Positions 1 through 64,000 of a stretch of 64,000 bases of DNA are shown piece by piece. Under the pieces are notes generated by a model. That model did no database searches. It was given only the letters and a program-made list of their open reading frames with translations, and had not been told where the DNA came from. Numbering within the stretch: position 1 is the stretch's first letter; each line of letters starts with the position of its first letter. The position numbers and the translations under genes were made by a program. Location of the stretch: positions 11,253-75,252 of the forward strand of contig CANQNS010000007.1 in the NCBI GenBank assembly GCA_947625285.1. The letters run 5' to 3'. This DNA is from an uncultured Oscillospiraceae bacterium (GTDB lineage Bacteria > Bacillota > Clostridia > Oscillospirales > Oscillospiraceae).

Positions 1-38
1 GAGGCGCCGCAACGCCTCCGGTCATCATTTTGAAAGAA

Positions 39-1169
39 TTAAAATTTCCGCTTTTTCCGGCCGGTCTTTTCCCCGGCGATGTCTGCGAACTCCTGCAGCA
101 GCTCCTTCTGCCGGCGGGAGAGGTTTTTGGGGGTCTGCAGGTCGACGGTGACGAACTGGTCCCCCTTCAAGCCGGTGCGGACGTTGGGCACGCCCTTGCC
201 CCGGAGCCGGAACACGGCCCCGGGCTGGGTCCCCTCGGGTATGTTCAAGGACACCGGCCCGTCCAGGGTGGGCACCTGGATCTCCGCGCCCAAAGCGGCC
301 TGGACGAAGCTCAGGCCGGCGTTGACGTAGATGTTGGGGCCCTCCCGCCGGAAGGTGGGGCTGGGCCGGACCTGGACCGCCACCAGCAGATCGCCGGCGG
401 GGCCTCCGTTGGCCCCGGCGTTGCCCTGGCCCCGGAGGGAGACGGTCTCCCCGTCGTCGATGCCGGCGGGGATGGAGATGTTGAGCTTTTTCTGGGCCCG
501 GACGACCCCGTTGCCCCGGCACTTGGGGCAGGGGGTGCGGATGATCCTACCGCTGCCGCCGCACTTGGGACAGGGGCCGGAGGACTGGAACACACCGAAG
601 GGTGTCCGCTGCTGGGTGCGGACCATGCCGGTGCCCTTGCAGTCCGGGCAGGTCTCCGGCGTGGTGCCGGGGGCGCAGCCGGAGCCCTTGCAGTCCGGGC
701 ACGGATCGATGCGGGAGATATTGATATCCTTTTTGCAGCCGAAGGCCGCCTCCTCAAAGGAGATGATCAGCCGGGCCCGCAGGCTCTCGCCCCGGCGGGG
801 ACCGGTGCGGGTCTGCTGGCGGGCCTGGCCGCCAAAGCCGCCGCCGAAGCCCCCAAAGCCGCCGAAGATGTCCCCGAAGATATCCCCCAGGTCCCCGAAG
901 TCGCCGGTGAAGCCGCCGGCGCCGCCCGCGCCGTAGCTGGGGTCCACGCCGGCGAAGCCGAACTGGTCGTACTTGGCCTTCTTGTCCGGGTCGGACAGCA
1001 CGGCATAGGCCTCGTTGGCCTCCTTGAACCGGGCCTCCGCCTCCTTGTCGCCGGGGTGCAGGTCCGGGTGGTTTTCCTTGGCCGCCTTGCGGTATGCTTT
1101 TTTGATCTCGTCCTCCGACGCGCCTTTTTTCAGGCCCAGGACCTCATAATAATCCCGTTTGTCTGCCAT
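39..1169 (-). CDS. dnaJ: Molecular chaperone DnaJ (Hsp40)
   Basis: J domain with HPD (KENHPDLHPGD), a G/F-rich linker, and four CxxCxGxG zinc-finger repeats (CPDCKGSG, CPDCKGTG, CPKCGGSG, CPKCRGNG). The ATG at 1169 (MADKRDYYEVLGL) is preferred over the in-frame GTG at 1178. Confidence 0.95.
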   Translation of the reverse strand: MADKRDYYEVLGLKKGASEDEIKKAYRKAAKENHPDLHPGDKEAEARFKEANEAYAVLSDPDKKAKYDQFGFAGVDPSYGAGGAGGFTGDFGDLGDIFGDIFGGFGGFGGGFGGQARQQTRTGPRRGESLRARLIISFEEAAFGCKKDINISRIDPCPDCKGSGCAPGTTPETCPDCKGTGMVRTQQRTPFGVFQSSGPCPKCGGSGRIIRTPCPKCRGNGVVRAQKKLNISIPAGIDDGETVSLRGQGNAGANGGPAGDLLVAVQVRPSPTFRREGPNIYVNAGLSFVQAALGAEIQVPTLDGPVSLNIPEGTQPGAVFRLRGKGVPNVRTGLKGDQFVTVDLQTPKNLSRRQKELLQEFADIAGEKTGRKKRKF

Positions 1170-1247
1170 GGTGATCACGCTGCCTTTTGGTGGGAGGGAC
1201 CCGAAAGCCCCGCCCGCCGCATTTTATTGGTTGCCCGCTGGGGGGCG

Positions 1248-3101
<1,854 letters not shown>

Positions 3102-3172
3102 TGTAACTTCCTCCTATATGATGATTCGTAGTTTATATGATGTTAAGTCCCCTCCGGGACAGAGCCGCGATG

Positions 3173-3757
3173 TTAATTTGCCACCTGGACCTTGGCGAAG
3201 CGGATCACCTTGTCGCCCAGCTTGAAGCCCTTTTCCAGCTCCAGGACGATCTCGCCCTCGCCGTACTTTTCGTCGTCGATGTGCAGCAGCGCGTCGTGGA
3301 GATTGGCGTCGAACTTCTTGCCCACGGTCTCGATCTCCGTGACCCCCAGGCCCTCCAAAATGGCCTTGAGCTGGCTGAAGATGCCCTCCACGCCCTTACG
3401 GGTCTGCTCGTCGGTCTCATGCTGGACCGCCCGGGCCAGGTTGTCGTACACCGGCAGGAATTTCAGCACCGTGTCGGCCCGCACGTCCGCGTAGATGCTC
3501 TCCCGCTCCTTCTGGCTCCGGCGGCGGTAGTTGTCGTACTCCGCCAGCATCCGCAGATACTTGTCATTGGCCTCGGCCAAGTCCGCTTTCAGCTTGTCGG
3601 TCTCCGAGGGGGCGGGCTCCTTTTCCGGCGCGGCCTCCGCCGCGGGCGCCGCTTCCGTTTCCGCCGGAGTCTCGCCGGCCGTATCGGCCGGGGGCGTTTC
3701 CGGCTCCGGCTGCTGGGCGGGGCGGTTCTTCTCGTCTTTCTTACTCATGGCGTTCAC
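3173..3757 (-). CDS. grpE: Nucleotide exchange factor GrpE
   Basis: Acidic, low-complexity N-terminus followed by a GrpE core (YLRMLAEYDNYRRRSQKE ... HDALLH). Operon position is between hrcA and dnaK. The start may instead be the second ATG (MSKKDEK). Confidence 0.93.
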   Translation of the reverse strand: MNAMSKKDEKNRPAQQPEPETPPADTAGETPAETEAAPAAEAAPEKEPAPSETDKLKADLAEANDKYLRMLAEYDNYRRRSQKERESIYADVRADTVLKFLPVYDNLARAVQHETDEQTRKGVEGIFSQLKAILEGLGVTEIETVGKKFDANLHDALLHIDDEKYGEGEIVLELEKGFKLGDKVIRFAKVQVAN

Positions 3758-4820
3758 TTTCCTTCAATACCAGTTTGTTGTCAAGGCCCGCCGGGGCGTC
3801 GGACCCGGCCAGCAGCCGGCTCAGTCCCGCGGCGATATAGCTCAGCTTGGCGGCCACGCTGGAGTAGTCCATCCGGGTGGGACCCACCACGCCGATGTAG
3901 CCCCGCATGCCGTCTCCGGCGTCGTAGGAGGCCATCACCACGCTGGAATCCTTCAGCTCCTCGGCCAGATTCTCCGGCCCGATGGTGACCCGCAGGCCGT
4001 TGGGCTCCGGGGCCACCGCCGGCAGGTCGCTCATGAGGCGGCTGCCGTCGGAGATGAAGTTCATCAGCGCGTGGGCCTTGTCCGGGTCCCGGAACTCCGG
4101 CTGGCTCAAAAGCTGGGACGCGCCCGCCACCCGCAACGGCGCGGCCTTGGCCGCCGCCAGGCACTCCATGGCGAAGCTGGCTACCACCGCCACCAGGCCG
4201 TAGGTGTCCCCGGCGGCCCGCTCCGTGGAGCGGATCAGGCTGTCCGTGATCTCGCTGTCCGTCACGCCGGTGAAGTTGGCGTTGAAGAGGCTGGAAAGGG
4301 TGGTCACCTGCTCCTGATGGACGGAGAACGGCAGATGCACCAGCTTGTTTTTCACCGTGTTGTCCGTCAGCAGGGCCACCACGATGAAGGTGTTGGCGTC
4401 CACATAGATGAAGTCGAACCGCTTGATGGCGGCGGGAGGCTTCACGGCCATGGCGTAGGCCGGGTACTGGGTCATGGAGCTGGTCAGCTGGCCTACCTCG
4501 CTCATGAGCTGGTCGATCTGCTGCTGCTTTTTAGTCAGCTTGTCGTTGATGGCGGCGGTCTCCGCCTCGGACAGCTTCTGCCGCTCCATGAGCTCGTTCA
4601 CATACAGCCGGTAGCCCGCCGGGGAGGGGATGCGCCCCGCGCTGGTGTGGGGCTGCTCCAGATACCCCATGGCGGTCAGCTCGCTCATCTCGTTGCGGAT
4701 GGTGGCGGAGGAACAGCCGATCTGCCCCGCCAGGCCCTTGGAACCCACCGGCTCTGCCGTGGCGATGTAGCTCTCCACAACGGCGGTCAGTATTCGCTTT
4801 TTCCGGTCGCTCAGCTCCAT
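3741..4820 (-). CDS. hrcA: Heat-inducible transcriptional repressor HrcA
   Basis: MELSDRKKRILTAVVESYIATAEPVGSK winged-helix N-terminus. The ATG at 4820 was chosen because the longer ORF start would run into the CIRCE operator. Overlaps the grpE start by 17 nt. Confidence 0.93.
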   Translation of the reverse strand: MELSDRKKRILTAVVESYIATAEPVGSKGLAGQIGCSSATIRNEMSELTAMGYLEQPHTSAGRIPSPAGYRLYVNELMERQKLSEAETAAINDKLTKKQQQIDQLMSEVGQLTSSMTQYPAYAMAVKPPAAIKRFDFIYVDANTFIVVALLTDNTVKNKLVHLPFSVHQEQVTTLSSLFNANFTGVTDSEITDSLIRSTERAAGDTYGLVAVVASFAMECLAAAKAAPLRVAGASQLLSQPEFRDPDKAHALMNFISDGSRLMSDLPAVAPEPNGLRVTIGPENLAEELKDSSVVMASYDAGDGMRGYIGVVGPTRMDYSSVAAKLSYIAAGLSRLLAGSDAPAGLDNKLVLKESERHE

Positions 4821-4852
4821 GGCCGCCTCCTGGCAATCCCGGATGAGTGCTG

Positions 4853-4879
4853 CTAGCACTCTTTTATTCCGAGTGCTAA
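4853..4879 (-). promoter_or_regulatory. CIRCE operator (HrcA binding site)
   Basis: On the minus strand it reads TTAGCACTC-ggaataaaa-GAGTGCTAG. This matches the consensus TTAGCACTC-N9-GAGTGCTAA in 17 of 18 positions. It lies 33 nt upstream of the hrcA ATG. Confidence 0.9.
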
Positions 4880-4906
4880 TTTACCACACCTTTTAGTGTA
4901 TGTCAA
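4878..4906 (-). promoter_or_regulatory. Sigma-A type promoter of the hrcA-grpE-dnaK-dnaJ operon
   Basis: Minus strand shows TTGACA (4901-4906), a 17-nt spacer, then TAAATT (4878-4883). The -10 element overlaps the left arm of CIRCE. Confidence 0.6.
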
Positions 4907-4954
4907 GGCCCGGCGCGTTATTATTTCTAATTTATTCATATTTGCGCCCCCACG

Positions 4955-4983
4955 AAAAACCGCCGGGACAGTGGTCCCGGCGG
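4955..4983 (-). terminator. Intrinsic terminator after rpoD
   Basis: 10-bp perfect stem (ccgccgggac / gtcccggcgg) with a 4-nt loop. On the minus strand it is followed by a T5 tract. It lies 17 nt after the rpoD stop. Confidence 0.7.
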
Positions 4984-4999
4984 CGTGTGGTGAGCAGTT

Positions 5000-6316
<1,317 letters not shown>

Positions 6317-6318
6317 CT

Positions 6319-8055
6319 TTATGAACCATACCCTTTCGTTCGTTTCAGCTTCTCTGCGTAGCCCCGCAGGTCCTCCCCACGGGACGATCTCTCTTTTTCT
6401 GCGCGTATCTTATTTATGTAATCGTCCATGGCCTGCCGGGCGGCCGGCGCGGAGACGGTGTCCCGCTGGAGGATGCCCGCCAGCAGCGTCAGCTCCTCCG
6501 GCGCGAAGTCCTGGCCCAGCACGTCCAGCGTCACGCCGCGGCCCTGGCTGGCCCGGGCATACACCGCGTCGAAGAGCCGGCCCAGCGCGGGGGAGGTGAA
6601 ATCCGCCCCGGTCAGGGGCAGGTCGCCGAACTGCTCCGGGAACCGGCACAGCAGGTTCAGCACTCCTTCCTCCGCCACCGCGCTGCGCACGTTGTCATAG
6701 CGCAGGGCGCGGTCCATGGGCTGGGCGGCCCGCAGGGGCGCGGCGTCCCGGCGGAGCTGCCGCTTGGCGGCGGCGGTGTTCTGCCGCCGGACACGAGCCA
6801 CCTCGGTCAGAAAGGCGTCCTTGGAAACGCCGGCCTTCTCCGCCGCCCGGATGCCGTATATCTCCCGTTCCACGCTCCCCGGCAGGGAGGCGATCAGCTT
6901 GGCGGCGGCCTTCAGATAGCCCAAACGGCCCTCGTCGGCGGCCAGGTCGTAGTCGGCGGCGATCTGGGCCAGCCGGTACTCCACCTGTCCCCCGCTGCGC
7001 TCGATCAGGTCCCGGAAGGCCTGGGGGCCGTTGGCCTGGATGAACTCGTCCGGGTCCTTGGCACCGGGTATCTCCAGCACCTTGATCTTCAGGTCCAGGG
7101 GCTGCAAAAGGCCGATGGCCCGCTGGGCGGCCTTGCGGCCGGCGGCGTCCGCGTCGTAGGCGATGATCACCTGCTCGGTATACCGGGCCAGCAGCCGGGC
7201 CTGTTCGGCGGTGAGGGAGGTGCCCAGACTGGCTACCGCGCTGTCGAACCCGGCCTGATGCAGACTTACGACGTCTATATTTCCCTCCGCGAGAAGAATA
7301 TATCCGCTTTTGGACTTTTTAGCCAGATTCAGGGCGAAAAGACTGCGGCTCTTGCTGTAGACCAGGGTGTCGGGGCTGTTCAGGTACTTGGGCTCCGCGT
7401 CGGACAGGATGCGTCCCGAAAAGCCTATGACGCTGCCACGCACGTCGATGACCGGGAACATGAGCCGGTTTCGGAAATAGTCGTAAAGGCCGCCGTTTTT
7501 GCCCACCCGGGCCAGGCCCGATTCAATGAGCTCCTGGCGGGTATAGCCTTTGGCGGTCATGGCGTCGGTCAGGCTCTGCCAGCTGTCCGGAGCCAGGCCC
7601 AGGCCAAAGGGCTTGACCATGCGCACGATGCCCCGCTTCTCCACATAGGCCTGACCGGCCCGGCCGGTGTCGGCCAGGAGCTGGGCGTGGAAGAACCGGG
7701 CCGCTTCCCGGTTCAGGGACAGCATCCGGCTGCGCTTGCCCTGGTTCGGGTCGTACCCGTCGTCCGGTACCTCCAGTCCCGCCCGCTTGGCGAGAAACCG
7801 CACCGCGTCCGGGTAGGAGAGGTTTTCGATCTCCATGATGAAGCCGATCACCCCGCCGCCCTTGCCGCAGCCGAAGCAGTGGTAGATCTGCCGCTCCGGG
7901 TTGACGGCGAAGGAGGGGGTCTTTTCCCCGTGGAAGGGACACAGGCCGAACAGATTCACGCCGCTCCGCTTTGTCAGCGGCACATAGGAGCTCACCACGT
8001 CCACGATGTCGCTGCGGCTGGTAAGCTCGTTGATGAAGTCCTCTGAAAAGGGCAT
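6319..8055 (-). CDS. dnaG: DNA primase DnaG
   Basis: Zinc-binding motif [29 protein letters not shown] and a TOPRIM region ([26 protein letters not shown]). Confidence 0.95.
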
Positions 8056-8092
8056 GTGCCTCTCCTTTCTCTCGTTCTCCGTGGGGGCGCGG

Positions 8093-9094
8093 CTATTTCA
8101 CGCTCCAGCTCTTGGGGATAAAGAGCGATTCAAAGGTGTCGATGGCGAAGCTGTCCGTCATGCCGGAAACATAGTCTGTCACCGCCACAAGGGGCCCCTC
8201 CGCCTCCGCGATGGCGAGAAACTCCGGGGGCAGCTTCTCCACATGGCCGCTGTAATACTCCAGGATGGGGGCCAGCAGGCCCTTCACCTTGGACTCCTCC
8301 CCCTTGGCGGTGGGGTTGTGGTACACGGCGGCGTACATGAACTGCTCAAAAGCGATATAGGCCTCCTCCATGGCCGGGGAGAGGGTCACCTGGCCGCCGC
8401 CGCTGTTTTGGATGGCGTCGGTGACCATGGCGTTGATGCGCTGGGAGTTGCGGGTGCCGACCCGGTCCCGGACGATGGCCGGCACGTCCTCCGGCCGGAC
8501 GATGCCGGCGCGCTGGGCGTCGTCCAGGTCGTGGTTGAGATAGGCGATGTGATCGGCCAGGCGCACCACGTCCGCCTCCAGGGTGTCCTTCGGCTTGCCG
8601 GTGGTGTGGTTCAAAATGCCCATGCGGGTCTCCTGGCACAGATTCAGGCCCCGGCCGTCCTTTTCCAGCTTGTCCACCACCCGCAGGCTCTGCTCATAGT
8701 GGCGGAAGGAGCCGGTGATGTCCCGCAGGGCCCGCTCTCCCGCGTGGCCGAAAGGGGTGTGGCCCAGGTCGTGGCCCAGGGCGACGGCTTCCGTCAGGTC
8801 CTCGTTGAGACCCAGGGCCCGGGCGATGGTCCGGGCGATCCGGGCCACCTCCAGGGTGTGGGTCAGCCGGGTCCGATAGTGGTCCCCCTCCGGCTGCAGA
8901 AACACCTGGGTCTTGTGGCGCAGGCGGCGGAAGGCCTTGGAGTGGGTCACCCGGTCCACGTCCCGCTGGAAGCAGGTGCGCACATCGTCCTCCGGCTCCG
9001 GCACGGGCCGGCCCCGGCTGGCGGAGGACAATGTCCCGTATGGGCCGATGATGGCTTTTTCCTGCTCCTGGCGAAGCTCTCTGTATGTGGGCAT
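8093..9094 (-). CDS. dGTP triphosphohydrolase-like HD-domain protein
   Basis: HD motifs (RLTHTLEVARIART, GHDLGHTPFGHAGE, ADHIAYLNHDLDDA). The ATG at 9094 (MPTYRELRQEQ) was chosen over the longer ORF start at 9208. Confidence 0.85.
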   Translation of the reverse strand: MPTYRELRQEQEKAIIGPYGTLSSASRGRPVPEPEDDVRTCFQRDVDRVTHSKAFRRLRHKTQVFLQPEGDHYRTRLTHTLEVARIARTIARALGLNEDLTEAVALGHDLGHTPFGHAGERALRDITGSFRHYEQSLRVVDKLEKDGRGLNLCQETRMGILNHTTGKPKDTLEADVVRLADHIAYLNHDLDDAQRAGIVRPEDVPAIVRDRVGTRNSQRINAMVTDAIQNSGGGQVTLSPAMEEAYIAFEQFMYAAVYHNPTAKGEESKVKGLLAPILEYYSGHVEKLPPEFLAIAEAEGPLVAVTDYVSGMTDSFAIDTFESLFIPKSWSVK

Positions 9095-9194
9095 GGACGT
9101 CCCCTCTATGTAAAATAAAAGGTATCGCGGAACCCTCCGCAATACCTTTATACGCCGCCAGGCGCGATTTTCCTTTTTTCCCGGGAAAATTTTT

Positions 9195-9800
9195 TCAAAT
9201 TTTCTCAAAGCGCACTTTTCCGCCCGTCAGGTCGGCCAGCCGCCGGGCGAACGCCTCCGCCCGCTCCGCCGGTAGCTCCAGGGTGAGGCGGGCCCGCTCC
9301 GGGTCGGATTCGTAATCGCTCTCCAGAAGAGAGGCCTCCATCTCCCGGATCAGCCGGTGGGCCCGGTCCAGGCTGTCCCAGGGGCAGAAAGCCCGCAGGA
9401 CGGTCATCTCCGGGTCCGGCTCCGTGCCCGCGTCCGCCAGGGCCAGGGCCGCCGCTTTGGAGTAGGCCCGCACCAGCCCGCCGCTGCCCAGCAGCGTGCC
9501 GCCGAAATACCGGGTCACCACGCACAACGCCCCCCGGACCGACGTCCCTCGCAGCACCGCCGCTATGGGGCCGCCGGCGGTGCCGCCGGGCTCCCCGTCG
9601 TCGGACCAGCGGACCGCGCCGTCCGGCAGCACCCAGGCCCAGCAGTGGTGCCGGGCGTCGGGGTATCTCTTTTTCACCTGGGCGATGCGCTCTTTTGCCT
9701 GGTCCTCGTCGGAAATGGGGCATACCTGGGCGATGAAGCGGGAGCGTTTTTCCTCGTACTCGCCGGTGCCGGTGCCGGAGAGCCTTCTGTGTTCACCCAT
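9195..9800 (-). CDS. YigZ/IMPACT family (UPF0029) protein
   Basis: EKRSRFIAQVCPISDEDQAKERIAQVKKRYPDARHHCWAW ... GEPGGTAGGPI is typical of YigZ. The start ATG at 9800 overlaps the hflX stop (ATGGGTGA). The upstream 91 codons of the ORF overlap hflX out of frame. Confidence 0.85.
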   Translation of the reverse strand: MGEHRRLSGTGTGEYEEKRSRFIAQVCPISDEDQAKERIAQVKKRYPDARHHCWAWVLPDGAVRWSDDGEPGGTAGGPIAAVLRGTSVRGALCVVTRYFGGTLLGSGGLVRAYSKAAALALADAGTEPDPEMTVLRAFCPWDSLDRAHRLIREMEASLLESDYESDPERARLTLELPAERAEAFARRLADLTGGKVRFEKI

Positions 9801-11124
9801 CCTGCCGCACCTCGTATGGCCGCAGGCTGTCCCGCAGCGCGGGCCGGACCACGGCCAGCGCGTCGATGCCCTGGTCGGTATACCGCACCTCCAGCAGATT
9901 GGCCTCCCGGCGGAGCTGTTCCACCAGAGCGGCCTTGCTGAAGGGGATGCACAGGCGCATCCGGGCCAGGTCCCCGCCCAGCTTCCGGCCGATGGCGTAC
10001 AGCAGCGCGCCGGTGCCCTCCCCGGTCCGGGCGCAGACGCATATCTCGTCCTCCCCGGCCGGCAGCCGGCCAAAGTAGGCGTCGCACTTGTTGAATACGC
10101 GCAGACAAGGGGTCTGCCCCGCGCCCAGCCGGACGATCAGATCCTCCACGACCCGGGCCTGGGTCTCCCAGTCCGGGTTGGAGATGTCGATGACGTGCAG
10201 CAGCAGCTCCGCATATGTCAGCTCCTCCAGCGTGGCCTTGAAGGCGTCCACCAGCTCCGTGGGCAGCTTGCGGATAAAGCCCACCGTGTCGGACAGGAGG
10301 GCCTGGCCGCCCTCGGCCAGATCCAGCCGGCGGGTGGTGGTGTCCAGGGTGTCGAAAAGCCGGTCCCCGGTCTGGATGCTGTCCCCGGTCAGGGTGTTCA
10401 AAAGGGTGGATTTGCCCGCGTTGGTGTAGCCCACCAGGGCCACCACGGGCAGAGAGTTGCGCTCCCGGCGGCGGCGCTGGGTGCCCCGGACCCGGCGCAC
10501 CTGCTCCAGCTCCTCCGCCAGCTTCTGGATGCGCCGGCGGATGTGCCGCCGGTCGGTCTCCAGCTGGGTCTCGCCGGGGCCCCGGGTGCCGATGGGGGCG
10601 GAGGTGCCCGCCTGCCGCTTCAGGTGGGTCCACATGCCCGTCAGCCGAGGCAGCAGATACCGATACTGGGCCAGCTCCACCTGCAGCTTGCCCTCCCTGG
10701 TGCGGGCCCGCTGGGCGAAGATGTCCAAAATGAGCCCGGTCCGGTCCAGCACCCGGACCCCCAGGGCCTCCTCCAGCACCCGGGCCTGGGAGGGGGTCAG
10801 GTCGTTGTCAAAAACGGCCAGGTCGCATTCCTCGTTTTCGATGAGCTCCTTCAGCTCCCGGACCTTGCCCATGCCAAGAAAGCTGTGGGGGTCCGGCCTG
10901 TCCCGGCTCTGCAGCACGGTGCATACCGGCTCCGCGCCGGCGGTCTCCGTGAGCTTCCACAGCTCGTCCATGCTCACGTCGTCGCTGCGCTCGGCGGCGT
11001 CCATGCTGGCCGCCGACAGGCCCGCCAGCGCGGCCCGTTCTTTTTTCCTCGTCGTTTCCTGTATGGCTGTGTACCTCTTATCTACTAAGATATCTGCATC
11101 AATTCCAGCTGCTCGTGTAGGCAA
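9793..11124 (-). CDS. hflX: GTPase HflX
   Basis: HflX N-domain (KKERAALAGL...) and GTPase motifs (VALVGYTNAGKSTLLNTL, SDTVGFIRKLP, NKCD). The start is uncertain. The only canonical upstream start is the TTG at 11124, which lies inside the 3' end of the neighbouring methyltransferase gene. Confidence 0.88.
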   Translation of the reverse strand: MPTRAAGIDADILVDKRYTAIQETTRKKERAALAGLSAASMDAAERSDDVSMDELWKLTETAGAEPVCTVLQSRDRPDPHSFLGMGKVRELKELIENEECDLAVFDNDLTPSQARVLEEALGVRVLDRTGLILDIFAQRARTREGKLQVELAQYRYLLPRLTGMWTHLKRQAGTSAPIGTRGPGETQLETDRRHIRRRIQKLAEELEQVRRVRGTQRRRRERNSLPVVALVGYTNAGKSTLLNTLTGDSIQTGDRLFDTLDTTTRRLDLAEGGQALLSDTVGFIRKLPTELVDAFKATLEELTYAELLLHVIDISNPDWETQARVVEDLIVRLGAGQTPCLRVFNKCDAYFGRLPAGEDEICVCARTGEGTGALLYAIGRKLGGDLARMRLCIPFSKAALVEQLRREANLLEVRYTDQGIDALAVVRPALRDSLRPYEVRQDG

Positions 11125-12623
11125 AATTCTGGGAGGTTCTGAAAAATGGTATACATGGATGCCGTTATGTACGGAGTAAGGGACAACTCACGTTCCGTTT
11201 GCCTCAGCAGATCATATGTCAACACAGAAAACATTTTCTGGAAGCTCAATCGTTCCAATACTTTTTTTGTATAAGGGCGCTTTGCATCCAGAAAGACGAT
11301 GCTCGTCAAGAAAGATTGGACCGGCTGCGAATTCAACAGGAGCATAGAAACGTAAGCCATGTCATAACTATCAAAGCCAATGAAATAACTGGTGTCATCT
11401 GTCATGACCGGCCGTTGGTCAGAGGAGTATACAAGTGAAAATAGGGGTTTTTTGTAGAATCCGCTTACGACGACCTTAAAACGCGCATATGAATACGGTC
11501 CGATCCCAAAAATGGAAAAGGGGGGTGCGCCGCGATAGATCGAACTCTTCCGTTTTTCAAAATAGCGCGAATGCTCCGTGAGGTATTTCCATGCCTTTGG
11601 TGCCTCGGATTCAATGAGCCGGGTTTCGTCACCGAGTTTTTTCTGCGTGACCAGGACATACTTTGAAAAGCTGTTCATGATTGGTTCTTTCAGCATACTG
11701 CTTTTTATCAAAGGGAAGATCATGCTTCGCTCGATATTGACGGCATCACTATTTCCGTTATACAAAGTACCGTTTATATCTGTTAACTCCATTATTTTGG
11801 AACAATCATGCTTTAGTCCTTGATGCCACGTAAGGCTGCAGAGGCCCTCAAAATCAAAACTACAAGTTTGTGTGTTCCGAATAACATGGTTATTGGAAAC
11901 AGATAATGAGTATAGTTCGTTATCCCAGTCATCTATTGAATATACATGACATATTTTTTGAGTGTTCGCAATAGGGGAAAGCTTTAGGATCAGTGAGCAA
12001 GCGTTTGTGTGTATTCCAAACTCCTGAGCAGCGTTGAATTCAAGCATGTCAAAATATTCAAAACCAACGTCGCTTGTTGTGAGCGTCTTGAATATATTTC
12101 TCGCAACAGAAGCCTTACAGAGCATTGCAATCACAGAATCCGTGCCGAGCAAGGAATGTATCAGTTTTAAAATGATATATTCGCAGATGTCAAAATTGCT
12201 TGCACCAGTGATAGCATCGAGCCCTTTCAGACCTTTGAAATTCGACTTTTTGGGCATATTGTCCGATTGCACAGCAGAAAGCGCACTATTAGTTACCCAT
12301 GGCGGATTGCCGATGACCAGTATATCCGAAGCACTCCCAATTATCTCTTTGATAGATACAGAAAAAAAATCAAGGTTATAGATGCTGATCCGTTTATCAT
12401 GAAATCTTGTCCGGCATTGATCACAGTAGTCAGCGTTGATCTCAATGCCATAGTATTTCTGCGCATCAAAAACCAGACTGCTTTGCAAAAAATTACCAAT
12501 TCCACAAGTGGGCTCAATGACGGTCAGCGGTTTAACTTGCTTTTTTTCTTGCAGGTATTTGCAGATGGTATCCGCAAGCCTGACCGGTGTTTGATAGTCG
12601 CCGTACTCTTGCTTACCAGTCAT
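11085..12623 (-). CDS. N6-adenine DNA methyltransferase (gamma-class, TaqI/Eco57I-like, with C-terminal target-recognition domain)
   Basis: SAM-binding motif I VIEPTCGIGNF and catalytic motif IV GNPPWV. The long C-terminal half resembles TaqI_C-type specificity domains. The gene is AT-rich relative to its flanks. Confidence 0.85.
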   Translation of the reverse strand: MTGKQEYGDYQTPVRLADTICKYLQEKKQVKPLTVIEPTCGIGNFLQSSLVFDAQKYYGIEINADYCDQCRTRFHDKRISIYNLDFFSVSIKEIIGSASDILVIGNPPWVTNSALSAVQSDNMPKKSNFKGLKGLDAITGASNFDICEYIILKLIHSLLGTDSVIAMLCKASVARNIFKTLTTSDVGFEYFDMLEFNAAQEFGIHTNACSLILKLSPIANTQKICHVYSIDDWDNELYSLSVSNNHVIRNTQTCSFDFEGLCSLTWHQGLKHDCSKIMELTDINGTLYNGNSDAVNIERSMIFPLIKSSMLKEPIMNSFSKYVLVTQKKLGDETRLIESEAPKAWKYLTEHSRYFEKRKSSIYRGAPPFSIFGIGPYSYARFKVVVSGFYKKPLFSLVYSSDQRPVMTDDTSYFIGFDSYDMAYVSMLLLNSQPVQSFLTSIVFLDAKRPYTKKVLERLSFQKMFSVLTYDLLRQTERELSLTPYITASMYTIFQNLPEFCLHEQLELMQIS

Positions 12624-13269
12624 AGTTCTTTATCCCTGATACAGTGTTATCCAGAGCAATTACTCGGGAATACTGAAGCCTCCACTGCAAAGCGTTACTG
12701 ATAGTCAGATATCCCTGTTCTGGAAGATTGGCAAATATCTCCCTTGCAAGCGTGTGATATGTTATTTCGTCGCCAGGGACGTTACGGTCCTGCAAATAAG
12801 CGACTATATCCTCCTCATTTGCTCCATCACTGAGCATTTCACGGAGCCGCTTTGTAGTTGTATAATCAGCTGTTCTCTGTTTTTCAACAAATGTGCAGTG
12901 TGTAAAATGGAGTACACAGGCATTATCAGCATCGTGCTTTTCATAGACAAATACCAGCAAATTATAACCAAGGCCAAATATTTTCTGCCGAGCATTTTCA
13001 AAGGGACAACTGGACTGGGGTTGTGTGACCGATGTGACCTTGATATCTGTCAGGATGTCCTCATCGGGAAGATCGATTCCTCGCGCGCTACTTCCAACAG
13101 ACAAATCATATTTTTGAACAAGATAATTCTGAAAACTATGTTCTACGTATGTTCCAACCGCTTTCCCGTCAGTAACACCGATAAGAGAAGTATGATTTTT
13201 CTTTGAAAAAATCTCACAGAATGCTGACGCCTCGTTTTTCAAACACTCTATTGTTAATTTTGGTTTCAT
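12613..13269 (-). CDS. Putative type II restriction endonuclease (PD-(D/E)xK candidate)
   Basis: 218 aa, AT-rich. Its stop overlaps the methyltransferase start by 11 nt. Contains a candidate catalytic motif GID-x8-DIK (GIDLPDEDILTDIKV). SD AGGAG lies 9 nt before the ATG. I did not recognise a specific enzyme family. Confidence 0.55.
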   Translation of the reverse strand: MKPKLTIECLKNEASAFCEIFSKKNHTSLIGVTDGKAVGTYVEHSFQNYLVQKYDLSVGSSARGIDLPDEDILTDIKVTSVTQPQSSCPFENARQKIFGLGYNLLVFVYEKHDADNACVLHFTHCTFVEKQRTADYTTTKRLREMLSDGANEEDIVAYLQDRNVPGDEITYHTLAREIFANLPEQGYLTISNALQWRLQYSRVIALDNTVSGIKNYDW

Positions 13270-13294
13270 CGTTGACTACTCCTATTTACTTGTG

Positions 13295-16200
13295 TTACTT
13301 GACTACTACGTTTTTCTCGCCCAGGGTCTCCTGCATCTCCCGGATCAGGGCCGGATGGATAAGGCACCGTGCGCCCACGCGCTTTTTGGTGTCCTCAAAA
13401 TAGACCACCAGCGGGTCCGTGCCGGGGAACATAGTCAAAACCAGCTCCAGGTGCCGGAAGGCGGGATCGGCCTGGCTGGGCAGCTTCAGCCACAGCTTCT
13501 GTCCCCCGGCGGGGCCTCGCCGGGCCGGGCCATCGGCGGCCGGCGGGGCGGTCCTGCGGCCGGCGTAGCCCCCGTCCCGGGCGGCGTTTTTGATGGCGGC
13601 GGCGGTCTGATCCGTGAGCCCATCCAGAGGATAGGCCGCGTCCATCATCAGCTGGGGCTCCTTCTCGTCCCGGACGGATATGCGCCCGGTGCAGCAGACG
13701 GCGGCGTTCTCCTGCAGGTAGGCCCCGCCCTGATCCAAGGCCCGCTGGAAGGCCAGGACCTCCATGGAGCCGGTGTTATCCTCCAGGGTGACGTAGCTCA
13801 TGAGGGTGTTGTTTTTCGTGGTCCGGGTCCGCACCGCGCTGACTACTCCCGCCAGGATCACGTTCTGGCCGTCCCGGAACTGCCGGGGGCCGTTCTCGCC
13901 GTCCGCGAAGTCCTCCACGATGGCGCCCATGGACGCCGCGCCCAGCTTTTCCGCCGCCTGGCGGTAGCCGTCCATGGGGTGGCCGCTGATATAAAGGCCC
14001 GTGACCTGCTTTTCCATAGCCATCATCTCTGCGGGGGTGAATTCCTCCACCTCCGGCAGCTCCAGGTCGGAGACCGGCCGGTCCTGGTCCATGGAGAACA
14101 GGTCGAACTGGCCGTCCAGGTTTTTCCGGCCCGCGCTGTTGACGCCGCTCAGCACCTTGTCCAGCACCTGCAGCAGAGCCTTGCGCTTGTAGCCCATGGA
14201 GTCGAAGGCCCCGGCCCGGATCAGGCCCTCCACCTGCTTGCGGTTCAAGTCCTTGCCGTAAAGCCGGCGGCACAGCTCGTCGAAGGCGGCGTAGGGCCCG
14301 CCGGCCTGCCGCTCCGCGATGAGCTGCTCCACGAAGCCCCGGCCCACGTTTTTGATGGCGGCCAGGCCGTAGCGGATGTTGCCGCCCACCACGGTGAAAT
14401 CCGCGTCGGACTCGTTCACGTCCGGGGGCAGCAGGGCGATGCCCATGGCCCGGCAGGCGGCGGTGTACTCCGCCACCTTGGCGGGGGAGCCCAGCACGCT
14501 TGTCAGCAGCGCGGCCATGTACTCCCTGGGCCAGTGGCACTTCAGCCAGGCGGTCCGATAGGCCACGATGGCGTACACCACCGCGTGGGCTTTGTTGAAG
14601 GCGTAGGAGGCGAAGTCGATGATCTCATCGTAGATGCTGTTGGCTACGGCCTCGCTGACGCCGTTGGCGACGCAGCCGGGGATGCCCCGGTCCGGGTCCC
14701 CGTGGACGAAGGCGCGCCGCTCGGCGTCGATGATGTCATGCTTTTTCTTGCTCATGGCCCGGCGGATCATGTCCGCCTGGCCCAGAGAGAAGCCGGCCAG
14801 CTTCCGAAAGATGTCCAGCACCTGCTCCTGGTAGACGATGCAGCCGTATGTCACGTCCAGGATGGGCCGGAGCAGCTCATGCTTATAGGTGATCCGGGCC
14901 GGGTCCGCGGCGCACTCCAAAAACCGGGGGATGGAGGCCATGGGACCGGGCCGGTACAGGGCGATGACGGCGGTGATGTCCTCGATGGACCGGGGCTTCA
15001 GGCCCGTACATACGCCGGTCATGCCGGCGGATTCCAGCTGGAACACGCCGCTGGTCCGGCCCTCGGAGAGCATCCGATAGGTCTCCGGGTCATCCTCCGG
15101 GATGGCGTCCACCTGGAAATCCGGCTCATACCGGCGGATGAGCTGGGCCGCGTCGTCCATGACGGTCAGGTTCCGCAGGCCCAGAAAGTCCATCTTCAAA
15201 AGGCCCAGCTGCTCCAGCGTCACCATATCGAACTGGCAGATGATGGAGTCCTCGTTCCGGGCCAGGGGCACGTACTCGGTGATGGGCCGGGCGGTGATGA
15301 CTACGCCGGAGGCGTGGGTGGAGGTGTTGCGGGGCATGCCCTCCAGCTGGCGGGCGGTGTCGATGAGGTTCGCCACCTTTTCGTCGCCGTCGTACATCTC
15401 CTTCAGGGGCCTTGAAGTCTCCAACGCCTTTGCCAGCGTCATTTTCAGCTCCTGGGGCACCTGCTTTGCCACCGCGTCGGTCTCCGCGTAGCCCACGCCC
15501 AGCGCCCGGCCCACGTCCCGGATGGAGGCCCGGGCGGCCATGGTGCCGAAAGTGACGATCTGGGCCACGTTGTCCGCGCCGTATTTTTCCGTCACGTAGT
15601 CGATGACCTCGCCCCGGCGGCGGTCGCCGAAGTCCATGTCGATATCCGGCATAGTCACCCGCTCGGGATTCAAAAACCGCTCAAAAAACAGACTGTATTT
15701 GATGGGATCCACGTCGGTGATGCGCAGCGCGAAGCTGACAAGGCTCCCGGCGGCGGAGCCCCGGCCGGGGCCCACGGGGATGCCCTGGGTGCGGGCGTAA
15801 TTGCGGAAGTCCCACACGATGAGGAAGTAGTCCACGAACCCCATCTGGGAGATGACGCCCAGCTCGTACTCCAACTGATCGGCGTAGTTTTTCCCGTAGC
15901 CGGGCAGCCGCCGGGCAAGACCGGCATAGCAGAGCTTTTTCAAATAGGCGAAGCTGTCTGTCTCCCCCTCCGGAAGCTGGAACCGGGGCAGGTGGTAGTG
16001 GCCGAACTCGAAGTTGAAATCGCACATATCCGCGATCTTCACCGTGTTGTCATAGGCCTCCGGGAAGTCCGGGAAGAGCGCGCGCATCTCCTGCTCGCTC
16101 TTGAGATAGAGCTCCTGGCTCTCAAAGCGCATCCGGTCCGGGTCGTCCACGGTCTTGCCGGTCTGGATGCACATGAGGATGTCCTGGGTCCGGGCGTCCT

Positions 16201-16834
16201 CTTTTTGCAGGTAGTGGGCGTCGTTGGTGACCGCCAGGGGGATGCCCGTCTCGTTGTGGATGCGGACGAGCCCCTGGGCGGCCCGCCGCTCGTCGGGGAT
16301 GCCGTGGTCCTGCAGCTCCAGGTAGAACCCGTCCCGACCGAACAGGTCCCGCAGCTCCAGGGCCCGGGCCTTGGCGGCCTCGTACTGGCCGGAGACGAGC
16401 TTCTGGGGGATGTCCCCCGCCAGACAGGCCGACAGGCATATGAGCCCCTCCGCGTGCTCGTGCAGCAAGGGCCAGTCGATCCGGGGCCGGTAGAAAAACC
16501 CGTTTACGAACCCCTCGCTGACCAGCTTGCACAGGTTGTGGTAGCCGGTCTCGTTTTTGCACAGGAGGATCAGGTGGGAATAGTTGTTGTCCAGGCCGTA
16601 CTCCTTGTCGGTCCGGGCGCGGGGAGCCACATAGACCTCGCAGCCGATGATGGGCTTGATCCCCGCGTCCCGGCAGGCCCGGTAAAAGTCCACCACGCCG
16701 TACATGACCCCGTGGTCCGTGATAGCCAGGGCGGTCTGGCCCAGCTCTTTGGCGCGCCGGGCCATGGCGTCGATCCGGCAGGCGCCGTCCAGAAGGCTGT
16801 ATTCACTGTGTACGTGCAGATGGACGAAGCTCAT
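13295..16834 (-). CDS. dnaE: DNA polymerase III alpha subunit DnaE
   Basis: 1179 aa. N-terminal PHP domain (MSFVHLHVHSEYSLLDG, ITDHGVMYG), polymerase core and a C-terminal OB-fold region. Confidence 0.97.
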   Translation of the reverse strand: MSFVHLHVHSEYSLLDGACRIDAMARRAKELGQTALAITDHGVMYGVVDFYRACRDAGIKPIIGCEVYVAPRARTDKEYGLDNNYSHLILLCKNETGYHNLCKLVSEGFVNGFFYRPRIDWPLLHEHAEGLICLSACLAGDIPQKLVSGQYEAAKARALELRDLFGRDGFYLELQDHGIPDERRAAQGLVRIHNETGIPLAVTNDAHYLQKEDARTQDILMCIQTGKTVDDPDRMRFESQELYLKSEQEMRALFPDFPEAYDNTVKIADMCDFNFEFGHYHLPRFQLPEGETDSFAYLKKLCYAGLARRLPGYGKNYADQLEYELGVISQMGFVDYFLIVWDFRNYARTQGIPVGPGRGSAAGSLVSFALRITDVDPIKYSLFFERFLNPERVTMPDIDMDFGDRRRGEVIDYVTEKYGADNVAQIVTFGTMAARASIRDVGRALGVGYAETDAVAKQVPQELKMTLAKALETSRPLKEMYDGDEKVANLIDTARQLEGMPRNTSTHASGVVITARPITEYVPLARNEDSIICQFDMVTLEQLGLLKMDFLGLRNLTVMDDAAQLIRRYEPDFQVDAIPEDDPETYRMLSEGRTSGVFQLESAGMTGVCTGLKPRSIEDITAVIALYRPGPMASIPRFLECAADPARITYKHELLRPILDVTYGCIVYQEQVLDIFRKLAGFSLGQADMIRRAMSKKKHDIIDAERRAFVHGDPDRGIPGCVANGVSEAVANSIYDEIIDFASYAFNKAHAVVYAIVAYRTAWLKCHWPREYMAALLTSVLGSPAKVAEYTAACRAMGIALLPPDVNESDADFTVVGGNIRYGLAAIKNVGRGFVEQLIAERQAGGPYAAFDELCRRLYGKDLNRKQVEGLIRAGAFDSMGYKRKALLQVLDKVLSGVNSAGRKNLDGQFDLFSMDQDRPVSDLELPEVEEFTPAEMMAMEKQVTGLYISGHPMDGYRQAAEKLGAASMGAIVEDFADGENGPRQFRDGQNVILAGVVSAVRTRTTKNNTLMSYVTLEDNTGSMEVLAFQRALDQGGAYLQENAAVCCTGRISVRDEKEPQLMMDAAYPLDGLTDQTAAAIKNAARDGGYAGRRTAPPAADGPARRGPAGGQKLWLKLPSQADPAFRHLELVLTMFPGTDPLVVYFEDTKKRVGARCLIHPALIREMQETLGEKNVVVK

Positions 16835-16843
16835 TTTCGCTCC

Positions 16844-17746
16844 TCATTTCAGACTGCGGCCCAGCTCGGACAGCTTCCGCAGCCGGTGATTCATGCAGCT
16901 TTTGGATACGGGGGGCCAGGCAAGCTGGGCCAGATCGGCCAGGGAACAGGACGGGTTGGCGATGCGCAGCAGCGCGGCCGCCTGCAGCGTGGCCGGCAGG
17001 CTGTCCAGCCCCGGACCGGCCTCGATGGCCCGGATGGCGTCCAGCTGCTCCGCCGCCGCGTCGGTGATCTTGTCGGCGTTAGCCATGTCGCAGTTGGTGA
17101 GCCGGTTCATGGCGTTTGCCATATGCTTTTCCACCTTGGCCTGCATGACGGCCATGGCGGACACGGAGGCCCCCAGCGCGGTGAGGAAGTCCTCAATGGC
17201 CCCGCTTTTTTTGAAGTAGGTGATCCAGCGGCCGCCCCGGGCCGCGTCCTTGGGCTCGAAGCCCATGTCCAGCAGCAGGGCCCGCACCTCCCGGCACACG
17301 CTCTCATGGCCGGTAGCCAGCTCCAGGTGATAGCCCTTGGCCGGGTCCGTCACGCTGCCGCCGGCCAGAAACGCCCCCCGCAGAAAGGCGACCCGGTCGC
17401 AGTCCGACTCCACCACCGCCAGATTGATGTGGTGGGCCACCGCCCGGTCCGGGTCGTAGCCGAAGGCGGAAAAGACGGTCCGCAGCTTGGCCGGGTCCGT
17501 GATGAGAAAGGAACGCTTGTCCGTCTTGGCGGGATCGGGCGTCACGTCGAACTCCAGCGCGAAGGCCCGGCGGAACAGCCTGGGCAGACGGGCGGCAAAG
17601 GCGTCGCTCTCGGTCATGATGCGGATCTGGCTCAGGGAAAAGCTGTTGGCGTACAGCAGCGCCCCGTAGGCCTCCGCCAAGGCGCAGCACTTCTTCCCCA
17701 GCGGGTCCCGGCACAGCTCGGCCTTAACATCGGCGGAAAAGCTCAT
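16844..17746 (-). CDS. whiA: Sporulation/cell-division transcription regulator WhiA
   Basis: MSFSADVKAELC start, degenerate LAGLIDADG-like core (FLRGAFLAGGSVTDP), and a C-terminal HTH (SKSCMNHRLRKL). Confidence 0.93.
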   Translation of the reverse strand: MSFSADVKAELCRDPLGKKCCALAEAYGALLYANSFSLSQIRIMTESDAFAARLPRLFRRAFALEFDVTPDPAKTDKRSFLITDPAKLRTVFSAFGYDPDRAVAHHINLAVVESDCDRVAFLRGAFLAGGSVTDPAKGYHLELATGHESVCREVRALLLDMGFEPKDAARGGRWITYFKKSGAIEDFLTALGASVSAMAVMQAKVEKHMANAMNRLTNCDMANADKITDAAAEQLDAIRAIEAGPGLDSLPATLQAAALLRIANPSCSLADLAQLAWPPVSKSCMNHRLRKLSELGRSLK

Positions 17747-17750
17747 GGCG

Positions 17751-18599
17751 TCAGCCCTCCAGCTCCCGGTGGGACACGTTCACGGCGTAGCGGCGCTCCT
17801 CCAGGGCCTGGGCCAGAGCCTGGGCCATCGCCACGCTGCGGTGGCGGCCGCCGGTGCAGCCCACCGCCACGGTCAGCTCCTGCCGGTCCGACTCGTACAG
17901 GGGCAGCGAGAACGCCAGAAGCTCCGTCAGCCTGGCGAGCAGGGCCTGGGCGTTGCCGTTGCGGAACACATAATCCGCCACCGGCGCGTCCAGCCCGGTC
18001 AGCTCCTGCAGGTCCGGCTCGTAAAAGGGATTGGGCAGGCACCGCACGTCGAACACCAGATCCGCCTCCGGGGGCAGGCCCTTCCGGTAGCCGAAGGAGA
18101 GGATATTGACGGCGAAGCCCTCCTTCTCCGGCTGGATGCACGCACATATCTTGGCCCGGAGCTGGTTGAGAGGCGCGGAATCGGTCTGGATGATGAAGTC
18201 CGCCCGGTCCCGCAGGGGCGCGAGAAATTCTGTCTCCCGCTCTATGGCCTTGCGGATGGGCTCGCCCCGCCTGCCCATCGGGTGGGGCCGGCGGGATTCC
18301 TTATACCGGCGCAGCAGGGTGGACACGTCCGCCTCCAGATAGAGGATGCGCACCTGACAGTCCAGGGCCGCCAGCTCCGCCAGCGCGGCGTCCAGCTCCT
18401 CAAAGCTTGTGACGCTGCGTACGTCCATCACCAGGGCCACCCGCTCATAGCGGCCGTGGGTAGCCAGACACAGCGCGGCGAACCGGCCCAGCAGGGCCGC
18501 CGGCAGGTTGTCCACGCAGTAGTAGCCCAGATCCTCGCAGACGTCCGCCGCCCTGGTCTTGCCCGCGCCGGACAGGCCGGTTATGATGAGAAATTCCAT
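17751..18599 (-). CDS. rapZ: RNase adapter / nucleotide-binding protein RapZ (YvcJ)
   Basis: MEFLIITGLSGAGKTRAADVCEDLGYYCVDNLP (Walker A) and the C-terminal motif VAVGCTGGRHRSV. Confidence 0.93.
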   Translation of the reverse strand: MEFLIITGLSGAGKTRAADVCEDLGYYCVDNLPAALLGRFAALCLATHGRYERVALVMDVRSVTSFEELDAALAELAALDCQVRILYLEADVSTLLRRYKESRRPHPMGRRGEPIRKAIERETEFLAPLRDRADFIIQTDSAPLNQLRAKICACIQPEKEGFAVNILSFGYRKGLPPEADLVFDVRCLPNPFYEPDLQELTGLDAPVADYVFRNGNAQALLARLTELLAFSLPLYESDRQELTVAVGCTGGRHRSVAMAQALAQALEERRYAVNVSHRELEG

Positions 18600-18601
18600 C
18601 C

Positions 18602-19513
18602 CTACCTCCCCAGGATCAGCACCTCCGGCTCCAGCCGGATGCCGGAGCGGGCCAGAACGGTGGTTTGAATGTGTTCCATGAGCCGCAGGATATCGGCGCA
18701 GGTGGCGCCGCCTGTGTTCACCACGAAGCCCGCGTGCTTTTCCGACACCTGGGCCCCGCCCACGGAAAAGCCCCGCAGGCCGGCCTGGTCGATGAGGGCG
18801 GAGGCGTAGCCGCCCACGGGCCGCTTGAAGGTGCTGCCGGCGGAGGGCATCTCCAGAGGCTGGCTGGCCCGGCGTTTGGCCGCCAGCTCCCGCATCCGGG
18901 CCTGGATGGCCTCTTTATCGCCGGGCGTCAGGGAAAACACGGTCCGCAGCAGGACCACCTCTTTTCCGGAAAAGACGCTGTGCCGGTAGGAAAAATCATG
19001 CTCCGGCCCGGTGATGGTCCGCCGGACCAGATCCTCGTCCAGATAGACCGTTTCCGCCACTATGTCCTTCAGCTCCCCGCCGTAGGCCCCGGCGTTCATC
19101 ATGACGCCGCCGCCCACGCTGCCGGGGATGCCGTGGGCAAATTCCATGCCCGTCAGGCCCGCCTCCGCCGCGGTCATGGCCGCCGCCGCCAGGGTCGCGC
19201 CGCAGTCGGCGGTGACGGTGGTCCCCTCCGCCCGGGTCCGGCCCACGCCGGGGCACACGGCCACGACGAACCGGTCCAGCCCCTCATCCGGGGGCAGGAT
19301 GTTGGTGCCGTTGCCGATGACCAGGGGCTTCACGCCCGCCTGCCGCAGCAGGCCGCACAGCCCCTCCAGCTCCGCCGCGGACGCCGGCAGGGCCATGGCC
19401 GCCGCCGGCCCGCCCACCTTGAACGAGCAGTGGTCCGCCATAGGCTCCTGTTCCCGCAGGTCCAGCTCCGGCAGGGCCTTTTTTATATCGCGTACAAGAG
19501 AAGTATAGCTCAT
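18602..19513 (-). CDS. murB: UDP-N-acetylenolpyruvoylglucosamine reductase MurB
   Basis: FAD-binding region (SFKVGGPA, VIGNGTNIL) and C-terminal MurB motifs (GSTFKRP, GGAQVSEKHAGFVVN). Confidence 0.93.
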   Translation of the reverse strand: MSYTSLVRDIKKALPELDLREQEPMADHCSFKVGGPAAAMALPASAAELEGLCGLLRQAGVKPLVIGNGTNILPPDEGLDRFVVAVCPGVGRTRAEGTTVTADCGATLAAAAMTAAEAGLTGMEFAHGIPGSVGGGVMMNAGAYGGELKDIVAETVYLDEDLVRRTITGPEHDFSYRHSVFSGKEVVLLRTVFSLTPGDKEAIQARMRELAAKRRASQPLEMPSAGSTFKRPVGGYASALIDQAGLRGFSVGGAQVSEKHAGFVVNTGGATCADILRLMEHIQTTVLARSGIRLEPEVLILGR

Positions 19514-19540
19514 AAACGCCTCGTCTTTACCTCAGCCTTC

Positions 19541-20512
19541 TCATGAAAATGCCTGCATTTTCATGGCTCCGTATATAGTCCCGCTGTCCACGCTCTCGTC
19601 CACCCGGCGGGCCAGATCCTCCGCGGCGTTGTAGCCGGTCTTTTTCTGCCGATTTGTCAACGCGGCCAGTTCCAAAATGACTGCCAGGTTCCGGCCGGGC
19701 CGGACCGGGATCGTCACCAGCGGCAGCGATACGCCCAGGTATTCCGTGGTCCGGGTGTCCAGTCCCAGCCGGTCGTAGTGCTTGGTGTTGTCCCAAAGCT
19801 CCATCTCCACAACCATGTCGATGGGGCACGAAAGCTTCACCGCGCCGATGCCGAACACGCTGGGCACGTTGATGACGCCGATGCCCCGCAGCTCCATGAA
19901 GTGGCGGATCAGGGCCGGGGACCGGCCCTCCAGGGTGAAGCTGGAGGTCCGCAGCAGCTCCACCGCGTCGTCAGCGATGAGCCGGTGGCCCTGCTTCAAA
20001 AGGCCCAGAGCGGTCTCGCTCTTGCCCACGCCGCTGTCACCGATGATGAGCATACCCTCGCCGTGAACCTCCATCAGAACCCCGTGGATGGTCTCCCGGG
20101 GGGCCAGATGGTAGCGCAGGGAGTCGATGAGCCGGGCGTAGAATTCGGAGGTGTCCATGTCGGTGGTAAGCAGGCTCACCCCGTACTTTTGGGCCATCTC
20201 CAGACATTCCGGCAGCACCTGCTCGTTGTGGGCCACGATGACGCCGGGCACGTGCTGGCGCATCACCGCGTCGAAGCCCGCCAGCCGGCGGCTCCGGTCC
20301 AGCTCCTCCATCATGGTGTTCTCGCTCATGCCGATGACCTGCAGGCGGGAGGCGTCGAAGTGCTTCAGGTACCCCATCAGCTGGATGCCGGGCCGGTTCA
20401 GGTCCACCGAGTGGACCCGCACGTCCGCAAAGTCCGGCGCGGCGTACACCACCTTCAAGCGCAGGTCCCGTTCCTGGGCGATCAGCGATAACTTCACGTC
20501 ATATTTCATCAT
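19541..20512 (-). CDS. hprK: HPr kinase/phosphorylase
   Basis: Walker A GDSGVGKSETALGL, plus LIADDAVEL and MELRGIGVINV. The ATG at 20512 is preceded by GGAG at 9 nt. The track ORF starts earlier at a GTG (20548). Confidence 0.9.
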   Translation of the reverse strand: MMKYDVKLSLIAQERDLRLKVVYAAPDFADVRVHSVDLNRPGIQLMGYLKHFDASRLQVIGMSENTMMEELDRSRRLAGFDAVMRQHVPGVIVAHNEQVLPECLEMAQKYGVSLLTTDMDTSEFYARLIDSLRYHLAPRETIHGVLMEVHGEGMLIIGDSGVGKSETALGLLKQGHRLIADDAVELLRTSSFTLEGRSPALIRHFMELRGIGVINVPSVFGIGAVKLSCPIDMVVEMELWDNTKHYDRLGLDTRTTEYLGVSLPLVTIPVRPGRNLAVILELAALTNRQKKTGYNAAEDLARRVDESVDSGTIYGAMKMQAFS

Positions 20513-20628
20513 GGCGGGGCGCTCCATTTCCTTGGTATTCGTTGCCACTATTTTAATACATAACTATGCCCCAGCGCAATCGCTAAGGCCGATTATTTTA
20601 AAGTTTTTCCGGGATGTGAAAAAAAGTC

Positions 20629-20657
20629 TTGCAATTTGCCGGCCGGTCTGGTATTAT
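20629..20657 (+). promoter_or_regulatory. Candidate sigma-A promoter of rpmB
   Basis: TTGCAA (20629-20634), a 17-nt spacer, then TATTAT (20652-20657). A short leader hairpin (gctgtcc/ggacagc) and SD AGGAAGGAG follow. Confidence 0.5.
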
Positions 20658-20698
20658 ATTGAGGCTGTCCACCGGACAGCAGGAAGGAGCTGATTACG

Positions 20699-20887
20699 AT
20701 GGCAAAATGTGAGGTTTGCGGAAAAGGCGTGACTTTCGGCATCAAGGTCAGCCACTCCCACCGTCGTTCCAACCGGATGTGGAAGCCCAACGTAAAGCGC
20801 GTGAAGGCGGTCGTGAACGGCCAGCCCCAGCACGTTTATGTTTGCACCCGCTGCCTGCGCAGCGGCAAGGTCCAGCGCGCGGTGTGA
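20699..20887 (+). CDS. rpmB: 50S ribosomal protein L28
   Basis: 62 aa: MAKCEVCGKGVTFGIKVSHSHRRSNRMWKPNVKRV.... Confidence 0.97.
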   Translation: MAKCEVCGKGVTFGIKVSHSHRRSNRMWKPNVKRVKAVVNGQPQHVYVCTRCLRSGKVQRAV

Positions 20888-20906
20888 CATTTCCGTAAAT
20901 ACAGGA

Positions 20907-20936
20907 AGCCCGGAACTTCGTGTTCCGGGCTTTTTC
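20907..20936 (+). terminator. Intrinsic terminator after rpmB
   Basis: Perfect 10-bp stem agcccggaac/gttccgggct with a 5-nt loop, followed by a T-tract. Confidence 0.8.
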
Positions 20937-20948
20937 CTTTTGCCGGCG

Positions 20949-21191
20949 CTATTCCTGGCCGTCCCCGCCGTTTTCCGGCGGAACGAACTCAAGAAGCTCG
21001 CCTACGCTGCAATGGAGCACGGTGCAAAGCCGCGCCAAAACGTCGGTATCCAACCGCGTGACGGTGTTGTTGCAGTAATGATTGAGCTGCGTCCGCTGCA
21101 TTTCCGCCCGCTGGCAGAGCTTGTTCTTACTAAGCCCGCTCTGGGCCAAAAGCGCGTTGAGCCGCACGTTGATCCGTCCGAACTTTTCCAT
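20949..21191 (-). CDS. XRE/Cro-C1 family helix-turn-helix transcriptional regulator (HTH_26-like)
   Basis: MEKFGRINVRLNALLAQSGLSKNKLCQRAEMQRTQLNHYCNN.. HTH. The ATG at 21191 was chosen; the longer ORF prefix looks non-coding (AT-rich promoter region). Confidence 0.8.
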   Translation of the reverse strand: MEKFGRINVRLNALLAQSGLSKNKLCQRAEMQRTQLNHYCNNTVTRLDTDVLARLCTVLHCSVGELLEFVPPENGGDGQE

Positions 21192-21303
21192 CGTTCCACC
21201 ACCCCGTACAGTATTGACAAAGGTAGTGTAGCTTTGGTAGACTAACAATATAAGATGTAAGAAATCTACTGTAACATACTGCACATATTAAGGAGAGATC
21301 ACA

Positions 21304-21468
21304 ATGCCGGATTATCAAAAGATGTATTACATCCTGTGCGACGGGGCCAGCAGGGCTCTGGACGCGCTGCCGGAGCGGACGGAGGAAGCGGCGCGAATAC
21401 TGCAGAAAGCTCTGGATGAGGCGGAGGAGAGATACATCGAGACCTGCGGCGAAGCCGCCGCTGAATAA
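21304..21468 (+). CDS. Unannotated small ORF (54 aa), function unknown
   Basis: Not in the ORF track (under 60 aa). SD AAGGAGAG lies about 7 nt upstream of the ATG. Translation: MPDYQKMYYILCDGASRALDALPERTEEAARILQKALDEAEERYIETCGEAAAE. GC-rich codon usage resembles host genes, and a strong terminator follows immediately. Confidence 0.45.
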   Translation: MPDYQKMYYILCDGASRALDALPERTEEAARILQKALDEAEERYIETCGEAAAE

Positions 21469-21474
21469 AAGAGA

Positions 21475-21515
21475 CCGTGCGCGGGCTTTTGCTCCGCGCA
21501 CGGCGTTTATTTTTG
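21475..21515. terminator. Intrinsic terminator between convergent genes
   Basis: Perfect 10-bp stem ccgtgcgcgg/ccgcgcacgg with a 9-nt loop, then cgTTTATTTTT on the plus strand. A minus-strand lipoprotein gene ends at 21521. Confidence 0.7.
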
Positions 21516-21520
21516 CCCCG

Positions 21521-22138
21521 TCACGCCAGGGCGGCCTGGCTGATCCACTGGAGGATGCCCTCCGGCAGATCGGTCCCCTCGGGATAGGAGAGGATGACGT
21601 CGCCCATGGAATCCTGGCCCTGTTTCAGCACGTGGTAGATCACCGTGCCGTCTTCGGTGTATTCCACATAGTAGTTGCCGAATTCATCATAGTCGAACAC
21701 CGCGTCCTCCGGCAGACCCCGGCGCACGCCCTCCCGCTGGGAGTATTCCTCCACGTCCGCCGGCAGAGGCACGCCCGCCGCCTCGTAGGCGTCGGCGCCG
21801 AAGCGGATGCCCTGGATGTGGATATCTCCGCTGGTGAAGTCGGCGTAGGCCCGGGGGAGGGGTTCCGCGTCGGAGCCGGTCTCCATCTCCCAGCCCGCGG
21901 GCAGGTAGAAGGTGCCCACGCCCTCGGCCTCGTATTCCTGCAGCTCCGCTTCTCCGGCGTCCTCTCCGGCGGGTTCTTCCACCTCAGCGGGAGTCTCTTC
22001 GGTCTCGGCGGGAGCTTCTTCTGCCTGGGCAGGAGCCTCCTCGGCTTTGGGCTCCTCCTTGCTGCCGCCGCAGCCCGCCAGCAGTCCCAGACACAGGCTC
22101 AGAGCCAGGAGCAGGGCCAGTATGTTTTTTCGCTTCAT
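21521..22138 (-). CDS. Putative lipoprotein
   Basis: MKRKNILALLLALSLCLGLLAGCGGS gives a signal peptide plus lipobox (LLAGC), followed by an acidic E/A/P-rich linker. The start at 22138 was chosen within the longer ORF. Confidence 0.75.
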   Translation of the reverse strand: MKRKNILALLLALSLCLGLLAGCGGSKEEPKAEEAPAQAEEAPAETEETPAEVEEPAGEDAGEAELQEYEAEGVGTFYLPAGWEMETGSDAEPLPRAYADFTSGDIHIQGIRFGADAYEAAGVPLPADVEEYSQREGVRRGLPEDAVFDYDEFGNYYVEYTEDGTVIYHVLKQGQDSMGDVILSYPEGTDLPEGILQWISQAALA

Positions 22139-22167
22139 CTGATCATCCTCGCTTCTGTAAAGAATTT

Positions 22168-22198
22168 CCGGCGGACATGCCATGTCCGCCGGAAACAA
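22168..22198 (-). terminator. Hairpin downstream of the kinase gene
   Basis: Near-perfect 15-bp palindrome tttccggcggacatg-c-catgtccgccggaaa. On the minus strand the following tract is only moderately T-rich (aattcttt). Confidence 0.5.
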
Positions 22199-22243
22199 GT
22201 ATAGCAGAGAATGGGAGAAAAAGGGTGTGCAGAACTGCGCACT

Positions 22244-23575
22244 TTATGGGACGGGGGTCTGCTCCAGGGCCTTGTTCAGCTCGTCCAGTATCTCGATGAC
22301 GCAGCCGTCGATGTTCCGGTCGTCCCCTTCGGATACGAGCATGTGCAGAGCGCTGGCCTGGGTCTGGCCGGCCTCATCGGTCCAGACGTAGTCGATGCGG
22401 GCCTGGAGATGCAGGGCGAACAAGGCCATGGCGTCCTCGTAGGTCCCCAGCCGCCGGACGGCCAGGCCGTCCCCGTAGGCCAGGTTGTCGGCCATGAACT
22501 CATAGCTCTGGCGGCTCATGTAATAGTCTGCCAGCCCATCGTCGTCCAGCTCCCAGAAGGCCACCGGCTCCGCAGTCAGGATCATGGGGTCTGCCGCCAG
22601 GGACGAGACAAGCTCCCCGCAGGCCTCCGCCAGAGCGGGAAGGTCTCTCTCCTCCATGCAGCGGATAATCGACCGCACATCCGGTTCCCAGCGGGAGGGA
22701 TCCCAGCCCGGGGCCACTGCGGCGGGTGTGGGCGCCGGGGCCCGCCGGCCCAGCTCGTAGCCGCCCCAGAGGGCGCCGACCAGGAGGATCAGCACCGCGC
22801 AGGCTGCGGCGATCAGGCTCCAGGCCGGCAGTTCCCGGCGGGCCAGGTACCGCGCCAGCGCCTTTTTCAGTACCGCTGTGTCCGGCCAACGGCGGGCGGG
22901 ATCATAGGCGCAGCAGCGGCGCAGGATGCGCTCCAAAGGTTTGTCCCGGCCGGCAAGGCGGGGCGGCGTGTCCGCGTATCCCCCCGCGAGAGCGTATGTC
23001 AGAACCCGGCCCAGGCCGAAAATATCTGTGCGCACGTCCGTCTGACCGGAGCCATATTGCTCCGGGGCGGCATAGCCCCGGGTGCCCAGGCAGACCGTGT
23101 CCTCGTCCTGGCCGGACTTATAGGTGCGGGCGGCGCCCAAGTCGATGAGCCGGACTCGGCCGGTCTCCGTGAGCAGGATGTTCTCCGGCTTCAGGTCCCG
23201 ATGGATGATCGGGGGCGCCGCAGCGTGCAGCGCACCCAGTGCGTCGCAGAGCTTTATGCCCAGTCGGGCCGTCTCCGGCCCGGTCAGGGCGCCGTCCCGC
23301 CGGATCAGTTCCTCCAGGGTGGCGCCGGGAAGATAGTCCCGCAGCAGCCGGCAGACGCCGTCCTCCTCCCAAAGCTCCAGCGTCCGGGAGGCGCCGGGCA
23401 GAGAGCGCAGCATTTCATATTCCTGCCGCAGACGGTCCGCGTCCCGGCCGGCTGCCTGTTTGCAGACGAGCCGGTCCCAGGGCTCCCCCCGCTTTTCCAG
23501 CAGATATGTCTTTCGGTCCCCGTCCTCTTTCAGAAGCCGGAGGGCCCTGTAGGGACCGCTTTTGAATTCATTCAC
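22244..23575 (-). CDS. Membrane-anchored Hanks-type Ser/Thr protein kinase with an uncharacterised extracytoplasmic domain
   Basis: Catalytic loop IHRDLKPENILL, DLG (in place of DFG), and GTRGYAAPE. One TM segment (WSLIAAACAVLILLVGALWGGY). The C-terminal ~170 aa contains no PASTA repeats. GTG start at 23575 overlaps the upstream stop (GTGAATGA). The 73 upstream codons of the track ORF overlap the HTH gene. Confidence 0.85.
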   Translation of the reverse strand: MNEFKSGPYRALRLLKEDGDRKTYLLEKRGEPWDRLVCKQAAGRDADRLRQEYEMLRSLPGASRTLELWEEDGVCRLLRDYLPGATLEELIRRDGALTGPETARLGIKLCDALGALHAAAPPIIHRDLKPENILLTETGRVRLIDLGAARTYKSGQDEDTVCLGTRGYAAPEQYGSGQTDVRTDIFGLGRVLTYALAGGYADTPPRLAGRDKPLERILRRCCAYDPARRWPDTAVLKKALARYLARRELPAWSLIAAACAVLILLVGALWGGYELGRRAPAPTPAAVAPGWDPSRWEPDVRSIIRCMEERDLPALAEACGELVSSLAADPMILTAEPVAFWELDDDGLADYYMSRQSYEFMADNLAYGDGLAVRRLGTYEDAMALFALHLQARIDYVWTDEAGQTQASALHMLVSEGDDRNIDGCVIEILDELNKALEQTPVP

Positions 23576-23972
23576 GGGCTGCCTCCAAAAGAGCGTCCAG
23601 CTGGTCCAGGGACAGGCGCTTTTCAATGGCGAATATGACCGCCGCGTCCTCCCGGACCCGGGGATATAGGGGCGATCGGCCCCCGATTTGCAGGAGCCTG
23701 TTCGTCCCGGCCAGGTCCAGCTCCAGCAGGACCGCCAGGCGGATGAGCGCGGCGCGGGTTGGGCGCCGTGTGCCGTTGAAGAGCTGATAGCCATAGGAGC
23801 GGTCCAGCCCCAGGGCCCGGATGGCGTCCTTGGTGGTCATGCCCCGCTCCGCCAGCAGGGCGCACATATAGATGGCTGCCGGCGGACAGGAATAGTCGGG
23901 GTCCCGGAGAAAAGCGGGGGCCTCCGTTTCCCGATCCCGTATGCTGTTGAGAAGCTCCTGTGTGCTTTTCAT
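23568..23972 (-). CDS. XRE-type helix-turn-helix domain protein
   Basis: 134 aa. The HTH region is MTTKDAIRALGLDRSYGYQLFNGTRRPTRAALIRLAVLLELD. It is translationally coupled to the downstream kinase. Confidence 0.75.
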   Translation of the reverse strand: MKSTQELLNSIRDRETEAPAFLRDPDYSCPPAAIYMCALLAERGMTTKDAIRALGLDRSYGYQLFNGTRRPTRAALIRLAVLLELDLAGTNRLLQIGGRSPLYPRVREDAAVIFAIEKRLSLDQLDALLEAARE

Positions 23973-24006
23973 GGGCCCTCCCCCTGTGGGCAGTGTCCGC
24001 CTTCTT

Positions 24007-25281
24007 CTATTTGTCGGCGGGCTTTCTTGTGACCTTCACCCGTTCCACCCGTTTGCCGTCGGACCCCAGCACGGTCAGCTCCAGGTCCCCGTATGTCACG
24101 GTGCAGCCGGCGGGGGCGTCCCCCTCCCGCAGCTCCATGACCCAGCCGCCCACGGTCTCGCTCTCGAAGTCAAAGCGGTCGCCGTCCAGGCCCACCAGCT
24201 CCAGAAAGTCCCCGATGGGCAGGTCGCCGTCCAGCTCCCAGCTGTCCTCGGAGGTCTTTACGATGTCCTCCTCCACCTGATCCGTCTCGTCCCAGATGTC
24301 GCCCACCAGATATTCCAGCACGTCCTCCATGGTGATGACGCCGGCGGTGCCGCCGTACTCGTCGGTGACGATGGCGAGGTGGGTCTGCCGCTGGCGGAGC
24401 TTTTCCAGCACCGCCGGGAGCTTGACCGTCTTGTATATCCAGCAGGGCTCGGTGAGAAGGCTCCGCAGGTCGATGTTATGCCCCTCGTCCAGCAGCGCCC
24501 GGTACAGGGTGTTCAGATGCAGCACGCCGATGATGTTGTCCGTGTCGCCCTCGTACACCGGCAGCCGGGAGTAGGGCACGTCGCTGACCTGCTCCAAGAT
24601 CTTATCCAGCCCGTCGTCGATGTTCAGGGCGGTCATATCCACCCTGGCGGTCATGGCCTGGCTGGCGGACACGTCCCCGAAGTCCAGGGCTGCCTGCAAA
24701 AGCTCGCTCTGGTCGTCGTCCAGCACGTCCTCGTCCTGGGCGGTCTCGATGATGGATTGCAGCTCCTCCACCGCCGCCTCCTGGGCGTCCTCGGGCACGT
24801 CCCCCTTCAGGGGCCGGGCGATGAACCGGGTGGCCGTCACTGCGCACCAGACCAGGGGCGAGAGGATCAGCGCCAGCGCCCGGATGGGGCCCGCCACCGC
24901 CAGTGTCAGGCGGTTGGCGTTTTTCTTTGCCAGGATCTTGGGGATGGTCTCACCGAAGATGATCACCAGCACGGTGACGATCACCGTGGCCGCCGTGGAG
25001 CACAGGCCGTCCGCCACCCCCATGCGCACCGCCACGGTGATGGCGATGACGGAGCTGATGGAGCTGGCCGCCACGTTCACCAGGTTGTTGCCGATGAGGA
25101 TGGCCCCCAGGGCCTTGTCAAAATCGTCCAGCAGGGCCAGGGCTGTTTTGGCGGCGCGGCTGCCATCGTCCGCCGTGCCCTCCAGCCGGAGCCGGTTGGC
25201 GGCGGAAAGGGCCATTTCCGAGGCGGAGAAGAAGGCCGACAGGGCCAGACACACCAGCAGCGCGAGGATATAGGCGATCAT
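24007..25281 (-). CDS. CNNM/HlyC-CorC family transporter (DUF21-CBS pair-CorC_HlyC)
   Basis: MIAYILALLVCLALSAFFSASEMAL DUF21 start, a CBS pair, and a C-terminal CorC_HlyC domain (GGWVMELREG...). The ATG at 25279-25281 overlaps the upstream stop (ATGA). Confidence 0.9.
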   Translation of the reverse strand: MIAYILALLVCLALSAFFSASEMALSAANRLRLEGTADDGSRAAKTALALLDDFDKALGAILIGNNLVNVAASSISSVIAITVAVRMGVADGLCSTAATVIVTVLVIIFGETIPKILAKKNANRLTLAVAGPIRALALILSPLVWCAVTATRFIARPLKGDVPEDAQEAAVEELQSIIETAQDEDVLDDDQSELLQAALDFGDVSASQAMTARVDMTALNIDDGLDKILEQVSDVPYSRLPVYEGDTDNIIGVLHLNTLYRALLDEGHNIDLRSLLTEPCWIYKTVKLPAVLEKLRQRQTHLAIVTDEYGGTAGVITMEDVLEYLVGDIWDETDQVEEDIVKTSEDSWELDGDLPIGDFLELVGLDGDRFDFESETVGGWVMELREGDAPAGCTVTYGDLELTVLGSDGKRVERVKVTRKPADK

Positions 25282-26564
25282 TTGCCCTCCCCTCCTTCCG
25301 CTGCCGGCCGGGGCAGCCGGCGGACCGTCAGTTTGCGGACCCGGTGCTGGTGTACGTCGGAGACGGTGAGCTCCAGGTCGTGGTAGGTGAATTTGTCCCG
25401 CTGGGCGGGCATCAGGTCGAAGTGCTCCAGGGTCCACTCGGCCAGGGGCTTATGGATCAGGTCCTGGTCGTTTTCCGGGTCCTCGTAATCCAGCGCGTCG
25501 AACAGGTCGTTCACGTCCATCCGGGCGTCCACCTCGTACCGGCCGCCGCCCACGGGCTGGAAGTATTCCTCCACCTCGTCCTCCTCGTCCCAGATCTCGC
25601 CCACCAGCTCCTCCAATATGTCCTCCACCGTCACCACGCCCAGGGTGCCGCCCCAGGCGTCGGTGACGATGGCTATGTTGAGCCGGTTGCGGCTCAGCTC
25701 CGGCAGCAGGTCGTCCACGTTGGCGGTGGCCGGCACGAAATAGGCCGGGTCCAGCAGGCCCCGCAGGTCCAGGGCCTCTCCCTGTGCCAGCCAGGCCTTG
25801 ATGTACTTGCGTATCTGCAAGACGCCGATGATGTTGTCGATGTTGCCCTCATAGACCGGCAGGCGGGTGTGCCGCTGGGAGCGGATGAAATCCAGCACCC
25901 GGTCCGCGCTCCAGGCCAGGTCGATGGCGGCCATGTCCACCCGGGAGGTGAGCACGTGCTCCACGGTGATGCCGGAGAACTCCAGCGCGGCCTGGACCAG
26001 ATCCCCCCGGTCCTCCGCCAGACTGCCGGCGTCGGTCATGTCCTCCACCAGATCGTACAGCTCGTCCTCGGTGACGGACACCTCGCCCTCGCCCCGGGAG
26101 AGCCTGGCGGCGGCCTGGCCGACGGCGGTCAGCGCCGCCGCCACAGGGGCGAAAAAGCGCATAAAAAAGCACAGCGAACCGGCGGTGCCCAGGCAGAACC
26201 GCTCGCTGTATTTTTTGGCTATGGTCTTGGGGAGCATCTCCCCGATAAAGAACAGGATCAGCGTGGTGAAAACGGTGCCCCACGCCACGGCCCCCATGCC
26301 CCACCGATGGGTCGCCAGAACGGTGACCACCGCCGCGGCGGACAGGTGGGCGATGTTGGTACCGATAAGGATCGTCGTGATGGCCCGGTCGAAGTTGTCC
26401 AGCACCCACATGGCCTTTTTGGCCCTGTGGTCGCCCTTCTCCTGGCGGACCCGGATGCGGCTGCGGGATACGGAGGCGAAGGCCGTCTCCGCGAAGGCGA
26501 AGTACATAGCCATGCCCACCAGCGCGATGAGAAACAGGATAGACAGCCAACTGCCATCATCCAT
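25278..26564 (-). CDS. CNNM/HlyC-CorC family transporter, paralog
   Basis: Same architecture (FAETAFASVSRSRIRV..., CBS pair, LAEWTLEHFD...). The ATG at 26564 (MDDGSWLSILF) is preferred; the track ORF begins at the TTG at 26594. Confidence 0.9.
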   Translation of the reverse strand: MDDGSWLSILFLIALVGMAMYFAFAETAFASVSRSRIRVRQEKGDHRAKKAMWVLDNFDRAITTILIGTNIAHLSAAAVVTVLATHRWGMGAVAWGTVFTTLILFFIGEMLPKTIAKKYSERFCLGTAGSLCFFMRFFAPVAAALTAVGQAAARLSRGEGEVSVTEDELYDLVEDMTDAGSLAEDRGDLVQAALEFSGITVEHVLTSRVDMAAIDLAWSADRVLDFIRSQRHTRLPVYEGNIDNIIGVLQIRKYIKAWLAQGEALDLRGLLDPAYFVPATANVDDLLPELSRNRLNIAIVTDAWGGTLGVVTVEDILEELVGEIWDEEDEVEEYFQPVGGGRYEVDARMDVNDLFDALDYEDPENDQDLIHKPLAEWTLEHFDLMPAQRDKFTYHDLELTVSDVHQHRVRKLTVRRLPRPAAEGGEGK

Positions 26565-26607
26565 AGGGAAAAACCACCTCTTGCTTTCAACCAAAAATCA
26601 ATGTAGC

Positions 26608-26636
26608 ATTATAGCACAGGAAAAAATTTTCGTCAA
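26608..26636 (-). promoter_or_regulatory. Candidate extended -10 promoter of the CNNM pair
   Basis: Minus strand shows TTGACG (26631-26636), a 17-nt spacer, then gTGcTATAAT (-10 at 26608-26613). Confidence 0.5.
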
Positions 26637-26703
26637 CCGAGCGAACCTTTCAGCCCTCCGCGGCGATATACAGGGCGTACAGACCAGCGGAAGGAGGCGG
26701 CCC

Positions 26704-27216
26704 ATGAGCGGCTTGCGCGCGAAAGTCGATATGGACGCCGTAGTGGACCGGCACGGTCCGGCGGTATACCGCTTCTGCCGGAGCCTGGCCTTTTCCCGGG
26801 AGGACGCGGAGGATCTTTTTCAGGACACCTTTTTAAAGGCGGCGGAGCGGCCGGAGAGGCTGGCCGGCGACCCGCTGCGGCGGCTGTATTCCACGGCCCT
26901 GAGCCTGTGGCGGAGCCGGAAGCGGAAAATAGCCCGGCGGCAGCGCGTGGCCCCCACGGGACCCCTGCCGGAAACGCCCGTTTCCGGCGGCGCGGACCCG
27001 GAGGAACGGGTCCTGGCCCGGGAGGAGGCGGCGCGGGTCCGGGAGCTGGCGGCCGCCCTGCCGGAGAAGTACCGGCTGCCGCTGACGCTGTACTATTCCG
27101 CGGAGATGAAGGTAAACGAGATCGCTTTGACGCTCTCTCTGCCGGAGGGGACGGTGAAACGCCGTCTGTATACGGCACGGAAAATGGTGGAGAAAGGATT
27201 GGCGGAGGATGAATAA
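26704..27216 (+). CDS. ECF-type RNA polymerase sigma factor (sigma-70 family)
   Basis: Region 2 (VYRFCRSLAFSREDAEDLFQDTFLKA) and region 4 (LPEKYRLPLTLYYSAEMKVNEIALTLSLPEGTVKRRLYTARK). SD GGAAGGAGG lies 6 nt before the ATG at 26704. Only the last 170 codons of the long track ORF are real. Confidence 0.88.
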   Translation: MSGLRAKVDMDAVVDRHGPAVYRFCRSLAFSREDAEDLFQDTFLKAAERPERLAGDPLRRLYSTALSLWRSRKRKIARRQRVAPTGPLPETPVSGGADPEERVLAREEAARVRELAAALPEKYRLPLTLYYSAEMKVNEIALTLSLPEGTVKRRLYTARKMVEKGLAEDE

Positions 27217-28336
27217 CGAAGATAGGACCGACGAGCTGCTCCGCCGGGCCCTGGGGGGCGTGGAGGCCCCCGGCGACGCCCTTCTCCGGCAGGTGAAGGC
27301 GTCCGTGAGAAAGGAGCAGGATATGAAAACGACGAAAACCACCAAGCGGATCGCGACCCTGGCCCTGGCGGCCGCGCTGCTGCTGGCGTTGGGAGCCACC
27401 GCCTACGCCGCGCTGGACGCGGGGGACTGGTTCAAGGACTGGTTCGCGGACCAGACCCGCAGCGAGCTGACGGATGGACAGAAAGCCTATGTGGACCAGG
27501 CGGCCGCGGGGGTGGGCCAGTCCGTCACCGCCGACGGCTGGACCGTGACGCTGGAGTCGGCCATGACCGACGGGCAGTACTGTTATATGAAGCTGGACAT
27601 CCGGGCCCCGGAGGGGCTGGAGGCGGAGGGGAATTTTGCGCCCTTCCCGGACGGGACCCTGGTAAGCACGGACCCCAACGCGCCGGGAGACCTGTTTTCC
27701 GGCGGCGGGAGCTGCGTGCCGGTGGAGGACACGGCGGAGGGCGCGTACGGCTTCATGCTGGAAAAGAGCATCCCCATGGAGCTGCGCGGCCAGGCGGTGG
27801 ACTGGTCCTGCCCCCTGACGCTGACGCTGGACCAGTTGACGGACGGCCGGGAGAACGGGCTGGGGCTTCTGAGCCAGGGCCCCTGGTCCTTTCAATTCAC
27901 CGTGACCCCGCCGGAAAAGCGGGAGATCGAACTGGTGACGGAGCCCTTTACCGCCACGGGCCGGATCGACACCTATTATTACAAGGGCGTGCCCATGGAC
28001 CAGGTGGAGCTGAAGCCGGGCATGATGATGGACTCCCATAACGGCCTCACGGTGGAGACAGAGGAGGTGGACGTGACGGTCACATCCCTGAAGCTGTCCC
28101 CCATGGGCGCGGTATGCACCTATGAATACCCCCATGACAAGCAGCCCAACCTGGACCCCTGGGGACTGGAGATCGCCTTCGCCGGGGGCACGGCGGAGCT
28201 GGCCGGCTGCAGCAATCACTGGCCGGAGGAGGACGAGGACGTGTGCGTCATGTCCATCGAATTCGCCGCCCCCATCGATCTGGACGAGGTGACCGCCGTC
28301 ACCTTCCAGGGCCAGGAGCTGACTGTCCCGGACTGA
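27209..28336 (+). CDS. Anti-sigma factor-like membrane protein (DUF4179-like extracytoplasmic domain)
   Basis: Overlaps the sigma gene stop by 8 nt. It has a short cytoplasmic N-terminus, one TM segment (IATLALAAALLLALGATAYA), and an extracellular beta-rich domain (VTADGWTVTLESAMTDGQYCYMKLDI). Confidence 0.7.
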   Translation: MNNEDRTDELLRRALGGVEAPGDALLRQVKASVRKEQDMKTTKTTKRIATLALAAALLLALGATAYAALDAGDWFKDWFADQTRSELTDGQKAYVDQAAAGVGQSVTADGWTVTLESAMTDGQYCYMKLDIRAPEGLEAEGNFAPFPDGTLVSTDPNAPGDLFSGGGSCVPVEDTAEGAYGFMLEKSIPMELRGQAVDWSCPLTLTLDQLTDGRENGLGLLSQGPWSFQFTVTPPEKREIELVTEPFTATGRIDTYYYKGVPMDQVELKPGMMMDSHNGLTVETEEVDVTVTSLKLSPMGAVCTYEYPHDKQPNLDPWGLEIAFAGGTAELAGCSNHWPEEDEDVCVMSIEFAAPIDLDEVTAVTFQGQELTVPD

Positions 28337-28361
28337 CAGATGAAAAAACGATACGGGCGGA

Positions 28362-28390
28362 GCGGCCCCCTCGACCGAGGGGGCCGCTTT
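28362..28390 (+). terminator. Intrinsic terminator after the anti-sigma gene
   Basis: GC-rich 12-bp stem gcggccccctcg/cgagggggccgc, followed by TTTG. Confidence 0.65.
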
Positions 28391-28502
28391 GTCCGCCCGG
28401 GTGAGATGTTTGCCATTTCTGTCGAATGATGGTAAACTAAAACCATCGGAACGCGCAACACTAATTTAAAAATAGCGAAGTGCGGTCTTATGGCCGAAAA
28501 GA

Positions 28503-28531
28503 TTGCAAAACAGTTACAAGTATGCTATACT
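28503..28531 (+). promoter_or_regulatory. Candidate sigma-A promoter of the sortase gene
   Basis: TTGCAA (28503-28508), a 17-nt spacer, then TATACT (28526-28531). Confidence 0.5.
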
Positions 28532-28591
28532 GTCGGACACGAGAGAGCCCGGCCGGTCCGGCGGACCGGCGCAGATAGTGAGGTGTGAGCC

Positions 28592-29854
28592 ATGGCGAGG
28601 AATATGGGTCCCAACGACTGGGATTGGGATGAACTGGATTGGCTGGAGGAGATGCCCCTGGACGATATCCCGGAGCCGACGCCCCGGCCGGCTCCGCCGT
28701 GCACTGCCCCCCGGCAGCAGGCCCCGAAGCAGCAGGCTCCGAGACAGCAAGCCCCCCGGCAGCAAGCTCCGAGACAACAGGCACCGAGACAACAGGCCCC
28801 GAGACAGCAAGCCCCGAGACAGCAGGCACCGAGACAACAGGCACCGAGGCAGCAAGCTCCGAGACAGCAAGCCCCGAGACAGCAGGCACCGAGACAACAG
28901 GCACCGAGGCAGCAAGCTCCGAGACAGCAAGCCCCGAGACAGCAGGCACCGAGACAACAGGCACCGAGGCAGCAAGCTCCGAGACAACAGGCACCCAGGC
29001 AGGAGTACCGCCAGGTGGCGGTAGAGCCGGAGGGCTTCCGGCCCCGCCGCCGGGGCATCCAAAAGCAGAACATACCGCTGATCATCCTGGTGGCGGTGCT
29101 GGTGGGCGGCGTGCTGTTCGCCGGCGGGAAGCTGGGGTCCATGCTGCTGGACTATCACCGGGACCGGTCCGCCTACGACGCGCTGGCGGACGCGGCCATC
29201 TCCGGCCTGGCGGAGCCCAACGCCACCACGGAGCCCGGCGCGACGCCGGACCCCTCCCAGAACCAGAAGCCCGCTTCCGAGGCTCCCTTCTCCGTGAACT
29301 GGGAGTATCTGCAAGGCTCGAACCCGGATGTGGTGGGGTGGCTTTTCTGCGCCGACACCAGCATCAACTACCCGGTGGTCCAGACCTCGGACAACGACTT
29401 TTATCTGCACCGGGGCTTTGACAAGCAGCCCAACAACGCCGGGGCCCTGTTCGCGGATTACAACGCCGCCATCGGCGTGACCTACAGCAACTTCATCATC
29501 TACGGCCACAACATGAAAGACGGTTCCATGTTCGCCACGGTGGAGAAGTATCTGGACCCGAATTTTTACACCCAGCATCCCTATATGTACTTTATGACGC
29601 CCACGCAGAATTACCGGGTGGAGCTGATATCGGCCCACATCGTGGAGTCGTCGCTGAACAACTATCCGGGCTTTTTCGGCGGCGACGGGGATTATCAGCA
29701 GTATCTGAACGAGATAACCTCCCGCTCCTCGTTCTATACCCAGTCCTCCGTCTCCACGGGTTACCAGCTCATGACTATGTCCACCTGTGACTATTCCGGC
29801 AGCTACACCGACCCCCGGTGTCTGCTCCAGGGCCTGCTGGTGCCCATCGCGTAA
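28592..29854 (+). CDS. Class B sortase-like transpeptidase with a long repetitive cytoplasmic N-terminal extension
   Basis: C-terminal sortase domain (VVGWLFCADTSINYPVVQTSDNDFYLH, catalytic His in IIYGHNMKDGSMF, catalytic Cys in LMTMSTCDY). One TM segment (IPLIILVAVLVGGVLFAGG). The N-terminus has an acidic W/D-rich head plus 19 QQAP(R/K) pentapeptides. Confidence 0.85.
   Translation: MARNMGPNDWDWDELDWLEEMPLDDIPEPTPRPAPPCTAPRQQAPKQQAPRQQAPRQQAPRQQAPRQQAPRQQAPRQQAPRQQAPRQQAPRQQAPRQQAPRQQAPRQQAPRQQAPRQQAPRQQAPRQQAPRQQAPRQEYRQVAVEPEGFRPRRRGIQKQNIPLIILVAVLVGGVLFAGGKLGSMLLDYHRDRSAYDALADAAISGLAEPNATTEPGATPDPSQNQKPASEAPFSVNWEYLQGSNPDVVGWLFCADTSINYPVVQTSDNDFYLHRGFDKQPNNAGALFADYNAAIGVTYSNFIIYGHNMKDGSMFATVEKYLDPNFYTQHPYMYFMTPTQNYRVELISAHIVESSLNNYPGFFGGDGDYQQYLNEITSRSSFYTQSSVSTGYQLMTMSTCDYSGSYTDPRCLLQGLLVPIA
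28715..28999 (+). repeat. In-frame 15-bp tandem repeat (19 units), including a perfect 3x60-bp higher-order repeat
   Basis: The units encode QQAP(R/K). The printed lines 28801-28860, 28861-28920 and 28921-28980 are letter-for-letter identical. The perfect tract runs about 28799-28986. Confidence 0.95.
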
Positions 29855-29870
29855 AAGCCGCAAAACAAAG

Positions 29871-29907
29871 CGCGTCCCCGTCCGGCCGGACGGGGACGCG
29901 GGTTTTT
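29871..29907. terminator. Bidirectional intrinsic terminator between the sortase (+) and yfhO-like (-) genes
   Basis: Perfect 15-bp palindrome cgcgtccccgtccgg/ccggacggggacgcg. T5 lies downstream on the plus strand, and an A-rich tract lies upstream (T-rich on the minus strand). Confidence 0.8.
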
Positions 29908-29914
29908 CAGGGAC

Positions 29915-32482
29915 TTATTTTTGCCGGCGGCTTCGGAGGCCGGGCACGCTCAGCGCGGCCAGCAGCGCCAGCGCGGCGGCGGACAGGAGCCCGCCGGCCA
30001 GCAGACCGGGGGGCGTGTAGCGCATATCCAGCGTGTGGCTGCCGGGGGTAACGTCCAGGGCCGTCAGGCACCCCTGGACGACGGAGACATCCGCCTCCTC
30101 CCCGTCCAGAAGGATGCGCCAGCCCGGGTCGGCGGGGATGGTGAGCACCAGCAGCTCATCGCCCCGGCCGGTGGAGAACGAGCCGGTGAAGTGGTCGTCG
30201 GAGAGCCTGGTGAGCGGGCACGCCCCGTCCGCCATGGCGTCCCGGTAGACCGCCAGCGCGTCGGCATGCTCCGTGGCGAAGGCCGCGCCGTTCACGGTCA
30301 GGTCTGTGGCGGCCTGGATGCGGACCTCCACACGGTCCCCGGCGGCGTGCTCGCCCAGATACAGCGGGCCGTTGGACTGGCCGGTGGCGTAATAGGCGGT
30401 ATACGCGCCGTCCACGAACACCATCACCCCCGGCCAGTCCGCGATGTCCACGACTCCGTACAGAGGTCCGTCCGCACGGACGTTCACGGTGTAGATCAAA
30501 TTGCCGGAGCGGGCGTCCGCCGGCAGGGTGTAGCGCCCGCCGCCGTTGTCCGTAAGGCCCTCGGCCACAGGCTCGTCGGCCTGGGCGAAGGTGTAGATGT
30601 CCGCCTCCGCCTCCGGGGCGGCGGCGGCGTAGAGGGCCTGGGTGTAGGAGAAGGGGTCCTCCGCGCCGATGTCCTGGGCGAACCCCTGGTCCGCCGTCCA
30701 GCCCACAGGCAGGGCGTAGGGGTTTTCATAGACGCGGAAGCTGCCGGTGTCGGCTATGCGCTCGTAGGGCTTTTGGGTGTCCGACGCCGCCAGGTACTTC
30801 ACGCCCAGCAGGCTGTCCACGCCGGCGGTGACGCCGGAGCCGTACAGGGTGAAGATCTCCCGGTAGAAGGGCACGCCCAGCCGGCTGAGAAACTCCAGGT
30901 TCCGCAGTGGCAGCGTGGAGCCGTAATGGGACAGCCCGTCGTAGCCGAAGAGCATGCTCTCGTCCCGGTTCTGGTCGAAGAGCTCCGGGCTCTCCACCCG
31001 GACGAAGGCGTCCTTCGTGTCGATCAGGTCGATGGCCGCGGCCTTCTCCGCCGTGTACTGGGCCCACTTGGCCGGGTCAGAGGAAGTGGCGGTGAGGCTC
31101 GACAGGGACAGCTTGGCGTTGGCGCCCAGGTCGGCCATGTGCAGGACCAGCAGCCCCGCGCCCAGTCCGGCGGCCAGCCGCTTGCCCGCGCCGGGCCGGC
31201 CCAGGGCGTACAGCCCCCCGCACAGGGCGGCCGTCACGGCCACGGCCCACAGTCCGGCCTGCCAGCGCACCAGCTCCCGCCCCGGTCCCAGCAGGGCCAG
31301 CGCGGCCACCGCCGCCGAGGCGGCCAGAGGCCAGATCAACTGCCGGGGCCGGTAGTCCCCGGTCCCCAGGGACAGGGTCTTGTCCGCCGCGGCGATGACC
31401 ACGAAGCTGAAAAGGAAGCTGTAGCGGTAATTGTACCATTCCGGCACGTTGAAGCCGTGCCAGATCAGGTCCAGGGCCGACACCCAGAAGGACAGCGCGA
31501 GGGCCCCCAGCAGTCCCGCCGCAGCCAGCCGCCGCCTCCGGGGCACGCGTCCGTCGGCAAAGTACAGCGCGGCCAAAGCCGCCGTGACCGTGCCGCAGAA
31601 GATATTGGGCAGACCCGCGGGGGTAAGCTCGTCATAGCGGAAGGAGCCTACCAGCAGCTTAGCGAAAAGGGACGCGGGCGGGAATTTGCCCGTCAGATGC
31701 AGGTCGGAGGGGGAGAAACTGGCCTTGCCGCCCATGAGGACCGCCGCCGCCGGGACCAGCACCACCGCCGCCAGGGCCCCGGCCAGCAGACTTGCCAGCG
31801 CGAAGGTGAGCGCCCGCCGGACCCGCCGGCCTGCCGGGCCGGTGAGAAGGCTGAAAAGGAAAAACAGCACCGCGCCCAGGCACAGGATATAGCCCACATA
31901 GAAATTCAAGATCAGGGCCGCGCCCAGGCTCAGGGCGTACAGCCGCCAGCCCCGGCCCTCCGTCAGCCGGGCGACGCCCAGCGCGATGACGGGCAGCAGT
32001 ATCACGCAGTCCTGCCACTGGTAGCAGATGCTGTAGCAGACGAGAAAGGCCATGAAGCCGTAAGCCAGTCCCGGGCCCAGGACCCGCCAGCCCCAGCCGT
32101 GCCGCTCCCCGGCGTAAACGGCCATAGTCATGCTGGCAAGACCCACCCGCAGGATGTACAAAAGGCTCACCGCCGTCAGCAGGTTTTCCCGGGAAAACAG
32201 GCAGCACAGCAGATTCAGCGGGCTCATCAGGTAATAGGCGGTCACGCCCGTCAGATTCCCGCCCAGAGACAGGCCGGGCAGATAGAAAAGGCTGGCCTGG
32301 CCGGAGATAAGCTGCCGCAGAAAGCCCAGGAAGGACAGATATTGGCTGGACATATCCAGCACCCCGAAGCTGCGGCTGCCGAAGGGCGCGATGCCGCACA
32401 GAGCCAGCACCGCCGCCATCAGGGCCATGGGCAGCAGCAGGCTGACAAGCAGCACGGGGAGTTTTGACGTTGTTTTTTTCAT
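29915..32482 (-). CDS. YfhO family membrane protein (GT-C-type glycosyltransferase)
   Basis: 855 aa and polytopic. The N-terminus is typical of YfhO (CGIAPFGSRSFGVLDMSSQYLSFLGFLRQ), followed by a large C-terminal extracytoplasmic domain and a terminal TM segment. Confidence 0.88.
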   Translation of the reverse strand: MKKTTSKLPVLLVSLLLPMALMAAVLALCGIAPFGSRSFGVLDMSSQYLSFLGFLRQLISGQASLFYLPGLSLGGNLTGVTAYYLMSPLNLLCCLFSRENLLTAVSLLYILRVGLASMTMAVYAGERHGWGWRVLGPGLAYGFMAFLVCYSICYQWQDCVILLPVIALGVARLTEGRGWRLYALSLGAALILNFYVGYILCLGAVLFFLFSLLTGPAGRRVRRALTFALASLLAGALAAVVLVPAAAVLMGGKASFSPSDLHLTGKFPPASLFAKLLVGSFRYDELTPAGLPNIFCGTVTAALAALYFADGRVPRRRRLAAAGLLGALALSFWVSALDLIWHGFNVPEWYNYRYSFLFSFVVIAAADKTLSLGTGDYRPRQLIWPLAASAAVAALALLGPGRELVRWQAGLWAVAVTAALCGGLYALGRPGAGKRLAAGLGAGLLVLHMADLGANAKLSLSSLTATSSDPAKWAQYTAEKAAAIDLIDTKDAFVRVESPELFDQNRDESMLFGYDGLSHYGSTLPLRNLEFLSRLGVPFYREIFTLYGSGVTAGVDSLLGVKYLAASDTQKPYERIADTGSFRVYENPYALPVGWTADQGFAQDIGAEDPFSYTQALYAAAAPEAEADIYTFAQADEPVAEGLTDNGGGRYTLPADARSGNLIYTVNVRADGPLYGVVDIADWPGVMVFVDGAYTAYYATGQSNGPLYLGEHAAGDRVEVRIQAATDLTVNGAAFATEHADALAVYRDAMADGACPLTRLSDDHFTGSFSTGRGDELLVLTIPADPGWRILLDGEEADVSVVQGCLTALDVTPGSHTLDMRYTPPGLLAGGLLSAAALALLAALSVPGLRSRRQK

Positions 32483-32529
32483 ATGCTCTCTCCGATGCAG
32501 TGATCGCTGTGGATGTCAAGGCGTCTTTC

Positions 32530-32558
32530 ATTATAGCACGGGTCTTGGCCGGGGACAA
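32530..32558 (-). promoter_or_regulatory. Candidate extended -10 promoter of yfhO-like gene 1
   Basis: Minus strand shows TTGTCC (32553-32558), a 17-nt spacer, then gTGcTATAAT (-10 at 32530-32535). Confidence 0.45.
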
Positions 32559-32564
32559 GAAGGC

Positions 32565-32593
32565 TTGACAGGGCAATGGGCATTGAGTATAAT
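32565..32593 (+). promoter_or_regulatory. Consensus sigma-A promoter of the lipoprotein gene
   Basis: TTGACA (32565-32570), a 17-nt spacer, then TATAAT (32588-32593). SD GGAAGGAG precedes the ATG at 32658. Confidence 0.65.
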
Positions 32594-32657
32594 GTAGCAG
32601 CTGCCGCCAAAAGGCGGCATAAATCACGAATACATAACCAATGGAAGGAGATATAAC

Positions 32658-33104
32658 ATGAAAAAGAATGGGATCGTTGTATTGACGCTGGTCCTGGCCC
32701 TGGCGCTGTTCTGCGCCGCCTGCGGCGGCGGAGCCAAGGAGCCCGCCCCCACCGAGCAGCCGGCCGCGGCTACGGAGCTGCCCACCGTGACGAAGCCCCC
32801 CGAGGGCGAGAGCGGCGCGGACGACGTGCTGACCTCCGACGACAACGCGGCTCCTGCTTTCCGGGACCATGAGCTCGATCTTGCCAGCATGAGCGAGACG
32901 CAGCGCAAGGTGGAGGAGGAGCTGATCGGCGCGACGGTGGAGGACCTGTACGCCGCCATCGGCCAGCCCAAGAGCAGCGATTATGCCGCCAGCTGCCTGG
33001 TAGCGGACGGCGAGGACGGCATCCTGCACTACGACGGCTTCATCGTGTCCACCACCCGGTGGCCCAGCGGCGATGAGCGCGTCATGGGAACGGACGCCGA
33101 ATAA
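32658..33104 (+). CDS. Putative lipoprotein
   Basis: MKKNGIVVLTLVLALALFCAACGGG gives a signal peptide plus lipobox. Confidence 0.75.
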   Translation: MKKNGIVVLTLVLALALFCAACGGGAKEPAPTEQPAAATELPTVTKPPEGESGADDVLTSDDNAAPAFRDHELDLASMSETQRKVEEELIGATVEDLYAAIGQPKSSDYAASCLVADGEDGILHYDGFIVSTTRWPSGDERVMGTDAE

Positions 33105-33131
33105 CACTGTCCCGGCGAAACAGATCGTATA

Positions 33132-33167
33132 CCGGCCCTGTCCAGTTGGACAGGGCCGGCATTTTTT
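33132..33167 (+). terminator. Intrinsic terminator after the lipoprotein gene
   Basis: 13-bp stem ccggccctgtcca/tggacagggccgg, followed by caTTTTTT. Confidence 0.8.
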
Positions 33168-33173
33168 GTCGGT

Positions 33174-34196
33174 TCATCGCCAGCGGCGGTCAAAAAACCA
33201 CAGCCGCAGCCGGTACAGCAGCGCCGCGCCCAGGTAGGCCCTGCGGCGCAGCAGGGCCAGGAAAAAGCGGATGCGCCCCGGCAGGGCCTCCGTGTCCAGC
33301 TCCCTGGCTAGACCCGTTTCGTCCAGGCCCGCGCCGATGTGCCTGGCGGCCTGCCGGACTCCGTGGCCGTACCGGCACTCCTGCAGCAAGGCCCGCAGGA
33401 GCTTGCTGGATATAAAGGCGTCGGCCTGGTCCGTCAGGTCCGGGGCCTGCCAGAGCAGATGGGCCGAAAGGTAGTCCCGGAGCAGCTTCAACTGCCGGAA
33501 CTCCTCCGGGTCATACTGCCGCAGGGCCGAGCCGGACCGCAGCCGGTAGACATACAGCTTCTCCGGGCACACGTAAAAAGACCCGGCGTTATAAAGACAC
33601 TCATACAGGGCGGCCACGTCCTCGTACAGCGCGATGGGACAGTCCCGCAGCCCGTGGGCCAGGATCAGCTCCCGCCGGACCACCTTGGACCACTGGTAGC
33701 CGGGGATCAGTTGGGTAAAAAAGGGCCTGCGCCGGTCCCAGATCATGTAGGGGTATATCTCCTTCTCCAGCCGGGCCTTGTCGTAATAGCCCGGCGCGGC
33801 CAAAAGAGGCTGGTCCGGCGAGCCGTCGCTGGTGACGAAGTCAAAGACCAGCATATCGGCCCCGCCGTTTTCCGTCAGGCAGCGGCGGATGGTCTCCAGC
33901 CAGTTTTCCTTTACCCAGTCGTCTCCGTCCACGAAGCAGACGTAGTCGCCCCGGGCCGCGTCCAGAGCGGCCTGCCTGGCCGCCGTCACCCCCCGGTTGG
34001 GCTGGTGGATGACCCGGACGCGGGCGTCCTTGGCGGCGTAGCCGTCGCAGAGCGCGCCGGAGCCGTCCGGGGAACCGTCGTCCACCAATATGAGCTCAAA
34101 GCCCCCAAAGGTCTGGGCCAGGATGCTGTCCACACAGGCGGGCAGGTATTCCTCCACTTTGTACACCGGCGTGACGATGGAAAATAGTGGCGTCAT
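33174..34196 (-). CDS. Family 2 glycosyltransferase (copy 1 of a tandem pair)
   Basis: MTPLFSIVTPVYKVEEYLPACVDSILAQTFGGFELILVDDGSPDGSG, with a DxD-like FVDGDDW. Confidence 0.9.
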   Translation of the reverse strand: MTPLFSIVTPVYKVEEYLPACVDSILAQTFGGFELILVDDGSPDGSGALCDGYAAKDARVRVIHQPNRGVTAARQAALDAARGDYVCFVDGDDWVKENWLETIRRCLTENGGADMLVFDFVTSDGSPDQPLLAAPGYYDKARLEKEIYPYMIWDRRRPFFTQLIPGYQWSKVVRRELILAHGLRDCPIALYEDVAALYECLYNAGSFYVCPEKLYVYRLRSGSALRQYDPEEFRQLKLLRDYLSAHLLWQAPDLTDQADAFISSKLLRALLQECRYGHGVRQAARHIGAGLDETGLARELDTEALPGRIRFFLALLRRRAYLGAALLYRLRLWFFDRRWR

Positions 34197-35135
34197 CTAT
34201 CGACCCTCCGTGCCGCCGGCGGCCGCCCGTTTTTGGAAAAGCGCGGCGGGCCGGTGGTAATAGAGCCACACCCTGGTCCGATGCACCAGCACCGCCGCCA
34301 GGTAGGCCCTGTGGCGCAGCAGGGCCAGAAACAGCCGTATCCGCAGGGGAAGCGCTTGCGGGCATATCTGCCGGGCCAGTCCCGTTTCGTCCAGCGCGGC
34401 GCCGATATTGCGGGCGGCCTGGCGCAGACTGTCCCGGTGGATCAATTGATTGGCTATGGCCCGCAGGAGCTTACTGGATATAAAGGCGTCGGCCTGGTCC
34501 GCTATGTCCGGGGCCTGCCGGAGCAGATGGGCCGAAAGATAGTCCCGGAGCAGCTTCAACTGCCGGAACTCCTCCGGGTCATACTGCCGCAGGGCCGAGC
34601 CGGACCGCAGCCGGTAGACATACAGCTTCTCCGGGCACACGTAAAAAGACCCGGCGTTATAAAGACACTCATACAGGGCGGCCACGTCCTCGTACAGCGC
34701 GATGGGACAGTCCCGCAGCCCGTGGGCCAGGATCAGCTCCCGCCGGACCACCTTGGACCACTGGTAGCCGGGGATCAGTTGGGTAAAAAAGGGCCTGCGC
34801 CGGTCCCAGATCATGTAGGGGTATATCTCCTTCTCCAGCCGGGCCTTGTCGTAATAGCCCGGCGCGGCCAAAAGAGGCTGGTCCGGCGAGCCGTCGCTGG
34901 TGACGAAGTCAAAGACCAGCATATCGGCCCCGCCGTTTTCCGTCAGGCAGCGGCGGATGGTCTCCAGCCAGTTTTCCTTTACCCAGTCGTCTCCGTCCAC
35001 GAAGCAGACGTAGTCGCCCCGGGCCGCGTCCAGAGCGGCCTGCCTGGCCGCCGTCACCCCCCGGTTGGGCTGGTGGATGACCCGGACGCGGGCGTCCTTG
35101 GCGGCGTAGCCGTCGCAGAGCGCGCCGGAGCCGTC
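33472..35135. repeat. Tandem direct duplication (period 1068 bp) with a 596-bp perfectly identical core
   Basis: 33472-34067 is identical to 34540-35135 by line-by-line comparison. Scattered mismatches occur only outside this core (for example 33471, 34068, 34074). Confidence 0.9.
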
Positions 35136-35264
35136 GGGGGAGCCGTCGTCCACCAGTATGAGCTCAAAGCCCCCAAAGGTCTGGGCCAGGATGCTGTCCA
35201 CGCAGGCGGGCAGATATTCCTCTACCTTGTACACCGGCGTGACGATGGAAAATAGTGGCGTCAT
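34197..35264 (-). CDS. Family 2 glycosyltransferase (copy 2 of a tandem pair)
   Basis: The first ~253 aa are identical to copy 1 and the C-terminal ~100 aa diverge. The ATG at 35264 overlaps the flippase stop (ATGA). The stop at 34197-34199 abuts the copy 1 ATG. Confidence 0.9.
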   Translation of the reverse strand: MTPLFSIVTPVYKVEEYLPACVDSILAQTFGGFELILVDDGSPDGSGALCDGYAAKDARVRVIHQPNRGVTAARQAALDAARGDYVCFVDGDDWVKENWLETIRRCLTENGGADMLVFDFVTSDGSPDQPLLAAPGYYDKARLEKEIYPYMIWDRRRPFFTQLIPGYQWSKVVRRELILAHGLRDCPIALYEDVAALYECLYNAGSFYVCPEKLYVYRLRSGSALRQYDPEEFRQLKLLRDYLSAHLLRQAPDIADQADAFISSKLLRAIANQLIHRDSLRQAARNIGAALDETGLARQICPQALPLRIRLFLALLRHRAYLAAVLVHRTRVWLYYHRPAALFQKRAAAGGTEGR

Positions 35265-36847
35265 GGCTTGCCTCCCTGGTCCTTTTTGCCGCCGGGGAGC
35301 AGGGACCTGGCGGTGCTCGCCAGAAAACGAAACTCCTCCGTCCGGCAAAAGCACACCGCGTAAAAGACGCTGGGCACGGCCACGCACACGCAGCCCCGGA
35401 GGATGAACCCTCCTATGCCGCCCAGGGCGATACGGGCGCAGAGCCCCCAGCAGGCCAGCCCCGCCGCCGCCGTCACCAGCTTATAGACCAGGTTCCGCAG
35501 ATAGTAGCCCCAGGGGGCCGTGTGCAGGACCCGCCGCCAGATCACCCAGGGGTCCACGGTCAGGAAGGTGCCTCCGTGGGCGATGATGGTGCTGACAACG
35601 CACCCGGCGATGCCGATCCGGGGCACCAGCCAGATGGAGAGGGCCAGGTTGAGCACGATGGTGACGATGGGCCGGACCCGGATATAGCGGAACACGCCGG
35701 TGACTTCCCGGAATACCATCAGATACATCCCCTGGCCGGCGATATAAAACTCGATGCCGATCAGCAGGGCCAGGGGCGTGCGAACGGTCACGCCGCCGGC
35801 GGTCCAGCTGGTCACCACGAAGCCCGGCCCGGCCCAGAGGGTGATGAACTCGTCCAGCAGCAGCGCAAGGCCGATGGAGCTGACGCCGAAGAGCCATACC
35901 GTGAAGAAGTTGACCGTCCGAAAGGCCAGCCGGGACCACGCCGGGTTCCCGGCGGTATGCAGGCTGCCCAGGGACGCCTGCATGGCGGAGACCAGCTTAT
36001 ACAGCAGATTGTTGATCTGGTTTTTCACCAGCAGATACTGGGAGTACAGCCCCACGCTCTGCAGGCCCGCCATGATGGACAGGACGATGACGTCGGAGCT
36101 GTTGACTACCGTGCCGCAGACCCGGTGGAGCAGCATCACGGAGCAGTCCTTGAAAAGCTCCTTCACCTCGCCCCGGCTGATATGGCCGTCCACCTTCTCC
36201 CGCAGATAGGGGTGCCGCCGGTCGCAGATACAGGCGTTGAGCAGGTTCTGAGCGACGGTGAAGCCGATCTGCACCAGCAGATAATAGATGAAGCTGTGGG
36301 TCAGCGTCAGGACCAGTATCTGCGCCGCGCTGTTGGCAAGGGCGATGAAATAGCCCGCCACGGTCAGCACATAGGTCTTTTGGGTGGCGTTGATGAAGGC
36401 GTTTTTGTAGGCGAAGAACCAGTAGGAGGCGACGGTGTTGAAAAGGTAGATGAGGAAGATGACCGTGCCGTTCAGCCCCAGCTCGGCCAGCCGGCCGTAG
36501 TCCTTCGCCAGCCGGGGCAGGAACGGGATCAGGCACAGCCCCATGGCCGCGATGACGCAGCCCACCACCAGATAGACCTGCCGGTACAGCTTCATGAGCA
36601 GCTGGATGCGCCGCCGATCGCCCTCCTCGATGGGCTTGTAGAGCTTATAGGCGATGGCGGTGTCGAAGCCCAGATTCGCCAGGTTCAGCACGGTCAGGAT
36701 GTTGGAGAACACCCCCTCCAGCCCCAGGTAATCCGTGCCCAGGGTGCGGATGAAGACCGTGCGGGTGACGAAGCTGAGCGCCATGAGCAGCAGCGAGGAC
36801 CCGATGCCGGTGAGCATATTGTAAAAGGAATTCTGGGTGCGGGTCAT
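35261..36847 (-). CDS. MOP-superfamily (Wzx-like) oligosaccharide/polysaccharide flippase
   Basis: 528 aa with about 12-14 TM segments. The N-terminus MTRTQNSFYNMLTGIGSSLLLMALSFVTRTVFIRTLGTDYLGLEGVFSNIL is typical of Wzx-type flippases. Confidence 0.85.
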   Translation of the reverse strand: MTRTQNSFYNMLTGIGSSLLLMALSFVTRTVFIRTLGTDYLGLEGVFSNILTVLNLANLGFDTAIAYKLYKPIEEGDRRRIQLLMKLYRQVYLVVGCVIAAMGLCLIPFLPRLAKDYGRLAELGLNGTVIFLIYLFNTVASYWFFAYKNAFINATQKTYVLTVAGYFIALANSAAQILVLTLTHSFIYYLLVQIGFTVAQNLLNACICDRRHPYLREKVDGHISRGEVKELFKDCSVMLLHRVCGTVVNSSDVIVLSIMAGLQSVGLYSQYLLVKNQINNLLYKLVSAMQASLGSLHTAGNPAWSRLAFRTVNFFTVWLFGVSSIGLALLLDEFITLWAGPGFVVTSWTAGGVTVRTPLALLIGIEFYIAGQGMYLMVFREVTGVFRYIRVRPIVTIVLNLALSIWLVPRIGIAGCVVSTIIAHGGTFLTVDPWVIWRRVLHTAPWGYYLRNLVYKLVTAAAGLACWGLCARIALGGIGGFILRGCVCVAVPSVFYAVCFCRTEEFRFLASTARSLLPGGKKDQGGKP

Positions 36848-36880
36848 AGGACGCCTCCGGTCAGGGTAGGGATGGGCCCG

Positions 36881-37879
36881 TCAGCGGCGGGCCAGGCGTA
36901 CAAGGGCGAAAAAGAGCGTGGGGCTTGTCATGAGGAGCCGGCACAGCAGCCGGGTCTTTCGGTCCAGCTTGCCGGTGGAGCAGGCGGCGGCCCAGTGCTC
37001 CCGCAGCAGGGGGATAAAGTCCGCGCAGGTCCTGCGAAACGGTCCCAAAGACAGATCCGCCGCGTGAAAGGCCGTCACATAGCAGGCCCGGCAGACCTTG
37101 TAGGACCCGGCCGCCAGCACGGCGGGGGGCTCCCCCTCCGCCCGAAAGACCTCCATCATGTCCTTTACGGCGTCGATCAGGTCCAGATGCCGGGGCTCGA
37201 ACGGTTTGTGCTGGGTGCTGTCGGCCCGGATCCAGAAGTGATAGACCGCCTCCGGCGCGCACGCCAGCCGGCCGCAGTCCGCCACCTGCCGCCAGACGGA
37301 AAAGGAGTCCTCAAAAAGCCGGCCCTGGGGGAAGGGGTGCGCCAGCATATTCTCCCGGCGGGTCAGCTTCCCGCAGAGAAAGCCGCTGACGCCGCCGGCG
37401 GCCTCCAGACATACCGCCTCCAACGCCTGGTCCCGGTCCATCACCGGCGGCTCCGGCACGGGATAGAGCCGTTGGGAGACGCTGCCGTCCGCCCGGACTG
37501 TTTCCGCACAGATCCGGGCCACGGCCATGCCGGCTCCGGCCCGTTCCGCCGCATCGTACAGAGCGGCCAGGTAATGGGCGGAAACATAGTCGTCCGCGTC
37601 CACGAAGGCGATGAACGCGGCGTCGGACCCGGCGACGGCCCGGTTGCGGGCGGTGGCCTGGCCGGTGTTCTGCTGGTGGATCACCCGGACCCGGTCCGGG
37701 GCGGCGGCGGCGTACGCGTCGCAGACGGCGCCGCTGCCGTCGGTGGAGCCGTCGTCCACCAGGGTGATCACAAAATCTGAAAAGTCCTGGGCCAGCAGGC
37801 TGTCCACGCACCGTTTCAGATACGTCTCCACATTATATACCGCCACGATCACGTCGATGAGCGGTCTGCCGTCAGCCAT
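36881..37879 (-). CDS. Family 2 glycosyltransferase
   Basis: LIDVIVAVYNVETYLKRCVDSLLAQDFSDFVITLVDDGSTDGSG and FVDADDY. The ATG at 37879 overlaps the upstream gene's end by 8 nt. Confidence 0.88.
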   Translation of the reverse strand: MADGRPLIDVIVAVYNVETYLKRCVDSLLAQDFSDFVITLVDDGSTDGSGAVCDAYAAAAPDRVRVIHQQNTGQATARNRAVAGSDAAFIAFVDADDYVSAHYLAALYDAAERAGAGMAVARICAETVRADGSVSQRLYPVPEPPVMDRDQALEAVCLEAAGGVSGFLCGKLTRRENMLAHPFPQGRLFEDSFSVWRQVADCGRLACAPEAVYHFWIRADSTQHKPFEPRHLDLIDAVKDMMEVFRAEGEPPAVLAAGSYKVCRACYVTAFHAADLSLGPFRRTCADFIPLLREHWAAACSTGKLDRKTRLLCRLLMTSPTLFFALVRLARR

Positions 37880-39125
37880 GCTCGTCCCTCCCCAGCGCGG
37901 CCAGCTCGCCGGCAAAGGCGCCGTAATTGGCCGCCGCGCTGTAATGGGTCTGCCAAAAGGCCCGGGCTCTGGCCCCCAGGGCCCGGCGGTCCGCCGCGCT
38001 CATGGCCGCGACGGTTCGGATGGCCTCCGCCAGCCGCTCCGGCGTCAGCTCCGCCGGCAGCAGCAGGCCCGTCTCCCCGTCCAGCACCAGCTCCCCCGTG
38101 CCGCCCACGTCTGTGGCGGCGGCGGGGATGGAAAAGCTCATGGCCTCCATGACGGACACGGGGATGCCCTCGGAGGAGCTGACGTTCAGGAAGAGATGAA
38201 AGGGCGTGCGGGCGTACTCCGCCATGAGGGCGGCGTTGTCCACATGACCTTTCAGCTCCCAGGAGACATTTTCCGGCAGGGTCCGGCAAAGGGCCTCGAT
38301 CTCCCCCCGGAGGGGGCCGTCCCCGTAATGGGTCCAACTGACGGGCATATCGTCCAGCAGGGCCAGGGCCCGGACCAGCAGATCCACCCGCTTGACGGGG
38401 CTCAGGGTGGAGCAGCTGACAAGGCGCAGAGGCCCGTCCTCCGGCGCGTCGGGCGAGGGCCCGTGGTCCTCCGTGCCCAGCCGGGCCACGGCCATCCGGC
38501 TCTCCCAGGCGGGATAGGCCCGCGCCAGATAGCGCAGCCCCGCCTCCGAGACCAGATATACCTTTCGCACTGCGGCCAGGACCGTGGGCCGCATGGGGAT
38601 GTACCCGTTGGAGCGTCTGCTCTCGTAAAGGTCATAGCCGTGTCCCCGGGCCAGGATCACGCTGTTGGGCAGACGCTTTTGCAGCAGCGCGGCGACATAG
38701 GGCTGGTAGTCGAACCGGTAGCAGTACAGCACCACCCGTTCCCGGCTGCCGGCCAGGCCGGCCTTTTGCAGATACCGGCCGATGACCGCCGCCTCGTGGT
38801 AGGACCGGCTGAGATAAAAAAACAGCCAGGCCAGCCGGGACAGGGAAAACCGCCCCGCCCGGAAGAGCCGGGCCAGCTCCCTGTAAAAGTCCCGGCTCAC
38901 CAACGCCCGGAAGCAGCCGGGGACGCAGGCCGCCAGCGAGAAAGGCACCGGGCAGACGTGAAACCTCTCCCCGGGCAGAGGCCGGACGGCGTCCATATGC
39001 TCCCGGCGCAGCTGCATGGCGCAGACGTGTATCTCGTCAAAGTCCCGGTAATATTTGATCTCTGTCTCCAAAAACGGCTCCCACGGCCCGTAGGGGAAGC
39101 CGTTGGCAAGCAGGATGAGCTTCAT
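37872..39125 (-). CDS. GT-B fold glycosyltransferase (GT4/group 1)
   Basis: C-terminal GT1 motif FLNVSSSEGIPVSVMEAMSFSIPAAATDVGGTGELV..GETGLL. Confidence 0.85.
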   Translation of the reverse strand: MKLILLANGFPYGPWEPFLETEIKYYRDFDEIHVCAMQLRREHMDAVRPLPGERFHVCPVPFSLAACVPGCFRALVSRDFYRELARLFRAGRFSLSRLAWLFFYLSRSYHEAAVIGRYLQKAGLAGSRERVVLYCYRFDYQPYVAALLQKRLPNSVILARGHGYDLYESRRSNGYIPMRPTVLAAVRKVYLVSEAGLRYLARAYPAWESRMAVARLGTEDHGPSPDAPEDGPLRLVSCSTLSPVKRVDLLVRALALLDDMPVSWTHYGDGPLRGEIEALCRTLPENVSWELKGHVDNAALMAEYARTPFHLFLNVSSSEGIPVSVMEAMSFSIPAAATDVGGTGELVLDGETGLLLPAELTPERLAEAIRTVAAMSAADRRALGARARAFWQTHYSAAANYGAFAGELAALGRDEHG

Positions 39126-39147
39126 ATGGGGTCTCCTTTTCCGGCGG

Positions 39148-40227
39148 TCAACGCCGTCCGAACACCTCCGTCAAGACCTCGTCGGTCAGCTCCCCAAAGG
39201 TGGGGCCGTCCGTCTCCTGGTTCTGTCCGGGCAGGGCGTTGAATTCGATGAGGACCGGTTCGCCCTCCGGGTCCACCGCGATGTCCCAGCCGATGATCTT
39301 GAAGTGGGGCATGCGGGCGGCGTGGGCGCGGACCGCCTCCAGGGCCTTGTCGTAGCCCGGCGCCACGACGCCGGCGAAGGGCACGCCGGAGGGGGACGCG
39401 TCCACATACTCCCAGGGGCCGTTGCGGTGGGTCATGCCCAGCTCGTCCAGTCGGCCGCCCTCCCGGACCGTGCAGCGCACGCCTCCGTGGCAGGTGTTGT
39501 CCACCTCGCTGTCGATGCCGCCGACGCGCAGCACGGTGGACAGCACATAGACCTGGCCCCGGTGCAGGAAGGTCATGATGCGGAAGGTGTTGAGGCAGTT
39601 GGGGTTGAAGCTTGCCATGACCGGGTGCTGGGGCAGCTTTTCCTGGACGATGAAGTTCCGGCCGTAGCTGCGGAAAAGCTCCCGGATATCGCCGTCCGTC
39701 AGGTCGCCAGAATCGAAAAACCGCAGGCTGTTGCCGCCGCCGGAGCCCACGGAGGTCTTGAACAGGATGCGGCCCCGGTCGTGGCACAGCGCCACCGCCT
39801 GCTCCTCGGTCATGGGCGTGAGATCGTCGTCGTAAAATACGCCGGCGATGTTCTTTACCACTGTGACGGGCCGGCGCATATCGGCAAACAGGAGATTTTG
39901 GATGCACTTGTCCTGCCAGGCCTTTGCCAGAATGGTGTCGCTGTAATGGGGCAGGATGCGGCCGAACCACAGGTCGGAGGGGATATACTTGGGGCTGAAG
40001 GGCTTGTGGCTGTTGGCAAACAGCGTGAACCAGAATTTGGGCGGGGTATGGACCTTGAACTGCTTCCAGTAGGGACGGATCACCGTGCGGTATTCCCGCT
40101 CCACCTGGGGATCGGCGGGCATGGCCTTGGCGCAGGCCCGGTCGCTGCGGTAGTCCTTTTGGGCGTTGACAAGGCTCTCCGTGCGGACGTAAAAGCGGTC
40201 AAAGAGATCTCGAAGCGTTCCGCTCAT
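39148..40227 (-). CDS. TupA-like ATP-grasp family protein (sugar-associated amidoligase candidate)
   Basis: 359 aa. Motifs resemble the ATPgrasp_TupA family as I recall it (FWFTLFANSHKPFSPKYIPSDLW, NDKCIQ-like, KTSVGSGGGNSLRF, FRIMTF, IIGWDIAVDPEGEPVLIEFN). Confidence 0.7.
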   Translation of the reverse strand: MSGTLRDLFDRFYVRTESLVNAQKDYRSDRACAKAMPADPQVEREYRTVIRPYWKQFKVHTPPKFWFTLFANSHKPFSPKYIPSDLWFGRILPHYSDTILAKAWQDKCIQNLLFADMRRPVTVVKNIAGVFYDDDLTPMTEEQAVALCHDRGRILFKTSVGSGGGNSLRFFDSGDLTDGDIRELFRSYGRNFIVQEKLPQHPVMASFNPNCLNTFRIMTFLHRGQVYVLSTVLRVGGIDSEVDNTCHGGVRCTVREGGRLDELGMTHRNGPWEYVDASPSGVPFAGVVAPGYDKALEAVRAHAARMPHFKIIGWDIAVDPEGEPVLIEFNALPGQNQETDGPTFGELTDEVLTEVFGRR

Positions 40228-41174
40228 TTGTCGCTGTCCTCCTTTCCGGGGGCGTTGATGGTCCGGCGGACCTCATACTGGGGCATATTGCTGACGGTCA
40301 TATAGATGCGGCCGATATACTCCCCGCACAGGCCCAGCAGCATCATGATGACGCCGCCGATGCCCAGCTGCAGGGCGATGGAGGTGGTGAAGCCCGCGGC
40401 GATAGAGGGGTTGATGAGCTTGCGGATGACTACCACCGCCGCGGAGAGAAAGCCCACGGCGGCAAAGAGCGTGCCCACGAACACGGCGGCCCGCAGGGGT
40501 ACGGTGGAGAAGTTGGTGAAGCCGGTGATCCAAAGGGCCATCATCTTGCCGAAGGTGTAGTTGGAGTGGCCCGCGAACCGGGACCGATGCTCCATGTCCA
40601 CATTGGCGTAACGCCGGACCACATGGGTCAGATAGCCTCCCATGGAGGGGAAGGGGCTGGTGTATTTTTTCAGAGCCTCCACCGCGATCCGGTCCATGGC
40701 GAAGTAGCTGGAGATGAAGATGCCCCGGGGCTTGGTGCCGTTCAGCTCCAGGATGCGGCTGTTGAGCCAGCTTCCGAACCGCTTGAAGGCGTTGTGGTGC
40801 TTGTGGGGGAACCGGGCGTAGACCAGATCGTATCCCTCCTGGACCTTCTCCACCAGGCGGAAGATCTGGTCCGCCGGGTGCTGGCCGTCGTCGTCCATGA
40901 ACACCAGCACCTCGCCCTCCACAAAGGGAAGCGCGGCCATCTTGGCGGTGGTGGAGCCGAAGTTGCGGGTCAGCTCCACGCCCACGATCTTCGGGTCGCC
41001 GCGGCAGATCTCCGCGATCTTGTCGGAGGTGGCGTCCCCCGGCGAGTCGTTCACCAGTATGATCTGATAATCGTATTCCGGCCGCCCGGCGAACACCTGG
41101 CGCAGCTCGTCCACCACGAAGTCCAGGGTGTCGGCGGAATGGAAACAGGGAATGGCAACGGATACTGTGGTCAT
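40224..41174 (-). CDS. GtrB/ArnC/DPM1-like GT2 polyprenyl-phosphate sugar synthase
   Basis: VSVAIPCFHSADTL, ILVNDSPGD, FMDDDGQHP, and two C-terminal TM helices (AAVFVGTLFAAVGFL, IALQLGIGGVIMMLLGLCGEYIGR). ATGA overlap with the downstream ATP-grasp gene. Confidence 0.85.
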   Translation of the reverse strand: MTTVSVAIPCFHSADTLDFVVDELRQVFAGRPEYDYQIILVNDSPGDATSDKIAEICRGDPKIVGVELTRNFGSTTAKMAALPFVEGEVLVFMDDDGQHPADQIFRLVEKVQEGYDLVYARFPHKHHNAFKRFGSWLNSRILELNGTKPRGIFISSYFAMDRIAVEALKKYTSPFPSMGGYLTHVVRRYANVDMEHRSRFAGHSNYTFGKMMALWITGFTNFSTVPLRAAVFVGTLFAAVGFLSAAVVVIRKLINPSIAAGFTTSIALQLGIGGVIMMLLGLCGEYIGRIYMTVSNMPQYEVRRTINAPGKEDSDK

Positions 41175-41202
41175 ATTCCCACACCTCCTGATCGGCATTG
41201 GA

Positions 41203-42390
41203 TCATTCTATCTCGATAATGAACTGTTTTTTGATCTCCTCGATGCGCCGGAAGCAGGCCTCCGGCGTGGGCCCCTTGACGATGATCTGGCCCAGGCGGT
41301 CCTTGGCGTTGGTGAACTTCTCCACCCGGTCGCCCTCTTTCACGATCACGGACAGGTCGTAAACGCTCTCGTCCCGGACCACGTTGTCGGTGATGCGCTT
41401 GACCGTGCCGGACTTTTCCGACAGCATCATCCGGGAGGCGTTGGCAACATGGCCGTCCTCCCGCCGGGCGAAGATGGCCTCCGGGTCGTCCCCCACGGCC
41501 ATGGCCGCGATCATCTCATAGTAATCAAGGCCGTAGTAGATGCTCACCAGCTCCGGCAGGCAGGTGGCTCCCGCCCGGCCGGTCAGCTCGATCACATAGA
41601 CCTTTCCGTCCTTTTCGATCAGGTCCACGTTCACCGCGCAGTTGTCCAGCCCCAGGGCCCCGATAGCCAGTCGGACCTGCTTTTCGGCGGCGGCCAGCAC
41701 AGCCGCCGGCGCGTCGATGGGCACATAGTGGCCGATGGGAACCGCCGTGCCGCTCATGTAGGTGTTGTCCCCGTGGGGCAGCACGAACAGGACCCTGCCC
41801 CGGTAAACGAAGGCCTGGGCCCCCAGCTCCGTGCCAACGATGTACTCCTCCACGATGCAGTGGTCCTTTTTGGTGGCGGCCATGACCTTTTCCATGTTGG
41901 CGAAGGCGTCCTCCGCCGTGGGGCAGATATAGATGCCCTTGCTGCCCTGCAGGTCCACGGCCTTCAATATCACCGGCAGCTCCAGGTCCCGCAGCGCTTC
42001 CGCCAGGGAGCCGCGATCCGTGACCTTTTTGAACCGGGCCGTGTTCACCCCGGCGGCCATAAAGGCGTTTTTCATGCTCCACTTGTCCGCGGAGCGGATG
42101 GCGGCGGCCTCGCTGAGACCGGGCAGGCCCAGCTTCTCGCAGGCGTAGCCCAGCGCCCGCACGCCGGTGTCCAGGCAGCAGGTGGCGATGCCGTCCACAT
42201 GAGCCCGCTTTGCCGCCTCCAGCACCGCCTCCGGGTCGGAGATGTCGGCATAGGCCGCCTCGTCCGCGGCGGCGAAGCCGGGATAGCTGCCGGGTATGGA
42301 ACAGACCACGGTCCTGTAGCCCAGGCCCCTGGCGGCCCGGATGAGCTGTACCTGGGGCGCGCTGGCGCCCAGGACCATGAGAGTTTTCAT
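41203..42390 (-). CDS. ATP-grasp domain protein (carboxylate-amine ligase type)
   Basis: A pre-ATP-grasp N-domain (MKTLMVLGASAPQVQLIRAAR), KWSMKNAF, PVILKAVDLQGSKGIYI, and IVEEYIVGTE. Confidence 0.8.
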   Translation of the reverse strand: MKTLMVLGASAPQVQLIRAARGLGYRTVVCSIPGSYPGFAAADEAAYADISDPEAVLEAAKRAHVDGIATCCLDTGVRALGYACEKLGLPGLSEAAAIRSADKWSMKNAFMAAGVNTARFKKVTDRGSLAEALRDLELPVILKAVDLQGSKGIYICPTAEDAFANMEKVMAATKKDHCIVEEYIVGTELGAQAFVYRGRVLFVLPHGDNTYMSGTAVPIGHYVPIDAPAAVLAAAEKQVRLAIGALGLDNCAVNVDLIEKDGKVYVIELTGRAGATCLPELVSIYYGLDYYEMIAAMAVGDDPEAIFARREDGHVANASRMMLSEKSGTVKRITDNVVRDESVYDLSVIVKEGDRVEKFTNAKDRLGQIIVKGPTPEACFRRIEEIKKQFIIEIE

Positions 42391-42418
42391 CGTTATACCT
42401 CCTTGTGTCGGCGGCGGG

Positions 42419-43114
42419 TCAGGAAAAGCACTTCATATATTTTGGCGCGTCCGGCCCGGTCATGAAAAGCAGGTCCAGAATGCTCACGTTGTGGGTGAAA
42501 TCCCCGTGCATCTGGGGGTATTCCGGATAGCCGCCGTAGTCCATGTAGGCAAGCTCCACCCCGGCGTCCGCGAACACCTGATCCACGATATAGTCTTTGG
42601 CGGCGGGGCCGGACAGGTAATAGTCCCCGCCGGCGGCCTTCACCAGCGCGGCCAGCCGCTCCGTCTTGCCTTCCGCCAGGACGTAGTCGCTGGACCAGGT
42701 GATCCGGGTGGCGATACCAAGCTGGGCGCATATCTCCGTCAGGAAGAGATGGTTTATCTGGCTGAGCATCTGCATCTGGCCCGCCCGCTCATAAAGGGAG
42801 GCCAGCAGGGGCTCGTACCGCTTGAAATAGGGGGCCTTGGCGTAGCTGAAGCGGATGGCCTTCCAGTGGTCCGCCGCCCACCGGCCGTCGGTCACTTTCG
42901 TTTCGTTGATCTTCTGGTGGAACTTCCCCTTGCTGTCCACGGGGATGGTGAGCCACTGCAGGCCGTTGGCGGTCTTGATCTGGTTGCGGTTGCGCCAGTC
43001 CCGGCGGGTGTACTGCATATCGTCGTAGAGGATGAACTCGTCCACCAGGCCGATGATGTCAAAATAGCCCTTCCAGGGGATGTAATTGGATTGCAGGATA
43101 GCGATCTTTTTCAC
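42419..43114 (-). CDS. WbqC family protein
   Basis: MKKIAILQSNYIPWKGYFDIIGLVDEFILYDDMQYTRRDWRNRNQIK is a characteristic WbqC-like N-terminus. Confidence 0.75.
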   Translation of the reverse strand: MKKIAILQSNYIPWKGYFDIIGLVDEFILYDDMQYTRRDWRNRNQIKTANGLQWLTIPVDSKGKFHQKINETKVTDGRWAADHWKAIRFSYAKAPYFKRYEPLLASLYERAGQMQMLSQINHLFLTEICAQLGIATRITWSSDYVLAEGKTERLAALVKAAGGDYYLSGPAAKDYIVDQVFADAGVELAYMDYGGYPEYPQMHGDFTHNVSILDLLFMTGPDAPKYMKCFS

Positions 43115-43151
43115 AGATACACACTTCCTTTAAGCGTTCTCCATGCGCCGC

Positions 43152-44735
43152 CTAAGCGCGGGCTTGTTTTTTCATGACGAGGAAACTCTCGTCCTCGTAT
43201 ATGACCTTGTAGCCGGCGGCGGCGAGATCCTGCACGGTCCCTTCCCGGGAGGCCGCGTCGTCGTAATTGCCGCCCAGTATCGCGTACCGGGCCTGCTGGC
43301 CGGCGGGATCGGACATGGCGGTATTGATGCCAACGCCGTAAGGAAGACAGTAGTATTGCTCGGTGGTGAAGCCATAGGGGACGACGGTGTTGGCCCAGGG
43401 GTCCGCCGCGTCCTCATCCAGCACGATCGCCTCCGCCAAAGCGTCCCGCTCGGCGGCCCAGGCCGCCTCCTGCCGGTCGGAGGAAAAGCGGCCGGCGGTG
43501 GCAAAAGAGTTCGTGAAGACCGTCAGGAAAAGGACGGCTCCCGCCAGGCAGGCGGCCGCCATGACCTGCCAGGGTCGATTCTGGCCCCGGGGCGCCATGG
43601 CCGCCAGGAGCATCGCGCTGCATATGGCTACGCTGTAATGGCGCATGAACGACCAGGTGTTGGTGTCGTACAACAGCAGCAGCCCGCCCCAGCAGGACGC
43701 CAGGATGTACAGGCACAGCAGATCCAGCGGCCGCGTCCCATCCCACCGGCGGGCCCTGGCGGCGGCGATGACGCGCCAGCACAGGACGATCATGGCCGCG
43801 TACATAAGGGAGCAAAACCAGAACTGGACGGTGATGGATTGATCCCCGCCCATCTTCGACAGCAGCGTCAGCAGATCCACATCCTTCAGCCGCTTCAAAA
43901 AGGCGAAGAAGCCGGACATGATCTTCATCCGCAGGTCGGTGGGCACGAACTTGGCCCCCTGATCGGGCAGATAGGGCGCGCAGGTGAGGTCCCGCGCCAT
44001 CTTCAGCAGAAGCAGCGCGCCGGCGGAGCCGGCCGCCGTCACCGGCAGCCGCCGGCGAAGTGGCTGCTTGCGCAGCATGAGGAACAGATAGACCGGGATA
44101 TACAGCCCCAGCACCAGATCGAAACAGGTGGCGAAGGCCAGAAACAGCGGAGCCGCCGTCACCCGCAGGATAAACTGCCTCCGGGTGGGCTCTGGCACGG
44201 TCAGGATGCGGTACATGATCCCCGCCAGTATGACGGACATGGCGCAGCGGACCGCCTCGCTCATAGCGGTGACGGAATAGCAGATGGTGACGTACTGCAT
44301 CATATTGGTGACCGCCAGCAGCACAAGACCGCGCTTGGAGGGGCGGGCCAGCAGGATGAAGACCAGATTGGCCAGAGCCAGATAGAAAAAGTTGCAGTAT
44401 ACGAACGTGTGCAGGCCCCAGCCGAACAGCCGGGCCAGCAGACCCACAGGAAGCATCGCGTACATCCCCCAGCAGGCGAAAGTCCCCACCGGGGCATGGG
44501 TGCCGATAAAGCCGAAATAGCCCAGGGGCCGGCCATACTCGCTCATGGCGCCATATTGCAGATGCCACCAGATCTCGTCGCTCCACAGCGGCAGAGCCCG
44601 GAACAGATCGAAGCCCTCCAGGGCGGTGAGGATCCAGGCTGTCAGCAGGGGCGACGATACGACCAGCGCGGCCAGTCCCAGCCGGCAGATTTTCTCAGCG
44701 GGGGGGGGTACTGTCAAGGAAGAGCCCTTATTCAT
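43152..44735 (-). CDS. Uncharacterised polytopic membrane protein (possible GT-C glycosyltransferase or polymerase)
   Basis: 527 aa with more than 10 hydrophobic segments. There is an acidic first-loop motif (LWSDEIWW) and a soluble C-terminal ~140 aa. I did not recognise a family. Confidence 0.65.
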   Translation of the reverse strand: MNKGSSLTVPPPAEKICRLGLAALVVSSPLLTAWILTALEGFDLFRALPLWSDEIWWHLQYGAMSEYGRPLGYFGFIGTHAPVGTFACWGMYAMLPVGLLARLFGWGLHTFVYCNFFYLALANLVFILLARPSKRGLVLLAVTNMMQYVTICYSVTAMSEAVRCAMSVILAGIMYRILTVPEPTRRQFILRVTAAPLFLAFATCFDLVLGLYIPVYLFLMLRKQPLRRRLPVTAAGSAGALLLLKMARDLTCAPYLPDQGAKFVPTDLRMKIMSGFFAFLKRLKDVDLLTLLSKMGGDQSITVQFWFCSLMYAAMIVLCWRVIAAARARRWDGTRPLDLLCLYILASCWGGLLLLYDTNTWSFMRHYSVAICSAMLLAAMAPRGQNRPWQVMAAACLAGAVLFLTVFTNSFATAGRFSSDRQEAAWAAERDALAEAIVLDEDAADPWANTVVPYGFTTEQYYCLPYGVGINTAMSDPAGQQARYAILGGNYDDAASREGTVQDLAAAGYKVIYEDESFLVMKKQARA

Positions 44736-44761
44736 AGGAGGTACCTGCTTTCACGCGTTTT

Positions 44762-46102
44762 TCAAAAGTAGTATTCGCCGGTGCGGAGGATGGCGGCCAG
44801 ATAGGCCGCGCCGCAGGCCAGGTGCAGCGCCAGCAGCGCCGCGCCGCCCCAGCGGGCCAGCCGGTACTGGCCGCGCCGGCCCCACAGGGAGGCGTACTGC
44901 CCCGCCGCCGCCGACCACAGCAGCCAGCAGCCCAGATACTGCCCCCAGGTGAAATTCCCGTGCCAGGAGCGTTCCCCTGTCTCGTGCAGGAACATGGCCC
45001 CCAGCAGCCCGGAAAGCGCGCACACCAGCCCCAGCCGGAAGCCGGCGTCCCGCCAGGCCCGCCGGGGCGCGGCGGCCAGCAGAAACAGGGGGAACGCGCA
45101 GGGCAGTGCCAGCATTTTCATGTCGTGGAAGATGGTCCGCAGAAAAGGGCCGAACCCGGTCCAGCCGTCCGCCAGGTAGTAGATGCTGATGCCGGCCCCG
45201 GGGCTGTGCGGCGTCACCGGCGCGGCCTCGGCGGCCAGGGCCGTCACCCCCAGGCTGAAGCCATTGCCGAAAAGGGACCCCACCTGCTGCAGCAGGACCC
45301 ATACGGCCGGCAGGAACGCTGCCGCCATCTTCACGCAGAAGGGCAGCAGCATCCCCCTGGTGCGGATCAGATCGGCCAGCAGAAACAGGAATATGGCCGG
45401 GCCGAATATCTGCAAAAACGAGGGCTTTGCGTAGGCCGACAACACCAGGCACAGCGGGTACAGGACAAGCTGGCTCCGGGTGAACACAGGCGTCTCGAAC
45501 TGGGCCCAGAAGCCGCCGGGAAAGGCGAAAGCGGGACTTTCCCCCTCCTCCGGGCACAGGGGCAGCCGGCGGGGGACGCCCCGGCGGCGGTCATAGATAT
45601 CCGCCGTCATGAACAGCACAGCCGCGGCGAAGGGCCGCACCATGATGCTGGTGGGGTTGTGCCAGGGGTTCACCGCGCCCCGGCCCACATAGTACGGGCC
45701 GCCCGGCAGGGTGAGGCTGCTCACCGTAAAGACGCACAGTACGACGGCGGCCAGCAACCAGCGGGGCGTCTTTTCCGGCGCCCGCCGGTCCAAGCATCCG
45801 TATACGACGAGATACGCCGCGGCATTGGCCCCCGCCGTCGCCAGCGCGGCGGCTCGCCAGATGTTCCTCACGCCGGCCGACGCCGTCAGCCACACGAAGA
45901 TGTGCCACAATATCTCTTTGCCCTGGCGGATGCCTTCCAGGATGATCGGCCAGGACAGCCCCATGGCCCAGGAAAGGTGGTCGATGTAATCACTGTCGCC
46001 GGAGCGGAAGTTGAAAACGACCCGATACGTCAGGCAAAACAGCGCACCCGCGCCCAGCAGGGCCCACGCGGCTTTCGTCAGGCGGGCGGAACGGTCCGTC
46101 AT
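44762..46102 (-). CDS. Uncharacterised polytopic membrane protein (possible GT-C/Wzy-like)
   Basis: 446 aa. The start ATG at 46102 overlaps the wecE-like stop (ATGA). The first loop reads SGDSDYIDH. The upstream 339 codons of the track ORF are an out-of-frame overlap with wecE. Confidence 0.65.
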   Translation of the reverse strand: MTDRSARLTKAAWALLGAGALFCLTYRVVFNFRSGDSDYIDHLSWAMGLSWPIILEGIRQGKEILWHIFVWLTASAGVRNIWRAAALATAGANAAAYLVVYGCLDRRAPEKTPRWLLAAVVLCVFTVSSLTLPGGPYYVGRGAVNPWHNPTSIMVRPFAAAVLFMTADIYDRRRGVPRRLPLCPEEGESPAFAFPGGFWAQFETPVFTRSQLVLYPLCLVLSAYAKPSFLQIFGPAIFLFLLADLIRTRGMLLPFCVKMAAAFLPAVWVLLQQVGSLFGNGFSLGVTALAAEAAPVTPHSPGAGISIYYLADGWTGFGPFLRTIFHDMKMLALPCAFPLFLLAAAPRRAWRDAGFRLGLVCALSGLLGAMFLHETGERSWHGNFTWGQYLGCWLLWSAAAGQYASLWGRRGQYRLARWGGAALLALHLACGAAYLAAILRTGEYYF

Positions 46103-47232
46103 GAGCGGGCCCTCGCGTAGAAGGCCGCCACGGCGTTGGCGGCGGTCTCCACCTCCGCGTCCGTCAGGCCGTAATACATGGGCAGCCGCAGCAGCCGCTG
46201 GCTCTCCCGGGTGGTATATTTGTCCTCCCCGTGGAACCGGCCGAAGCGCAGCCCCGCCGCGGCGGAGTGCAGCGGCACATAGTGGAACACGCTGCCCACC
46301 CCGTGGGCCTTCAGCCAGGCGATCAGCTCCGTGCGCTCGTCCAGGTCTCTGGCCTTGATGTAGAACATATGGGCGTTGTGGACGCAGCCGTCCGGGATAA
46401 CGGGCAGCTCGATCCGTCCCGCCTCCGCCAGCGGCGTCAGCATCTGCCGGTAGAGGTCCCAGCAGTGGAGCCGGGCGGCGTTGATCTGTTCCGCCATCTC
46501 CAGCTGGGCGTAGAGGTAAGCGGCGTTCAGCTCGCTGGGCAGGTAGCTGGAGCCCAGGTCCTCCCAGGTATACTTGTCCACCTGGCCCCGGAGGAACCGG
46601 GCCCGGTTGGTGCCCTTCTCCCGGATGACCTCGGCCCGGGGGTCGTCGGTCCGCAGCAGGATGGCCCCGCCCTCGCCCATGGAGTAATTCTTCGACTCGT
46701 GGAAGCTGTAACAGCCGTAATCCCCGATGGCCCCCAGGGCCTTGCCCTTGTACGAGGCCATGACGCCCTGGGCCGCGTCCTCCACCACCTTCAGGCCGTG
46801 GCGGCGGGCCATGGGCAAAATGGCGTCCATCTCGCAGGCCACCCCGGCGTAGTGCATGACGCAGATGACCTTCGTCTTTGGGGTGATGGCCTCCTCGATG
46901 CGGTTTTCGTCGATGTTCATGGTATCCGGCCGGATGTCCACGAACACCGGCACCGCCCCGGCCAGCACGAAGGCGTTGGCGGTGGAGGAGAAGGTGTACG
47001 AGGGCATGATGACCTCGTCCCCCGGCTCCAGGGCGCACAGCAGCGCGGCCATGTCCAGCGCGTGGGAGCCGCTGGTAGTCAGCAGGGCCCGGGCCGCGCC
47101 GGTGCGCTGGACCAGCCATTCATGGCACTTTTTCGTAAAGGCCCCGTCGCCGCATATCTTGTGGGAGTGGATGGCCTGCAGGACGTACTCGTCCTCCTTG
47201 CCGCAATAGGGTGGCACGTTGAAAGGGATCAT
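46099..47232 (-). CDS. wecE: dTDP-4-amino-4,6-dideoxygalactose transaminase (WecE/DegT family, PLP-dependent)
   Basis: Collinear with E. coli WecE as I recall it (MIPFNVPPY.., EVIMPSYTFSSTANAFVL, VMHYAGVACEMD, SFHESKNY with the PLP lysine, REKGTNRARFLRGQVDKYTW, NAHMFYIK, RLLRLPMYYGL). Confidence 0.88.
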   Translation of the reverse strand: MIPFNVPPYCGKEDEYVLQAIHSHKICGDGAFTKKCHEWLVQRTGAARALLTTSGSHALDMAALLCALEPGDEVIMPSYTFSSTANAFVLAGAVPVFVDIRPDTMNIDENRIEEAITPKTKVICVMHYAGVACEMDAILPMARRHGLKVVEDAAQGVMASYKGKALGAIGDYGCYSFHESKNYSMGEGGAILLRTDDPRAEVIREKGTNRARFLRGQVDKYTWEDLGSSYLPSELNAAYLYAQLEMAEQINAARLHCWDLYRQMLTPLAEAGRIELPVIPDGCVHNAHMFYIKARDLDERTELIAWLKAHGVGSVFHYVPLHSAAAGLRFGRFHGEDKYTTRESQRLLRLPMYYGLTDAEVETAANAVAAFYARARS

Positions 47233-47290
47233 AGAGGGTTCCTCCCGAAAGCACGTTTCTCTTTAGTCGGTGAAAATGGGGCGGCGTCCG

Positions 47291-50095
47291 TCAAAACCAG
47301 ATGATCCGGCCGTTTCGGATCAGGGACACGGTGGGGGCAATATAGATGAATCCCACCACCACCGCCGCTACGGCCAGGAAAGCCAGCTGCACCAGCCAGT
47401 CCAGGAGCCTGGGAATGGGGCGGGTCCGCCGCCGCAGCAGGGGCGCGGCCGCCACCCAGATGACCAGTAGGGCCAGGCTGGCCCGGCGCAGGACGGTGTT
47501 GATGTCCACAGGGCGCAGCGGCGACAGATAGGGCGCGGCGTCGGCCTCCGGCTGGCTGTCGGCGGGCGGCGGGACATAGGCCCCCTCCGGCGTGGGTCCC
47601 CGGAACAGGTACACCCTGTTCTCCCCGTCCTGCAGGGGCACCGATACCGTGGTCCCCAGAAGCGAGCTGGTGGACACATATTCGCCGTTGACGGTACAGG
47701 TCCACCCGCCGGCTAGGGGCAGGTAAAGATACCGTCCCTCCCCGTCGGCGGTGATGGTGATGGAAAGACCGTTGGAGAAGGTCTCCAGGGTCATGTCCGG
47801 GTCCAGATCGGCGTCGTCGTAAAAGGCGTCCAGGGCCCCTTTGTCCAAGGCCGTCAGAGACACCGCCTGCTCCGTCAGATCCATGGCGGAGGCGAAGGTG
47901 ACCTCTGACCGGCCCGCCGGGAACAGGCCCAGGCAGAGCAGATTGGAGTTGAAGGCGGCGGGATAGACCCGGTTGTCCAGGTCCATATAAGTGGGCACCG
48001 CCACAGCCCGCCCGTTGGCGGTGATGTTCATAGCCATGCCGTCTACGCTCATATACATGAACGCGGGCGCGTCCAGCCGGACGGACAGGCTGTAGGTCCG
48101 CATCCCGTCCCCGGAGACGGTCATTTTGGCCGCCGGGACCGCGGCCAGGGTCCCCTCCGAGCCGGTGAAGGTCCGATACAGCACGTTGAGCCGGCCCGCC
48201 AGATCGGTCTGGTCGAAATAGCTCTCCACGGAGGCGGGGTCGTACATCAGCCCGATCACGCCGGGATAGCGGCACGCGCCGATCTGTATGCCGGCCACCG
48301 TATCGCCGGGGACGTACAGGTCCGGGTCCAGGCCGCTCCCGGACAGGACCCGGTCCACCCCCAGGAGCATATCCGTGAACACCGTGCCGCCGGTGTCCAT
48401 GATGCGGTAGTAGTTGACGGTATAGCCAAGCTGCCGGTAGACCGCCAGCCGGTAGGCGGAGTTGCCGCTCAGGATGCTGGACAGCGCGCTGGTCCCGGCG
48501 ATGGCGGGATATCCCGCGCTGAGACTGGCGTCCAGGTTCTTGCTCCGGGAGAGGGGCGAGATATCCCGGACGGAGAAGTAGTCGTACAGCTGCTCCGACA
48601 CGTCGATGTACGCGGGGTCGTACTCATGGGTGGTGGTATGGCTGTCGTCGGGGGCTATGAGGCCGCAGCCGTTGACGCAGATCTGCAGGACCGCCAGGGC
48701 CGTCACGGTCCAGGCGGCGGTCCGGCGGCTGGCGCTGCGAAGGACCAGATAATACAGGCAGACCGCTCCGATCCCGGCCAGGACCAGCGCGGCGAAGTAA
48801 ACGAAATACTCCCTGCGGCCCATGGCGGTCAAAAAGCACGCGCCGTATTCCCGGAACGCACGCACCACGATGGGCTCCGTCAACACCAGCACCAACGCCG
48901 CCCCGCAGGCCGCGGCGGCGGCGGGCCGCCGGGGAACGGCCGGCAGCGTCTCCGCCAGGTCCCGGCTCTCCAACGCCGCCCCCGCAAAGCCCACGGCGGT
49001 GGCGCAGATCATATACCCATACCGCATGGGGAAGTAGTTATACTGGCCGAAATGCCAGGCGGTGTCGATGTTGGTGAAGATCATGGGCAGGGCGAACACC
49101 CCGGCCATATACAGGAAAAACCGCCGGCCCCGCCGGAACCGTTCCTGCTGCTCCGGGGTGCCGAGCCGTCTTGTGCGCGCCGCCAGCAGCATGGCCGCGA
49201 AGCACAGCCCCAGGCCCAGCAGCATCAGGAAGGTGTGGCGGGTGTTAGTCAGGTCCCAGGTGGTCATGCCGGTCTCGATGCCGGTCTCGATGTTCTGCTG
49301 GAACCGGGCCGAGCCGCTGATGGAGGCGGCGGTGACCTGCCAGTAGGTGAGGGTGGTGCCATAGGCAAAGGCGGTGCAGAGCCCCAGCGACAGCAGCCGC
49401 CCGCCCCGCTCCCGCCGGGGCAGGACCAGATAGCACCAGCCCAGAGAATACAGCACGATGAACGCCGTCACCATGTAGGTGTAGTACACGCTCCGATAGA
49501 GGAAGTACATATAGGCCAGCGCGTAAAGGCCCGGCTTGCCCTCTCGCAGCAGCCGGTCCAGACCCAGCAGCATCAGCGGGAACATCGCCACCACGCCCAG
49601 CCACGTGAAGTTGGAGTAATATTGCAGGGTGAACCCGCAGAAGGTGTACAGCAGGGCCAGCGTCGTCCGATAGGGCACGCTCAGCCCGGGGAAACGGACG
49701 CTGACGGCCCCGGCGGCGATCAGCGCGATGATCACCAGATGCGCCGCCAGATACAGGCTCAGCCCCTCCAGCACATGGGACCGATCCACCAGGAAGAACA
49801 CCCAGTTATAGGGGTAGCGCAGGTCCACCGCAGAGTAGTTATAGCTCTCGCCCAAGCCGGAGAACCAGTCCAGATCCTCCGCCACCAGCCCGTGAAAGGT
49901 GTCCCACATCCTGTAATAACCGGGCGTGTAAAACTGTGCCGCGTCCATGTAGGCCACATTGTCGGTCCCGAAAGGCCATATGCCCCGCAGGGCATATACC
50001 ACCGCCAGGATCGCCGCCGTGAGCCCCGCGGAGAGAAGGCACGTTACCAGCCCGGTCCATATCTGTTTTTTCCAACTGGGGGACGATAAGCTCAT
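47291..50095 (-). CDS. YfhO family membrane protein (GT-C-type glycosyltransferase), second copy
   Basis: 934 aa. The N-terminus RGIWPFGTDNVAYMDAAQFYTPGYYRMW is YfhO-like. The protein is polytopic with a large extracytoplasmic C-terminal domain and a terminal TM segment. Confidence 0.85.
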   Translation of the reverse strand: MSLSSPSWKKQIWTGLVTCLLSAGLTAAILAVVYALRGIWPFGTDNVAYMDAAQFYTPGYYRMWDTFHGLVAEDLDWFSGLGESYNYSAVDLRYPYNWVFFLVDRSHVLEGLSLYLAAHLVIIALIAAGAVSVRFPGLSVPYRTTLALLYTFCGFTLQYYSNFTWLGVVAMFPLMLLGLDRLLREGKPGLYALAYMYFLYRSVYYTYMVTAFIVLYSLGWCYLVLPRRERGGRLLSLGLCTAFAYGTTLTYWQVTAASISGSARFQQNIETGIETGMTTWDLTNTRHTFLMLLGLGLCFAAMLLAARTRRLGTPEQQERFRRGRRFFLYMAGVFALPMIFTNIDTAWHFGQYNYFPMRYGYMICATAVGFAGAALESRDLAETLPAVPRRPAAAAACGAALVLVLTEPIVVRAFREYGACFLTAMGRREYFVYFAALVLAGIGAVCLYYLVLRSASRRTAAWTVTALAVLQICVNGCGLIAPDDSHTTTHEYDPAYIDVSEQLYDYFSVRDISPLSRSKNLDASLSAGYPAIAGTSALSSILSGNSAYRLAVYRQLGYTVNYYRIMDTGGTVFTDMLLGVDRVLSGSGLDPDLYVPGDTVAGIQIGACRYPGVIGLMYDPASVESYFDQTDLAGRLNVLYRTFTGSEGTLAAVPAAKMTVSGDGMRTYSLSVRLDAPAFMYMSVDGMAMNITANGRAVAVPTYMDLDNRVYPAAFNSNLLCLGLFPAGRSEVTFASAMDLTEQAVSLTALDKGALDAFYDDADLDPDMTLETFSNGLSITITADGEGRYLYLPLAGGWTCTVNGEYVSTSSLLGTTVSVPLQDGENRVYLFRGPTPEGAYVPPPADSQPEADAAPYLSPLRPVDINTVLRRASLALLVIWVAAAPLLRRRTRPIPRLLDWLVQLAFLAVAAVVVGFIYIAPTVSLIRNGRIIWF

Positions 50096-50162
50096 AAACG
50101 CCTCGCAGTACCCGGCGGCGCCCGGACACAGGGACCGCCATACTAATTATTAACGAATATCT

Positions 50163-50190
50163 ATTATAGCACGATATTTCCAAAACGCAA
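50163..50190 (-). promoter_or_regulatory. Candidate extended -10 promoter heading the glycan locus
   Basis: Minus strand shows TTGCGT (50185-50190), a 16-nt spacer, then gTGcTATAAT (-10 at 50163-50168). It lies about 68 nt upstream of the yfhO-2 ATG. Confidence 0.5.
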
Positions 50191-50207
50191 CAGCGCCCTG
50201 CGCCGGC

Positions 50208-50783
50208 TCACGCCCCGGCGAACCGGAACACCGCGCCGGCTGCGGCCCCGATGAGGATCAGGAACGCCGGATGGAGCTTTTTCCACTTTTTGCTGACGGC
50301 GAAGATGACCGCCGCCAGCAGCCACGCCTTCCAGTCCAGCACAGTCCAGAACCGGCTCCAGCCCTGCCAAGCGTCCGGGCGCAGCAGCGCGCTCACCGCC
50401 ACGGCCAGGCCCGCCGCGGCGATGAGCCCCGTGGAGGCGGGGCGGATGCCGTAAAAGGCCCCGTTCACATAGCGGTTGTCCCGGAACGCCCGCAAAAACG
50501 CCGCCACGATCACGATCACGATGATGCTGGGGGTCACGATCCCCACCAGGGCGCACAGGCTGCCCCAGATCCCCGCGGTGGTATAGCCGGTGTACACCGC
50601 CATGTTGATGCCGATGGGGCCGGGGGTGGATTCGCTGACCGCCAGCATATCCGCCACCTGGTGGGCGGTGAACCAGCCGGTCCGCGCCCCCATGTCGTAC
50701 AGGAACGGCAGCGTGGCAAGGCCTCCGCCCACGGCGAACAGGCCCGTTTGGAAAAACTCCCAGAAAAGCTGCAGATAGATCAT
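50208..50783 (-). CDS. chrA: Chromate transporter family protein (half-size ChrA)
   Basis: LFWEFFQTGLFAVGGGLATLPFL and ESTPGPIGINMA. Overlaps the upstream partner by 4 nt. Confidence 0.88.
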   Translation of the reverse strand: MIYLQLFWEFFQTGLFAVGGGLATLPFLYDMGARTGWFTAHQVADMLAVSESTPGPIGINMAVYTGYTTAGIWGSLCALVGIVTPSIIVIVIVAAFLRAFRDNRYVNGAFYGIRPASTGLIAAAGLAVAVSALLRPDAWQGWSRFWTVLDWKAWLLAAVIFAVSKKWKKLHPAFLILIGAAAGAVFRFAGA

Positions 50784-51322
50784 TTCCGGGCCTCCTTTCC
50801 CACATGCACGGCTATGCCGGCGGCGGCCGCCGCCACCACGAACAGCACCGGCGACACGTCCAGGAAATAGGCCAGAGCCGCCACCGCGATAAAGACCGCC
50901 AGCGTCAGCTTGTCGATCACCGAGGTCTTATAGAGCTTGCACACCGCGTTGAAGATCAGCACCGCCACCACCACCCGGATGCCGGCGAAGGCGTTCTGCA
51001 CCACGGCGTACTGGGCGAAATTTTGCAGCAGCGCGGCGATGATGCCGATGATGACGAAGCTGGGCGCCACCACCCCGTAGGTTGCCAGCAGCGCGCCGGG
51101 CACGCCCTTGAGCTTGAAGCCGATGAAGGTGGCCGTGTTCACGGCGATGATGCCGGGGGTGCACTGGCCGATGGCGTAATAGTCCGCCAGCTCCTCGTTG
51201 GTGCACCAGCCCCGGGCGTCCACCACCTCCCGCTGCAGGATGGGCAGCATGGCGTAGCCGCCGCCAAAGGTGATGGCCCCCATGCGGAAAAACACGGAAA
51301 AAAGCTCCCAGTATATCTTCAT
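50780..51322 (-). CDS. chrA: Chromate transporter family protein (half-size ChrA)
   Basis: FFRMGAITFGGGYAMLPILQREVV and QCTPGIIAVNTA. Confidence 0.88.
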   Translation of the reverse strand: MKIYWELFSVFFRMGAITFGGGYAMLPILQREVVDARGWCTNEELADYYAIGQCTPGIIAVNTATFIGFKLKGVPGALLATYGVVAPSFVIIGIIAALLQNFAQYAVVQNAFAGIRVVVAVLIFNAVCKLYKTSVIDKLTLAVFIAVAALAYFLDVSPVLFVVAAAAAGIAVHVGKEARK

Positions 51323-51434
51323 GGCCGCGCCTCCCGGGGCCCTGGCCCGGCTTTTGGGACGGAAAAACCAGCTTTTTCCAAATTCATCGTCTTATCCCCC
51401 TTGAAAAACGAAAGAAGTCTGGTAGAATAATACC

Positions 51435-52322
51435 ATGGATATGGAAAAAAAGAAAGTCGCCGTGATCGGCGCGCTGAACGTGGACATCGGGGGCCGGCCG
51501 TCCGGCCCGCTGGCCGCCGGGGACTCCATCCCCGGCCGGGTGGGCGTGACCCTGGGCGGGGTGGGCTGGAACATCGCCCGCAACTGCGCCCTGCTGGGGG
51601 CGGACACGTCCTTTTTCTCGCTGCTGGGCCGGGACGAGCATGAGAGCGCCATCCGGGCCGAGAGCCAGCGGTACTGCGTCAACATCGACGGCTGCCGCTG
51701 GGAGGACGGGCCCAACAACCGCTATCTTTACATCTGCGATGAAAACGGCGACGTGGCCGCCGCCGTCAACGACATGGCCCTGTGCGGCCGGATGGACACG
51801 GCCTTCGCCGCCCGGTGCCTTGACGCGCTGGCGGGAGCGGGCGCGGTGGTGACGGACGCGAACCTGCCGGCGGCCACCCTGGCCTATCTGGGCGAGAACC
51901 TGGCCGCGCCCCTGGTGGCGGACGGGGTCTCCGTGGGCAAGATCGGACGCCTGAAGCCCATCTTGCACCGGCTCCACACCCTGAAGGCCAATCTCCAGGA
52001 GGCGGAGGCCGTCACCGGCCGGACCGGCGCGGAGGACTGCATCCGGGCCCTGCTGGACGCGGGGGTGAAGCGGGTGGTGCTGTCCCTGGGTCCCGGCGGC
52101 GTGGTCTGCGGGGACGAGGCCGGCGCGTTCCCCGTCCCCTCCGTCCACACGGACGTGGTGGACGCCACCGGCGCGGGAGACAGCATGACCGCCGCCCTGA
52201 CGGTGGGCCTGGTCCGGGGCATGAGCTTTTCCGACTGCGCCGCTCTGGGCGTCACCGCCGCGGGCATCACCGTAGCCAACCCTGGCGCGGTGACGTCCGC
52301 CCTGGCGGTGCTGCGGCCCTGA
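51435..52322 (+). CDS. PfkB-family carbohydrate/nucleoside kinase (pseudouridine-kinase-like)
   Basis: VAVIGALNVDIGG, GGVGWNIARN, and the C-terminal DATGAGDSMTAAL motif. Confidence 0.85.
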   Translation: MDMEKKKVAVIGALNVDIGGRPSGPLAAGDSIPGRVGVTLGGVGWNIARNCALLGADTSFFSLLGRDEHESAIRAESQRYCVNIDGCRWEDGPNNRYLYICDENGDVAAAVNDMALCGRMDTAFAARCLDALAGAGAVVTDANLPAATLAYLGENLAAPLVADGVSVGKIGRLKPILHRLHTLKANLQEAEAVTGRTGAEDCIRALLDAGVKRVVLSLGPGGVVCGDEAGAFPVPSVHTDVVDATGAGDSMTAALTVGLVRGMSFSDCAALGVTAAGITVANPGAVTSALAVLRP

Positions 52323-52437
52323 ATCATACCCGCGGCGGGCTGCCGCTCCTTTTATCAGGCTGTCAAAGACTGGATGAATGGGAGCGAAGGCCGGTCAGGC
52401 CGAGCCGCGTCGTCGATGCACGCCGGTCAGGTCTCCC

Positions 52438-52628
52438 TTTGCCGCAAAGCGGCAAAGCTCGAATGACCGCGGCATCTCCTCTCCCCAAAAGGCAGGCGTG
52501 CCTTTTGGGGACCCCACAACACGCGTGAAGTCAAAAGCCGCAATACATCAGGCTTTTGACTTCCTGCCGGCGGGATTCACTTCCGCCGAGCAGTTTATAT
52601 CGAGCGGTCAAAAAACTTGTTTTTTGAC
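52438..52628. other. Cluster of perfect A/T-cored hairpins in the gap between convergent genes
   Basis: Four perfect hairpins: 52438-52456 (8-bp stem), 52483-52510 (12 bp), 52527-52563 (13 bp) and 52607-52628 (9-10 bp). An imperfect one lies at 52564-52593. Confidence 0.7.
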
Positions 52629-52634
52629 AAGCTC

Positions 52635-52835
52635 AAAAAAGAACTGAGAACTGCTCTGGCAGCTCTCAGTTCTTTTTATAAAAGCCACACCCCTGTGCGC
52701 TTTGAGGTCGGAAAGGAGTTTCCTGTATGAGAAAGCATCAAGAGGAGAAAGGGGAGTTACATAAAGGGCCCATGTTACAGGGGCGTGGCCGGCGGCTGGG
52801 TCACGGGCGGAAGAGACAGTCCTCCCGCCTCTGTA
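52635..52835 (-). ncRNA. Candidate ~195-nt small RNA (hypothetical)
   Basis: Minus-strand promoter-like TTGACG (52862-52867), a 17-nt spacer, then TTATAT (52839-52844). The predicted transcript ends at the 52640-52673 hairpin plus a U-tract. It contains a CU-rich stretch CUCCCCUUUCUCCUCUU (complement of 52740-52756). No family was recognised. Confidence 0.25.
52640..52677. terminator. Bidirectional intrinsic terminator
   Basis: 14-bp stem with one mismatch (agaactgagaactgc / gcagctctcagttct) and a 4-nt loop. It is flanked by A6 upstream and T5 downstream. Confidence 0.7.
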
Positions 52836-52925
52836 CTTATATAACCATATTTTTTCCAGTTCGTCAAGTGGTTTTTTGCAAAAAACTGGAAATTATCCCC
52901 CGGCCGGTCCCCGGGGGCGCGCCGC

Positions 52926-53771
52926 TCACTTCACGAACACGCACACGGCCATTTTCACCAGCCATTCCCGGCCCCACCGCCGCCGGGCGGCCCAGGCCAG
53001 GAAGGGCCGCAGGGGGACCTCCCGGTAGTACTCCGCCCGCAGGGGGGCGTTGGCGCGGATGGCGTCGAACCGGCGCAGGGTCATGCGGTTGATGTAGGCG
53101 ATATGCTCCGCGCCGTCCGGCCCGGCGGCGATCCGCAGCCGGACCCGGTCCGCTCCGTCGGGCACCTGCCGGCACAACCGCTCATAGGCGGCGATGAGGG
53201 TCCTCTCGCTGAAAAAGGCGTGGACCCAGGGGATGCCGATCCGGTCGGACATATGGGCACCGTAGGGGTGGTAATAGGGGGGGAAATTCACGAACAGCCT
53301 CCCCCCCGGCCGCAGCAGCCGGGCGCACTCCCCCAGCACCGCCTCCGGGTCCGCCACGTGTTCCATGGCGTCGTTCATGATAACGGTGTCGAAGCTCTCC
53401 GCCGGCAGGCCGGTGTCCGCCGCGTCCCGGCACAAAAAGGTGAAGCGTTCGCCCAGGTCCAGCCGCCGGGCCAGCTCCTCCGCCTGGGGCCCGTAATCGG
53501 CCACCACGTCCAGGCCCGTCACGTGCCGGGCCCCCTGCGCGGCGTAATACAGGCTCTTGCCCCCGGCCCCGCAGCCCACGTCCAGCACCGCCTTGTCCCG
53601 GAACATATCCCCCTCAGAATACCGCTCCAGGAAAAACTGCACCGTGTCCCGGCCCCGCTCAAACTGCCACATGGCGTAGGTCTTTTCGCCGTCATTCTGC
53701 AGGTTGAAGGGGTGGACCGGCAGCTTGAAAAGCCGGTTCAGGGCCAGCAGCAGCCCTTCCGCCGGCCTCAC
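52926..53771 (-). CDS. Class I SAM-dependent methyltransferase
   Basis: Motif I VLDVGCGAGGKSLY and the post-I/II motifs (VTGLDV, FDTVIMNDAMEHV, LRPGGRLFV). The proposed GTG start at 53771 overlaps the upstream stop (GTGA). The start is uncertain. Confidence 0.75.
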   Translation of the reverse strand: MRPAEGLLLALNRLFKLPVHPFNLQNDGEKTYAMWQFERGRDTVQFFLERYSEGDMFRDKAVLDVGCGAGGKSLYYAAQGARHVTGLDVVADYGPQAEELARRLDLGERFTFLCRDAADTGLPAESFDTVIMNDAMEHVADPEAVLGECARLLRPGGRLFVNFPPYYHPYGAHMSDRIGIPWVHAFFSERTLIAAYERLCRQVPDGADRVRLRIAAGPDGAEHIAYINRMTLRRFDAIRANAPLRAEYYREVPLRPFLAWAARRRWGREWLVKMAVCVFVK

Positions 53772-54715
53772 AGCGCGCCCTCCAATCCGGCCAGCACGGC
53801 GGCCTCCGTCTCCTCCGGCGTCCGGTCCGTCACGGCCCCCGCCGCGTCGGCGTGGCCGCCGCCCCCCAACGCGCCCAGGACCCGGCCCGCGTGGACGCGC
53901 CCGTCGGTGCGCAGAGAGACTTTCCATGTCCCGTCGTCAAGCTGGCGCAGCAGCAGCCCCGCCCATGTCCCCTCCGGCACGGTAGTCAGAAGAGACAGCT
54001 TGTCCATATCGTCCTCCGCCGCGCCGCAGGCGGCAAGGACCGCCCTGTCCGCCCGCATGACGCACACCCCCGGCCGGGGAAAGCGCATGGACTGGTAAAG
54101 GGCCGCCTCCAGCCGGAGCCGGGCGGGGGACTTGACGCCGAAAAGCCGCTTCGTCAGCCCCGCCGCGTCAAAGCCCGTGTCCCGCAGGGCCCCGGCGATA
54201 GCTAAGGTCCGGCCGGTGGTGCCGGGGGTGCGGAAGCAGTCGGTGTCCGTAGTCAGGGCGGCGTACAACGCCTCGCCCATCTCCGCCGTCAGGGCGACGC
54301 CGAGCTCTTTCAGCAGCAGATACACAAGCTCCCCCGTGGCCGCGCTGTCCGCCTCCAGATAGGCGGCCCGGGCATAGCCGCTGTTGGTGCCGTGGTGGTC
54401 TATGGCAAGATCGGTCCGGCCTGCCAGACGCTCCCAGCCGGCCGGGAACTGGCCCGGTCCCGGAGTGTCCACCGCCGCCACGAAGCCGGGCGCGAAGCCC
54501 TCCGGGGCGAAATAAGGGGTCATATATGGCTCATACCGGGCCATGGAGGGCGGGTTGGCCGCCAGATACGCCCTCTTGCCCAGGGCCCGCAGGCCCAGAC
54601 ACAGGGCGCAGCCGCTGCCCGCCGTGTCCCCGTCGGGCCGGACGTGGGTGATGATGAGCGCGTCCTCCGCCGCCGCCAGCAGCCCGGCGGCGCCGGCCAA
54701 GTCTACCGTATTCAT
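53768..54715 (-). CDS. DHH-family phosphoesterase (NrnA-like oligoribonuclease/pAp phosphatase)
   Basis: THVRPDGDTAGSG (DHH motifs I/II), DHHGTN, and the DHHA1 motif GGGGHADAAG. The ATG at 54715 was chosen; the upstream part of the track ORF is antisense to csoR. Confidence 0.85.
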   Translation of the reverse strand: MNTVDLAGAAGLLAAAEDALIITHVRPDGDTAGSGCALCLGLRALGKRAYLAANPPSMARYEPYMTPYFAPEGFAPGFVAAVDTPGPGQFPAGWERLAGRTDLAIDHHGTNSGYARAAYLEADSAATGELVYLLLKELGVALTAEMGEALYAALTTDTDCFRTPGTTGRTLAIAGALRDTGFDAAGLTKRLFGVKSPARLRLEAALYQSMRFPRPGVCVMRADRAVLAACGAAEDDMDKLSLLTTVPEGTWAGLLLRQLDDGTWKVSLRTDGRVHAGRVLGALGGGGHADAAGAVTDRTPEETEAAVLAGLEGAL

Positions 54716-54790
54716 AGGCCGCTCCTTTCCTGGGATGGCCCCATCATAGCACACCGGGCCGAACGGCGCAAGAAAAGTGAAAAACAGGGG

Positions 54791-54838
54791 TTGACATATA
54801 CCCCGTGGGGGTATATGATAAATACCCCATGGGGGTAT
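54791..54838 (+). promoter_or_regulatory. csoR-copA promoter with two CsoR operator palindromes
   Basis: TTGACA (54791-54796), a 17-nt spacer, then TATGAT (54814-54819). Operators are ATACCCCGTGGGGGTAT (54798-54814, within the spacer) and ATACCCCATGGGGGTAT (54822-54838). Both match the GC-cored TACCC..GGGGTA CsoR box type. Confidence 0.78.
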
Positions 54839-54859
54839 ACTGAAAAGGGGGGCGTTGCC

Positions 54860-55171
54860 ATGGACGGAGAGAAATGCTGCTGCTGCGGCGGCCAGCGGAT
54901 GACGGAGCGGTCGGAGGCGGAGCGGAAGAAGCTCATCCACCGGCTCAATCGGATCGAGGGACAGATCCGGGGCATTCGGGGCATGATAGAGAAAGACGCC
55001 TACTGCACGGACATACTGGTCCAGTCCGCGGCGGTGAACGCGGCGGTGAACGCCTTTGACCGGGACCTGATCGCTAGCCACATCCGGGGCTGCGTGGTCC
55101 GGGATCTGCGGGCCGGGGACGAGAGCGTGATCGACGAGCTGGTGGACACGCTGCAAAAGCTGATGAAATGA
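54860..55171 (+). CDS. csoR: CsoR-family copper-sensing transcriptional repressor
   Basis: LIHRLNRIEGQIRGIRGMIEKDAYCTDILVQSAAV..ASHIRGC gives the W-X-Y-Z Cys/His/Cys ligand pattern. The N-terminus is unusual: MDGEKCCCCGG. Confidence 0.9.
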   Translation: MDGEKCCCCGGQRMTERSEAERKKLIHRLNRIEGQIRGIRGMIEKDAYCTDILVQSAAVNAAVNAFDRDLIASHIRGCVVRDLRAGDESVIDELVDTLQKLMK

Positions 55172-55187
55172 CGAGGTGAGGTCGGAT

Positions 55188-57728
55188 ATGGAGCAATATG
55201 CTGTCACGGGCATGAGCTGCGCGGCCTGCAGCGCCCGGGTGGAAAAGGCGGTCCGGGCGGTGCCGGGCGTGAAGGAGTGTGCGGTGAGCCTGCTGACGAA
55301 TTCCATGGGCGTGGAGGGCACCGCGTCGCCGGCGGATATCGTGGCGGCGGTGGAGAAGGCCGGCTACGGCGCGGCCCTGAAGGGCCGGCCCGACTCCGGG
55401 GAGAGCGCCGCCGCCCCCGCCGCCGGGGAGGACGCTCTGGCGGACAAGGAAACGCCCAGGCTGATCCGGCGGCTCATCGCCAGCGCGGCGATCCTGCTGC
55501 CGCTGATGTATGTGTCCATGGGGCACATGATGTGGGGCTGGCCGGCGCCGGGATTTCTGGACGGCAACATCGTCTCCGTGGGCATCTATGAGCTGGTGCT
55601 GACGGCGGCGGTGATGGTGATAAACGGAAGATTTTTCGTCTCCGGCTTCAAAGCCCTGGTCCGGCGGGCCCCCAACATGGACTCTCTGGTGGCTCTGGGG
55701 GCCACGGCGGCCTTTGGGTACAGCCTGTGGGCCCTGTTCGCGGCCAGCTCCGCCATGATGGAGGGCGGGCATATGGCCGCCATGGCCTATATGCATGAGT
55801 ACTACTTCGAGAGCGCGGCCATGATCCTGACCCTCATCACCGTGGGCAAGACCCTGGAGGCCCGCAGCAAGGGCCGGACCACCGACGCGCTGAAAAGCCT
55901 CATGCGCCTGGCCCCCAGGACCGCCTCGGTGCTCCGGGACGGGACGGAGGTCCAGGTGCCGGTGGAGCAGGTGCGGCCGGGGGACGAGTTTCTGGTCCGG
56001 CCCGGGGAGAACATCCCGGTGGACGGCGTGGTGGTCTCCGGCGGCGGCGCGGTGGACGAATCCACCCTGACCGGCGAGAGCATCCCCGTGGACAAGGCGG
56101 AGGGCGACGCCGTCTCGGCGGGCACCACGAACAGCTCCGGCTTTCTCCGCTGCCGGGCCACCCGGGTGGGACAGGACACCGCCCTGGCCCAGATCATCCG
56201 CATGGTCAGCGACGCGGCGGCCACCAAGGCCCCCATCGCCAAGCTGGCGGACAAGGTCTCCGGGGTGTTCGTGCCCACGGTGATCTCCATCGCCCTTGTG
56301 ACGGCGGCCGGATGGCTGCTGGCGGGGCAGACGGCGGGCTTCGCCCTGGCCCGTGGCATATCCGTGCTGGTGATAAGCTGTCCCTGTGCGCTGGGGCTGG
56401 CTACGCCGGTGGCGGTGATGGTGGGCAGCGGCGTAGGGGCCAAAAACGGCGTGCTCTTCAAGACCGCCGCCTCGCTGGAGGAGACCGGCAAGGCCCGGAT
56501 CGTGGCGCTGGATAAGACCGGCACCATCACCCAGGGAACGCCCCGGGCCACGGATATCCTGCCGGCGGAGGGGGTCACGGAGGAGGAGCTCATAAAGGCC
56601 GCCTGCTCCCTGGAGCGGGGCAGCGAGCATCCTCTGGCCCGGGCCGTGCTGGAGCGGGCGGCGGCGGAGGGCGTGGAGCCGGAGCCGGTGACGGATTTCG
56701 AGGCCCTGCCCGGCAACGGCCTCACCGCCTCTCTGGCGGGCCGGACCCTGGTGGGCGGCAGCCAGAGCTTCATCAGCGGCCGGATCGACGTGCCCCCGGC
56801 GGTCCGGGACGGCGCGGAGAAGCTGGCGGAGGTCGGCAAGACCCCCCTGTTCTTCGCCCGGGACGGCCAGCTTCTGGGCGTGATCGCCGTGGCGGATGTG
56901 ATCCGGCCCGACAGCCCCGCCGCGGTGGCGGCCCTGCGGAACATGGGCCTGCACGTGGTGATGATCACCGGCGACAACCAGCGCACCGCCCGGGCCATCG
57001 GGGCCCAGGCCGGCGTGGACGAGGTGATCGCCGGGGTGCTGCCGGAGGGCAAGGAGAGCGTGATCCGCCGGCTGAAGGAAAAGGGCAAGGTGATCATGGT
57101 GGGCGACGGGGTCAACGACGCCCCGGCCCTCACCGCCGCGGACATCGGCATGGCGGTGGGCGCGGGCACGGACGTGGCTATCGACGCGGCGGACGTGGTG
57201 CTGATGAAAAGCGCGCTGGCGGACGTGCCGGCGGCCATCCGGCTCAGCCGGGCCACCCTGCGCAATATCCGGGAGAACCTGTTCTGGGCGTTTATCTACA
57301 ACTCTCTGGGCATCCCCCTGGCGGCGGGACTGTTCATCGGTCTGCTGGGCTGGCAGATGGACCCCATGTTCGGCGCGGCGGCCATGAGCCTTTCCAGCTT
57401 CTGTGTGGTGACCAACGCCCTGCGGCTGAATCTGTTCAAGTTGTATGACGACAGACACGACCGAGGGGCCGGCCATAAAAACGAACTGACTATAACGATG
57501 GAAAAGGAGAACGAAACGATGGAAAAGACCATGAAGATCGAAGGCATGATGTGCGGCCACTGCGAGGCCCGGGTGAAGAAGGCTCTGGAGGCCGTGCCCG
57601 GCGTGGCCGGCGCGGAGGTGAGCCATGAGAAGGGCACCGCCGTGGTGACCCTCTCCGGCGACGTGGCCGACGGGACCTTGAAAAAGGCCGTGGAGGACCA
57701 GGACTACCAGGTGGTGTCCATCGCCTGA
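55188..57728 (+). CDS. copA: Copper-translocating P1B-type ATPase CopA with N-terminal and C-terminal HMA domains
   Basis: N-terminal HMA GMSCAACSARVEKA, TGES, CPC (ISCPCALGLATP), DKTGT, and GDGVNDAPAL. A C-terminal HMA follows (MKIEGMMCGHCEARVKKALE). The ATG at 55188 has SD GAGGTGAGG upstream. Confidence 0.95.
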   Translation: MEQYAVTGMSCAACSARVEKAVRAVPGVKECAVSLLTNSMGVEGTASPADIVAAVEKAGYGAALKGRPDSGESAAAPAAGEDALADKETPRLIRRLIASAAILLPLMYVSMGHMMWGWPAPGFLDGNIVSVGIYELVLTAAVMVINGRFFVSGFKALVRRAPNMDSLVALGATAAFGYSLWALFAASSAMMEGGHMAAMAYMHEYYFESAAMILTLITVGKTLEARSKGRTTDALKSLMRLAPRTASVLRDGTEVQVPVEQVRPGDEFLVRPGENIPVDGVVVSGGGAVDESTLTGESIPVDKAEGDAVSAGTTNSSGFLRCRATRVGQDTALAQIIRMVSDAAATKAPIAKLADKVSGVFVPTVISIALVTAAGWLLAGQTAGFALARGISVLVISCPCALGLATPVAVMVGSGVGAKNGVLFKTAASLEETGKARIVALDKTGTITQGTPRATDILPAEGVTEEELIKAACSLERGSEHPLARAVLERAAAEGVEPEPVTDFEALPGNGLTASLAGRTLVGGSQSFISGRIDVPPAVRDGAEKLAEVGKTPLFFARDGQLLGVIAVADVIRPDSPAAVAALRNMGLHVVMITGDNQRTARAIGAQAGVDEVIAGVLPEGKESVIRRLKEKGKVIMVGDGVNDAPALTAADIGMAVGAGTDVAIDAADVVLMKSALADVPAAIRLSRATLRNIRENLFWAFIYNSLGIPLAAGLFIGLLGWQMDPMFGAAAMSLSSFCVVTNALRLNLFKLYDDRHDRGAGHKNELTITMEKENETMEKTMKIEGMMCGHCEARVKKALEAVPGVAGAEVSHEKGTAVVTLSGDVADGTLKKAVEDQDYQVVSIA

Positions 57729-57748
57729 AAGCCCGCAACCAGCAAAAA

Positions 57749-57779
57749 GGCGTCCCCGCATACCGGGGACGCCTTTTTT
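57749..57779. terminator. Bidirectional intrinsic terminator after copA
   Basis: 10-bp stem ggcgtccccg/cggggacgcc with a 5-nt loop. T6 lies downstream and an A5 tract upstream. Confidence 0.8.
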
Positions 57780-57793
57780 GCGGGCACTAACGG

Positions 57794-59142
57794 TCAAGGA
57801 GCGTCTTCATCAGGGAGTCTGCCAAGGATGCTGTCAACGCCATAATATTCGGCCAGAGAATGATTGGGCCATGCACGGGCATCTTCCGTGTCAAGATATT
57901 CGAGCCCCTGATAAGGATTGTATTTTGATATAAAAGGGAGGTGAGAATCCAGAACGATATTGGTCTTTCCCTCCGCCTTATAGCTGGCGATGAGCTCTTC
58001 GCGGATGTGAAAGTTTTTATAGGCGGATGCGACGTCGCCGCTGCCATAGATGACCGCGAAGAAACAGAATACCGCCAAAATGCCTGCACCGCAGCGGCAC
58101 AGGAGCATATATTTTGTCTGCCATAGCTCCGCAGCCAGAAGAGCTACGGAAAGAAGGAGAAGCAACAGAGTCGTACAAAAGCATCGATCGGGATAATAAG
58201 ACGCCACGACAAGCGTGTAGTTTGCCACAATACCCCCGAGCAGAAACAGCGCGGAGATAAGACACCGCTCCGGACTGACCTTGACAGACAGGCTCAGGAT
58301 GAACAGCACGACCCAAATGATAAGGAGCTGTTGCCCATGTACCTCCAGCATCGTTGTCGCATTCTTGAAGTTGATCAGCATGGCTAATACTGTCAACTCG
58401 GCCCCTTTGTGATGCTCTGCCGGCATGGAGAGAAGGGCCAGGTAGCCTAAAGCGGCCATGAGAACGGCGAACCAAAGCCACGTCTTCAGCGAGCCGCGTT
58501 TTGTGATGAACACGAGCAGCAAAAGAGCGGCGGACAAGAATATTACTGTAAGAGATGTGACCTCTGAGTATATGCCAACGACAAAGGATACCGTGCAGAA
58601 TATGATCTTGCAAAATACGTGTCGGGGGGGGTGGCGCGATTCCCGTTGGGGTCCAGGAAATGGTGGAAGAACGGACACAGGTACAAAACACCGCCCAGCA
58701 AAGCCCATATATAGTTGACAGAACCGTCCTGCCAGAGAGCTACCTCCCCAAAGGCTGGAAGATAATACCAAAACATGCCGCAAACAATAAGGAAAAGCAG
58801 AAGATTCCTCTGCTTATGATAATTCGCGATCCGATAGAGCAGATACATCAACGCCACATATACGCAGGAATTGCAGAGATTGAAGACCACCTTTGGAAAA
58901 AGCATGAAAAACTGCTCGAACCAATGGGCGATAACTCTTCCGTTTGTTTTAAATGCGTGGCCGTACATAGATAAAAAAATGTCAGAAACGGCCTGGATCC
59001 TGGTCCCGTCATAAAAGCTGTAGTGATAAGTAAAATCGTCCGCGATATACGGTGTCAGGCAATTTAATACAAAAATGAATAGAAACAGAAAAACGCAGGC
59101 GACCGTCAAGAGTTTCTTTGATGTATTGATCCTCTGAAGCAT
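57794..59142 (-). pseudogene. Frameshifted GT-C-like polytopic membrane protein (DUF6056/GtrII-like), split at a poly-C(8) tract
   Basis: The N-terminal part runs in one frame from the ATG at 59142 (MLQRINTSKK..TPYIADDFTYHY..). The C-terminal part runs in another frame down to the stop at 57794. The frames switch at the G8 run at 58624-58631. The total of 1349 nt is not divisible by 3, and one extra C gives a 449-aa ORF. The region is AT-rich. Confidence 0.7.
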
Positions 59143-59260
59143 ATCTTTTTTCCTTTCTGACCGGCAGATTTTAACACGCTTGGGCTCATTGAAAGAGAGT
59201 ATACCATGAAACATGCCGGAAGACAAGAAACCGTGCGCCACAAGAACGGACAGCGTCCTG

Positions 59261-61018
59261 TCAGCTCTGGGAGGAAAGGGCCAGGTCCTGGGCGTTCCAG
59301 AGCCGGGCGAAGGCCCCGTTCCGGGCCAGCAGCTCCTCCCGGGGGCCCAGCTCCACGATGCGCTCATCCTCCACCACCGCCACCAGATCCGCGTTTTTCA
59401 CCGTGCTCAGCCGGTGGGCGATGATGATGCTGGTGCGCCCCTTGGCAAGCTGGTCCAGGGACGCCTGGATGCGCTGCTCCGTCACGCTGTCCAGCGCGCT
59501 GGTGGCTTCGTCCAGGATCAGCACCGGCGGGTTTTTCAAAAACACCCGTGCGATGGAGAGCCGCTGCTTCTGGCCCCCGGAGAGCATCACGCCCCGCTCC
59601 CCCACGAAGGTGTCATACCCGTCGGGCATGGCAAGGATCTCCTCATGTATCTCCGCCCGGACGGCGGCCCGGATGATGTCCTCGTCCGTGGCGTCCGGCC
59701 GGCCGTAGCGGATGTTCTCCCGGATGGTGTCCGCGAACACGAACACGTCCTGCTGGATGATGCCGATGGCCCGGTGCAGGCTCCGCTGGGTCACGTCCCG
59801 CACGTCGGCCCCGTCGATGGTAACAGACCCGCCCGTCACGTCGTAGAACCGGGGAAGAAGTTGACATAATGTTGTCTTGCCGCCCCCGGAGGGGCCCACC
59901 ACAGCCAGGCTCTTCCCGTGGGGCAGGGTGAAGCTGACGTGCTCCAGCACGGGCACGCCGTCGGTGTAGGAAAAGGACACGTCCTTGTATTCCACGTCGC
60001 CCTTTACATCCCGCAAGTCCTTGGCGTCCGGCTTATCCACGATCTCAGGCTGGGTGTTCATGACCTCCCGGAACCGCTTGAAGCCGGTCATGCCGTCGGT
60101 AAAGACCTCGATGAAATCCGCCAGCTGGGTGATGGGCCGCACGAAGGTGGAGACATACAGGGAGAAGGTGATAAGGTCGACATAATCCATCTTACCCCGC
60201 ATGATGAAAAACCCGCCCGCGGCGATGGTGAGCACCTGCATCAAGCTCATGGTGGAGTCGATGCCGGCGTGGTAGATGCCCATGGTCTTGTACCAGGCTT
60301 TTTTGGCGTTTTTGAACTGGTCGTTGGCGGAGCGGAACTTGTCCGCCTCCGCGTCCTCGTTGGCGAAGGCCTTGGCGGTGCGGATGCCGGAGATGCCCGA
60401 TTCGATGGAGGCGTTGATCTCCCCCAGGGACTTTTTCACCTCCGCGTTGGCCTGGTCCATCCGGCCGTTCCAGTGGACGGTGAAGACGATGAACAGGGGC
60501 ACCACCCCCAGGATGATCAGGGCCAGGGGCCAACAGATGGTGCACAAAATGGCGAAGGCCCCCAGAATAGTCACCAGGCTCGTCATGAGGTTTTCCGGCC
60601 CGTGGTGCGAAAGCTCCGTGATGGCGAACAGGTCGTTGGTGATGCGGCTCATGAGCACGCCGGTCCGGTTCCTGTCAAAGAAGGAGAAGGACAGGGTCTG
60701 GATGTGGGTCAAAATATCCGTTCGCATATCCGCCTCCAGCCGGACCCCCATCAGGTGGCCCAGGTAGGTGACGATATACTTGCAGAACGCCTTGACCACA
60801 TAGGCCGCCGCCATGATGCCCATAACGGCGAAAAACAGGCTGAACAGCCGGTCCGGCAGCAGGGTGTTGAGGGTATAGCGGGTCACGTAGGGGAAGGTCA
60901 GGTCCGCCGCGCAGGCCGCCAGCGCGCAGAGCATATCCAGCAGAAAAAGCCGCATATGGGGCTTGTAGTAGCTGGCGAACAGCCGCACGGGATGGGCGGA
61001 AAAATCTTTCTCTTTCAT
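59261..61018 (-). CDS. ABC transporter, fused permease/ATP-binding protein (MsbA-like exporter)
   Basis: Six-TM exporter domain, Walker A GPSGGGKTT, signature LSGGQKQR, and Walker B ILILDEATSALD. The ATG at 61018 (MKEKDFSAHP) was chosen. Confidence 0.9.
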   Translation of the reverse strand: MKEKDFSAHPVRLFASYYKPHMRLFLLDMLCALAACAADLTFPYVTRYTLNTLLPDRLFSLFFAVMGIMAAAYVVKAFCKYIVTYLGHLMGVRLEADMRTDILTHIQTLSFSFFDRNRTGVLMSRITNDLFAITELSHHGPENLMTSLVTILGAFAILCTICWPLALIILGVVPLFIVFTVHWNGRMDQANAEVKKSLGEINASIESGISGIRTAKAFANEDAEADKFRSANDQFKNAKKAWYKTMGIYHAGIDSTMSLMQVLTIAAGGFFIMRGKMDYVDLITFSLYVSTFVRPITQLADFIEVFTDGMTGFKRFREVMNTQPEIVDKPDAKDLRDVKGDVEYKDVSFSYTDGVPVLEHVSFTLPHGKSLAVVGPSGGGKTTLCQLLPRFYDVTGGSVTIDGADVRDVTQRSLHRAIGIIQQDVFVFADTIRENIRYGRPDATDEDIIRAAVRAEIHEEILAMPDGYDTFVGERGVMLSGGQKQRLSIARVFLKNPPVLILDEATSALDSVTEQRIQASLDQLAKGRTSIIIAHRLSTVKNADLVAVVEDERIVELGPREELLARNGAFARLWNAQDLALSSQS

Positions 61019-61103
61019 GGTTATGTACGGTCTCCACAATTTAGAAATGGCGGGCCAGAACAGTCTGGCCCGCATAGCCTCGCTCCCGTTCAGAGCGGAT
61101 ATT

Positions 61104-63434
<2,331 letters not shown>

Positions 63435-63452
63435 GAAACGCTCCTTGAAAGA

Positions 63453-63998
63453 TCAGAGGGTTATGTAGTTTGCCAGCAGATTCAGGTTCATGATATAGTC
63501 GGCCAGGCCGGTGGCCCGCAGGGTCTCCTCGCTGAGAAGGATGCCCACGAACTGGCAGGCCCAGATCAGCAGCGAGCAGAACAGCAGGCCCGTGAAAATG
63601 CCCACCGCCACGCCGCCGATGTCGTTGACGATGCCTACGTACGGTATTTTGAAGCTCAGGTTGGGGATGTTCACCAGCACGATCAGGATGGCGAACAGGA
63701 TGATGAACGCCAGGATGAAGCCGGCGTACCAGGTGACGGCCTGGCAGGTGATGTTGACGATGGCGGAGCTGAGGGAGGAGTCGTTCTCCTCCACATAGGT
63801 GGTGGTGCGGTCGGTGAGGGTCTGCGCCATGCTGTCGTAAAGGCCCAGGGACTTATAGGTCCGATAGGCCACCTCCGGCTCCTTGTCCGGCTGCTCCACC
63901 AGCAGGTCCGTCATGGAGCGGTTGGTGTTCCAGTTGCCCTTTTTGTCCGCCTCGAAGCCAAAGACCTCATAGGTGGTCTTTTCCGCCTGGGCCTCCAT
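63453..63998 (-). CDS. Membrane protein, possibly CvpA-like (may be truncated by the window edge)
   Basis: The ORF reaches within 2 nt of the window end. Two or three C-terminal TM segments (WYAGFILAFIILFAILIVLV, GGVAVGIFTGLLFCSLLIWAC). The family call is weak. Confidence 0.45.
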   Translation of the reverse strand: MEAQAEKTTYEVFGFEADKKGNWNTNRSMTDLLVEQPDKEPEVAYRTYKSLGLYDSMAQTLTDRTTTYVEENDSSLSSAIVNITCQAVTWYAGFILAFIILFAILIVLVNIPNLSFKIPYVGIVNDIGGVAVGIFTGLLFCSLLIWACQFVGILLSEETLRATGLADYIMNLNLLANYITL

Positions 63999-64000
63999 AT

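What the first reader, a model, noticed from the sequence alone, without database searches (positions are those of the whole stretch)
29915..50095. 20-kb envelope-glycan locus built on a lipid-carrier (GtrB-like) plus multiple GT-C enzymes, with no priming phosphoglycosyltransferase or chain-length genes
The locus encodes two YfhO proteins, a Wzx-like flippase, three cytoplasmic GT2 enzymes and one GT4. It also encodes one GtrB/ArnC-like polyprenyl-phosphate sugar synthase and two further unclassified polytopic proteins with acidic first loops. A WecE aminotransferase, two ATP-grasp ligases and WbqC are present as well. It lacks the parts of a classical Wzy-dependent or ABC-dependent polysaccharide cluster. 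There is no WecA/WbaP/CpsE-type initiating transferase, no Wzz/CpsCD, no LCP ligase, and no NDP-sugar synthesis genes such as rmlAB. In Bacillus and Listeria, GtrB/CsbB-type enzymes work with YfhO-type GT-C enzymes to decorate teichoic acids outside the membrane. The abundance of GT-C-like proteins around one lipid-sugar synthase suggests a multi-acceptor extracytoplasmic decoration system rather than a polymer synthesis pathway.
Basis: partly seen in the sequence, partly recalled or inferred. Interest (0 to 1): 0.65.

Follow-up and report, generated by a model that had tools for sequence, protein, structure and literature searches.

The report
Lipid-monophosphate wall-glycan locus, gut Oscillospiraceae
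A 20-kb gene cluster from an uncultured rabbit-gut bacterium most likely builds a cell-wall sugar chain on a lipid-monophosphate carrier and finishes it outside the membrane with four membrane glycosyltransferases. This is a known strategy in lactic acid bacteria, here using two enzyme families that no database yet describes.

Summary
The gene inventory is confirmed. On the minus strand, 29915-50095 holds:
- two YfhO GT-C enzymes;
- a WecE-type aminotransferase;
- two ATP-grasp ligases and WbqC;
- one GtrB/ArnC-type polyprenyl-phosphate glycosyltransferase;
- one GT4 and three cytoplasmic GT2 (two are a recent tandem duplicate);
- a Wzx-type flippase;
- two orphan polytopic proteins.

Predicted structures of both orphans match only GT-C enzymes (STT3, PMT, ALG9, DPY19, AftA), not transporters. 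No priming phosphoglycosyltransferase, Wzz, LCP or rmlAB lies in the locus, in the 64-kb window, or in five related loci. The flanks are housekeeping genes.

The locus sits at a fixed chromosomal site in uncultured Oscillospiraceae and varies like a serotype locus. One variant carries rmlB next to wecE. Another carries phosphocholine genes and a choline-binding protein.

The best reading is not monosaccharide decoration. The GtrB-like enzyme primes undecaprenyl-monophosphate, cytoplasmic transferases extend the chain, Wzx flips it, and GT-C enzymes polymerise or attach it. This is the scheme shown for the Lactococcus pellicle polysaccharide. An aminoacylated 4-amino-6-deoxyhexose branch is inferred.

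It is a new variant of a known kind, of moderate interest. The 446-aa orphan belongs to a large family with no Pfam model.

The parts
47291..50095 (-). YfhO-family GT-C glycosyltransferase (934 aa), first gene of the operon-like array
   Evidence: PF09586 E=5.7e-46 over residues 25-584. About 10 TM helices, with D51 in the first loop. 24% identical to the other YfhO over its full length. Present or absent among related loci.
46099..47232 (-). WecE-type dTDP-4-keto-6-deoxyglucose 4-aminotransferase
   Evidence: NF008687 594.6 bits (cut-off 375) and TIGR02379 586.9 bits (cut-off 434.85). DegT_DnrJ_EryC1 E=5e-79. 74-90% identical in related loci. An RmlB equivalog lies next to it in L003.
44762..46102 (-). 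Orphan polytopic protein 'orf446', predicted GT-C fold; its start overlaps the wecE stop by 4 nt
   Evidence: No Pfam, NCBIfam or PDB sequence hit. AF2 model pLDDT 90, pTM 0.91. Foldseek top hits are DPY19, ALG9, AftA, AglB and PglB: probability 0.99 for DPY19, ALG9 and AftA, 0.75-0.97 for AglB and PglB; E 0.01-0.3, TM about 0.4. Invariant D38 and H42 in the first external loop. The family has 2665 50%-identity clusters.
43152..44735 (-). Orphan polytopic protein 'orf527', predicted GT-C fold with a C-terminal external alpha/beta domain
   Evidence: Only 16 homologues found and no family hit. AF2 model pLDDT 81. Foldseek: a 701-residue chain of translocon entry 9n9j at probability 1.0, Pmt4 at 0.95, Pmt1-Pmt2 at 0.75. 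W51, D53 and E54 nearly invariant in loop 1.
42419..43114 (-). WbqC-family protein (function unknown)
   Evidence: PF08889 E=2.2e-77. No PDB relative. Present in L033, absent from several variants.
41203..42390 (-). ATP-grasp ligase of the L-amino-acid-ligase type
   Evidence: LAL_C2, GARS_A and ATP-grasp_4 domains. BacD E=2.5e-13; uncharacterised 4dim E=3e-118.
40224..41198 (-). GtrB/ArnC-type polyprenyl-phosphate glycosyltransferase (GT2) with two C-terminal TM helices and a DDDGQ (DxDxQ) motif
   Evidence: Full-length matches to ArnC 9hwj (E=1.4e-34), GtrB 5ekp (E=2.9e-34) and DPMS 5mlz. NCBIfam ArnC 134 bits and PgfS 132 bits, both below equivalog cut-offs. TM helices at 240-258 and 274-292. 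The DxDxQ hallmark is described in PMC10821137.
39148..40227 (-). Sugar-transfer-associated ATP-grasp ligase; its start overlaps the GtrB-like stop by 4 nt
   Evidence: PF14397 E=6.7e-31. One to three copies in related loci.
37872..39125 (-). GT4 cytoplasmic glycosyltransferase
   Evidence: Glycos_transf_1 E=8e-20. No TM helix.
36881..37915 (-). GT2 cytoplasmic glycosyltransferase (probable true start 37879)
   Evidence: PF00535 E=2.8e-30. Orthologues are 332 aa.
35261..36847 (-). Wzx-type (MOP) lipid-linked glycan flippase, 528 aa
   Evidence: About 8 TM helices found by a crude scan. Homologues at 50-78% identity carry PF01943 or PF13440 and are named O-antigen/teichoic acid export protein. 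No Pfam hit for the window protein itself.
34197..35264 (-). GT2 cytoplasmic glycosyltransferase, copy b of the tandem duplicate (355 aa)
   Evidence: PF00535 E=9e-34. 34458-35264 is 98-100% identical to 33390-34196. Gene length confirmed in independent assemblies.
33174..34196 (-). GT2 cytoplasmic glycosyltransferase, copy a of the tandem duplicate (340 aa); the C-terminal ~70 aa have diverged
   Evidence: PF00535 E=6e-34..
32658..33104 (+). Conserved small lipoprotein-like protein (148 aa), transcribed divergently
   Evidence: Signal peptide with Cys. No family. Found at the same position in L033 (65%), L007 (54%) and L034 (49%). A 12/12 sigma-70 consensus lies at 32565-32593.
29915..32482 (-). 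YfhO-family GT-C glycosyltransferase (855 aa) with its own promoter-like site
   Evidence: PF09586 E=4.4e-152, covering 1-835 of the 835-position profile. Promoter-like site at 32558-32530 and bidirectional terminator-like hairpin at 29871-29900. 81% identical orthologue at the same place in L033.

Best explanation
This is a variable cell-envelope glycan locus of an uncultured rabbit-gut Oscillospiraceae bacterium. It probably assembles its product on undecaprenyl-monophosphate and completes it outside the membrane.

Proposed steps:
1. WecE converts dTDP-4-keto-6-deoxyglucose into a dTDP-4-amino-4,6-dideoxyhexose. The keto-sugar comes from RmlA/B encoded elsewhere.
2. The two ATP-grasp ligases, with WbqC, put an amino-acid or peptide acyl group on the sugar's amino group (inferred).
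3. The GtrB/ArnC-type GT2 transfers a sugar, possibly this one, onto undecaprenyl phosphate. This makes a monophosphate-linked primer.
4. The GT4 and three GT2 enzymes extend the primer on the cytoplasmic face.
5. The Wzx-type flippase moves the lipid-linked glycan outward.
6. The four GT-C-fold enzymes (two YfhO, orf446, orf527) polymerise it and/or transfer it to wall acceptors such as another wall polymer, lipoteichoic acid or a protein.

Shown here: gene identities, folds, absence of a primer, synteny and variability. Inferred: the order of steps, the identity of the first sugar, the acyl group, and the acceptors.
For: - Family assignments.
- The GtrB-like enzyme is the only lipid-carrier-directed enzyme and Wzx the only flippase candidate. 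They sit in a 13-gene array with gaps of at most 58 nt and several 4-nt overlaps.
- There is no PGT, Wzz or LCP in the locus or the window, nor in five related loci with Pfam labels.
- Wherever enough flank is seen, GtrB-like and Wzx are conserved while the GTs and GT-C cassettes vary.
- Both orphans match GT-C folds and carry conserved acidic residues in loop 1.
[quoted passage not shown] From my own knowledge, the Haloferax AglJ/AglG/I/E/AglB pathway works the same way on dolichol monophosphate.
- An RmlB equivalog (491 bits, cut-off 365) lies next to wecE in variant L003.
- A variant carries LicD, choline kinase, BCCT and a protein with PspC-type choline-binding repeats. This implies a wall polymer.
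- LAL, GtrB-like and ATPgrasp_ST are translationally coupled and conserved together.
- A 29%-identical orf446 homologue in another metagenome also sits beside a wecE homologue (64% identical) and a GtrA-family protein.
Against: - TagO/WecA-type primers are often unlinked to their glycan clusters in Gram-positive bacteria, so absence from the locus is not proof. The rest of the genome could not be searched.
- The characterised oligosaccharide primer WpsA works with a separate small membrane partner (WpsB/GacJ). No such gene is present here. GtrB-type enzymes with their own TM helices are so far mostly known as monosaccharide-donor synthases.
- The Foldseek E-values for the orphans are weak (0.009-0.03; TM about 0.4).
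- orf446 is replaced by an unrelated 754-aa membrane protein in the closest relative, and its distant homologues stand alone in rumen Lachnospiraceae. Its link to the amino sugar is therefore not universal.
- The donor specificity of the GtrB-like enzyme cannot be read from sequence.
Confidence: 0.5

Rival explanations
1. Two pathways share one locus. (i) A classical three-component monosaccharide decoration: GtrB-like makes a C55-P-(acylated amino-)sugar, and orf446 and/or the YfhO enzymes add it outside, as in the Arn pathway. (ii) A conventional Und-PP repeat unit is primed by a TagO/WecA/WbaP-type enzyme encoded elsewhere, built by GT4 and the GT2s, and flipped by Wzx. One orphan polytopic protein would act as the polymerase, and an unlinked LCP as the ligase.
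For: - Primers and LCP ligases are commonly unlinked in Firmicutes (own knowledge; the B. anthracis SCWP model in PMC8035078).
- wecE and orf446 are adjacent here and in a 29%-identical homologue's locus, which also has a GtrA-type flippase. This is typical of monosaccharide systems.
- Wzy polymerases are notoriously variable and lack Pfam hits.
- FtsW appears among the orf446 Foldseek hits at probability 0.80.
Against: - Only one flippase candidate is present for what would be two lipid-linked species.
- None of five variant loci carries a primer, Wzz or LCP.
- WaaL and RodA hits for orf446 have low probability (0.21-0.23) against 0.99 for true GT-C enzymes.
Confidence: 0.28
2. One reading: a pure extracytoplasmic decoration system. 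One lipid-sugar synthase feeds four GT-C enzymes that each add a single sugar to a different acceptor, and no oligosaccharide or polymer is made.
For: - There is one GtrB-like enzyme and four GT-C-like proteins.
- In Listeria, one GT-A serves both the WTA and LTA GT-C enzymes (PMC8035078).
Against: - This leaves the four cytoplasmic GTs in the same operon unexplained.
- Related loci carry up to eight cytoplasmic GT2/GT4 genes.
- A related locus carries phosphocholine-decoration genes that act on repeat units.
Confidence: 0.1
3. Protein glycosylation. The lipid-linked glycan is transferred by the STT3/PMT-like orf527 and/or the YfhO enzymes onto surface proteins (S-layer or sortase substrates), as in the S. 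mutans Pgf system or archaeal AglB.
For: - The best Foldseek hits of orf527 are protein glycosyltransferases: a translocon/OST chain at probability 1.0 and Pmt4 at 0.95.
- The only YfhO-family and GtrB-family NCBIfam models hit are PgfM1, PgfM2 and PgfS.
- A class B sortase gene is adjacent.
Against: - The Pgf scores are far below the equivalog cut-offs (234 vs 1400; 199 vs 1500; 132 vs 500).
- There is no PgfE and no obvious Ser/Thr-rich acceptor gene in the locus.
- orf527 is absent from most variants.
- The choline-binding-protein variant points to a wall polymer.
Confidence: 0.1

Closest known systems
Lactococcus lactis/cremoris pellicle polysaccharide (PSP) pathway: WpsA/WpsB, WpsC-F, WpsG, WpsH/I, WpsJ (PMC10821137)
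   Same: A GT2 polyprenyl-phosphate glycosyltransferase with DxDxQ acts as the only primer. Strain-variable cytoplasmic GTs, a Wzx-type flippase and several GT-C-fold enzymes finish the glycan outside. The locus is variable in the same way as a phage-receptor or serotype locus.
   Different: - The primer here carries its own two TM helices, and there is no WpsB/GacJ-like partner.
- No rhamnan (rml, rgp, ABC transporter) genes are adjacent.
- The GT-C enzymes belong to other families: two YfhO and two without a Pfam model.
- There is an extra WecE, ATP-grasp and WbqC amino-sugar branch.
- The organism is a high-GC Oscillospiraceae.
Three- and four-component transmembrane glycosylation systems (CsbB/GtcA/YfhO; GtlA/GtlB; GacI/J/K/L; Gtr) (PMC8035078)
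   Same: A GtrB-type GT-A, a flippase (Wzx-type, as in GacK) and YfhO-type GT-C enzymes. One GT-A can serve several GT-C enzymes.
   Different: Those systems add single sugars and contain no cytoplasmic elongating GTs. This locus has four such GTs, four GT-C-like proteins and an amino-sugar branch.
Arn pathway for lipid A L-Ara4N modification (ArnB, A, C, D, E/F, T)
   Same: The logic is the same: a DegT-family aminotransferase makes a 4-amino sugar, the sugar is N-acylated, an ArnC-type GT2 loads it on Und-P, it is flipped, and a GT-C transfers it.
   Different: - The aminotransferase is a WecE equivalog, not ArnB (175 bits against a cut-off of 631).
- The GT2 is not an ArnC equivalog (134 against 529).
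- Acylation would be by ATP-grasp ligases, not a formyltransferase.
- There is no ArnT/PMT_2 family member.
Haloferax volcanii Agl N-glycosylation (AglJ, AglG/I/E, AglB, AglD/AglS) (own knowledge)
   Same: An oligosaccharide is primed by a DPM/GtrB-like GT2 on a polyprenol monophosphate, extended by soluble GTs, and transferred by a GT-C (STT3-like).
   Different: That system is archaeal, uses a dolichol carrier and has a protein acceptor. AglJ similarity here is weak (E=2.4e-9, 37 bits against a cut-off of 325).
Streptococcus mutans Pgf protein O-glycosylation (PgfS, PgfM1, PgfE, PgfM2)
   Same: One GtrB-type GT2 plus two YfhO-family GT-C proteins in one locus.
   Different: Scores are far below the equivalog cut-offs. 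There is no PgfE epimerase and no adhesin acceptor gene, and there are many extra enzymes.

Membership tests
Multi-component transmembrane glycosylation system (GT-A + flippase + GT-C) | Membrane-associated GT2 that makes a polyprenyl-monophosphate sugar (GtrB/CsbB/ArnC type) | tested here: met
   Full-length alignment to ArnC and GtrB structures, E about 1e-34. DDDGQ motif and two C-terminal TM helices. Enzyme activity was not tested.
Multi-component transmembrane glycosylation system (GT-A + flippase + GT-C) | GtrA-type or Wzx-type flippase | tested here: met
   Homologues of the 528-aa protein at 50-78% identity carry PF01943 or PF13440. The window protein itself gives no Pfam hit at E<0.01. 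No GtrA-family gene is present.
Multi-component transmembrane glycosylation system (GT-A + flippase + GT-C) | Polytopic GT-C-fold transferase with an acidic residue in the first external loop | tested here: met
   Two PF09586 YfhO proteins. Two orphans have GT-C Foldseek hits at probability 0.95-1.0 and conserved D or DE in loop 1.
Multi-component transmembrane glycosylation system (GT-A + flippase + GT-C) | Transfer of sugar from C55-P-sugar to a wall polymer outside the cell | not testable with these tools
   Needs biochemistry or genetics.
Lactococcal PSP-type C55-monophosphate oligosaccharide pathway | WpsA-type synthase working with a small membrane activator (WpsB/GacJ) | tested here: not met
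   There is no room for a small membrane ORF: gaps in the array are at most 58 nt. The synthase has its own TM helices instead.
Lactococcal PSP-type C55-monophosphate oligosaccharide pathway | [quoted passage not shown] | tested here: met
   No PGT in five variants.
Lactococcal PSP-type C55-monophosphate oligosaccharide pathway | Elongation occurs on a monophosphate-linked intermediate | not testable with these tools
   Needs LC-MS of lipid intermediates, as in PMC10821137.
Lactococcal PSP-type C55-monophosphate oligosaccharide pathway | Adjacent rhamnan backbone genes (rmlABCD, rgp GTs, ABC exporter) | tested here: not met
   None in the 64-kb window.
Wzx/Wzy-dependent polysaccharide cluster | Initiating phosphoglycosyltransferase (WbaP/CpsE or WecA/TagO) | tested here: not met
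   No PF02397 or PF00953 in the window or in related loci. The rest of the genome was not searchable.
Wzx/Wzy-dependent polysaccharide cluster | Wzy polymerase and Wzz/CpsCD chain-length regulator | tested here: not met
   No Wzy_C, O-antigen-ligase or Wzz Pfam hits. WaaL Foldseek probability is 0.23 for orf446.
Arn (L-Ara4N) pathway | ArnB, ArnC and ArnT equivalogs | tested here: not met
   ArnB model 174.7 bits against a cut-off of 631. ArnC model 134.4 against 529. No PMT_2/ArnT family hit.
S. mutans Pgf system | PgfS, PgfM1 and PgfM2 equivalogs plus the PgfE epimerase | tested here: not met
   132 bits against 500; 233.9 against 1400; 199.2 against 1500. No epimerase gene in the locus.
YfhO family (PF09586) | Match above the Pfam gathering score | tested here: met
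   508.8 and 157.7 bits against a cut-off of 28.5.

The most novel reading that the evidence does not exclude
orf446 would found a large, uncatalogued GT-C glycosyltransferase family (at least 2,600 50%-identity clusters, no Pfam model). In this locus it would handle a peptide-acylated 4-amino-4,6-dideoxyhexose, or an oligosaccharide primed by it, carried on undecaprenyl monophosphate. The locus, with its two to five ATP-grasp ligases per variant, would then build an amide-rich 'glycopeptide-like' wall polymer. That would be a type of Gram-positive wall glycopolymer not yet described chemically.
Probability: 0.2. Interest if true: 0.65.

Novelty: new variant of a known kind. Interest (0 to 1): 0.4.

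Why it matters
Wall glycopolymers of the abundant but mostly uncultured gut Oscillospiraceae are essentially unknown. They are likely phage receptors, anchors for surface proteins and immune ligands.

This locus suggests three things:
- The monophosphate-primed, GT-C-completed assembly route, established only in lactococci, is used far outside the lactic acid bacteria.
- The route is combined here with aminoacylated 4-amino sugars.
- It varies between strains like a serotype locus at a fixed chromosomal site.

It also flags two unannotated membrane-protein families as probable GT-C glycosyltransferases. One is very large. Both are candidates for new CAZy or Pfam families.

Tried and rejected
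- Sequence-level links of the two orphans to known families: Pfam and NCBIfam; profile against PDB sequences; Pfam on 47 family members and on 36 distant members. All empty.
- hhalign of orf446 against orf527 and of each against a small YfhO alignment: no relationship. The four GT-C-like proteins therefore represent three unrelated sequence families.
- Transporter hypothesis for the orphans: rejected. MFS, POT and GPCR Foldseek hits have probability below 0.2 and TM below 0.2.
- Literature on WbqC and on ATP-grasp with viosamine: nothing useful. One malformed search.
- My recollection that WbqC occurs in O-antigen clusters with N-aminoacylated Qui4N (E. coli O121) is unverified.
- PDB relatives of WbqC and ATPgrasp_ST: none.
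- Context of distant orf446 homologues in rumen Lachnospiraceae: they stand alone between znu-type ABC transporter genes and enolase or ldh, which is uninformative.
- Rfam on the whole window: no RNA family.
- The 754-aa protein that replaces orf446 and orf527 in L033 is not a fusion of them.
- Searching the source genome for tagO, rmlAB or LCP was not possible, because only the window and fetched loci are readable.


Full report
**1. What is there**

The window is about 65% G+C, so raw ORF lists are crowded with spurious frames. Codon-position GC picks one clear set of genes.

Thirteen genes lie head-to-tail on the minus strand between 50095 and 33174. Gaps are at most 58 nt and several stop/start overlaps are 4 nt (wecE/orf446, GtrB-like/ATPgrasp_ST, Wzx/GT2_b). 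Next comes a small plus-strand gene (32658-33104), then a second YfhO gene (32482-29915) with its own promoter-like site. Terminator-like hairpins lie at 33132-33159 and 29871-29900.

Family assignments:
- YfhO/PF09586: E=4e-152 and E=6e-46.
- WecE: 594.6 bits against an equivalog cut-off of 375.
- WbqC: E=2e-77.
- An L-amino-acid-ligase-type ATP-grasp: BacD E=2.5e-13; uncharacterised 4dim E=3e-118.
- A 'sugar-transfer associated' ATP-grasp, PF14397.
- One GT4 and three soluble GT2.
- One GT2 that aligns end-to-end with ArnC and GtrB structures, E about 1e-34. It has two C-terminal TM helices and a DDDGQ motif. This is the DxDxQ hallmark of polyprenyl-phosphate glycosyltransferases (PMC10821137).
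- The 528-aa polytopic protein has no Pfam hit itself. It has 212 homologues, many carrying PF01943 Polysacc_synt and named O-antigen/teichoic-acid exporters. It is a Wzx-type MOP flippase.

**2. Boundaries and absences**

- Upstream of 50095 lie a split chromate transporter, a PfkB kinase, a methyltransferase, a DHH phosphoesterase and a copper ATPase.
- Downstream of 29915 lie a class B sortase (175 bits, cut-off 154), a DUF4179 protein, two CNNM/CorC proteins, a Ser/Thr kinase and HPr kinase.
- The rest of the window is housekeeping: dnaJ, dnaK, grpE, hrcA, rpoD, dnaG, hflX, dnaE, whiA.

There is no phosphoglycosyltransferase, Wzz/CpsCD, LCP, RmlA/B or ABC exporter of the polysaccharide type anywhere in the 64 kb.

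**3. The two orphan membrane proteins**

orf446 (44762-46102):
- It has 84 close homologues without any Pfam domain.
- An HMM of the family finds 2,665 50%-identity clusters at E<=1e-3 in 1.84 billion representatives.
- None of 36 sampled distant members has a Pfam hit.
- The AlphaFold model is confident: pLDDT 90, pTM 0.91.
- Its only high-probability Foldseek matches are GT-C enzymes: DPY19, ALG9 and AftA (probability 0.99), then AglB, PglB and Pmt1/2. E-values (0.01-0.3) and TM (about 0.4) are modest. Transporters score at probability below 0.2.
- D38 and H42 in the first external loop are invariant, as are WxNPT, KPxFxQ and ExGxR motifs.

orf527 (43152-44735):
- It has only 16 homologues.
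- The model has pLDDT 81.
- It matches a 701-residue chain of the OST-containing translocon entry 9n9j at probability 1.0. This chain is probably STT3A, which I did not verify. It also matches Pmt4 (0.95) and Pmt1-Pmt2 (0.75).
- It has a nearly invariant W-x-D-E in loop 1 and a C-terminal external alpha/beta domain.

Profile comparisons show that orf446, orf527 and YfhO are unrelated in sequence. The second refutation criterion, that the orphans are transporters, is also not met. The locus holds four GT-C-like proteins from three sequence families.

**4. Relatives and context**

The window comes from a rabbit-gut metagenome. The orf446 family scan of GTDB genomes returns uncultured Oscillospiraceae MAGs from rabbit, deer and other guts, plus 26-28% identical proteins in rumen Lachnospiraceae.

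In the Oscillospiraceae the locus sits at the same chromosomal site (PfkB, ChrA, ChrA, then the locus) but its content varies:
- Conserved: wecE, one or two LAL/Ddl-like ATP-grasps, the GtrB-like gene, ATPgrasp_ST and Wzx.
- Variable: the YfhO genes, orf527, WbqC, GT4, and the number of GT2 genes (two to eight).
- In the closest relative (L033; Wzx 83-84% identical) orf446 and orf527 are replaced by an unrelated 754-aa polytopic protein. Only the first seven codons (MTDRSAR) are shared, which marks a recombination junction.
- In L003 an RmlB equivalog (491 bits, cut-off 365) precedes wecE. This fixes the substrate as dTDP-4-keto-6-deoxyglucose.
- L035 carries five ATP-grasps, an SbnB/alanine-dehydrogenase-like enzyme, LicD, a choline kinase/nucleotidyltransferase fusion, a BCCT transporter, and a YkuD protein with PspC-type choline-binding repeats. 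These are the signature of a phosphocholine-bearing wall polymer that anchors surface proteins.
- None of the five loci seen with Pfam labels contains a primer, Wzz or LCP.
- A 29%-identical orf446 homologue from another metagenome again lies next to a wecE homologue (64% identical), with a GtrA-family protein and an acyltransferase-3. Other distant homologues stand alone.

Metatranscriptome contigs at 95-99% identity cover parts of the locus. This is weak evidence of expression in related strains.

**5. Mechanism**

The locus has a single lipid-carrier enzyme (GtrB-type), a single flippase (Wzx-type), four soluble GTs in the same operon, several GT-C enzymes, and no primer in any variant. The most economical pathway is the one demonstrated for the Lactococcus pellicle polysaccharide. 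There, GlcNAc-P-C55 made by WpsA/B is extended by strain-specific cytoplasmic GTs on the monophosphate carrier, flipped by the Wzx-type WpsG, and polymerised and attached to rhamnan by GT-C-fold enzymes (PMC10821137). From my own knowledge, the Haloferax Agl pathway uses the same logic on dolichol monophosphate.

I therefore propose the following, at confidence 0.5:
1. A GtrB-type enzyme primes undecaprenyl monophosphate.
2. GT4 and the GT2s extend the chain in the cytoplasm.
3. Wzx flips the product.
4. YfhO_A, YfhO_B, orf446 and orf527 polymerise or transfer it.

The amino-sugar branch (WecE, two ATP-grasps, WbqC) should yield a 4-amino-4,6-dideoxyhexose whose amine is acylated by an amino acid or dipeptide. 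ATP-grasp chemistry activates a carboxylate for attack by an amine. The translational coupling of LAL, GtrB-like and ATPgrasp_ST, and their joint conservation, suggest this sugar may be the one loaded on the carrier. That is inference only.

Rivals:
- A mixed locus, with an Arn-like monosaccharide decoration plus a conventional Und-PP unit primed elsewhere (0.28).
- Protein glycosylation (0.10).

What cannot be decided here: the phosphate number of the intermediates, the donor of the GtrB-like enzyme, the acyl group and the acceptors.

**6. Comparison and novelty**

The system works like the known multi-component transmembrane glycosylation systems (PMC8035078), and most like the lactococcal PSP pathway.

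It is not a member of the Arn, Pgf or Wps families in the strict sense. Equivalog scores are far below cut-off, there is no WpsB/GacJ partner, and there are no adjacent rhamnan genes.

New elements:
- The taxon.
- Four GT-C-like enzymes, two from families without any database model.
- The coupling to an ATP-grasp/WbqC amino-sugar branch.

I rate it a new variant of a known kind, with interest 0.4. It is useful for annotating a large unannotated family and for gut-Clostridia wall biology, but it would not surprise a specialist in principle.

**7. Other observations**

- The two GT2 genes at 33174-35264 are a 1068-bp tandem duplication. It contains 596 nt without a mismatch, while the 3' ends (C-terminal ~70 residues) have diverged to about 70% identity. 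It is present in an independent assembly.
- A low-GC island at 11085-13269 looks like a restriction-modification pair.
- A low-GC island at 57794-59142 holds a DUF6056 polytopic protein gene split in two frames near a C8 tract.

Noticed in passing
window 33174-35264 (repeat 33390-34196 vs 34458-35264): There is a 1068-bp tandem duplication of a GT2 gene. The N-terminal ~270 codons are 98-100% identical (596 nt with no mismatch), but the C-terminal ~70 codons are only about 70% identical. This suggests recent duplication or gene conversion with divergent acceptor-binding ends. Relatives carry arrays of three to four such GT2 paralogues.
   Followed up: yes
window 11085-13269 (- strand): A low-GC (~50%) island lies between hflX and dnaE. 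It holds a 512-aa protein with an NPPW motif and a weak MmeI-methyltransferase-domain hit, plus a 218-aa protein with no family. It is probably a horizontally acquired restriction-modification pair.
   Followed up: partly
window 57794-59142 (- strand): A DUF6056 polytopic membrane protein gene (DDF motif in the first loop) is split into two overlapping ORFs (profile positions 3-158 and 161-439). The split is close to a run of eight C at about 58622-58629, in a low-GC island. It could be a frameshifted pseudogene, phase variation or a sequencing error. The same-sample contigs show C8. Another sample's contigs break at the tract, and a related strain lacks the island.
   Followed up: partly
L033 1398-3662 (GCA_947628805.1) vs window 43152-46102: In the closest relative the two orphan GT-C-like genes are replaced by an unrelated 754-aa polytopic protein with a faint C-terminal choline-binding-repeat hit. 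Only the first seven codons (MTDRSAR) are shared, which marks a cassette-exchange breakpoint at the gene start.
   Followed up: partly
L035 (JGI 3300035512 contig), whole locus: This variant of the locus has five ATP-grasp genes, an SbnB/alanine-dehydrogenase-like gene, LicD, a choline kinase/nucleotidyltransferase fusion, a BCCT transporter and a YkuD protein with PspC-type choline-binding repeats. These indicate a phosphocholine-decorated wall polymer in a gut Oscillospiraceae.
   Followed up: partly
window 32658-33104 (+) and promoter-like site 32565-32593: A small lipoprotein-like protein with no family is conserved at the same position in related loci (49-65% identity). It is preceded by a perfect TTGACA-17-TATAAT consensus. 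Its role in the locus is unknown.
   Followed up: partly
window 24007-26594 (- strand): Two tandem CNNM/CBS/CorC_HlyC paralogues (putative Mg/Co efflux proteins) whose called ORFs overlap by about 160 nt. The start of the downstream gene (24007-25437) is probably miscalled.
   Followed up: no
L034 14802-16611 (- strand): A related locus ends with a second GtrB-type GT2 that is closer to PgfS (240 bits) and paired with a YdjC-family deacetylase-like gene. This suggests an additional lipid-linked monosaccharide branch in some variants.
   Followed up: no

Follow-up and report, generated by a model that had tools for sequence, protein, structure and literature searches.

An operon of an uncultured Oscillospiraceae bacterium that may encode a lipid-carrier route for an aminoacylated 4-amino-6-deoxy sugar

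The window, that is, the whole 64,000-nucleotide stretch of DNA from an uncultured gut Oscillospiraceae bacterium analyzed here, carries genes for a WecE-type aminotransferase, a WbqC family protein, two ATP-grasp ligases, and an ArnC-like GT2 at positions 39148-47232. GC3 frame analysis and Pfam/NCBIfam scans found all the genes named there by the first-pass annotation, co-directional on the minus strand, and thus bore out the reported clustering. Neighboring genes lie close together, either separated by 4-58 bp or overlapping by 4 bp at their start and stop codons, and all the cluster genes are intact, with coding-type GC3 values of 0.83-0.91. The host operon spans roughly 17 kb, from 50095 down to 33174. 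A strong, GC-rich hairpin followed by a T-run (33132-33159; 12-bp stem with 10 GC pairs) lies where the operon end and a lipoprotein gene converge and is likely the operon terminator. The scans found no acetyl- or formyltransferase among the cluster genes (29.9-50.1 kb), in agreement with the annotation, which had seen no such enzyme to cap the amine. The window lacks rmlA, rmlB, and a recognizable small flippase, and the cluster encodes neither a uronic-acid or other carboxylate-sugar pathway nor a UDP-sugar-modifying enzyme.

The aminotransferase (46099-47232, minus strand) is a WecE-type dTDP-4-keto-6-deoxyglucose 4-aminotransferase. It scored 594.6 bits against NF008687 (cut-off 375) and 586.9 bits against TIGR02379 (cut-off 434.85), and its alignment with the E. 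coli WecE structures 4PIW/4ZAH was nearly gapless (526 bits). Sequence identity to E. coli WecE is approximately 65%, and the SFHExKNY motif is kept. The product is probably Fuc4N, possibly Qui4N; the family assignment is established, whereas the stereochemistry is inferred.

The GT2 at 40224-41198 (minus strand) is of the polyprenyl-phosphate ArnC/GtrB/CsbB type, with C-terminal TM helices (segments at 230-292). It aligned over the full length with ArnC (9HWJ, E 1.4e-34) and GtrB (5EKP, E 2.9e-34), and its NCBIfam scores of 134 bits for ArnC (equivalog cut-off 529) and 132 bits for PgfS were both below the cut-offs. To our knowledge, all characterized polyprenyl-phosphate GT2s use UDP- or GDP-sugars, and a dTDP donor would be unprecedented. 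The operon contains five other glycosyltransferases that could in principle use the WecE product directly. Minus-strand genes were identified for a GT4 in the backbone-building part of the operon (37872-39125; PF00534, E 8e-20), a soluble-type GT2 (36881-37915; PF00535, E 3e-30), and two tandem GT2s (33174-34196 and 34197-35264; PF00535, E 6e-34), the last two being partly identical through a direct repeat (98% identical, spacing 1068).

The first gene of the operon (47291-50095, minus strand) encodes YfhO-2, a membrane glycosyltransferase of GT-C fold (PF09586, E 5.7e-46) that weakly matches PgfM1 and has WecE, or RmlB and WecE, as its neighbor in all six syntenic loci described below. YfhO-2 is a candidate for the enzyme transferring the lipid-linked sugar to a wall acceptor. 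A second GT-C glycosyltransferase, YfhO-1 (29915-32482, minus strand; PF09586 over the full length, E 4.4e-152), flanks the locus. The annotation had counted a GT-C transferase among the clustered genes; a clear one exists in YfhO-2 but lies just outside 39148-47232, and inside that interval only membrane protein B qualifies, weakly and by fold. Membrane protein B (43152-44735, minus strand, 527 aa) has no Pfam match and belongs to a rare family, with only 16 homologues at E ≤ 1e-5. With its AF2 model (pLDDT 81), the only Foldseek matches of probability 0.57 or higher were 9n9j_I (1.00) and, from the PMT family, Pmt4 (0.95 and 0.57) and Pmt1/2 (0.75); 9n9j_I is a 701-residue translocon chain that we take to be STT3. 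The residues W51-D53-E54-W56-W57, after TM1, are nearly invariant. From this weak fold likeness of the model, we predict that the protein is probably a GT-C-like glycosyltransferase of a new kind, carrying an external α/β domain at its C-terminus.

Two further membrane proteins are encoded on the minus strand. Membrane protein A (44762-46102, 446 aa), which has about eight or more TM helices and an invariant D38 in its first loop, gave no Pfam or NCBIfam match and represents an unannotated family of 754 representative clusters at E ≤ 1e-3. It occurs paired with protein B in three other loci (L087, L089, and L004) and may act as a flippase or as an additional transferase. The other protein (35261-36847, 528 aa) has 12 hydrophobic segments, gave no match in Pfam and PDB searches, and is kept in L005, L089, and L094 at 57-84% identity; we consider this 12-TM protein a candidate Wzx-like flippase.

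One of the two ATP-grasp enzymes (41203-42390, minus strand) is an LAL-type carboxylate-amine ligase with matches to LAL_C2 (51 bits, cut-off 29.4), GARS_A, and ATP-grasp_4. Its best solved structure was 4DIM (E 2.6e-118), deposited as phosphoribosylglycinamide synthetase, and BacD was also matched (E 2.5e-13). An assignment as PurD was rejected (52 bits, cut-off 288). In a survey of 80 WbqC loci across phyla, 13 had an LAL orthologue no more than 10 kb away from WbqC, in most cases directly beside it. The other enzyme (39148-40227, minus strand, 359 aa) had been labeled TupA-like, a label that did not hold: Pfam places it in ATPgrasp_ST, "sugar-transfer associated" (PF14397, 108 bits, cut-off 31.4), and the TupA family was not among the matches even at E ≤ 5. 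Whether in YfhO loci or in Wzy loci, its homologues always accompany DegT-type aminotransferases, and the protein is a candidate further amide ligase. Both clades are located in glycan loci and not among known non-glycan ligases; a placement among the latter would have refuted the first-pass reading. We know of no biochemical characterization of ATPgrasp_ST or of this LAL clade.

WbqC (42419-43114, minus strand, 231 aa; PF08889, E 2e-77) shows 55-94% identity across phyla. Using its AF2 model (pLDDT 93), Foldseek gave BshC (4WBD) as the top and only confident PDB match (probability 1.00, E 1.7e-3, TM 0.48); weaker matches include cytidylyltransferases. Sequence and profile searches against PDB sequences gave no signal, and the likeness to BshC is structural only. 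BshC is the cysteine-adding enzyme of bacillithiol synthesis and joins an amino acid to an aminosugar. Distant WbqC homologues adjoin DegT, FemAB, and PIG-L in B. mycoides and DegT in Streptomyces and Bernardetia. In Streptomyces, they accompany ProRSx, GT4, and LmbE (PMC10404621), a gene set that mirrors BshA/B/C. Amino-acid-transfer enzymes are found beside WbqC in three unrelated lineages, namely, FemAB, ProRSx with its tRNA, and LAL. Gram-negative WbqC operons also contain an acetyltransferase of NeuD/PglB/VioB type (160.4 bits, cut-off 160.8); it could itself cap the 4-amine, which would leave another role for WbqC. WbqC had been noted as a cluster member of unknown function, and its membership stands; rather than a bystander, however, it is probably one of the acylating enzymes. 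We propose that it is BshC-like and acts by N-acylation (aminoacylation) of the sugar 4-amine, a chemistry that is inferred.

Six related loci (L005, L007, L087, L089, L094, and L097) share the gene order YfhO-(RmlB)-WecE-ligases-GT2, and the grouping is thus not attributed to chance. A dehydratase gene lies between YfhO and WecE in three of them; those of L087 and L007 are RmlB equivalogs, that is, dTDP-glucose 4,6-dehydratases (491 and 477 bits, cut-off 365), and that of L097 was assigned by Pfam only and not scored as an equivalog. The cassette between WecE and WbqC is variable among the relatives. The gene set of L005 is the same apart from its membrane cassette, L089 and L094 carry a Ddl/PylC-like ATP-grasp in the WbqC slot between flanking genes 58-88% identical, and L094 and L097 have an additional hexapeptide acyltransferase and second ATPgrasp_ST. 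L097 lacks the extra membrane proteins, indicating that YfhO-RmlB-WecE-ligases-GT2 is a self-contained module. The survey around WbqC covered 80 species-level loci from many phyla with a 10-kb distance limit, 49 of them with full flanks. A WecE-type transaminase was within this distance in 48 of the 80 loci (32 of the 49) and a lipid-carrier-type GT2 in 54 of the 80; among the WbqC-associated GT2s, 45 of 49 have at their C-terminus the two TM segments that are typical for polyprenyl-phosphate GT2s. Across phyla, this TM-anchored GT2 usually follows WbqC directly, WecE and small flippases accompany WbqC, and the ArnE/F-like EamA or GtrA flippases share the WbqC operons. Some Lachnospiraceae loci have WbqC, LAL, and GT2 without WecE within 10 kb. 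The grouping on which the annotation had relied is therefore co-conserved in relatives, and the core of WecE, WbqC, and lipid-carrier GT2 is distributed widely across many bacterial phyla but has remained unstudied.

The Gram-negative Arn (Pmr) pathway consists of ArnB, ArnA, ArnC, ArnD, ArnE/F, and ArnT. The window, as read here, shares with it a 4-aminotransferase of the DegT family, N-acylation of the new amine ahead of lipid loading, a TM-anchored GT2 making an Und-P-aminosugar and matching ArnC structures over the full length, small EamA-type flippases (in the related operons), and sugar transfer outside the membrane by a GT-C enzyme. By contrast, its sugar is a dTDP-derived 4-amino-4,6-dideoxyhexose and not UDP-Ara4N; ArnA, the formyl group, and ArnD are missing; acylation, presumably by amino acids, is assigned to WbqC and the ATP-grasps; the GT2 falls far short of the ArnC equivalog cut-off; the place of ArnT is taken by YfhO or by a new GT-C family; and lipid A cannot be the acceptor in a Gram-positive. 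Multi-component transmembrane glycosylation is known in Gram-positives from CsbB/GtcA/YfhO, GtlA/GtlB, GacI-L, CsdAB-EF, and S. mutans PgfS/PgfM1/PgfM2 (PMC5836110, PMC8035078), all built, like the module here, from a TM-anchored GT2 of GT-A type, a flippase, and a GT-C enzyme of YfhO type. The window GT2 resembles PgfS, and YfhO-2 weakly resembles PgfM1. These systems take Glc, Gal, or GlcNAc directly from UDP-sugars; no mention of a dTDP donor, an aminotransferase, or a ligase is made in the review (PMC8035078). The window module, by contrast, brings its own enzymes for an aminosugar and as many as four amide ligases. The proposal of an Arn analogue in a Gram-positive is supported as a reading, but glycosylation by three-component lipid-carrier systems is in itself well established there, and the system is an amine-sugar variation on it.

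Other pathways resemble single parts of the cluster. The dTDP-Fuc4NAc branch of ECA (RmlA/RmlB/WecE/WecD/WecF) shares the equivalog-level WecE and, in the relatives, an in-cluster RmlB; unlike it, the window has no WecD acetyltransferase or WecF, and the carrier of the sugar is apparently a polyprenyl monophosphate, without assembly into a PP-linked repeat. In the synthesis of bacillithiol (BshA/BshB/BshC) and mycothiol (MshA/MshB/MshC), an amino acid is likewise amide-linked to an aminosugar amine, and GT4 and LmbE/PIG-L genes lie near distant WbqC homologues, as they do near BshC. However, BshC has 540 aa and no detectable sequence similarity to WbqC, the substrate there is GlcN-malate and not a nucleotide- or lipid-linked 4-amino-6-deoxyhexose, and the product is a thiol cofactor and not an envelope glycan. 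The wbq gene names, WbqC included, presumably derive from the O121 (E. coli O121/S. dysenteriae 7) cluster, in which an aminotransferase is likewise paired with WbqC. The O121 O antigen, one of the Gram-negative O antigens with amino-acylated aminosugars, carries amide-linked N-acetylglycine (PMC7685785). The sugars of such antigens go into Wzx/Wzy repeat units, and neither an ATP-grasp trio nor YfhO is known to take part. TupA/Cj1438-type amidoligases of capsules and teichuronopeptide are also ATP-grasp amide ligases within glycan loci; the characterized ones activate a sugar carboxylate, for which the window cluster encodes no uronic-acid pathway.

The operon might instead combine two unrelated pathways: the WecE product, acylated or not, would enter a cytoplasmic repeat unit via Leloir GT2/GT4 enzymes, as with Fuc4NAc of ECA, and the ArnC-like GT2 and YfhO would separately attach a common hexose or HexNAc donated by a UDP-sugar. 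The GT4, the four further GT2s, and the flippase-like 12-TM protein are compatible with this, as are the UDP-Glc, UDP-Gal, or UDP-GlcNAc donors of the reviewed Gram-positive systems (PMC8035078) and the presence of ATPgrasp_ST in classical Wzx/Wzy loci. We nevertheless regard it as unlikely, given that the minimal L097 has the module contiguous and without another partner, that the succession of WbqC and TM-anchored GT2 with WecE and small flippases across phyla is hard to explain in this way, and that no UDP-sugar-modifying enzyme is present. Chance juxtaposition, or a decayed remnant without concerted function, is highly improbable: the WecE-WbqC cassette does vary and the tandem GT2s are duplicated, but the genes are intact with coding-type GC3, their start and stop codons overlap, and the conserved order in six loci, with the core in dozens of species, already contradicts it.

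An Arn-like route without aminoacylation of the 4-amine is equally doubtful as two separate pathways. WbqC would then be an accessory protein, an isomerase, or a nucleotide-handling partner of the GT2, the ATP-grasps would amidate a carboxylate in the TupA/Cj1438 manner or build a separate peptide, and the free amine would give a positive charge. The generic Rossmann-like fold of WbqC with its cytidylyltransferase matches, its tighter adjacency to the GT2 than to the ligases, the VioB-like acetyltransferase of the Gram-negative operons, and the uncharacterized state of both ligase clades leave room for such a route. On the other hand, the 4-amine is the sole new reactive handle arising from a cluster without a carboxylate-sugar pathway, one slot alternates between WbqC and an amide-ligase ATP-grasp, WbqC accompanies FemAB, ProRSx, or LAL in unrelated lineages, and the enzyme that it matches in structure, BshC, itself attaches an amino acid to such a sugar amine. 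Amide-linking of amino acids to the 4-amine remains an inference, strengthened by the modular ligase slots, the capping acetyltransferase in some variants, and the BshC-like fold.

Family assignments, operon packing, synteny, and co-occurrence support the Arn-like lipid-carrier aminosugar reading of the first-pass annotation. That the operon encodes a lipid-carrier route for an aminoacylated 4-amino-6-deoxy sugar decorating the cell wall is, in our estimate, slightly better than an even chance; the sugar delivered is probably aminoacylated or peptidyl Fuc4N/Qui4N, and the product, amino acids, acceptor, and WbqC chemistry are inferred. The proposed system would work through three components: a GT2 that loads the lipid carrier, a flippase, and a transferase of GT-C type. 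RmlA and RmlB, presumably encoded elsewhere in the genome, would supply dTDP-4-keto-6-deoxyglucose, which WecE would aminate at C4 to dTDP-4-amino-4,6-dideoxyhexose (Fuc4N, possibly Qui4N). The free amine would be N-acylated with amino acids, the first residue probably via WbqC and further residues via the LAL-type ATP-grasp and ATPgrasp_ST; this step may pull transamination forward and make the GT2 substrate, a role played by N-formylation in the Arn pathway. The ArnC/GtrB-type GT2, whose class is established and whose donor is inferred, would load the modified sugar onto undecaprenyl phosphate, and the 12-TM protein or membrane protein A may flip it. YfhO-2, membrane protein B, or both would then move it onto a wall glycopolymer, which the downstream GT4/GT2 enzymes may build or which may be made elsewhere. 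The expected outcome would be a strain-variable envelope decoration bearing an amine or a peptide.

The window has a GC content of approximately 65%, and the presence of hrcA-grpE-dnaK-dnaJ, rpoD, dnaG, dnaE, whiA, rapZ, murB, and hprK indicates that it belongs to a Firmicute chromosome. The genes of the aminosugar cluster have their closest relatives in assembly GCA_947628805.1 and in an uncultured Oscillospiraceae MAG. Third-position GC analysis and translation showed that they lie in a single minus-strand run from 50095 down to 33174, in which neighboring genes are separated by gaps of 4 to 58 bp or overlap by 4 bp, and a strong hairpin with a T-run at 33132-33159 closes the run. No RNA genes were detected when the whole window was scanned with Rfam and for tRNAs. 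Between hflX and dnaE, at 11085-13269 on the minus strand, we found a low-GC island (0.51-0.56 vs 0.65 for the window) encoding a 512-aa protein that has an NPPW motif and matches the MmeI methyltransferase only weakly (24 bits; cut-off 27), together with a 218-aa ORF without a family match; this island is probably an acquired restriction-modification pair.

Genes were assigned using Pfam and NCBIfam. The minus-strand run begins with a GT-C gene of the YfhO family (YfhO-2, 47291-50095), followed by a WecE transaminase (46099-47232), two membrane proteins without a family match (protein A, 446 aa, 44762-46102; protein B, 527 aa, 43152-44735), WbqC (42419-43114), an L-amino-acid-ligase (LAL)-type ATP-grasp (41203-42390), a GT2 with C-terminal transmembrane (TM) helices (40224-41198), and a 359-aa ATPgrasp_ST ligase (39148-40227). 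The remainder comprises a GT4 (37872-39125), a further GT2 (36881-37915), a 12-TM protein without a family match (35261-36847), and a tandem GT2 gene pair (34197-35264 and 33174-34196). The tandem genes share a 300-nt block of 98% identity at a spacing of 1068 nt, and their products are identical over about 255 residues before the C-termini diverge; this is either a recent duplication with altered acceptor specificity or an assembly effect. A second YfhO gene with its own promoter-like site (YfhO-1) is located at 29915-32482, directly adjoined by genes at 27158-29854 on the plus strand for a DUF4179 protein and a 421-aa protein with a weak sortase domain, which may be surface-protein anchoring genes beside the glycosylation locus. 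The first-pass annotation had described an Arn-like pathway for an aminoacylated aminosugar at 39148-47232, and its gene observations there were correct apart from the name given to the 359-aa ligase and the placement of the GT-C enzyme. The latter exists as an unambiguous YfhO, but it is positioned just outside that interval. As the same annotation had noted, no acetyl- or formyltransferase that could cap the amine is found among the cluster genes.

The transaminase scored 594.6 bits (cut-off 375) against NF008687, the equivalog for dTDP-4-amino-4,6-dideoxygalactose transaminase, and 586.9 bits (cut-off 434.85) against TIGR02379. It aligned almost without gaps over residues 1-364 with Escherichia coli WecE (4PIW/4ZAH; 526 bits) and kept the PLP-lysine motif (FHESKNY aligned with FHETKNY), whereas the next-best solved family, perosamine synthase, reached only 166 bits. 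On the basis of sequence, we place this enzyme in the WecE (dTDP-4-keto-6-deoxyglucose 4-aminotransferase) family of DegT proteins; its stereochemistry (galacto or gluco) and its dTDP substrate are inferred. The GT2 at 40224-41198 aligned over its whole length, including the TM region, with GtrB and three structures of ArnC (residues 11-321 with residues 9-321 of ArnC 9HWJ, and residues 11-310 with residues 27-326 of GtrB 5EKP), and its TM segments (230-292) are C-terminal to the GT-A domain. These alignments assign it to the polyprenyl-phosphate GT2s of the ArnC/GtrB/CsbB/DPMS type. It is not a true ArnC (Und-P Ara4FN transferase) or a PgfS orthologue, because its score against the NCBIfam ArnC equivalog was 134.4 bits (cut-off 529) and that against the PgfS equivalog was also far under the cut-off. 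Both GT-C genes matched PF09586 (YfhO; cut-off 28.5), with 157.7 bits for YfhO-2 and 508.8 bits for YfhO-1.

The LAL-type ligase matched LAL_C2 (51.2 bits; cut-off 29.4), GARS_A (46.9 bits), ATP-grasp_4 (38 bits), and BacD (E 2.5e-13). Its closest structure, 4DIM (398 bits), was deposited as a phosphoribosylglycinamide synthetase; identity as PurD (GAR synthetase) was ruled out by a TIGR00877 score of 52 bits against a cut-off of 288. The 359-aa ligase, which had initially been labeled TupA-like, belongs instead to Pfam ATPgrasp_ST (PF14397, 108 bits; cut-off 31.4) and gave no meaningful match to PDB sequences. The TupA family was not listed for it even at E ≤ 5, and a teichuronopeptide (TupA) system was ruled out since no uronic-acid genes were found either. 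In two Wzx/Wzy-type loci (L095 and L096), pairs of ATPgrasp_ST genes accompany a PglF-like dehydratase, a DegT protein, and a PglC-like Bac_transf protein. A GNAT protein and a PylC-like ATP-grasp are also encoded there, as a fusion in L095 and by two genes in L096, and so are an octopine-dehydrogenase-like protein and a PALP enzyme. These gene sets suggest a bacillosamine-like sugar with decoration of the amino-acid or opine type.

Homologue look-ups identified six syntenic loci at the same chromosomal position, flanked on one side by PfkB and two genes for chromate transporters and on the other by GT genes. In L005, all genes are retained at 69-94% identity except those for proteins A and B, whose place is taken by an unrelated 754-aa membrane protein (7706-9970) sharing only its first seven residues with the window cassette. 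L087 and L007 carry an equivalog-level dTDP-glucose 4,6-dehydratase between YfhO and WecE (491 and 477 bits, respectively; cut-off 365), and in L097 this slot holds a dehydratase-family gene assigned by Pfam only. L089 retains orthologues of protein A, protein B, LAL, GT2, and GT4 at 58-88% identity but lacks ATPgrasp_ST and has a 376-aa Ddl/PylC-like ATP-grasp exactly in the WbqC position. The Ddl-like ligase of L089 recurs in L094 and L097, both of which also carry LAL, GT2, a hexapeptide acyltransferase, and a pair of ATPgrasp_ST genes; L094 has protein A (4603-5967) without B, and L097 has neither. It follows that YfhO-RmlB-WecE-ligases-GT2 is a self-sufficient module and that the ligase positions behave like exchangeable slots, with up to four amide ligases. 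Such a pattern would be expected of enzymes that each extend a growing substituent by a single acyl or aminoacyl unit. A LicD gene lies nearby in both L094 and L097 and a TagF-like gene in L094, which hints at a teichoic-acid-type polymer as the acceptor.

Among these relatives, the membrane cassette that separates WecE from the first ligase gene is hypervariable (A and B in the window, the 754-aa protein in L005, A in L094, none in L097), with a recombination junction directly after the first seven codons (MTDRSAR). The 754-aa protein has a weak C-terminal match to a choline-binding repeat (E 0.0058). Pfam searches at E ≤ 5 gave no useful match for proteins A and B, the 12-TM protein, or the 754-aa protein, and the 12-TM protein had no meaningful match among PDB sequences. 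Protein A belongs to an unannotated family of 754 representative clusters with an invariant Asp in the first loop; none of 40 family members matched Pfam. The family of protein B is very small: a search of 5.8 billion proteins gave 16 homologues at E ≤ 1e-5. For its model (pLDDT 81), Foldseek matches with a probability of at least 0.57 were limited to a 701-residue translocon chain, which we interpret as STT3, and to members of the PMT family (Pmt4 and Pmt1/2), with low TM scores of 0.26-0.42. The catalytic acidic residues of GT-C enzymes are located after TM1, and a W-x-D-E-x-W-W motif after TM1 of protein B (D53-E54) is nearly invariant. We call protein B GT-C-like only tentatively, on the evidence of this predicted model, with weak fold scores and no Pfam family. 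Proteins A and B occur together in an Eggerthellaceae WbqC locus as well; hhalign found them unrelated to each other, and with jackhmmer neither could be linked to the large membrane proteins encoded upstream of WbqC in Gram-negative operons. Related WbqC operons contain EamA or GtrA genes. No GtrA/EamA flippase was found in the window, where the candidates for this role are protein A and the 12-TM protein. Wzx-type flippases can replace GtrA-type ones (PMC8035078).

WbqC matched PF08889 with 260.2 bits (cut-off 21.3) over profile positions 1-217 of 218. Across gut Firmicutes and Eggerthellaceae, its sequence is 67-94% identical, and identity remains at 55-65% in other groups that include Proteobacteria, Bacteroidota, Cyanobacteria, Chloroflexi, and Acidobacteria. 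We surveyed 80 WbqC loci on one-genome-per-species contigs by scanning with the window proteins and clustering all neighboring genes. Co-occurrence of WbqC with WecE, a check proposed in the first-pass annotation, extended well beyond the window: a WecE-type transaminase (≥350 bits) was located within 10 kb of WbqC in 48 of the 80 loci and in 32 of the 49 with full flanks. A GT2 related to that of the window lay within the same distance in 54/80 loci, usually as the immediate next gene, and 45 of 49 such GT2s had the C-terminal TM pair. Either or both partners were found in 47 of the 49 full-flank loci.

The typical Gram-negative operon encodes, in order, a 520-700-aa polytopic protein without a Pfam match, WbqC, GT2, a methyltransferase, a NeuD/PglB/VioB-type acetyltransferase, a 324-aa unknown protein, an EamA/GtrA small flippase, sometimes a second methyltransferase, and WecE. 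This is in effect an Arn-like pathway. The Gram-negative/cyanobacterial form is exemplified by L044, L064, L074, L078, L082, and others; its 324-aa protein has a weak GH130-like match, and a PhyH dioxygenase is often present. In Firmicutes and Coriobacteriia, an LAL ligase takes the place of the methyltransferase/acetyltransferase set (13/80 loci), and in some Lachnospiraceae the set consists solely of WbqC, LAL, GT2, and an EamA pair, and WecE is absent within 10 kb. PGAP gave generic names to every gene of the operon in the one RefSeq example considered (Peteryoungia). The searchable literature yielded no functional description of WbqC or of a WecE-to-lipid-carrier route, only passing mentions of WbqC/PF08889, and nothing on YfhO with an aminotransferase and ATP-grasp or on viosamine with undecaprenyl phosphate.

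The AlphaFold model of WbqC (pLDDT 93.3) had BshC (4WBD) as its sole high-probability Foldseek match in the PDB (probability 1.00, E 1.7e-3, TM 0.48, 180 columns). Because neither the sequence nor an alignment profile of WbqC showed detectable similarity to any PDB sequence, we regard this match as a lead and not as proof. In bacillithiol synthesis, BshC attaches cysteine to the GlcN-malate amine, and we know of no in vitro reconstitution of its ligase chemistry. On Bacillus mycoides plasmid pBWB401, a distant WbqC is flanked on one side by an aminoacyl-tRNA-dependent transferase of the FemA/FemB family and on the other by a PIG-L deacetylase, with a DegT aminotransferase upstream. The whole operon (strain KBAB4, 3446-10356) encodes a sugar dehydrogenase, the DegT aminotransferase, an epimerase/dehydratase, a class V aminotransferase, the FemA/FemB-family transferase, WbqC, and the deacetylase, and it would be a tractable system for WbqC function in a culturable Bacillus. 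In Streptomyces and Bernardetia, the WbqC gene overlaps a DegT gene. Streptomyces operons combine ProRSx, GT4, WbqC, LmbE, and a dedicated tRNA (PMC10404621), an arrangement that follows the BshA/BshB/BshC logic with an added amino-acid-activating enzyme. WbqC also alternates with an ATP-grasp ligase in one slot, as seen in L089 and L094. N-aminoacylation of the sugar amine by WbqC is the best reading; its catalysis is inferred from context and fold, and we consider it about equally likely to be right or wrong.

The proposed route would begin with dTDP-4-keto-6-deoxyglucose supplied by RmlA/B, an inference for which relatives carry rmlB in the cluster. WecE, whose family is established, would form the 4-amine, to which WbqC, LAL, and ATPgrasp_ST are inferred to attach one or more amino acids. 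Acylation by WbqC would draw the reversible transamination forward and create the GT2 substrate, in analogy with ArnA, and this would explain the tight coupling between WbqC and GT2. The GT2, of known enzyme class with an inferred donor, would then load the sugar onto Und-P; after flipping across the membrane by an unidentified flippase, the sugar may be transferred to a wall polymer by YfhO-2 and/or protein B. To our knowledge, a dTDP donor is unprecedented for this GT2 class. An alternative that we consider unlikely is that the WecE sugar enters a repeat unit via Leloir GTs and that GT2 and YfhO add a plain hexose. Chance juxtaposition of these genes is scarcely credible.

The lipid route could also hold with WbqC and the ligases acting otherwise than by acylating N4, a reading to which we give the same low credence as to the Leloir route. 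The main argument against acylation by WbqC is that the VioB-type acetyltransferase of the Gram-negative operons could itself cap the 4-amine; alternatively, it could acetylate the added amino acid. WbqC takes its name from the E. coli O121 cluster, a link that rests on the Pfam description, and the N-acetylglycine of O121 is carried on Qui4N. Amide-linked N-acetylglycine is present in O121 (PMC7685785). A blastn search for the O121 wbqC locus with Enterobacteriaceae and Francisellaceae WbqC genes gave no match in 5,426 E. coli genomes. A bolder possibility, which we hold to be less likely than not, is that WbqC is the founding member of a widespread BshC-like family joining an ATP- or aminoacyl-tRNA-activated amino acid to the amine of DegT/WecE sugars. 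The module of WecE, WbqC, a TM-anchored GT2, a small flippase, and an unannotated polytopic transferase would then be an unrecognized Arn-like envelope pathway in Firmicutes, Actinobacteria, Proteobacteria, Bacteroidota, Cyanobacteria, Chloroflexi, and others, extended in gut Oscillospiraceae by swappable ATP-grasps into a small nonribosomal "glycopeptide" assembly line with delivery by YfhO and at least one new GT-C family.

The window operon has the same architecture as the Arn pathway and as the Gram-positive multicomponent transmembrane glycosylation systems (PMC5836110, PMC8035078). What sets it apart from these known systems is a branch dedicated to a dTDP-aminosugar, exchangeable slots that hold as many as four amide ligases, a WbqC that probably acts as a BshC-like acylating enzyme, one or more possible new GT-C-like families, and a WecE-WbqC-GT2 core that forms a cross-phylum module with only generic annotation. 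The operon may contain the first dTDP-sugar-dependent polyprenyl-phosphate GT2 along with new GT-C-like families. WbqC is a very highly conserved orphan family that has so far had only a generic annotation; our analysis supplies a testable function and ties it to BshC, whose ligase chemistry is not known to have been reconstituted in vitro. The Arn pathway and D-alanylation alter charge for resistance to cationic peptides. Amine- or peptide-bearing sugars on wall polymers would likewise alter surface charge and antigenicity, here in abundant uncultured gut Clostridia, and the swappable ligases and hypervariable cassette suggest selection by phage or host immunity.
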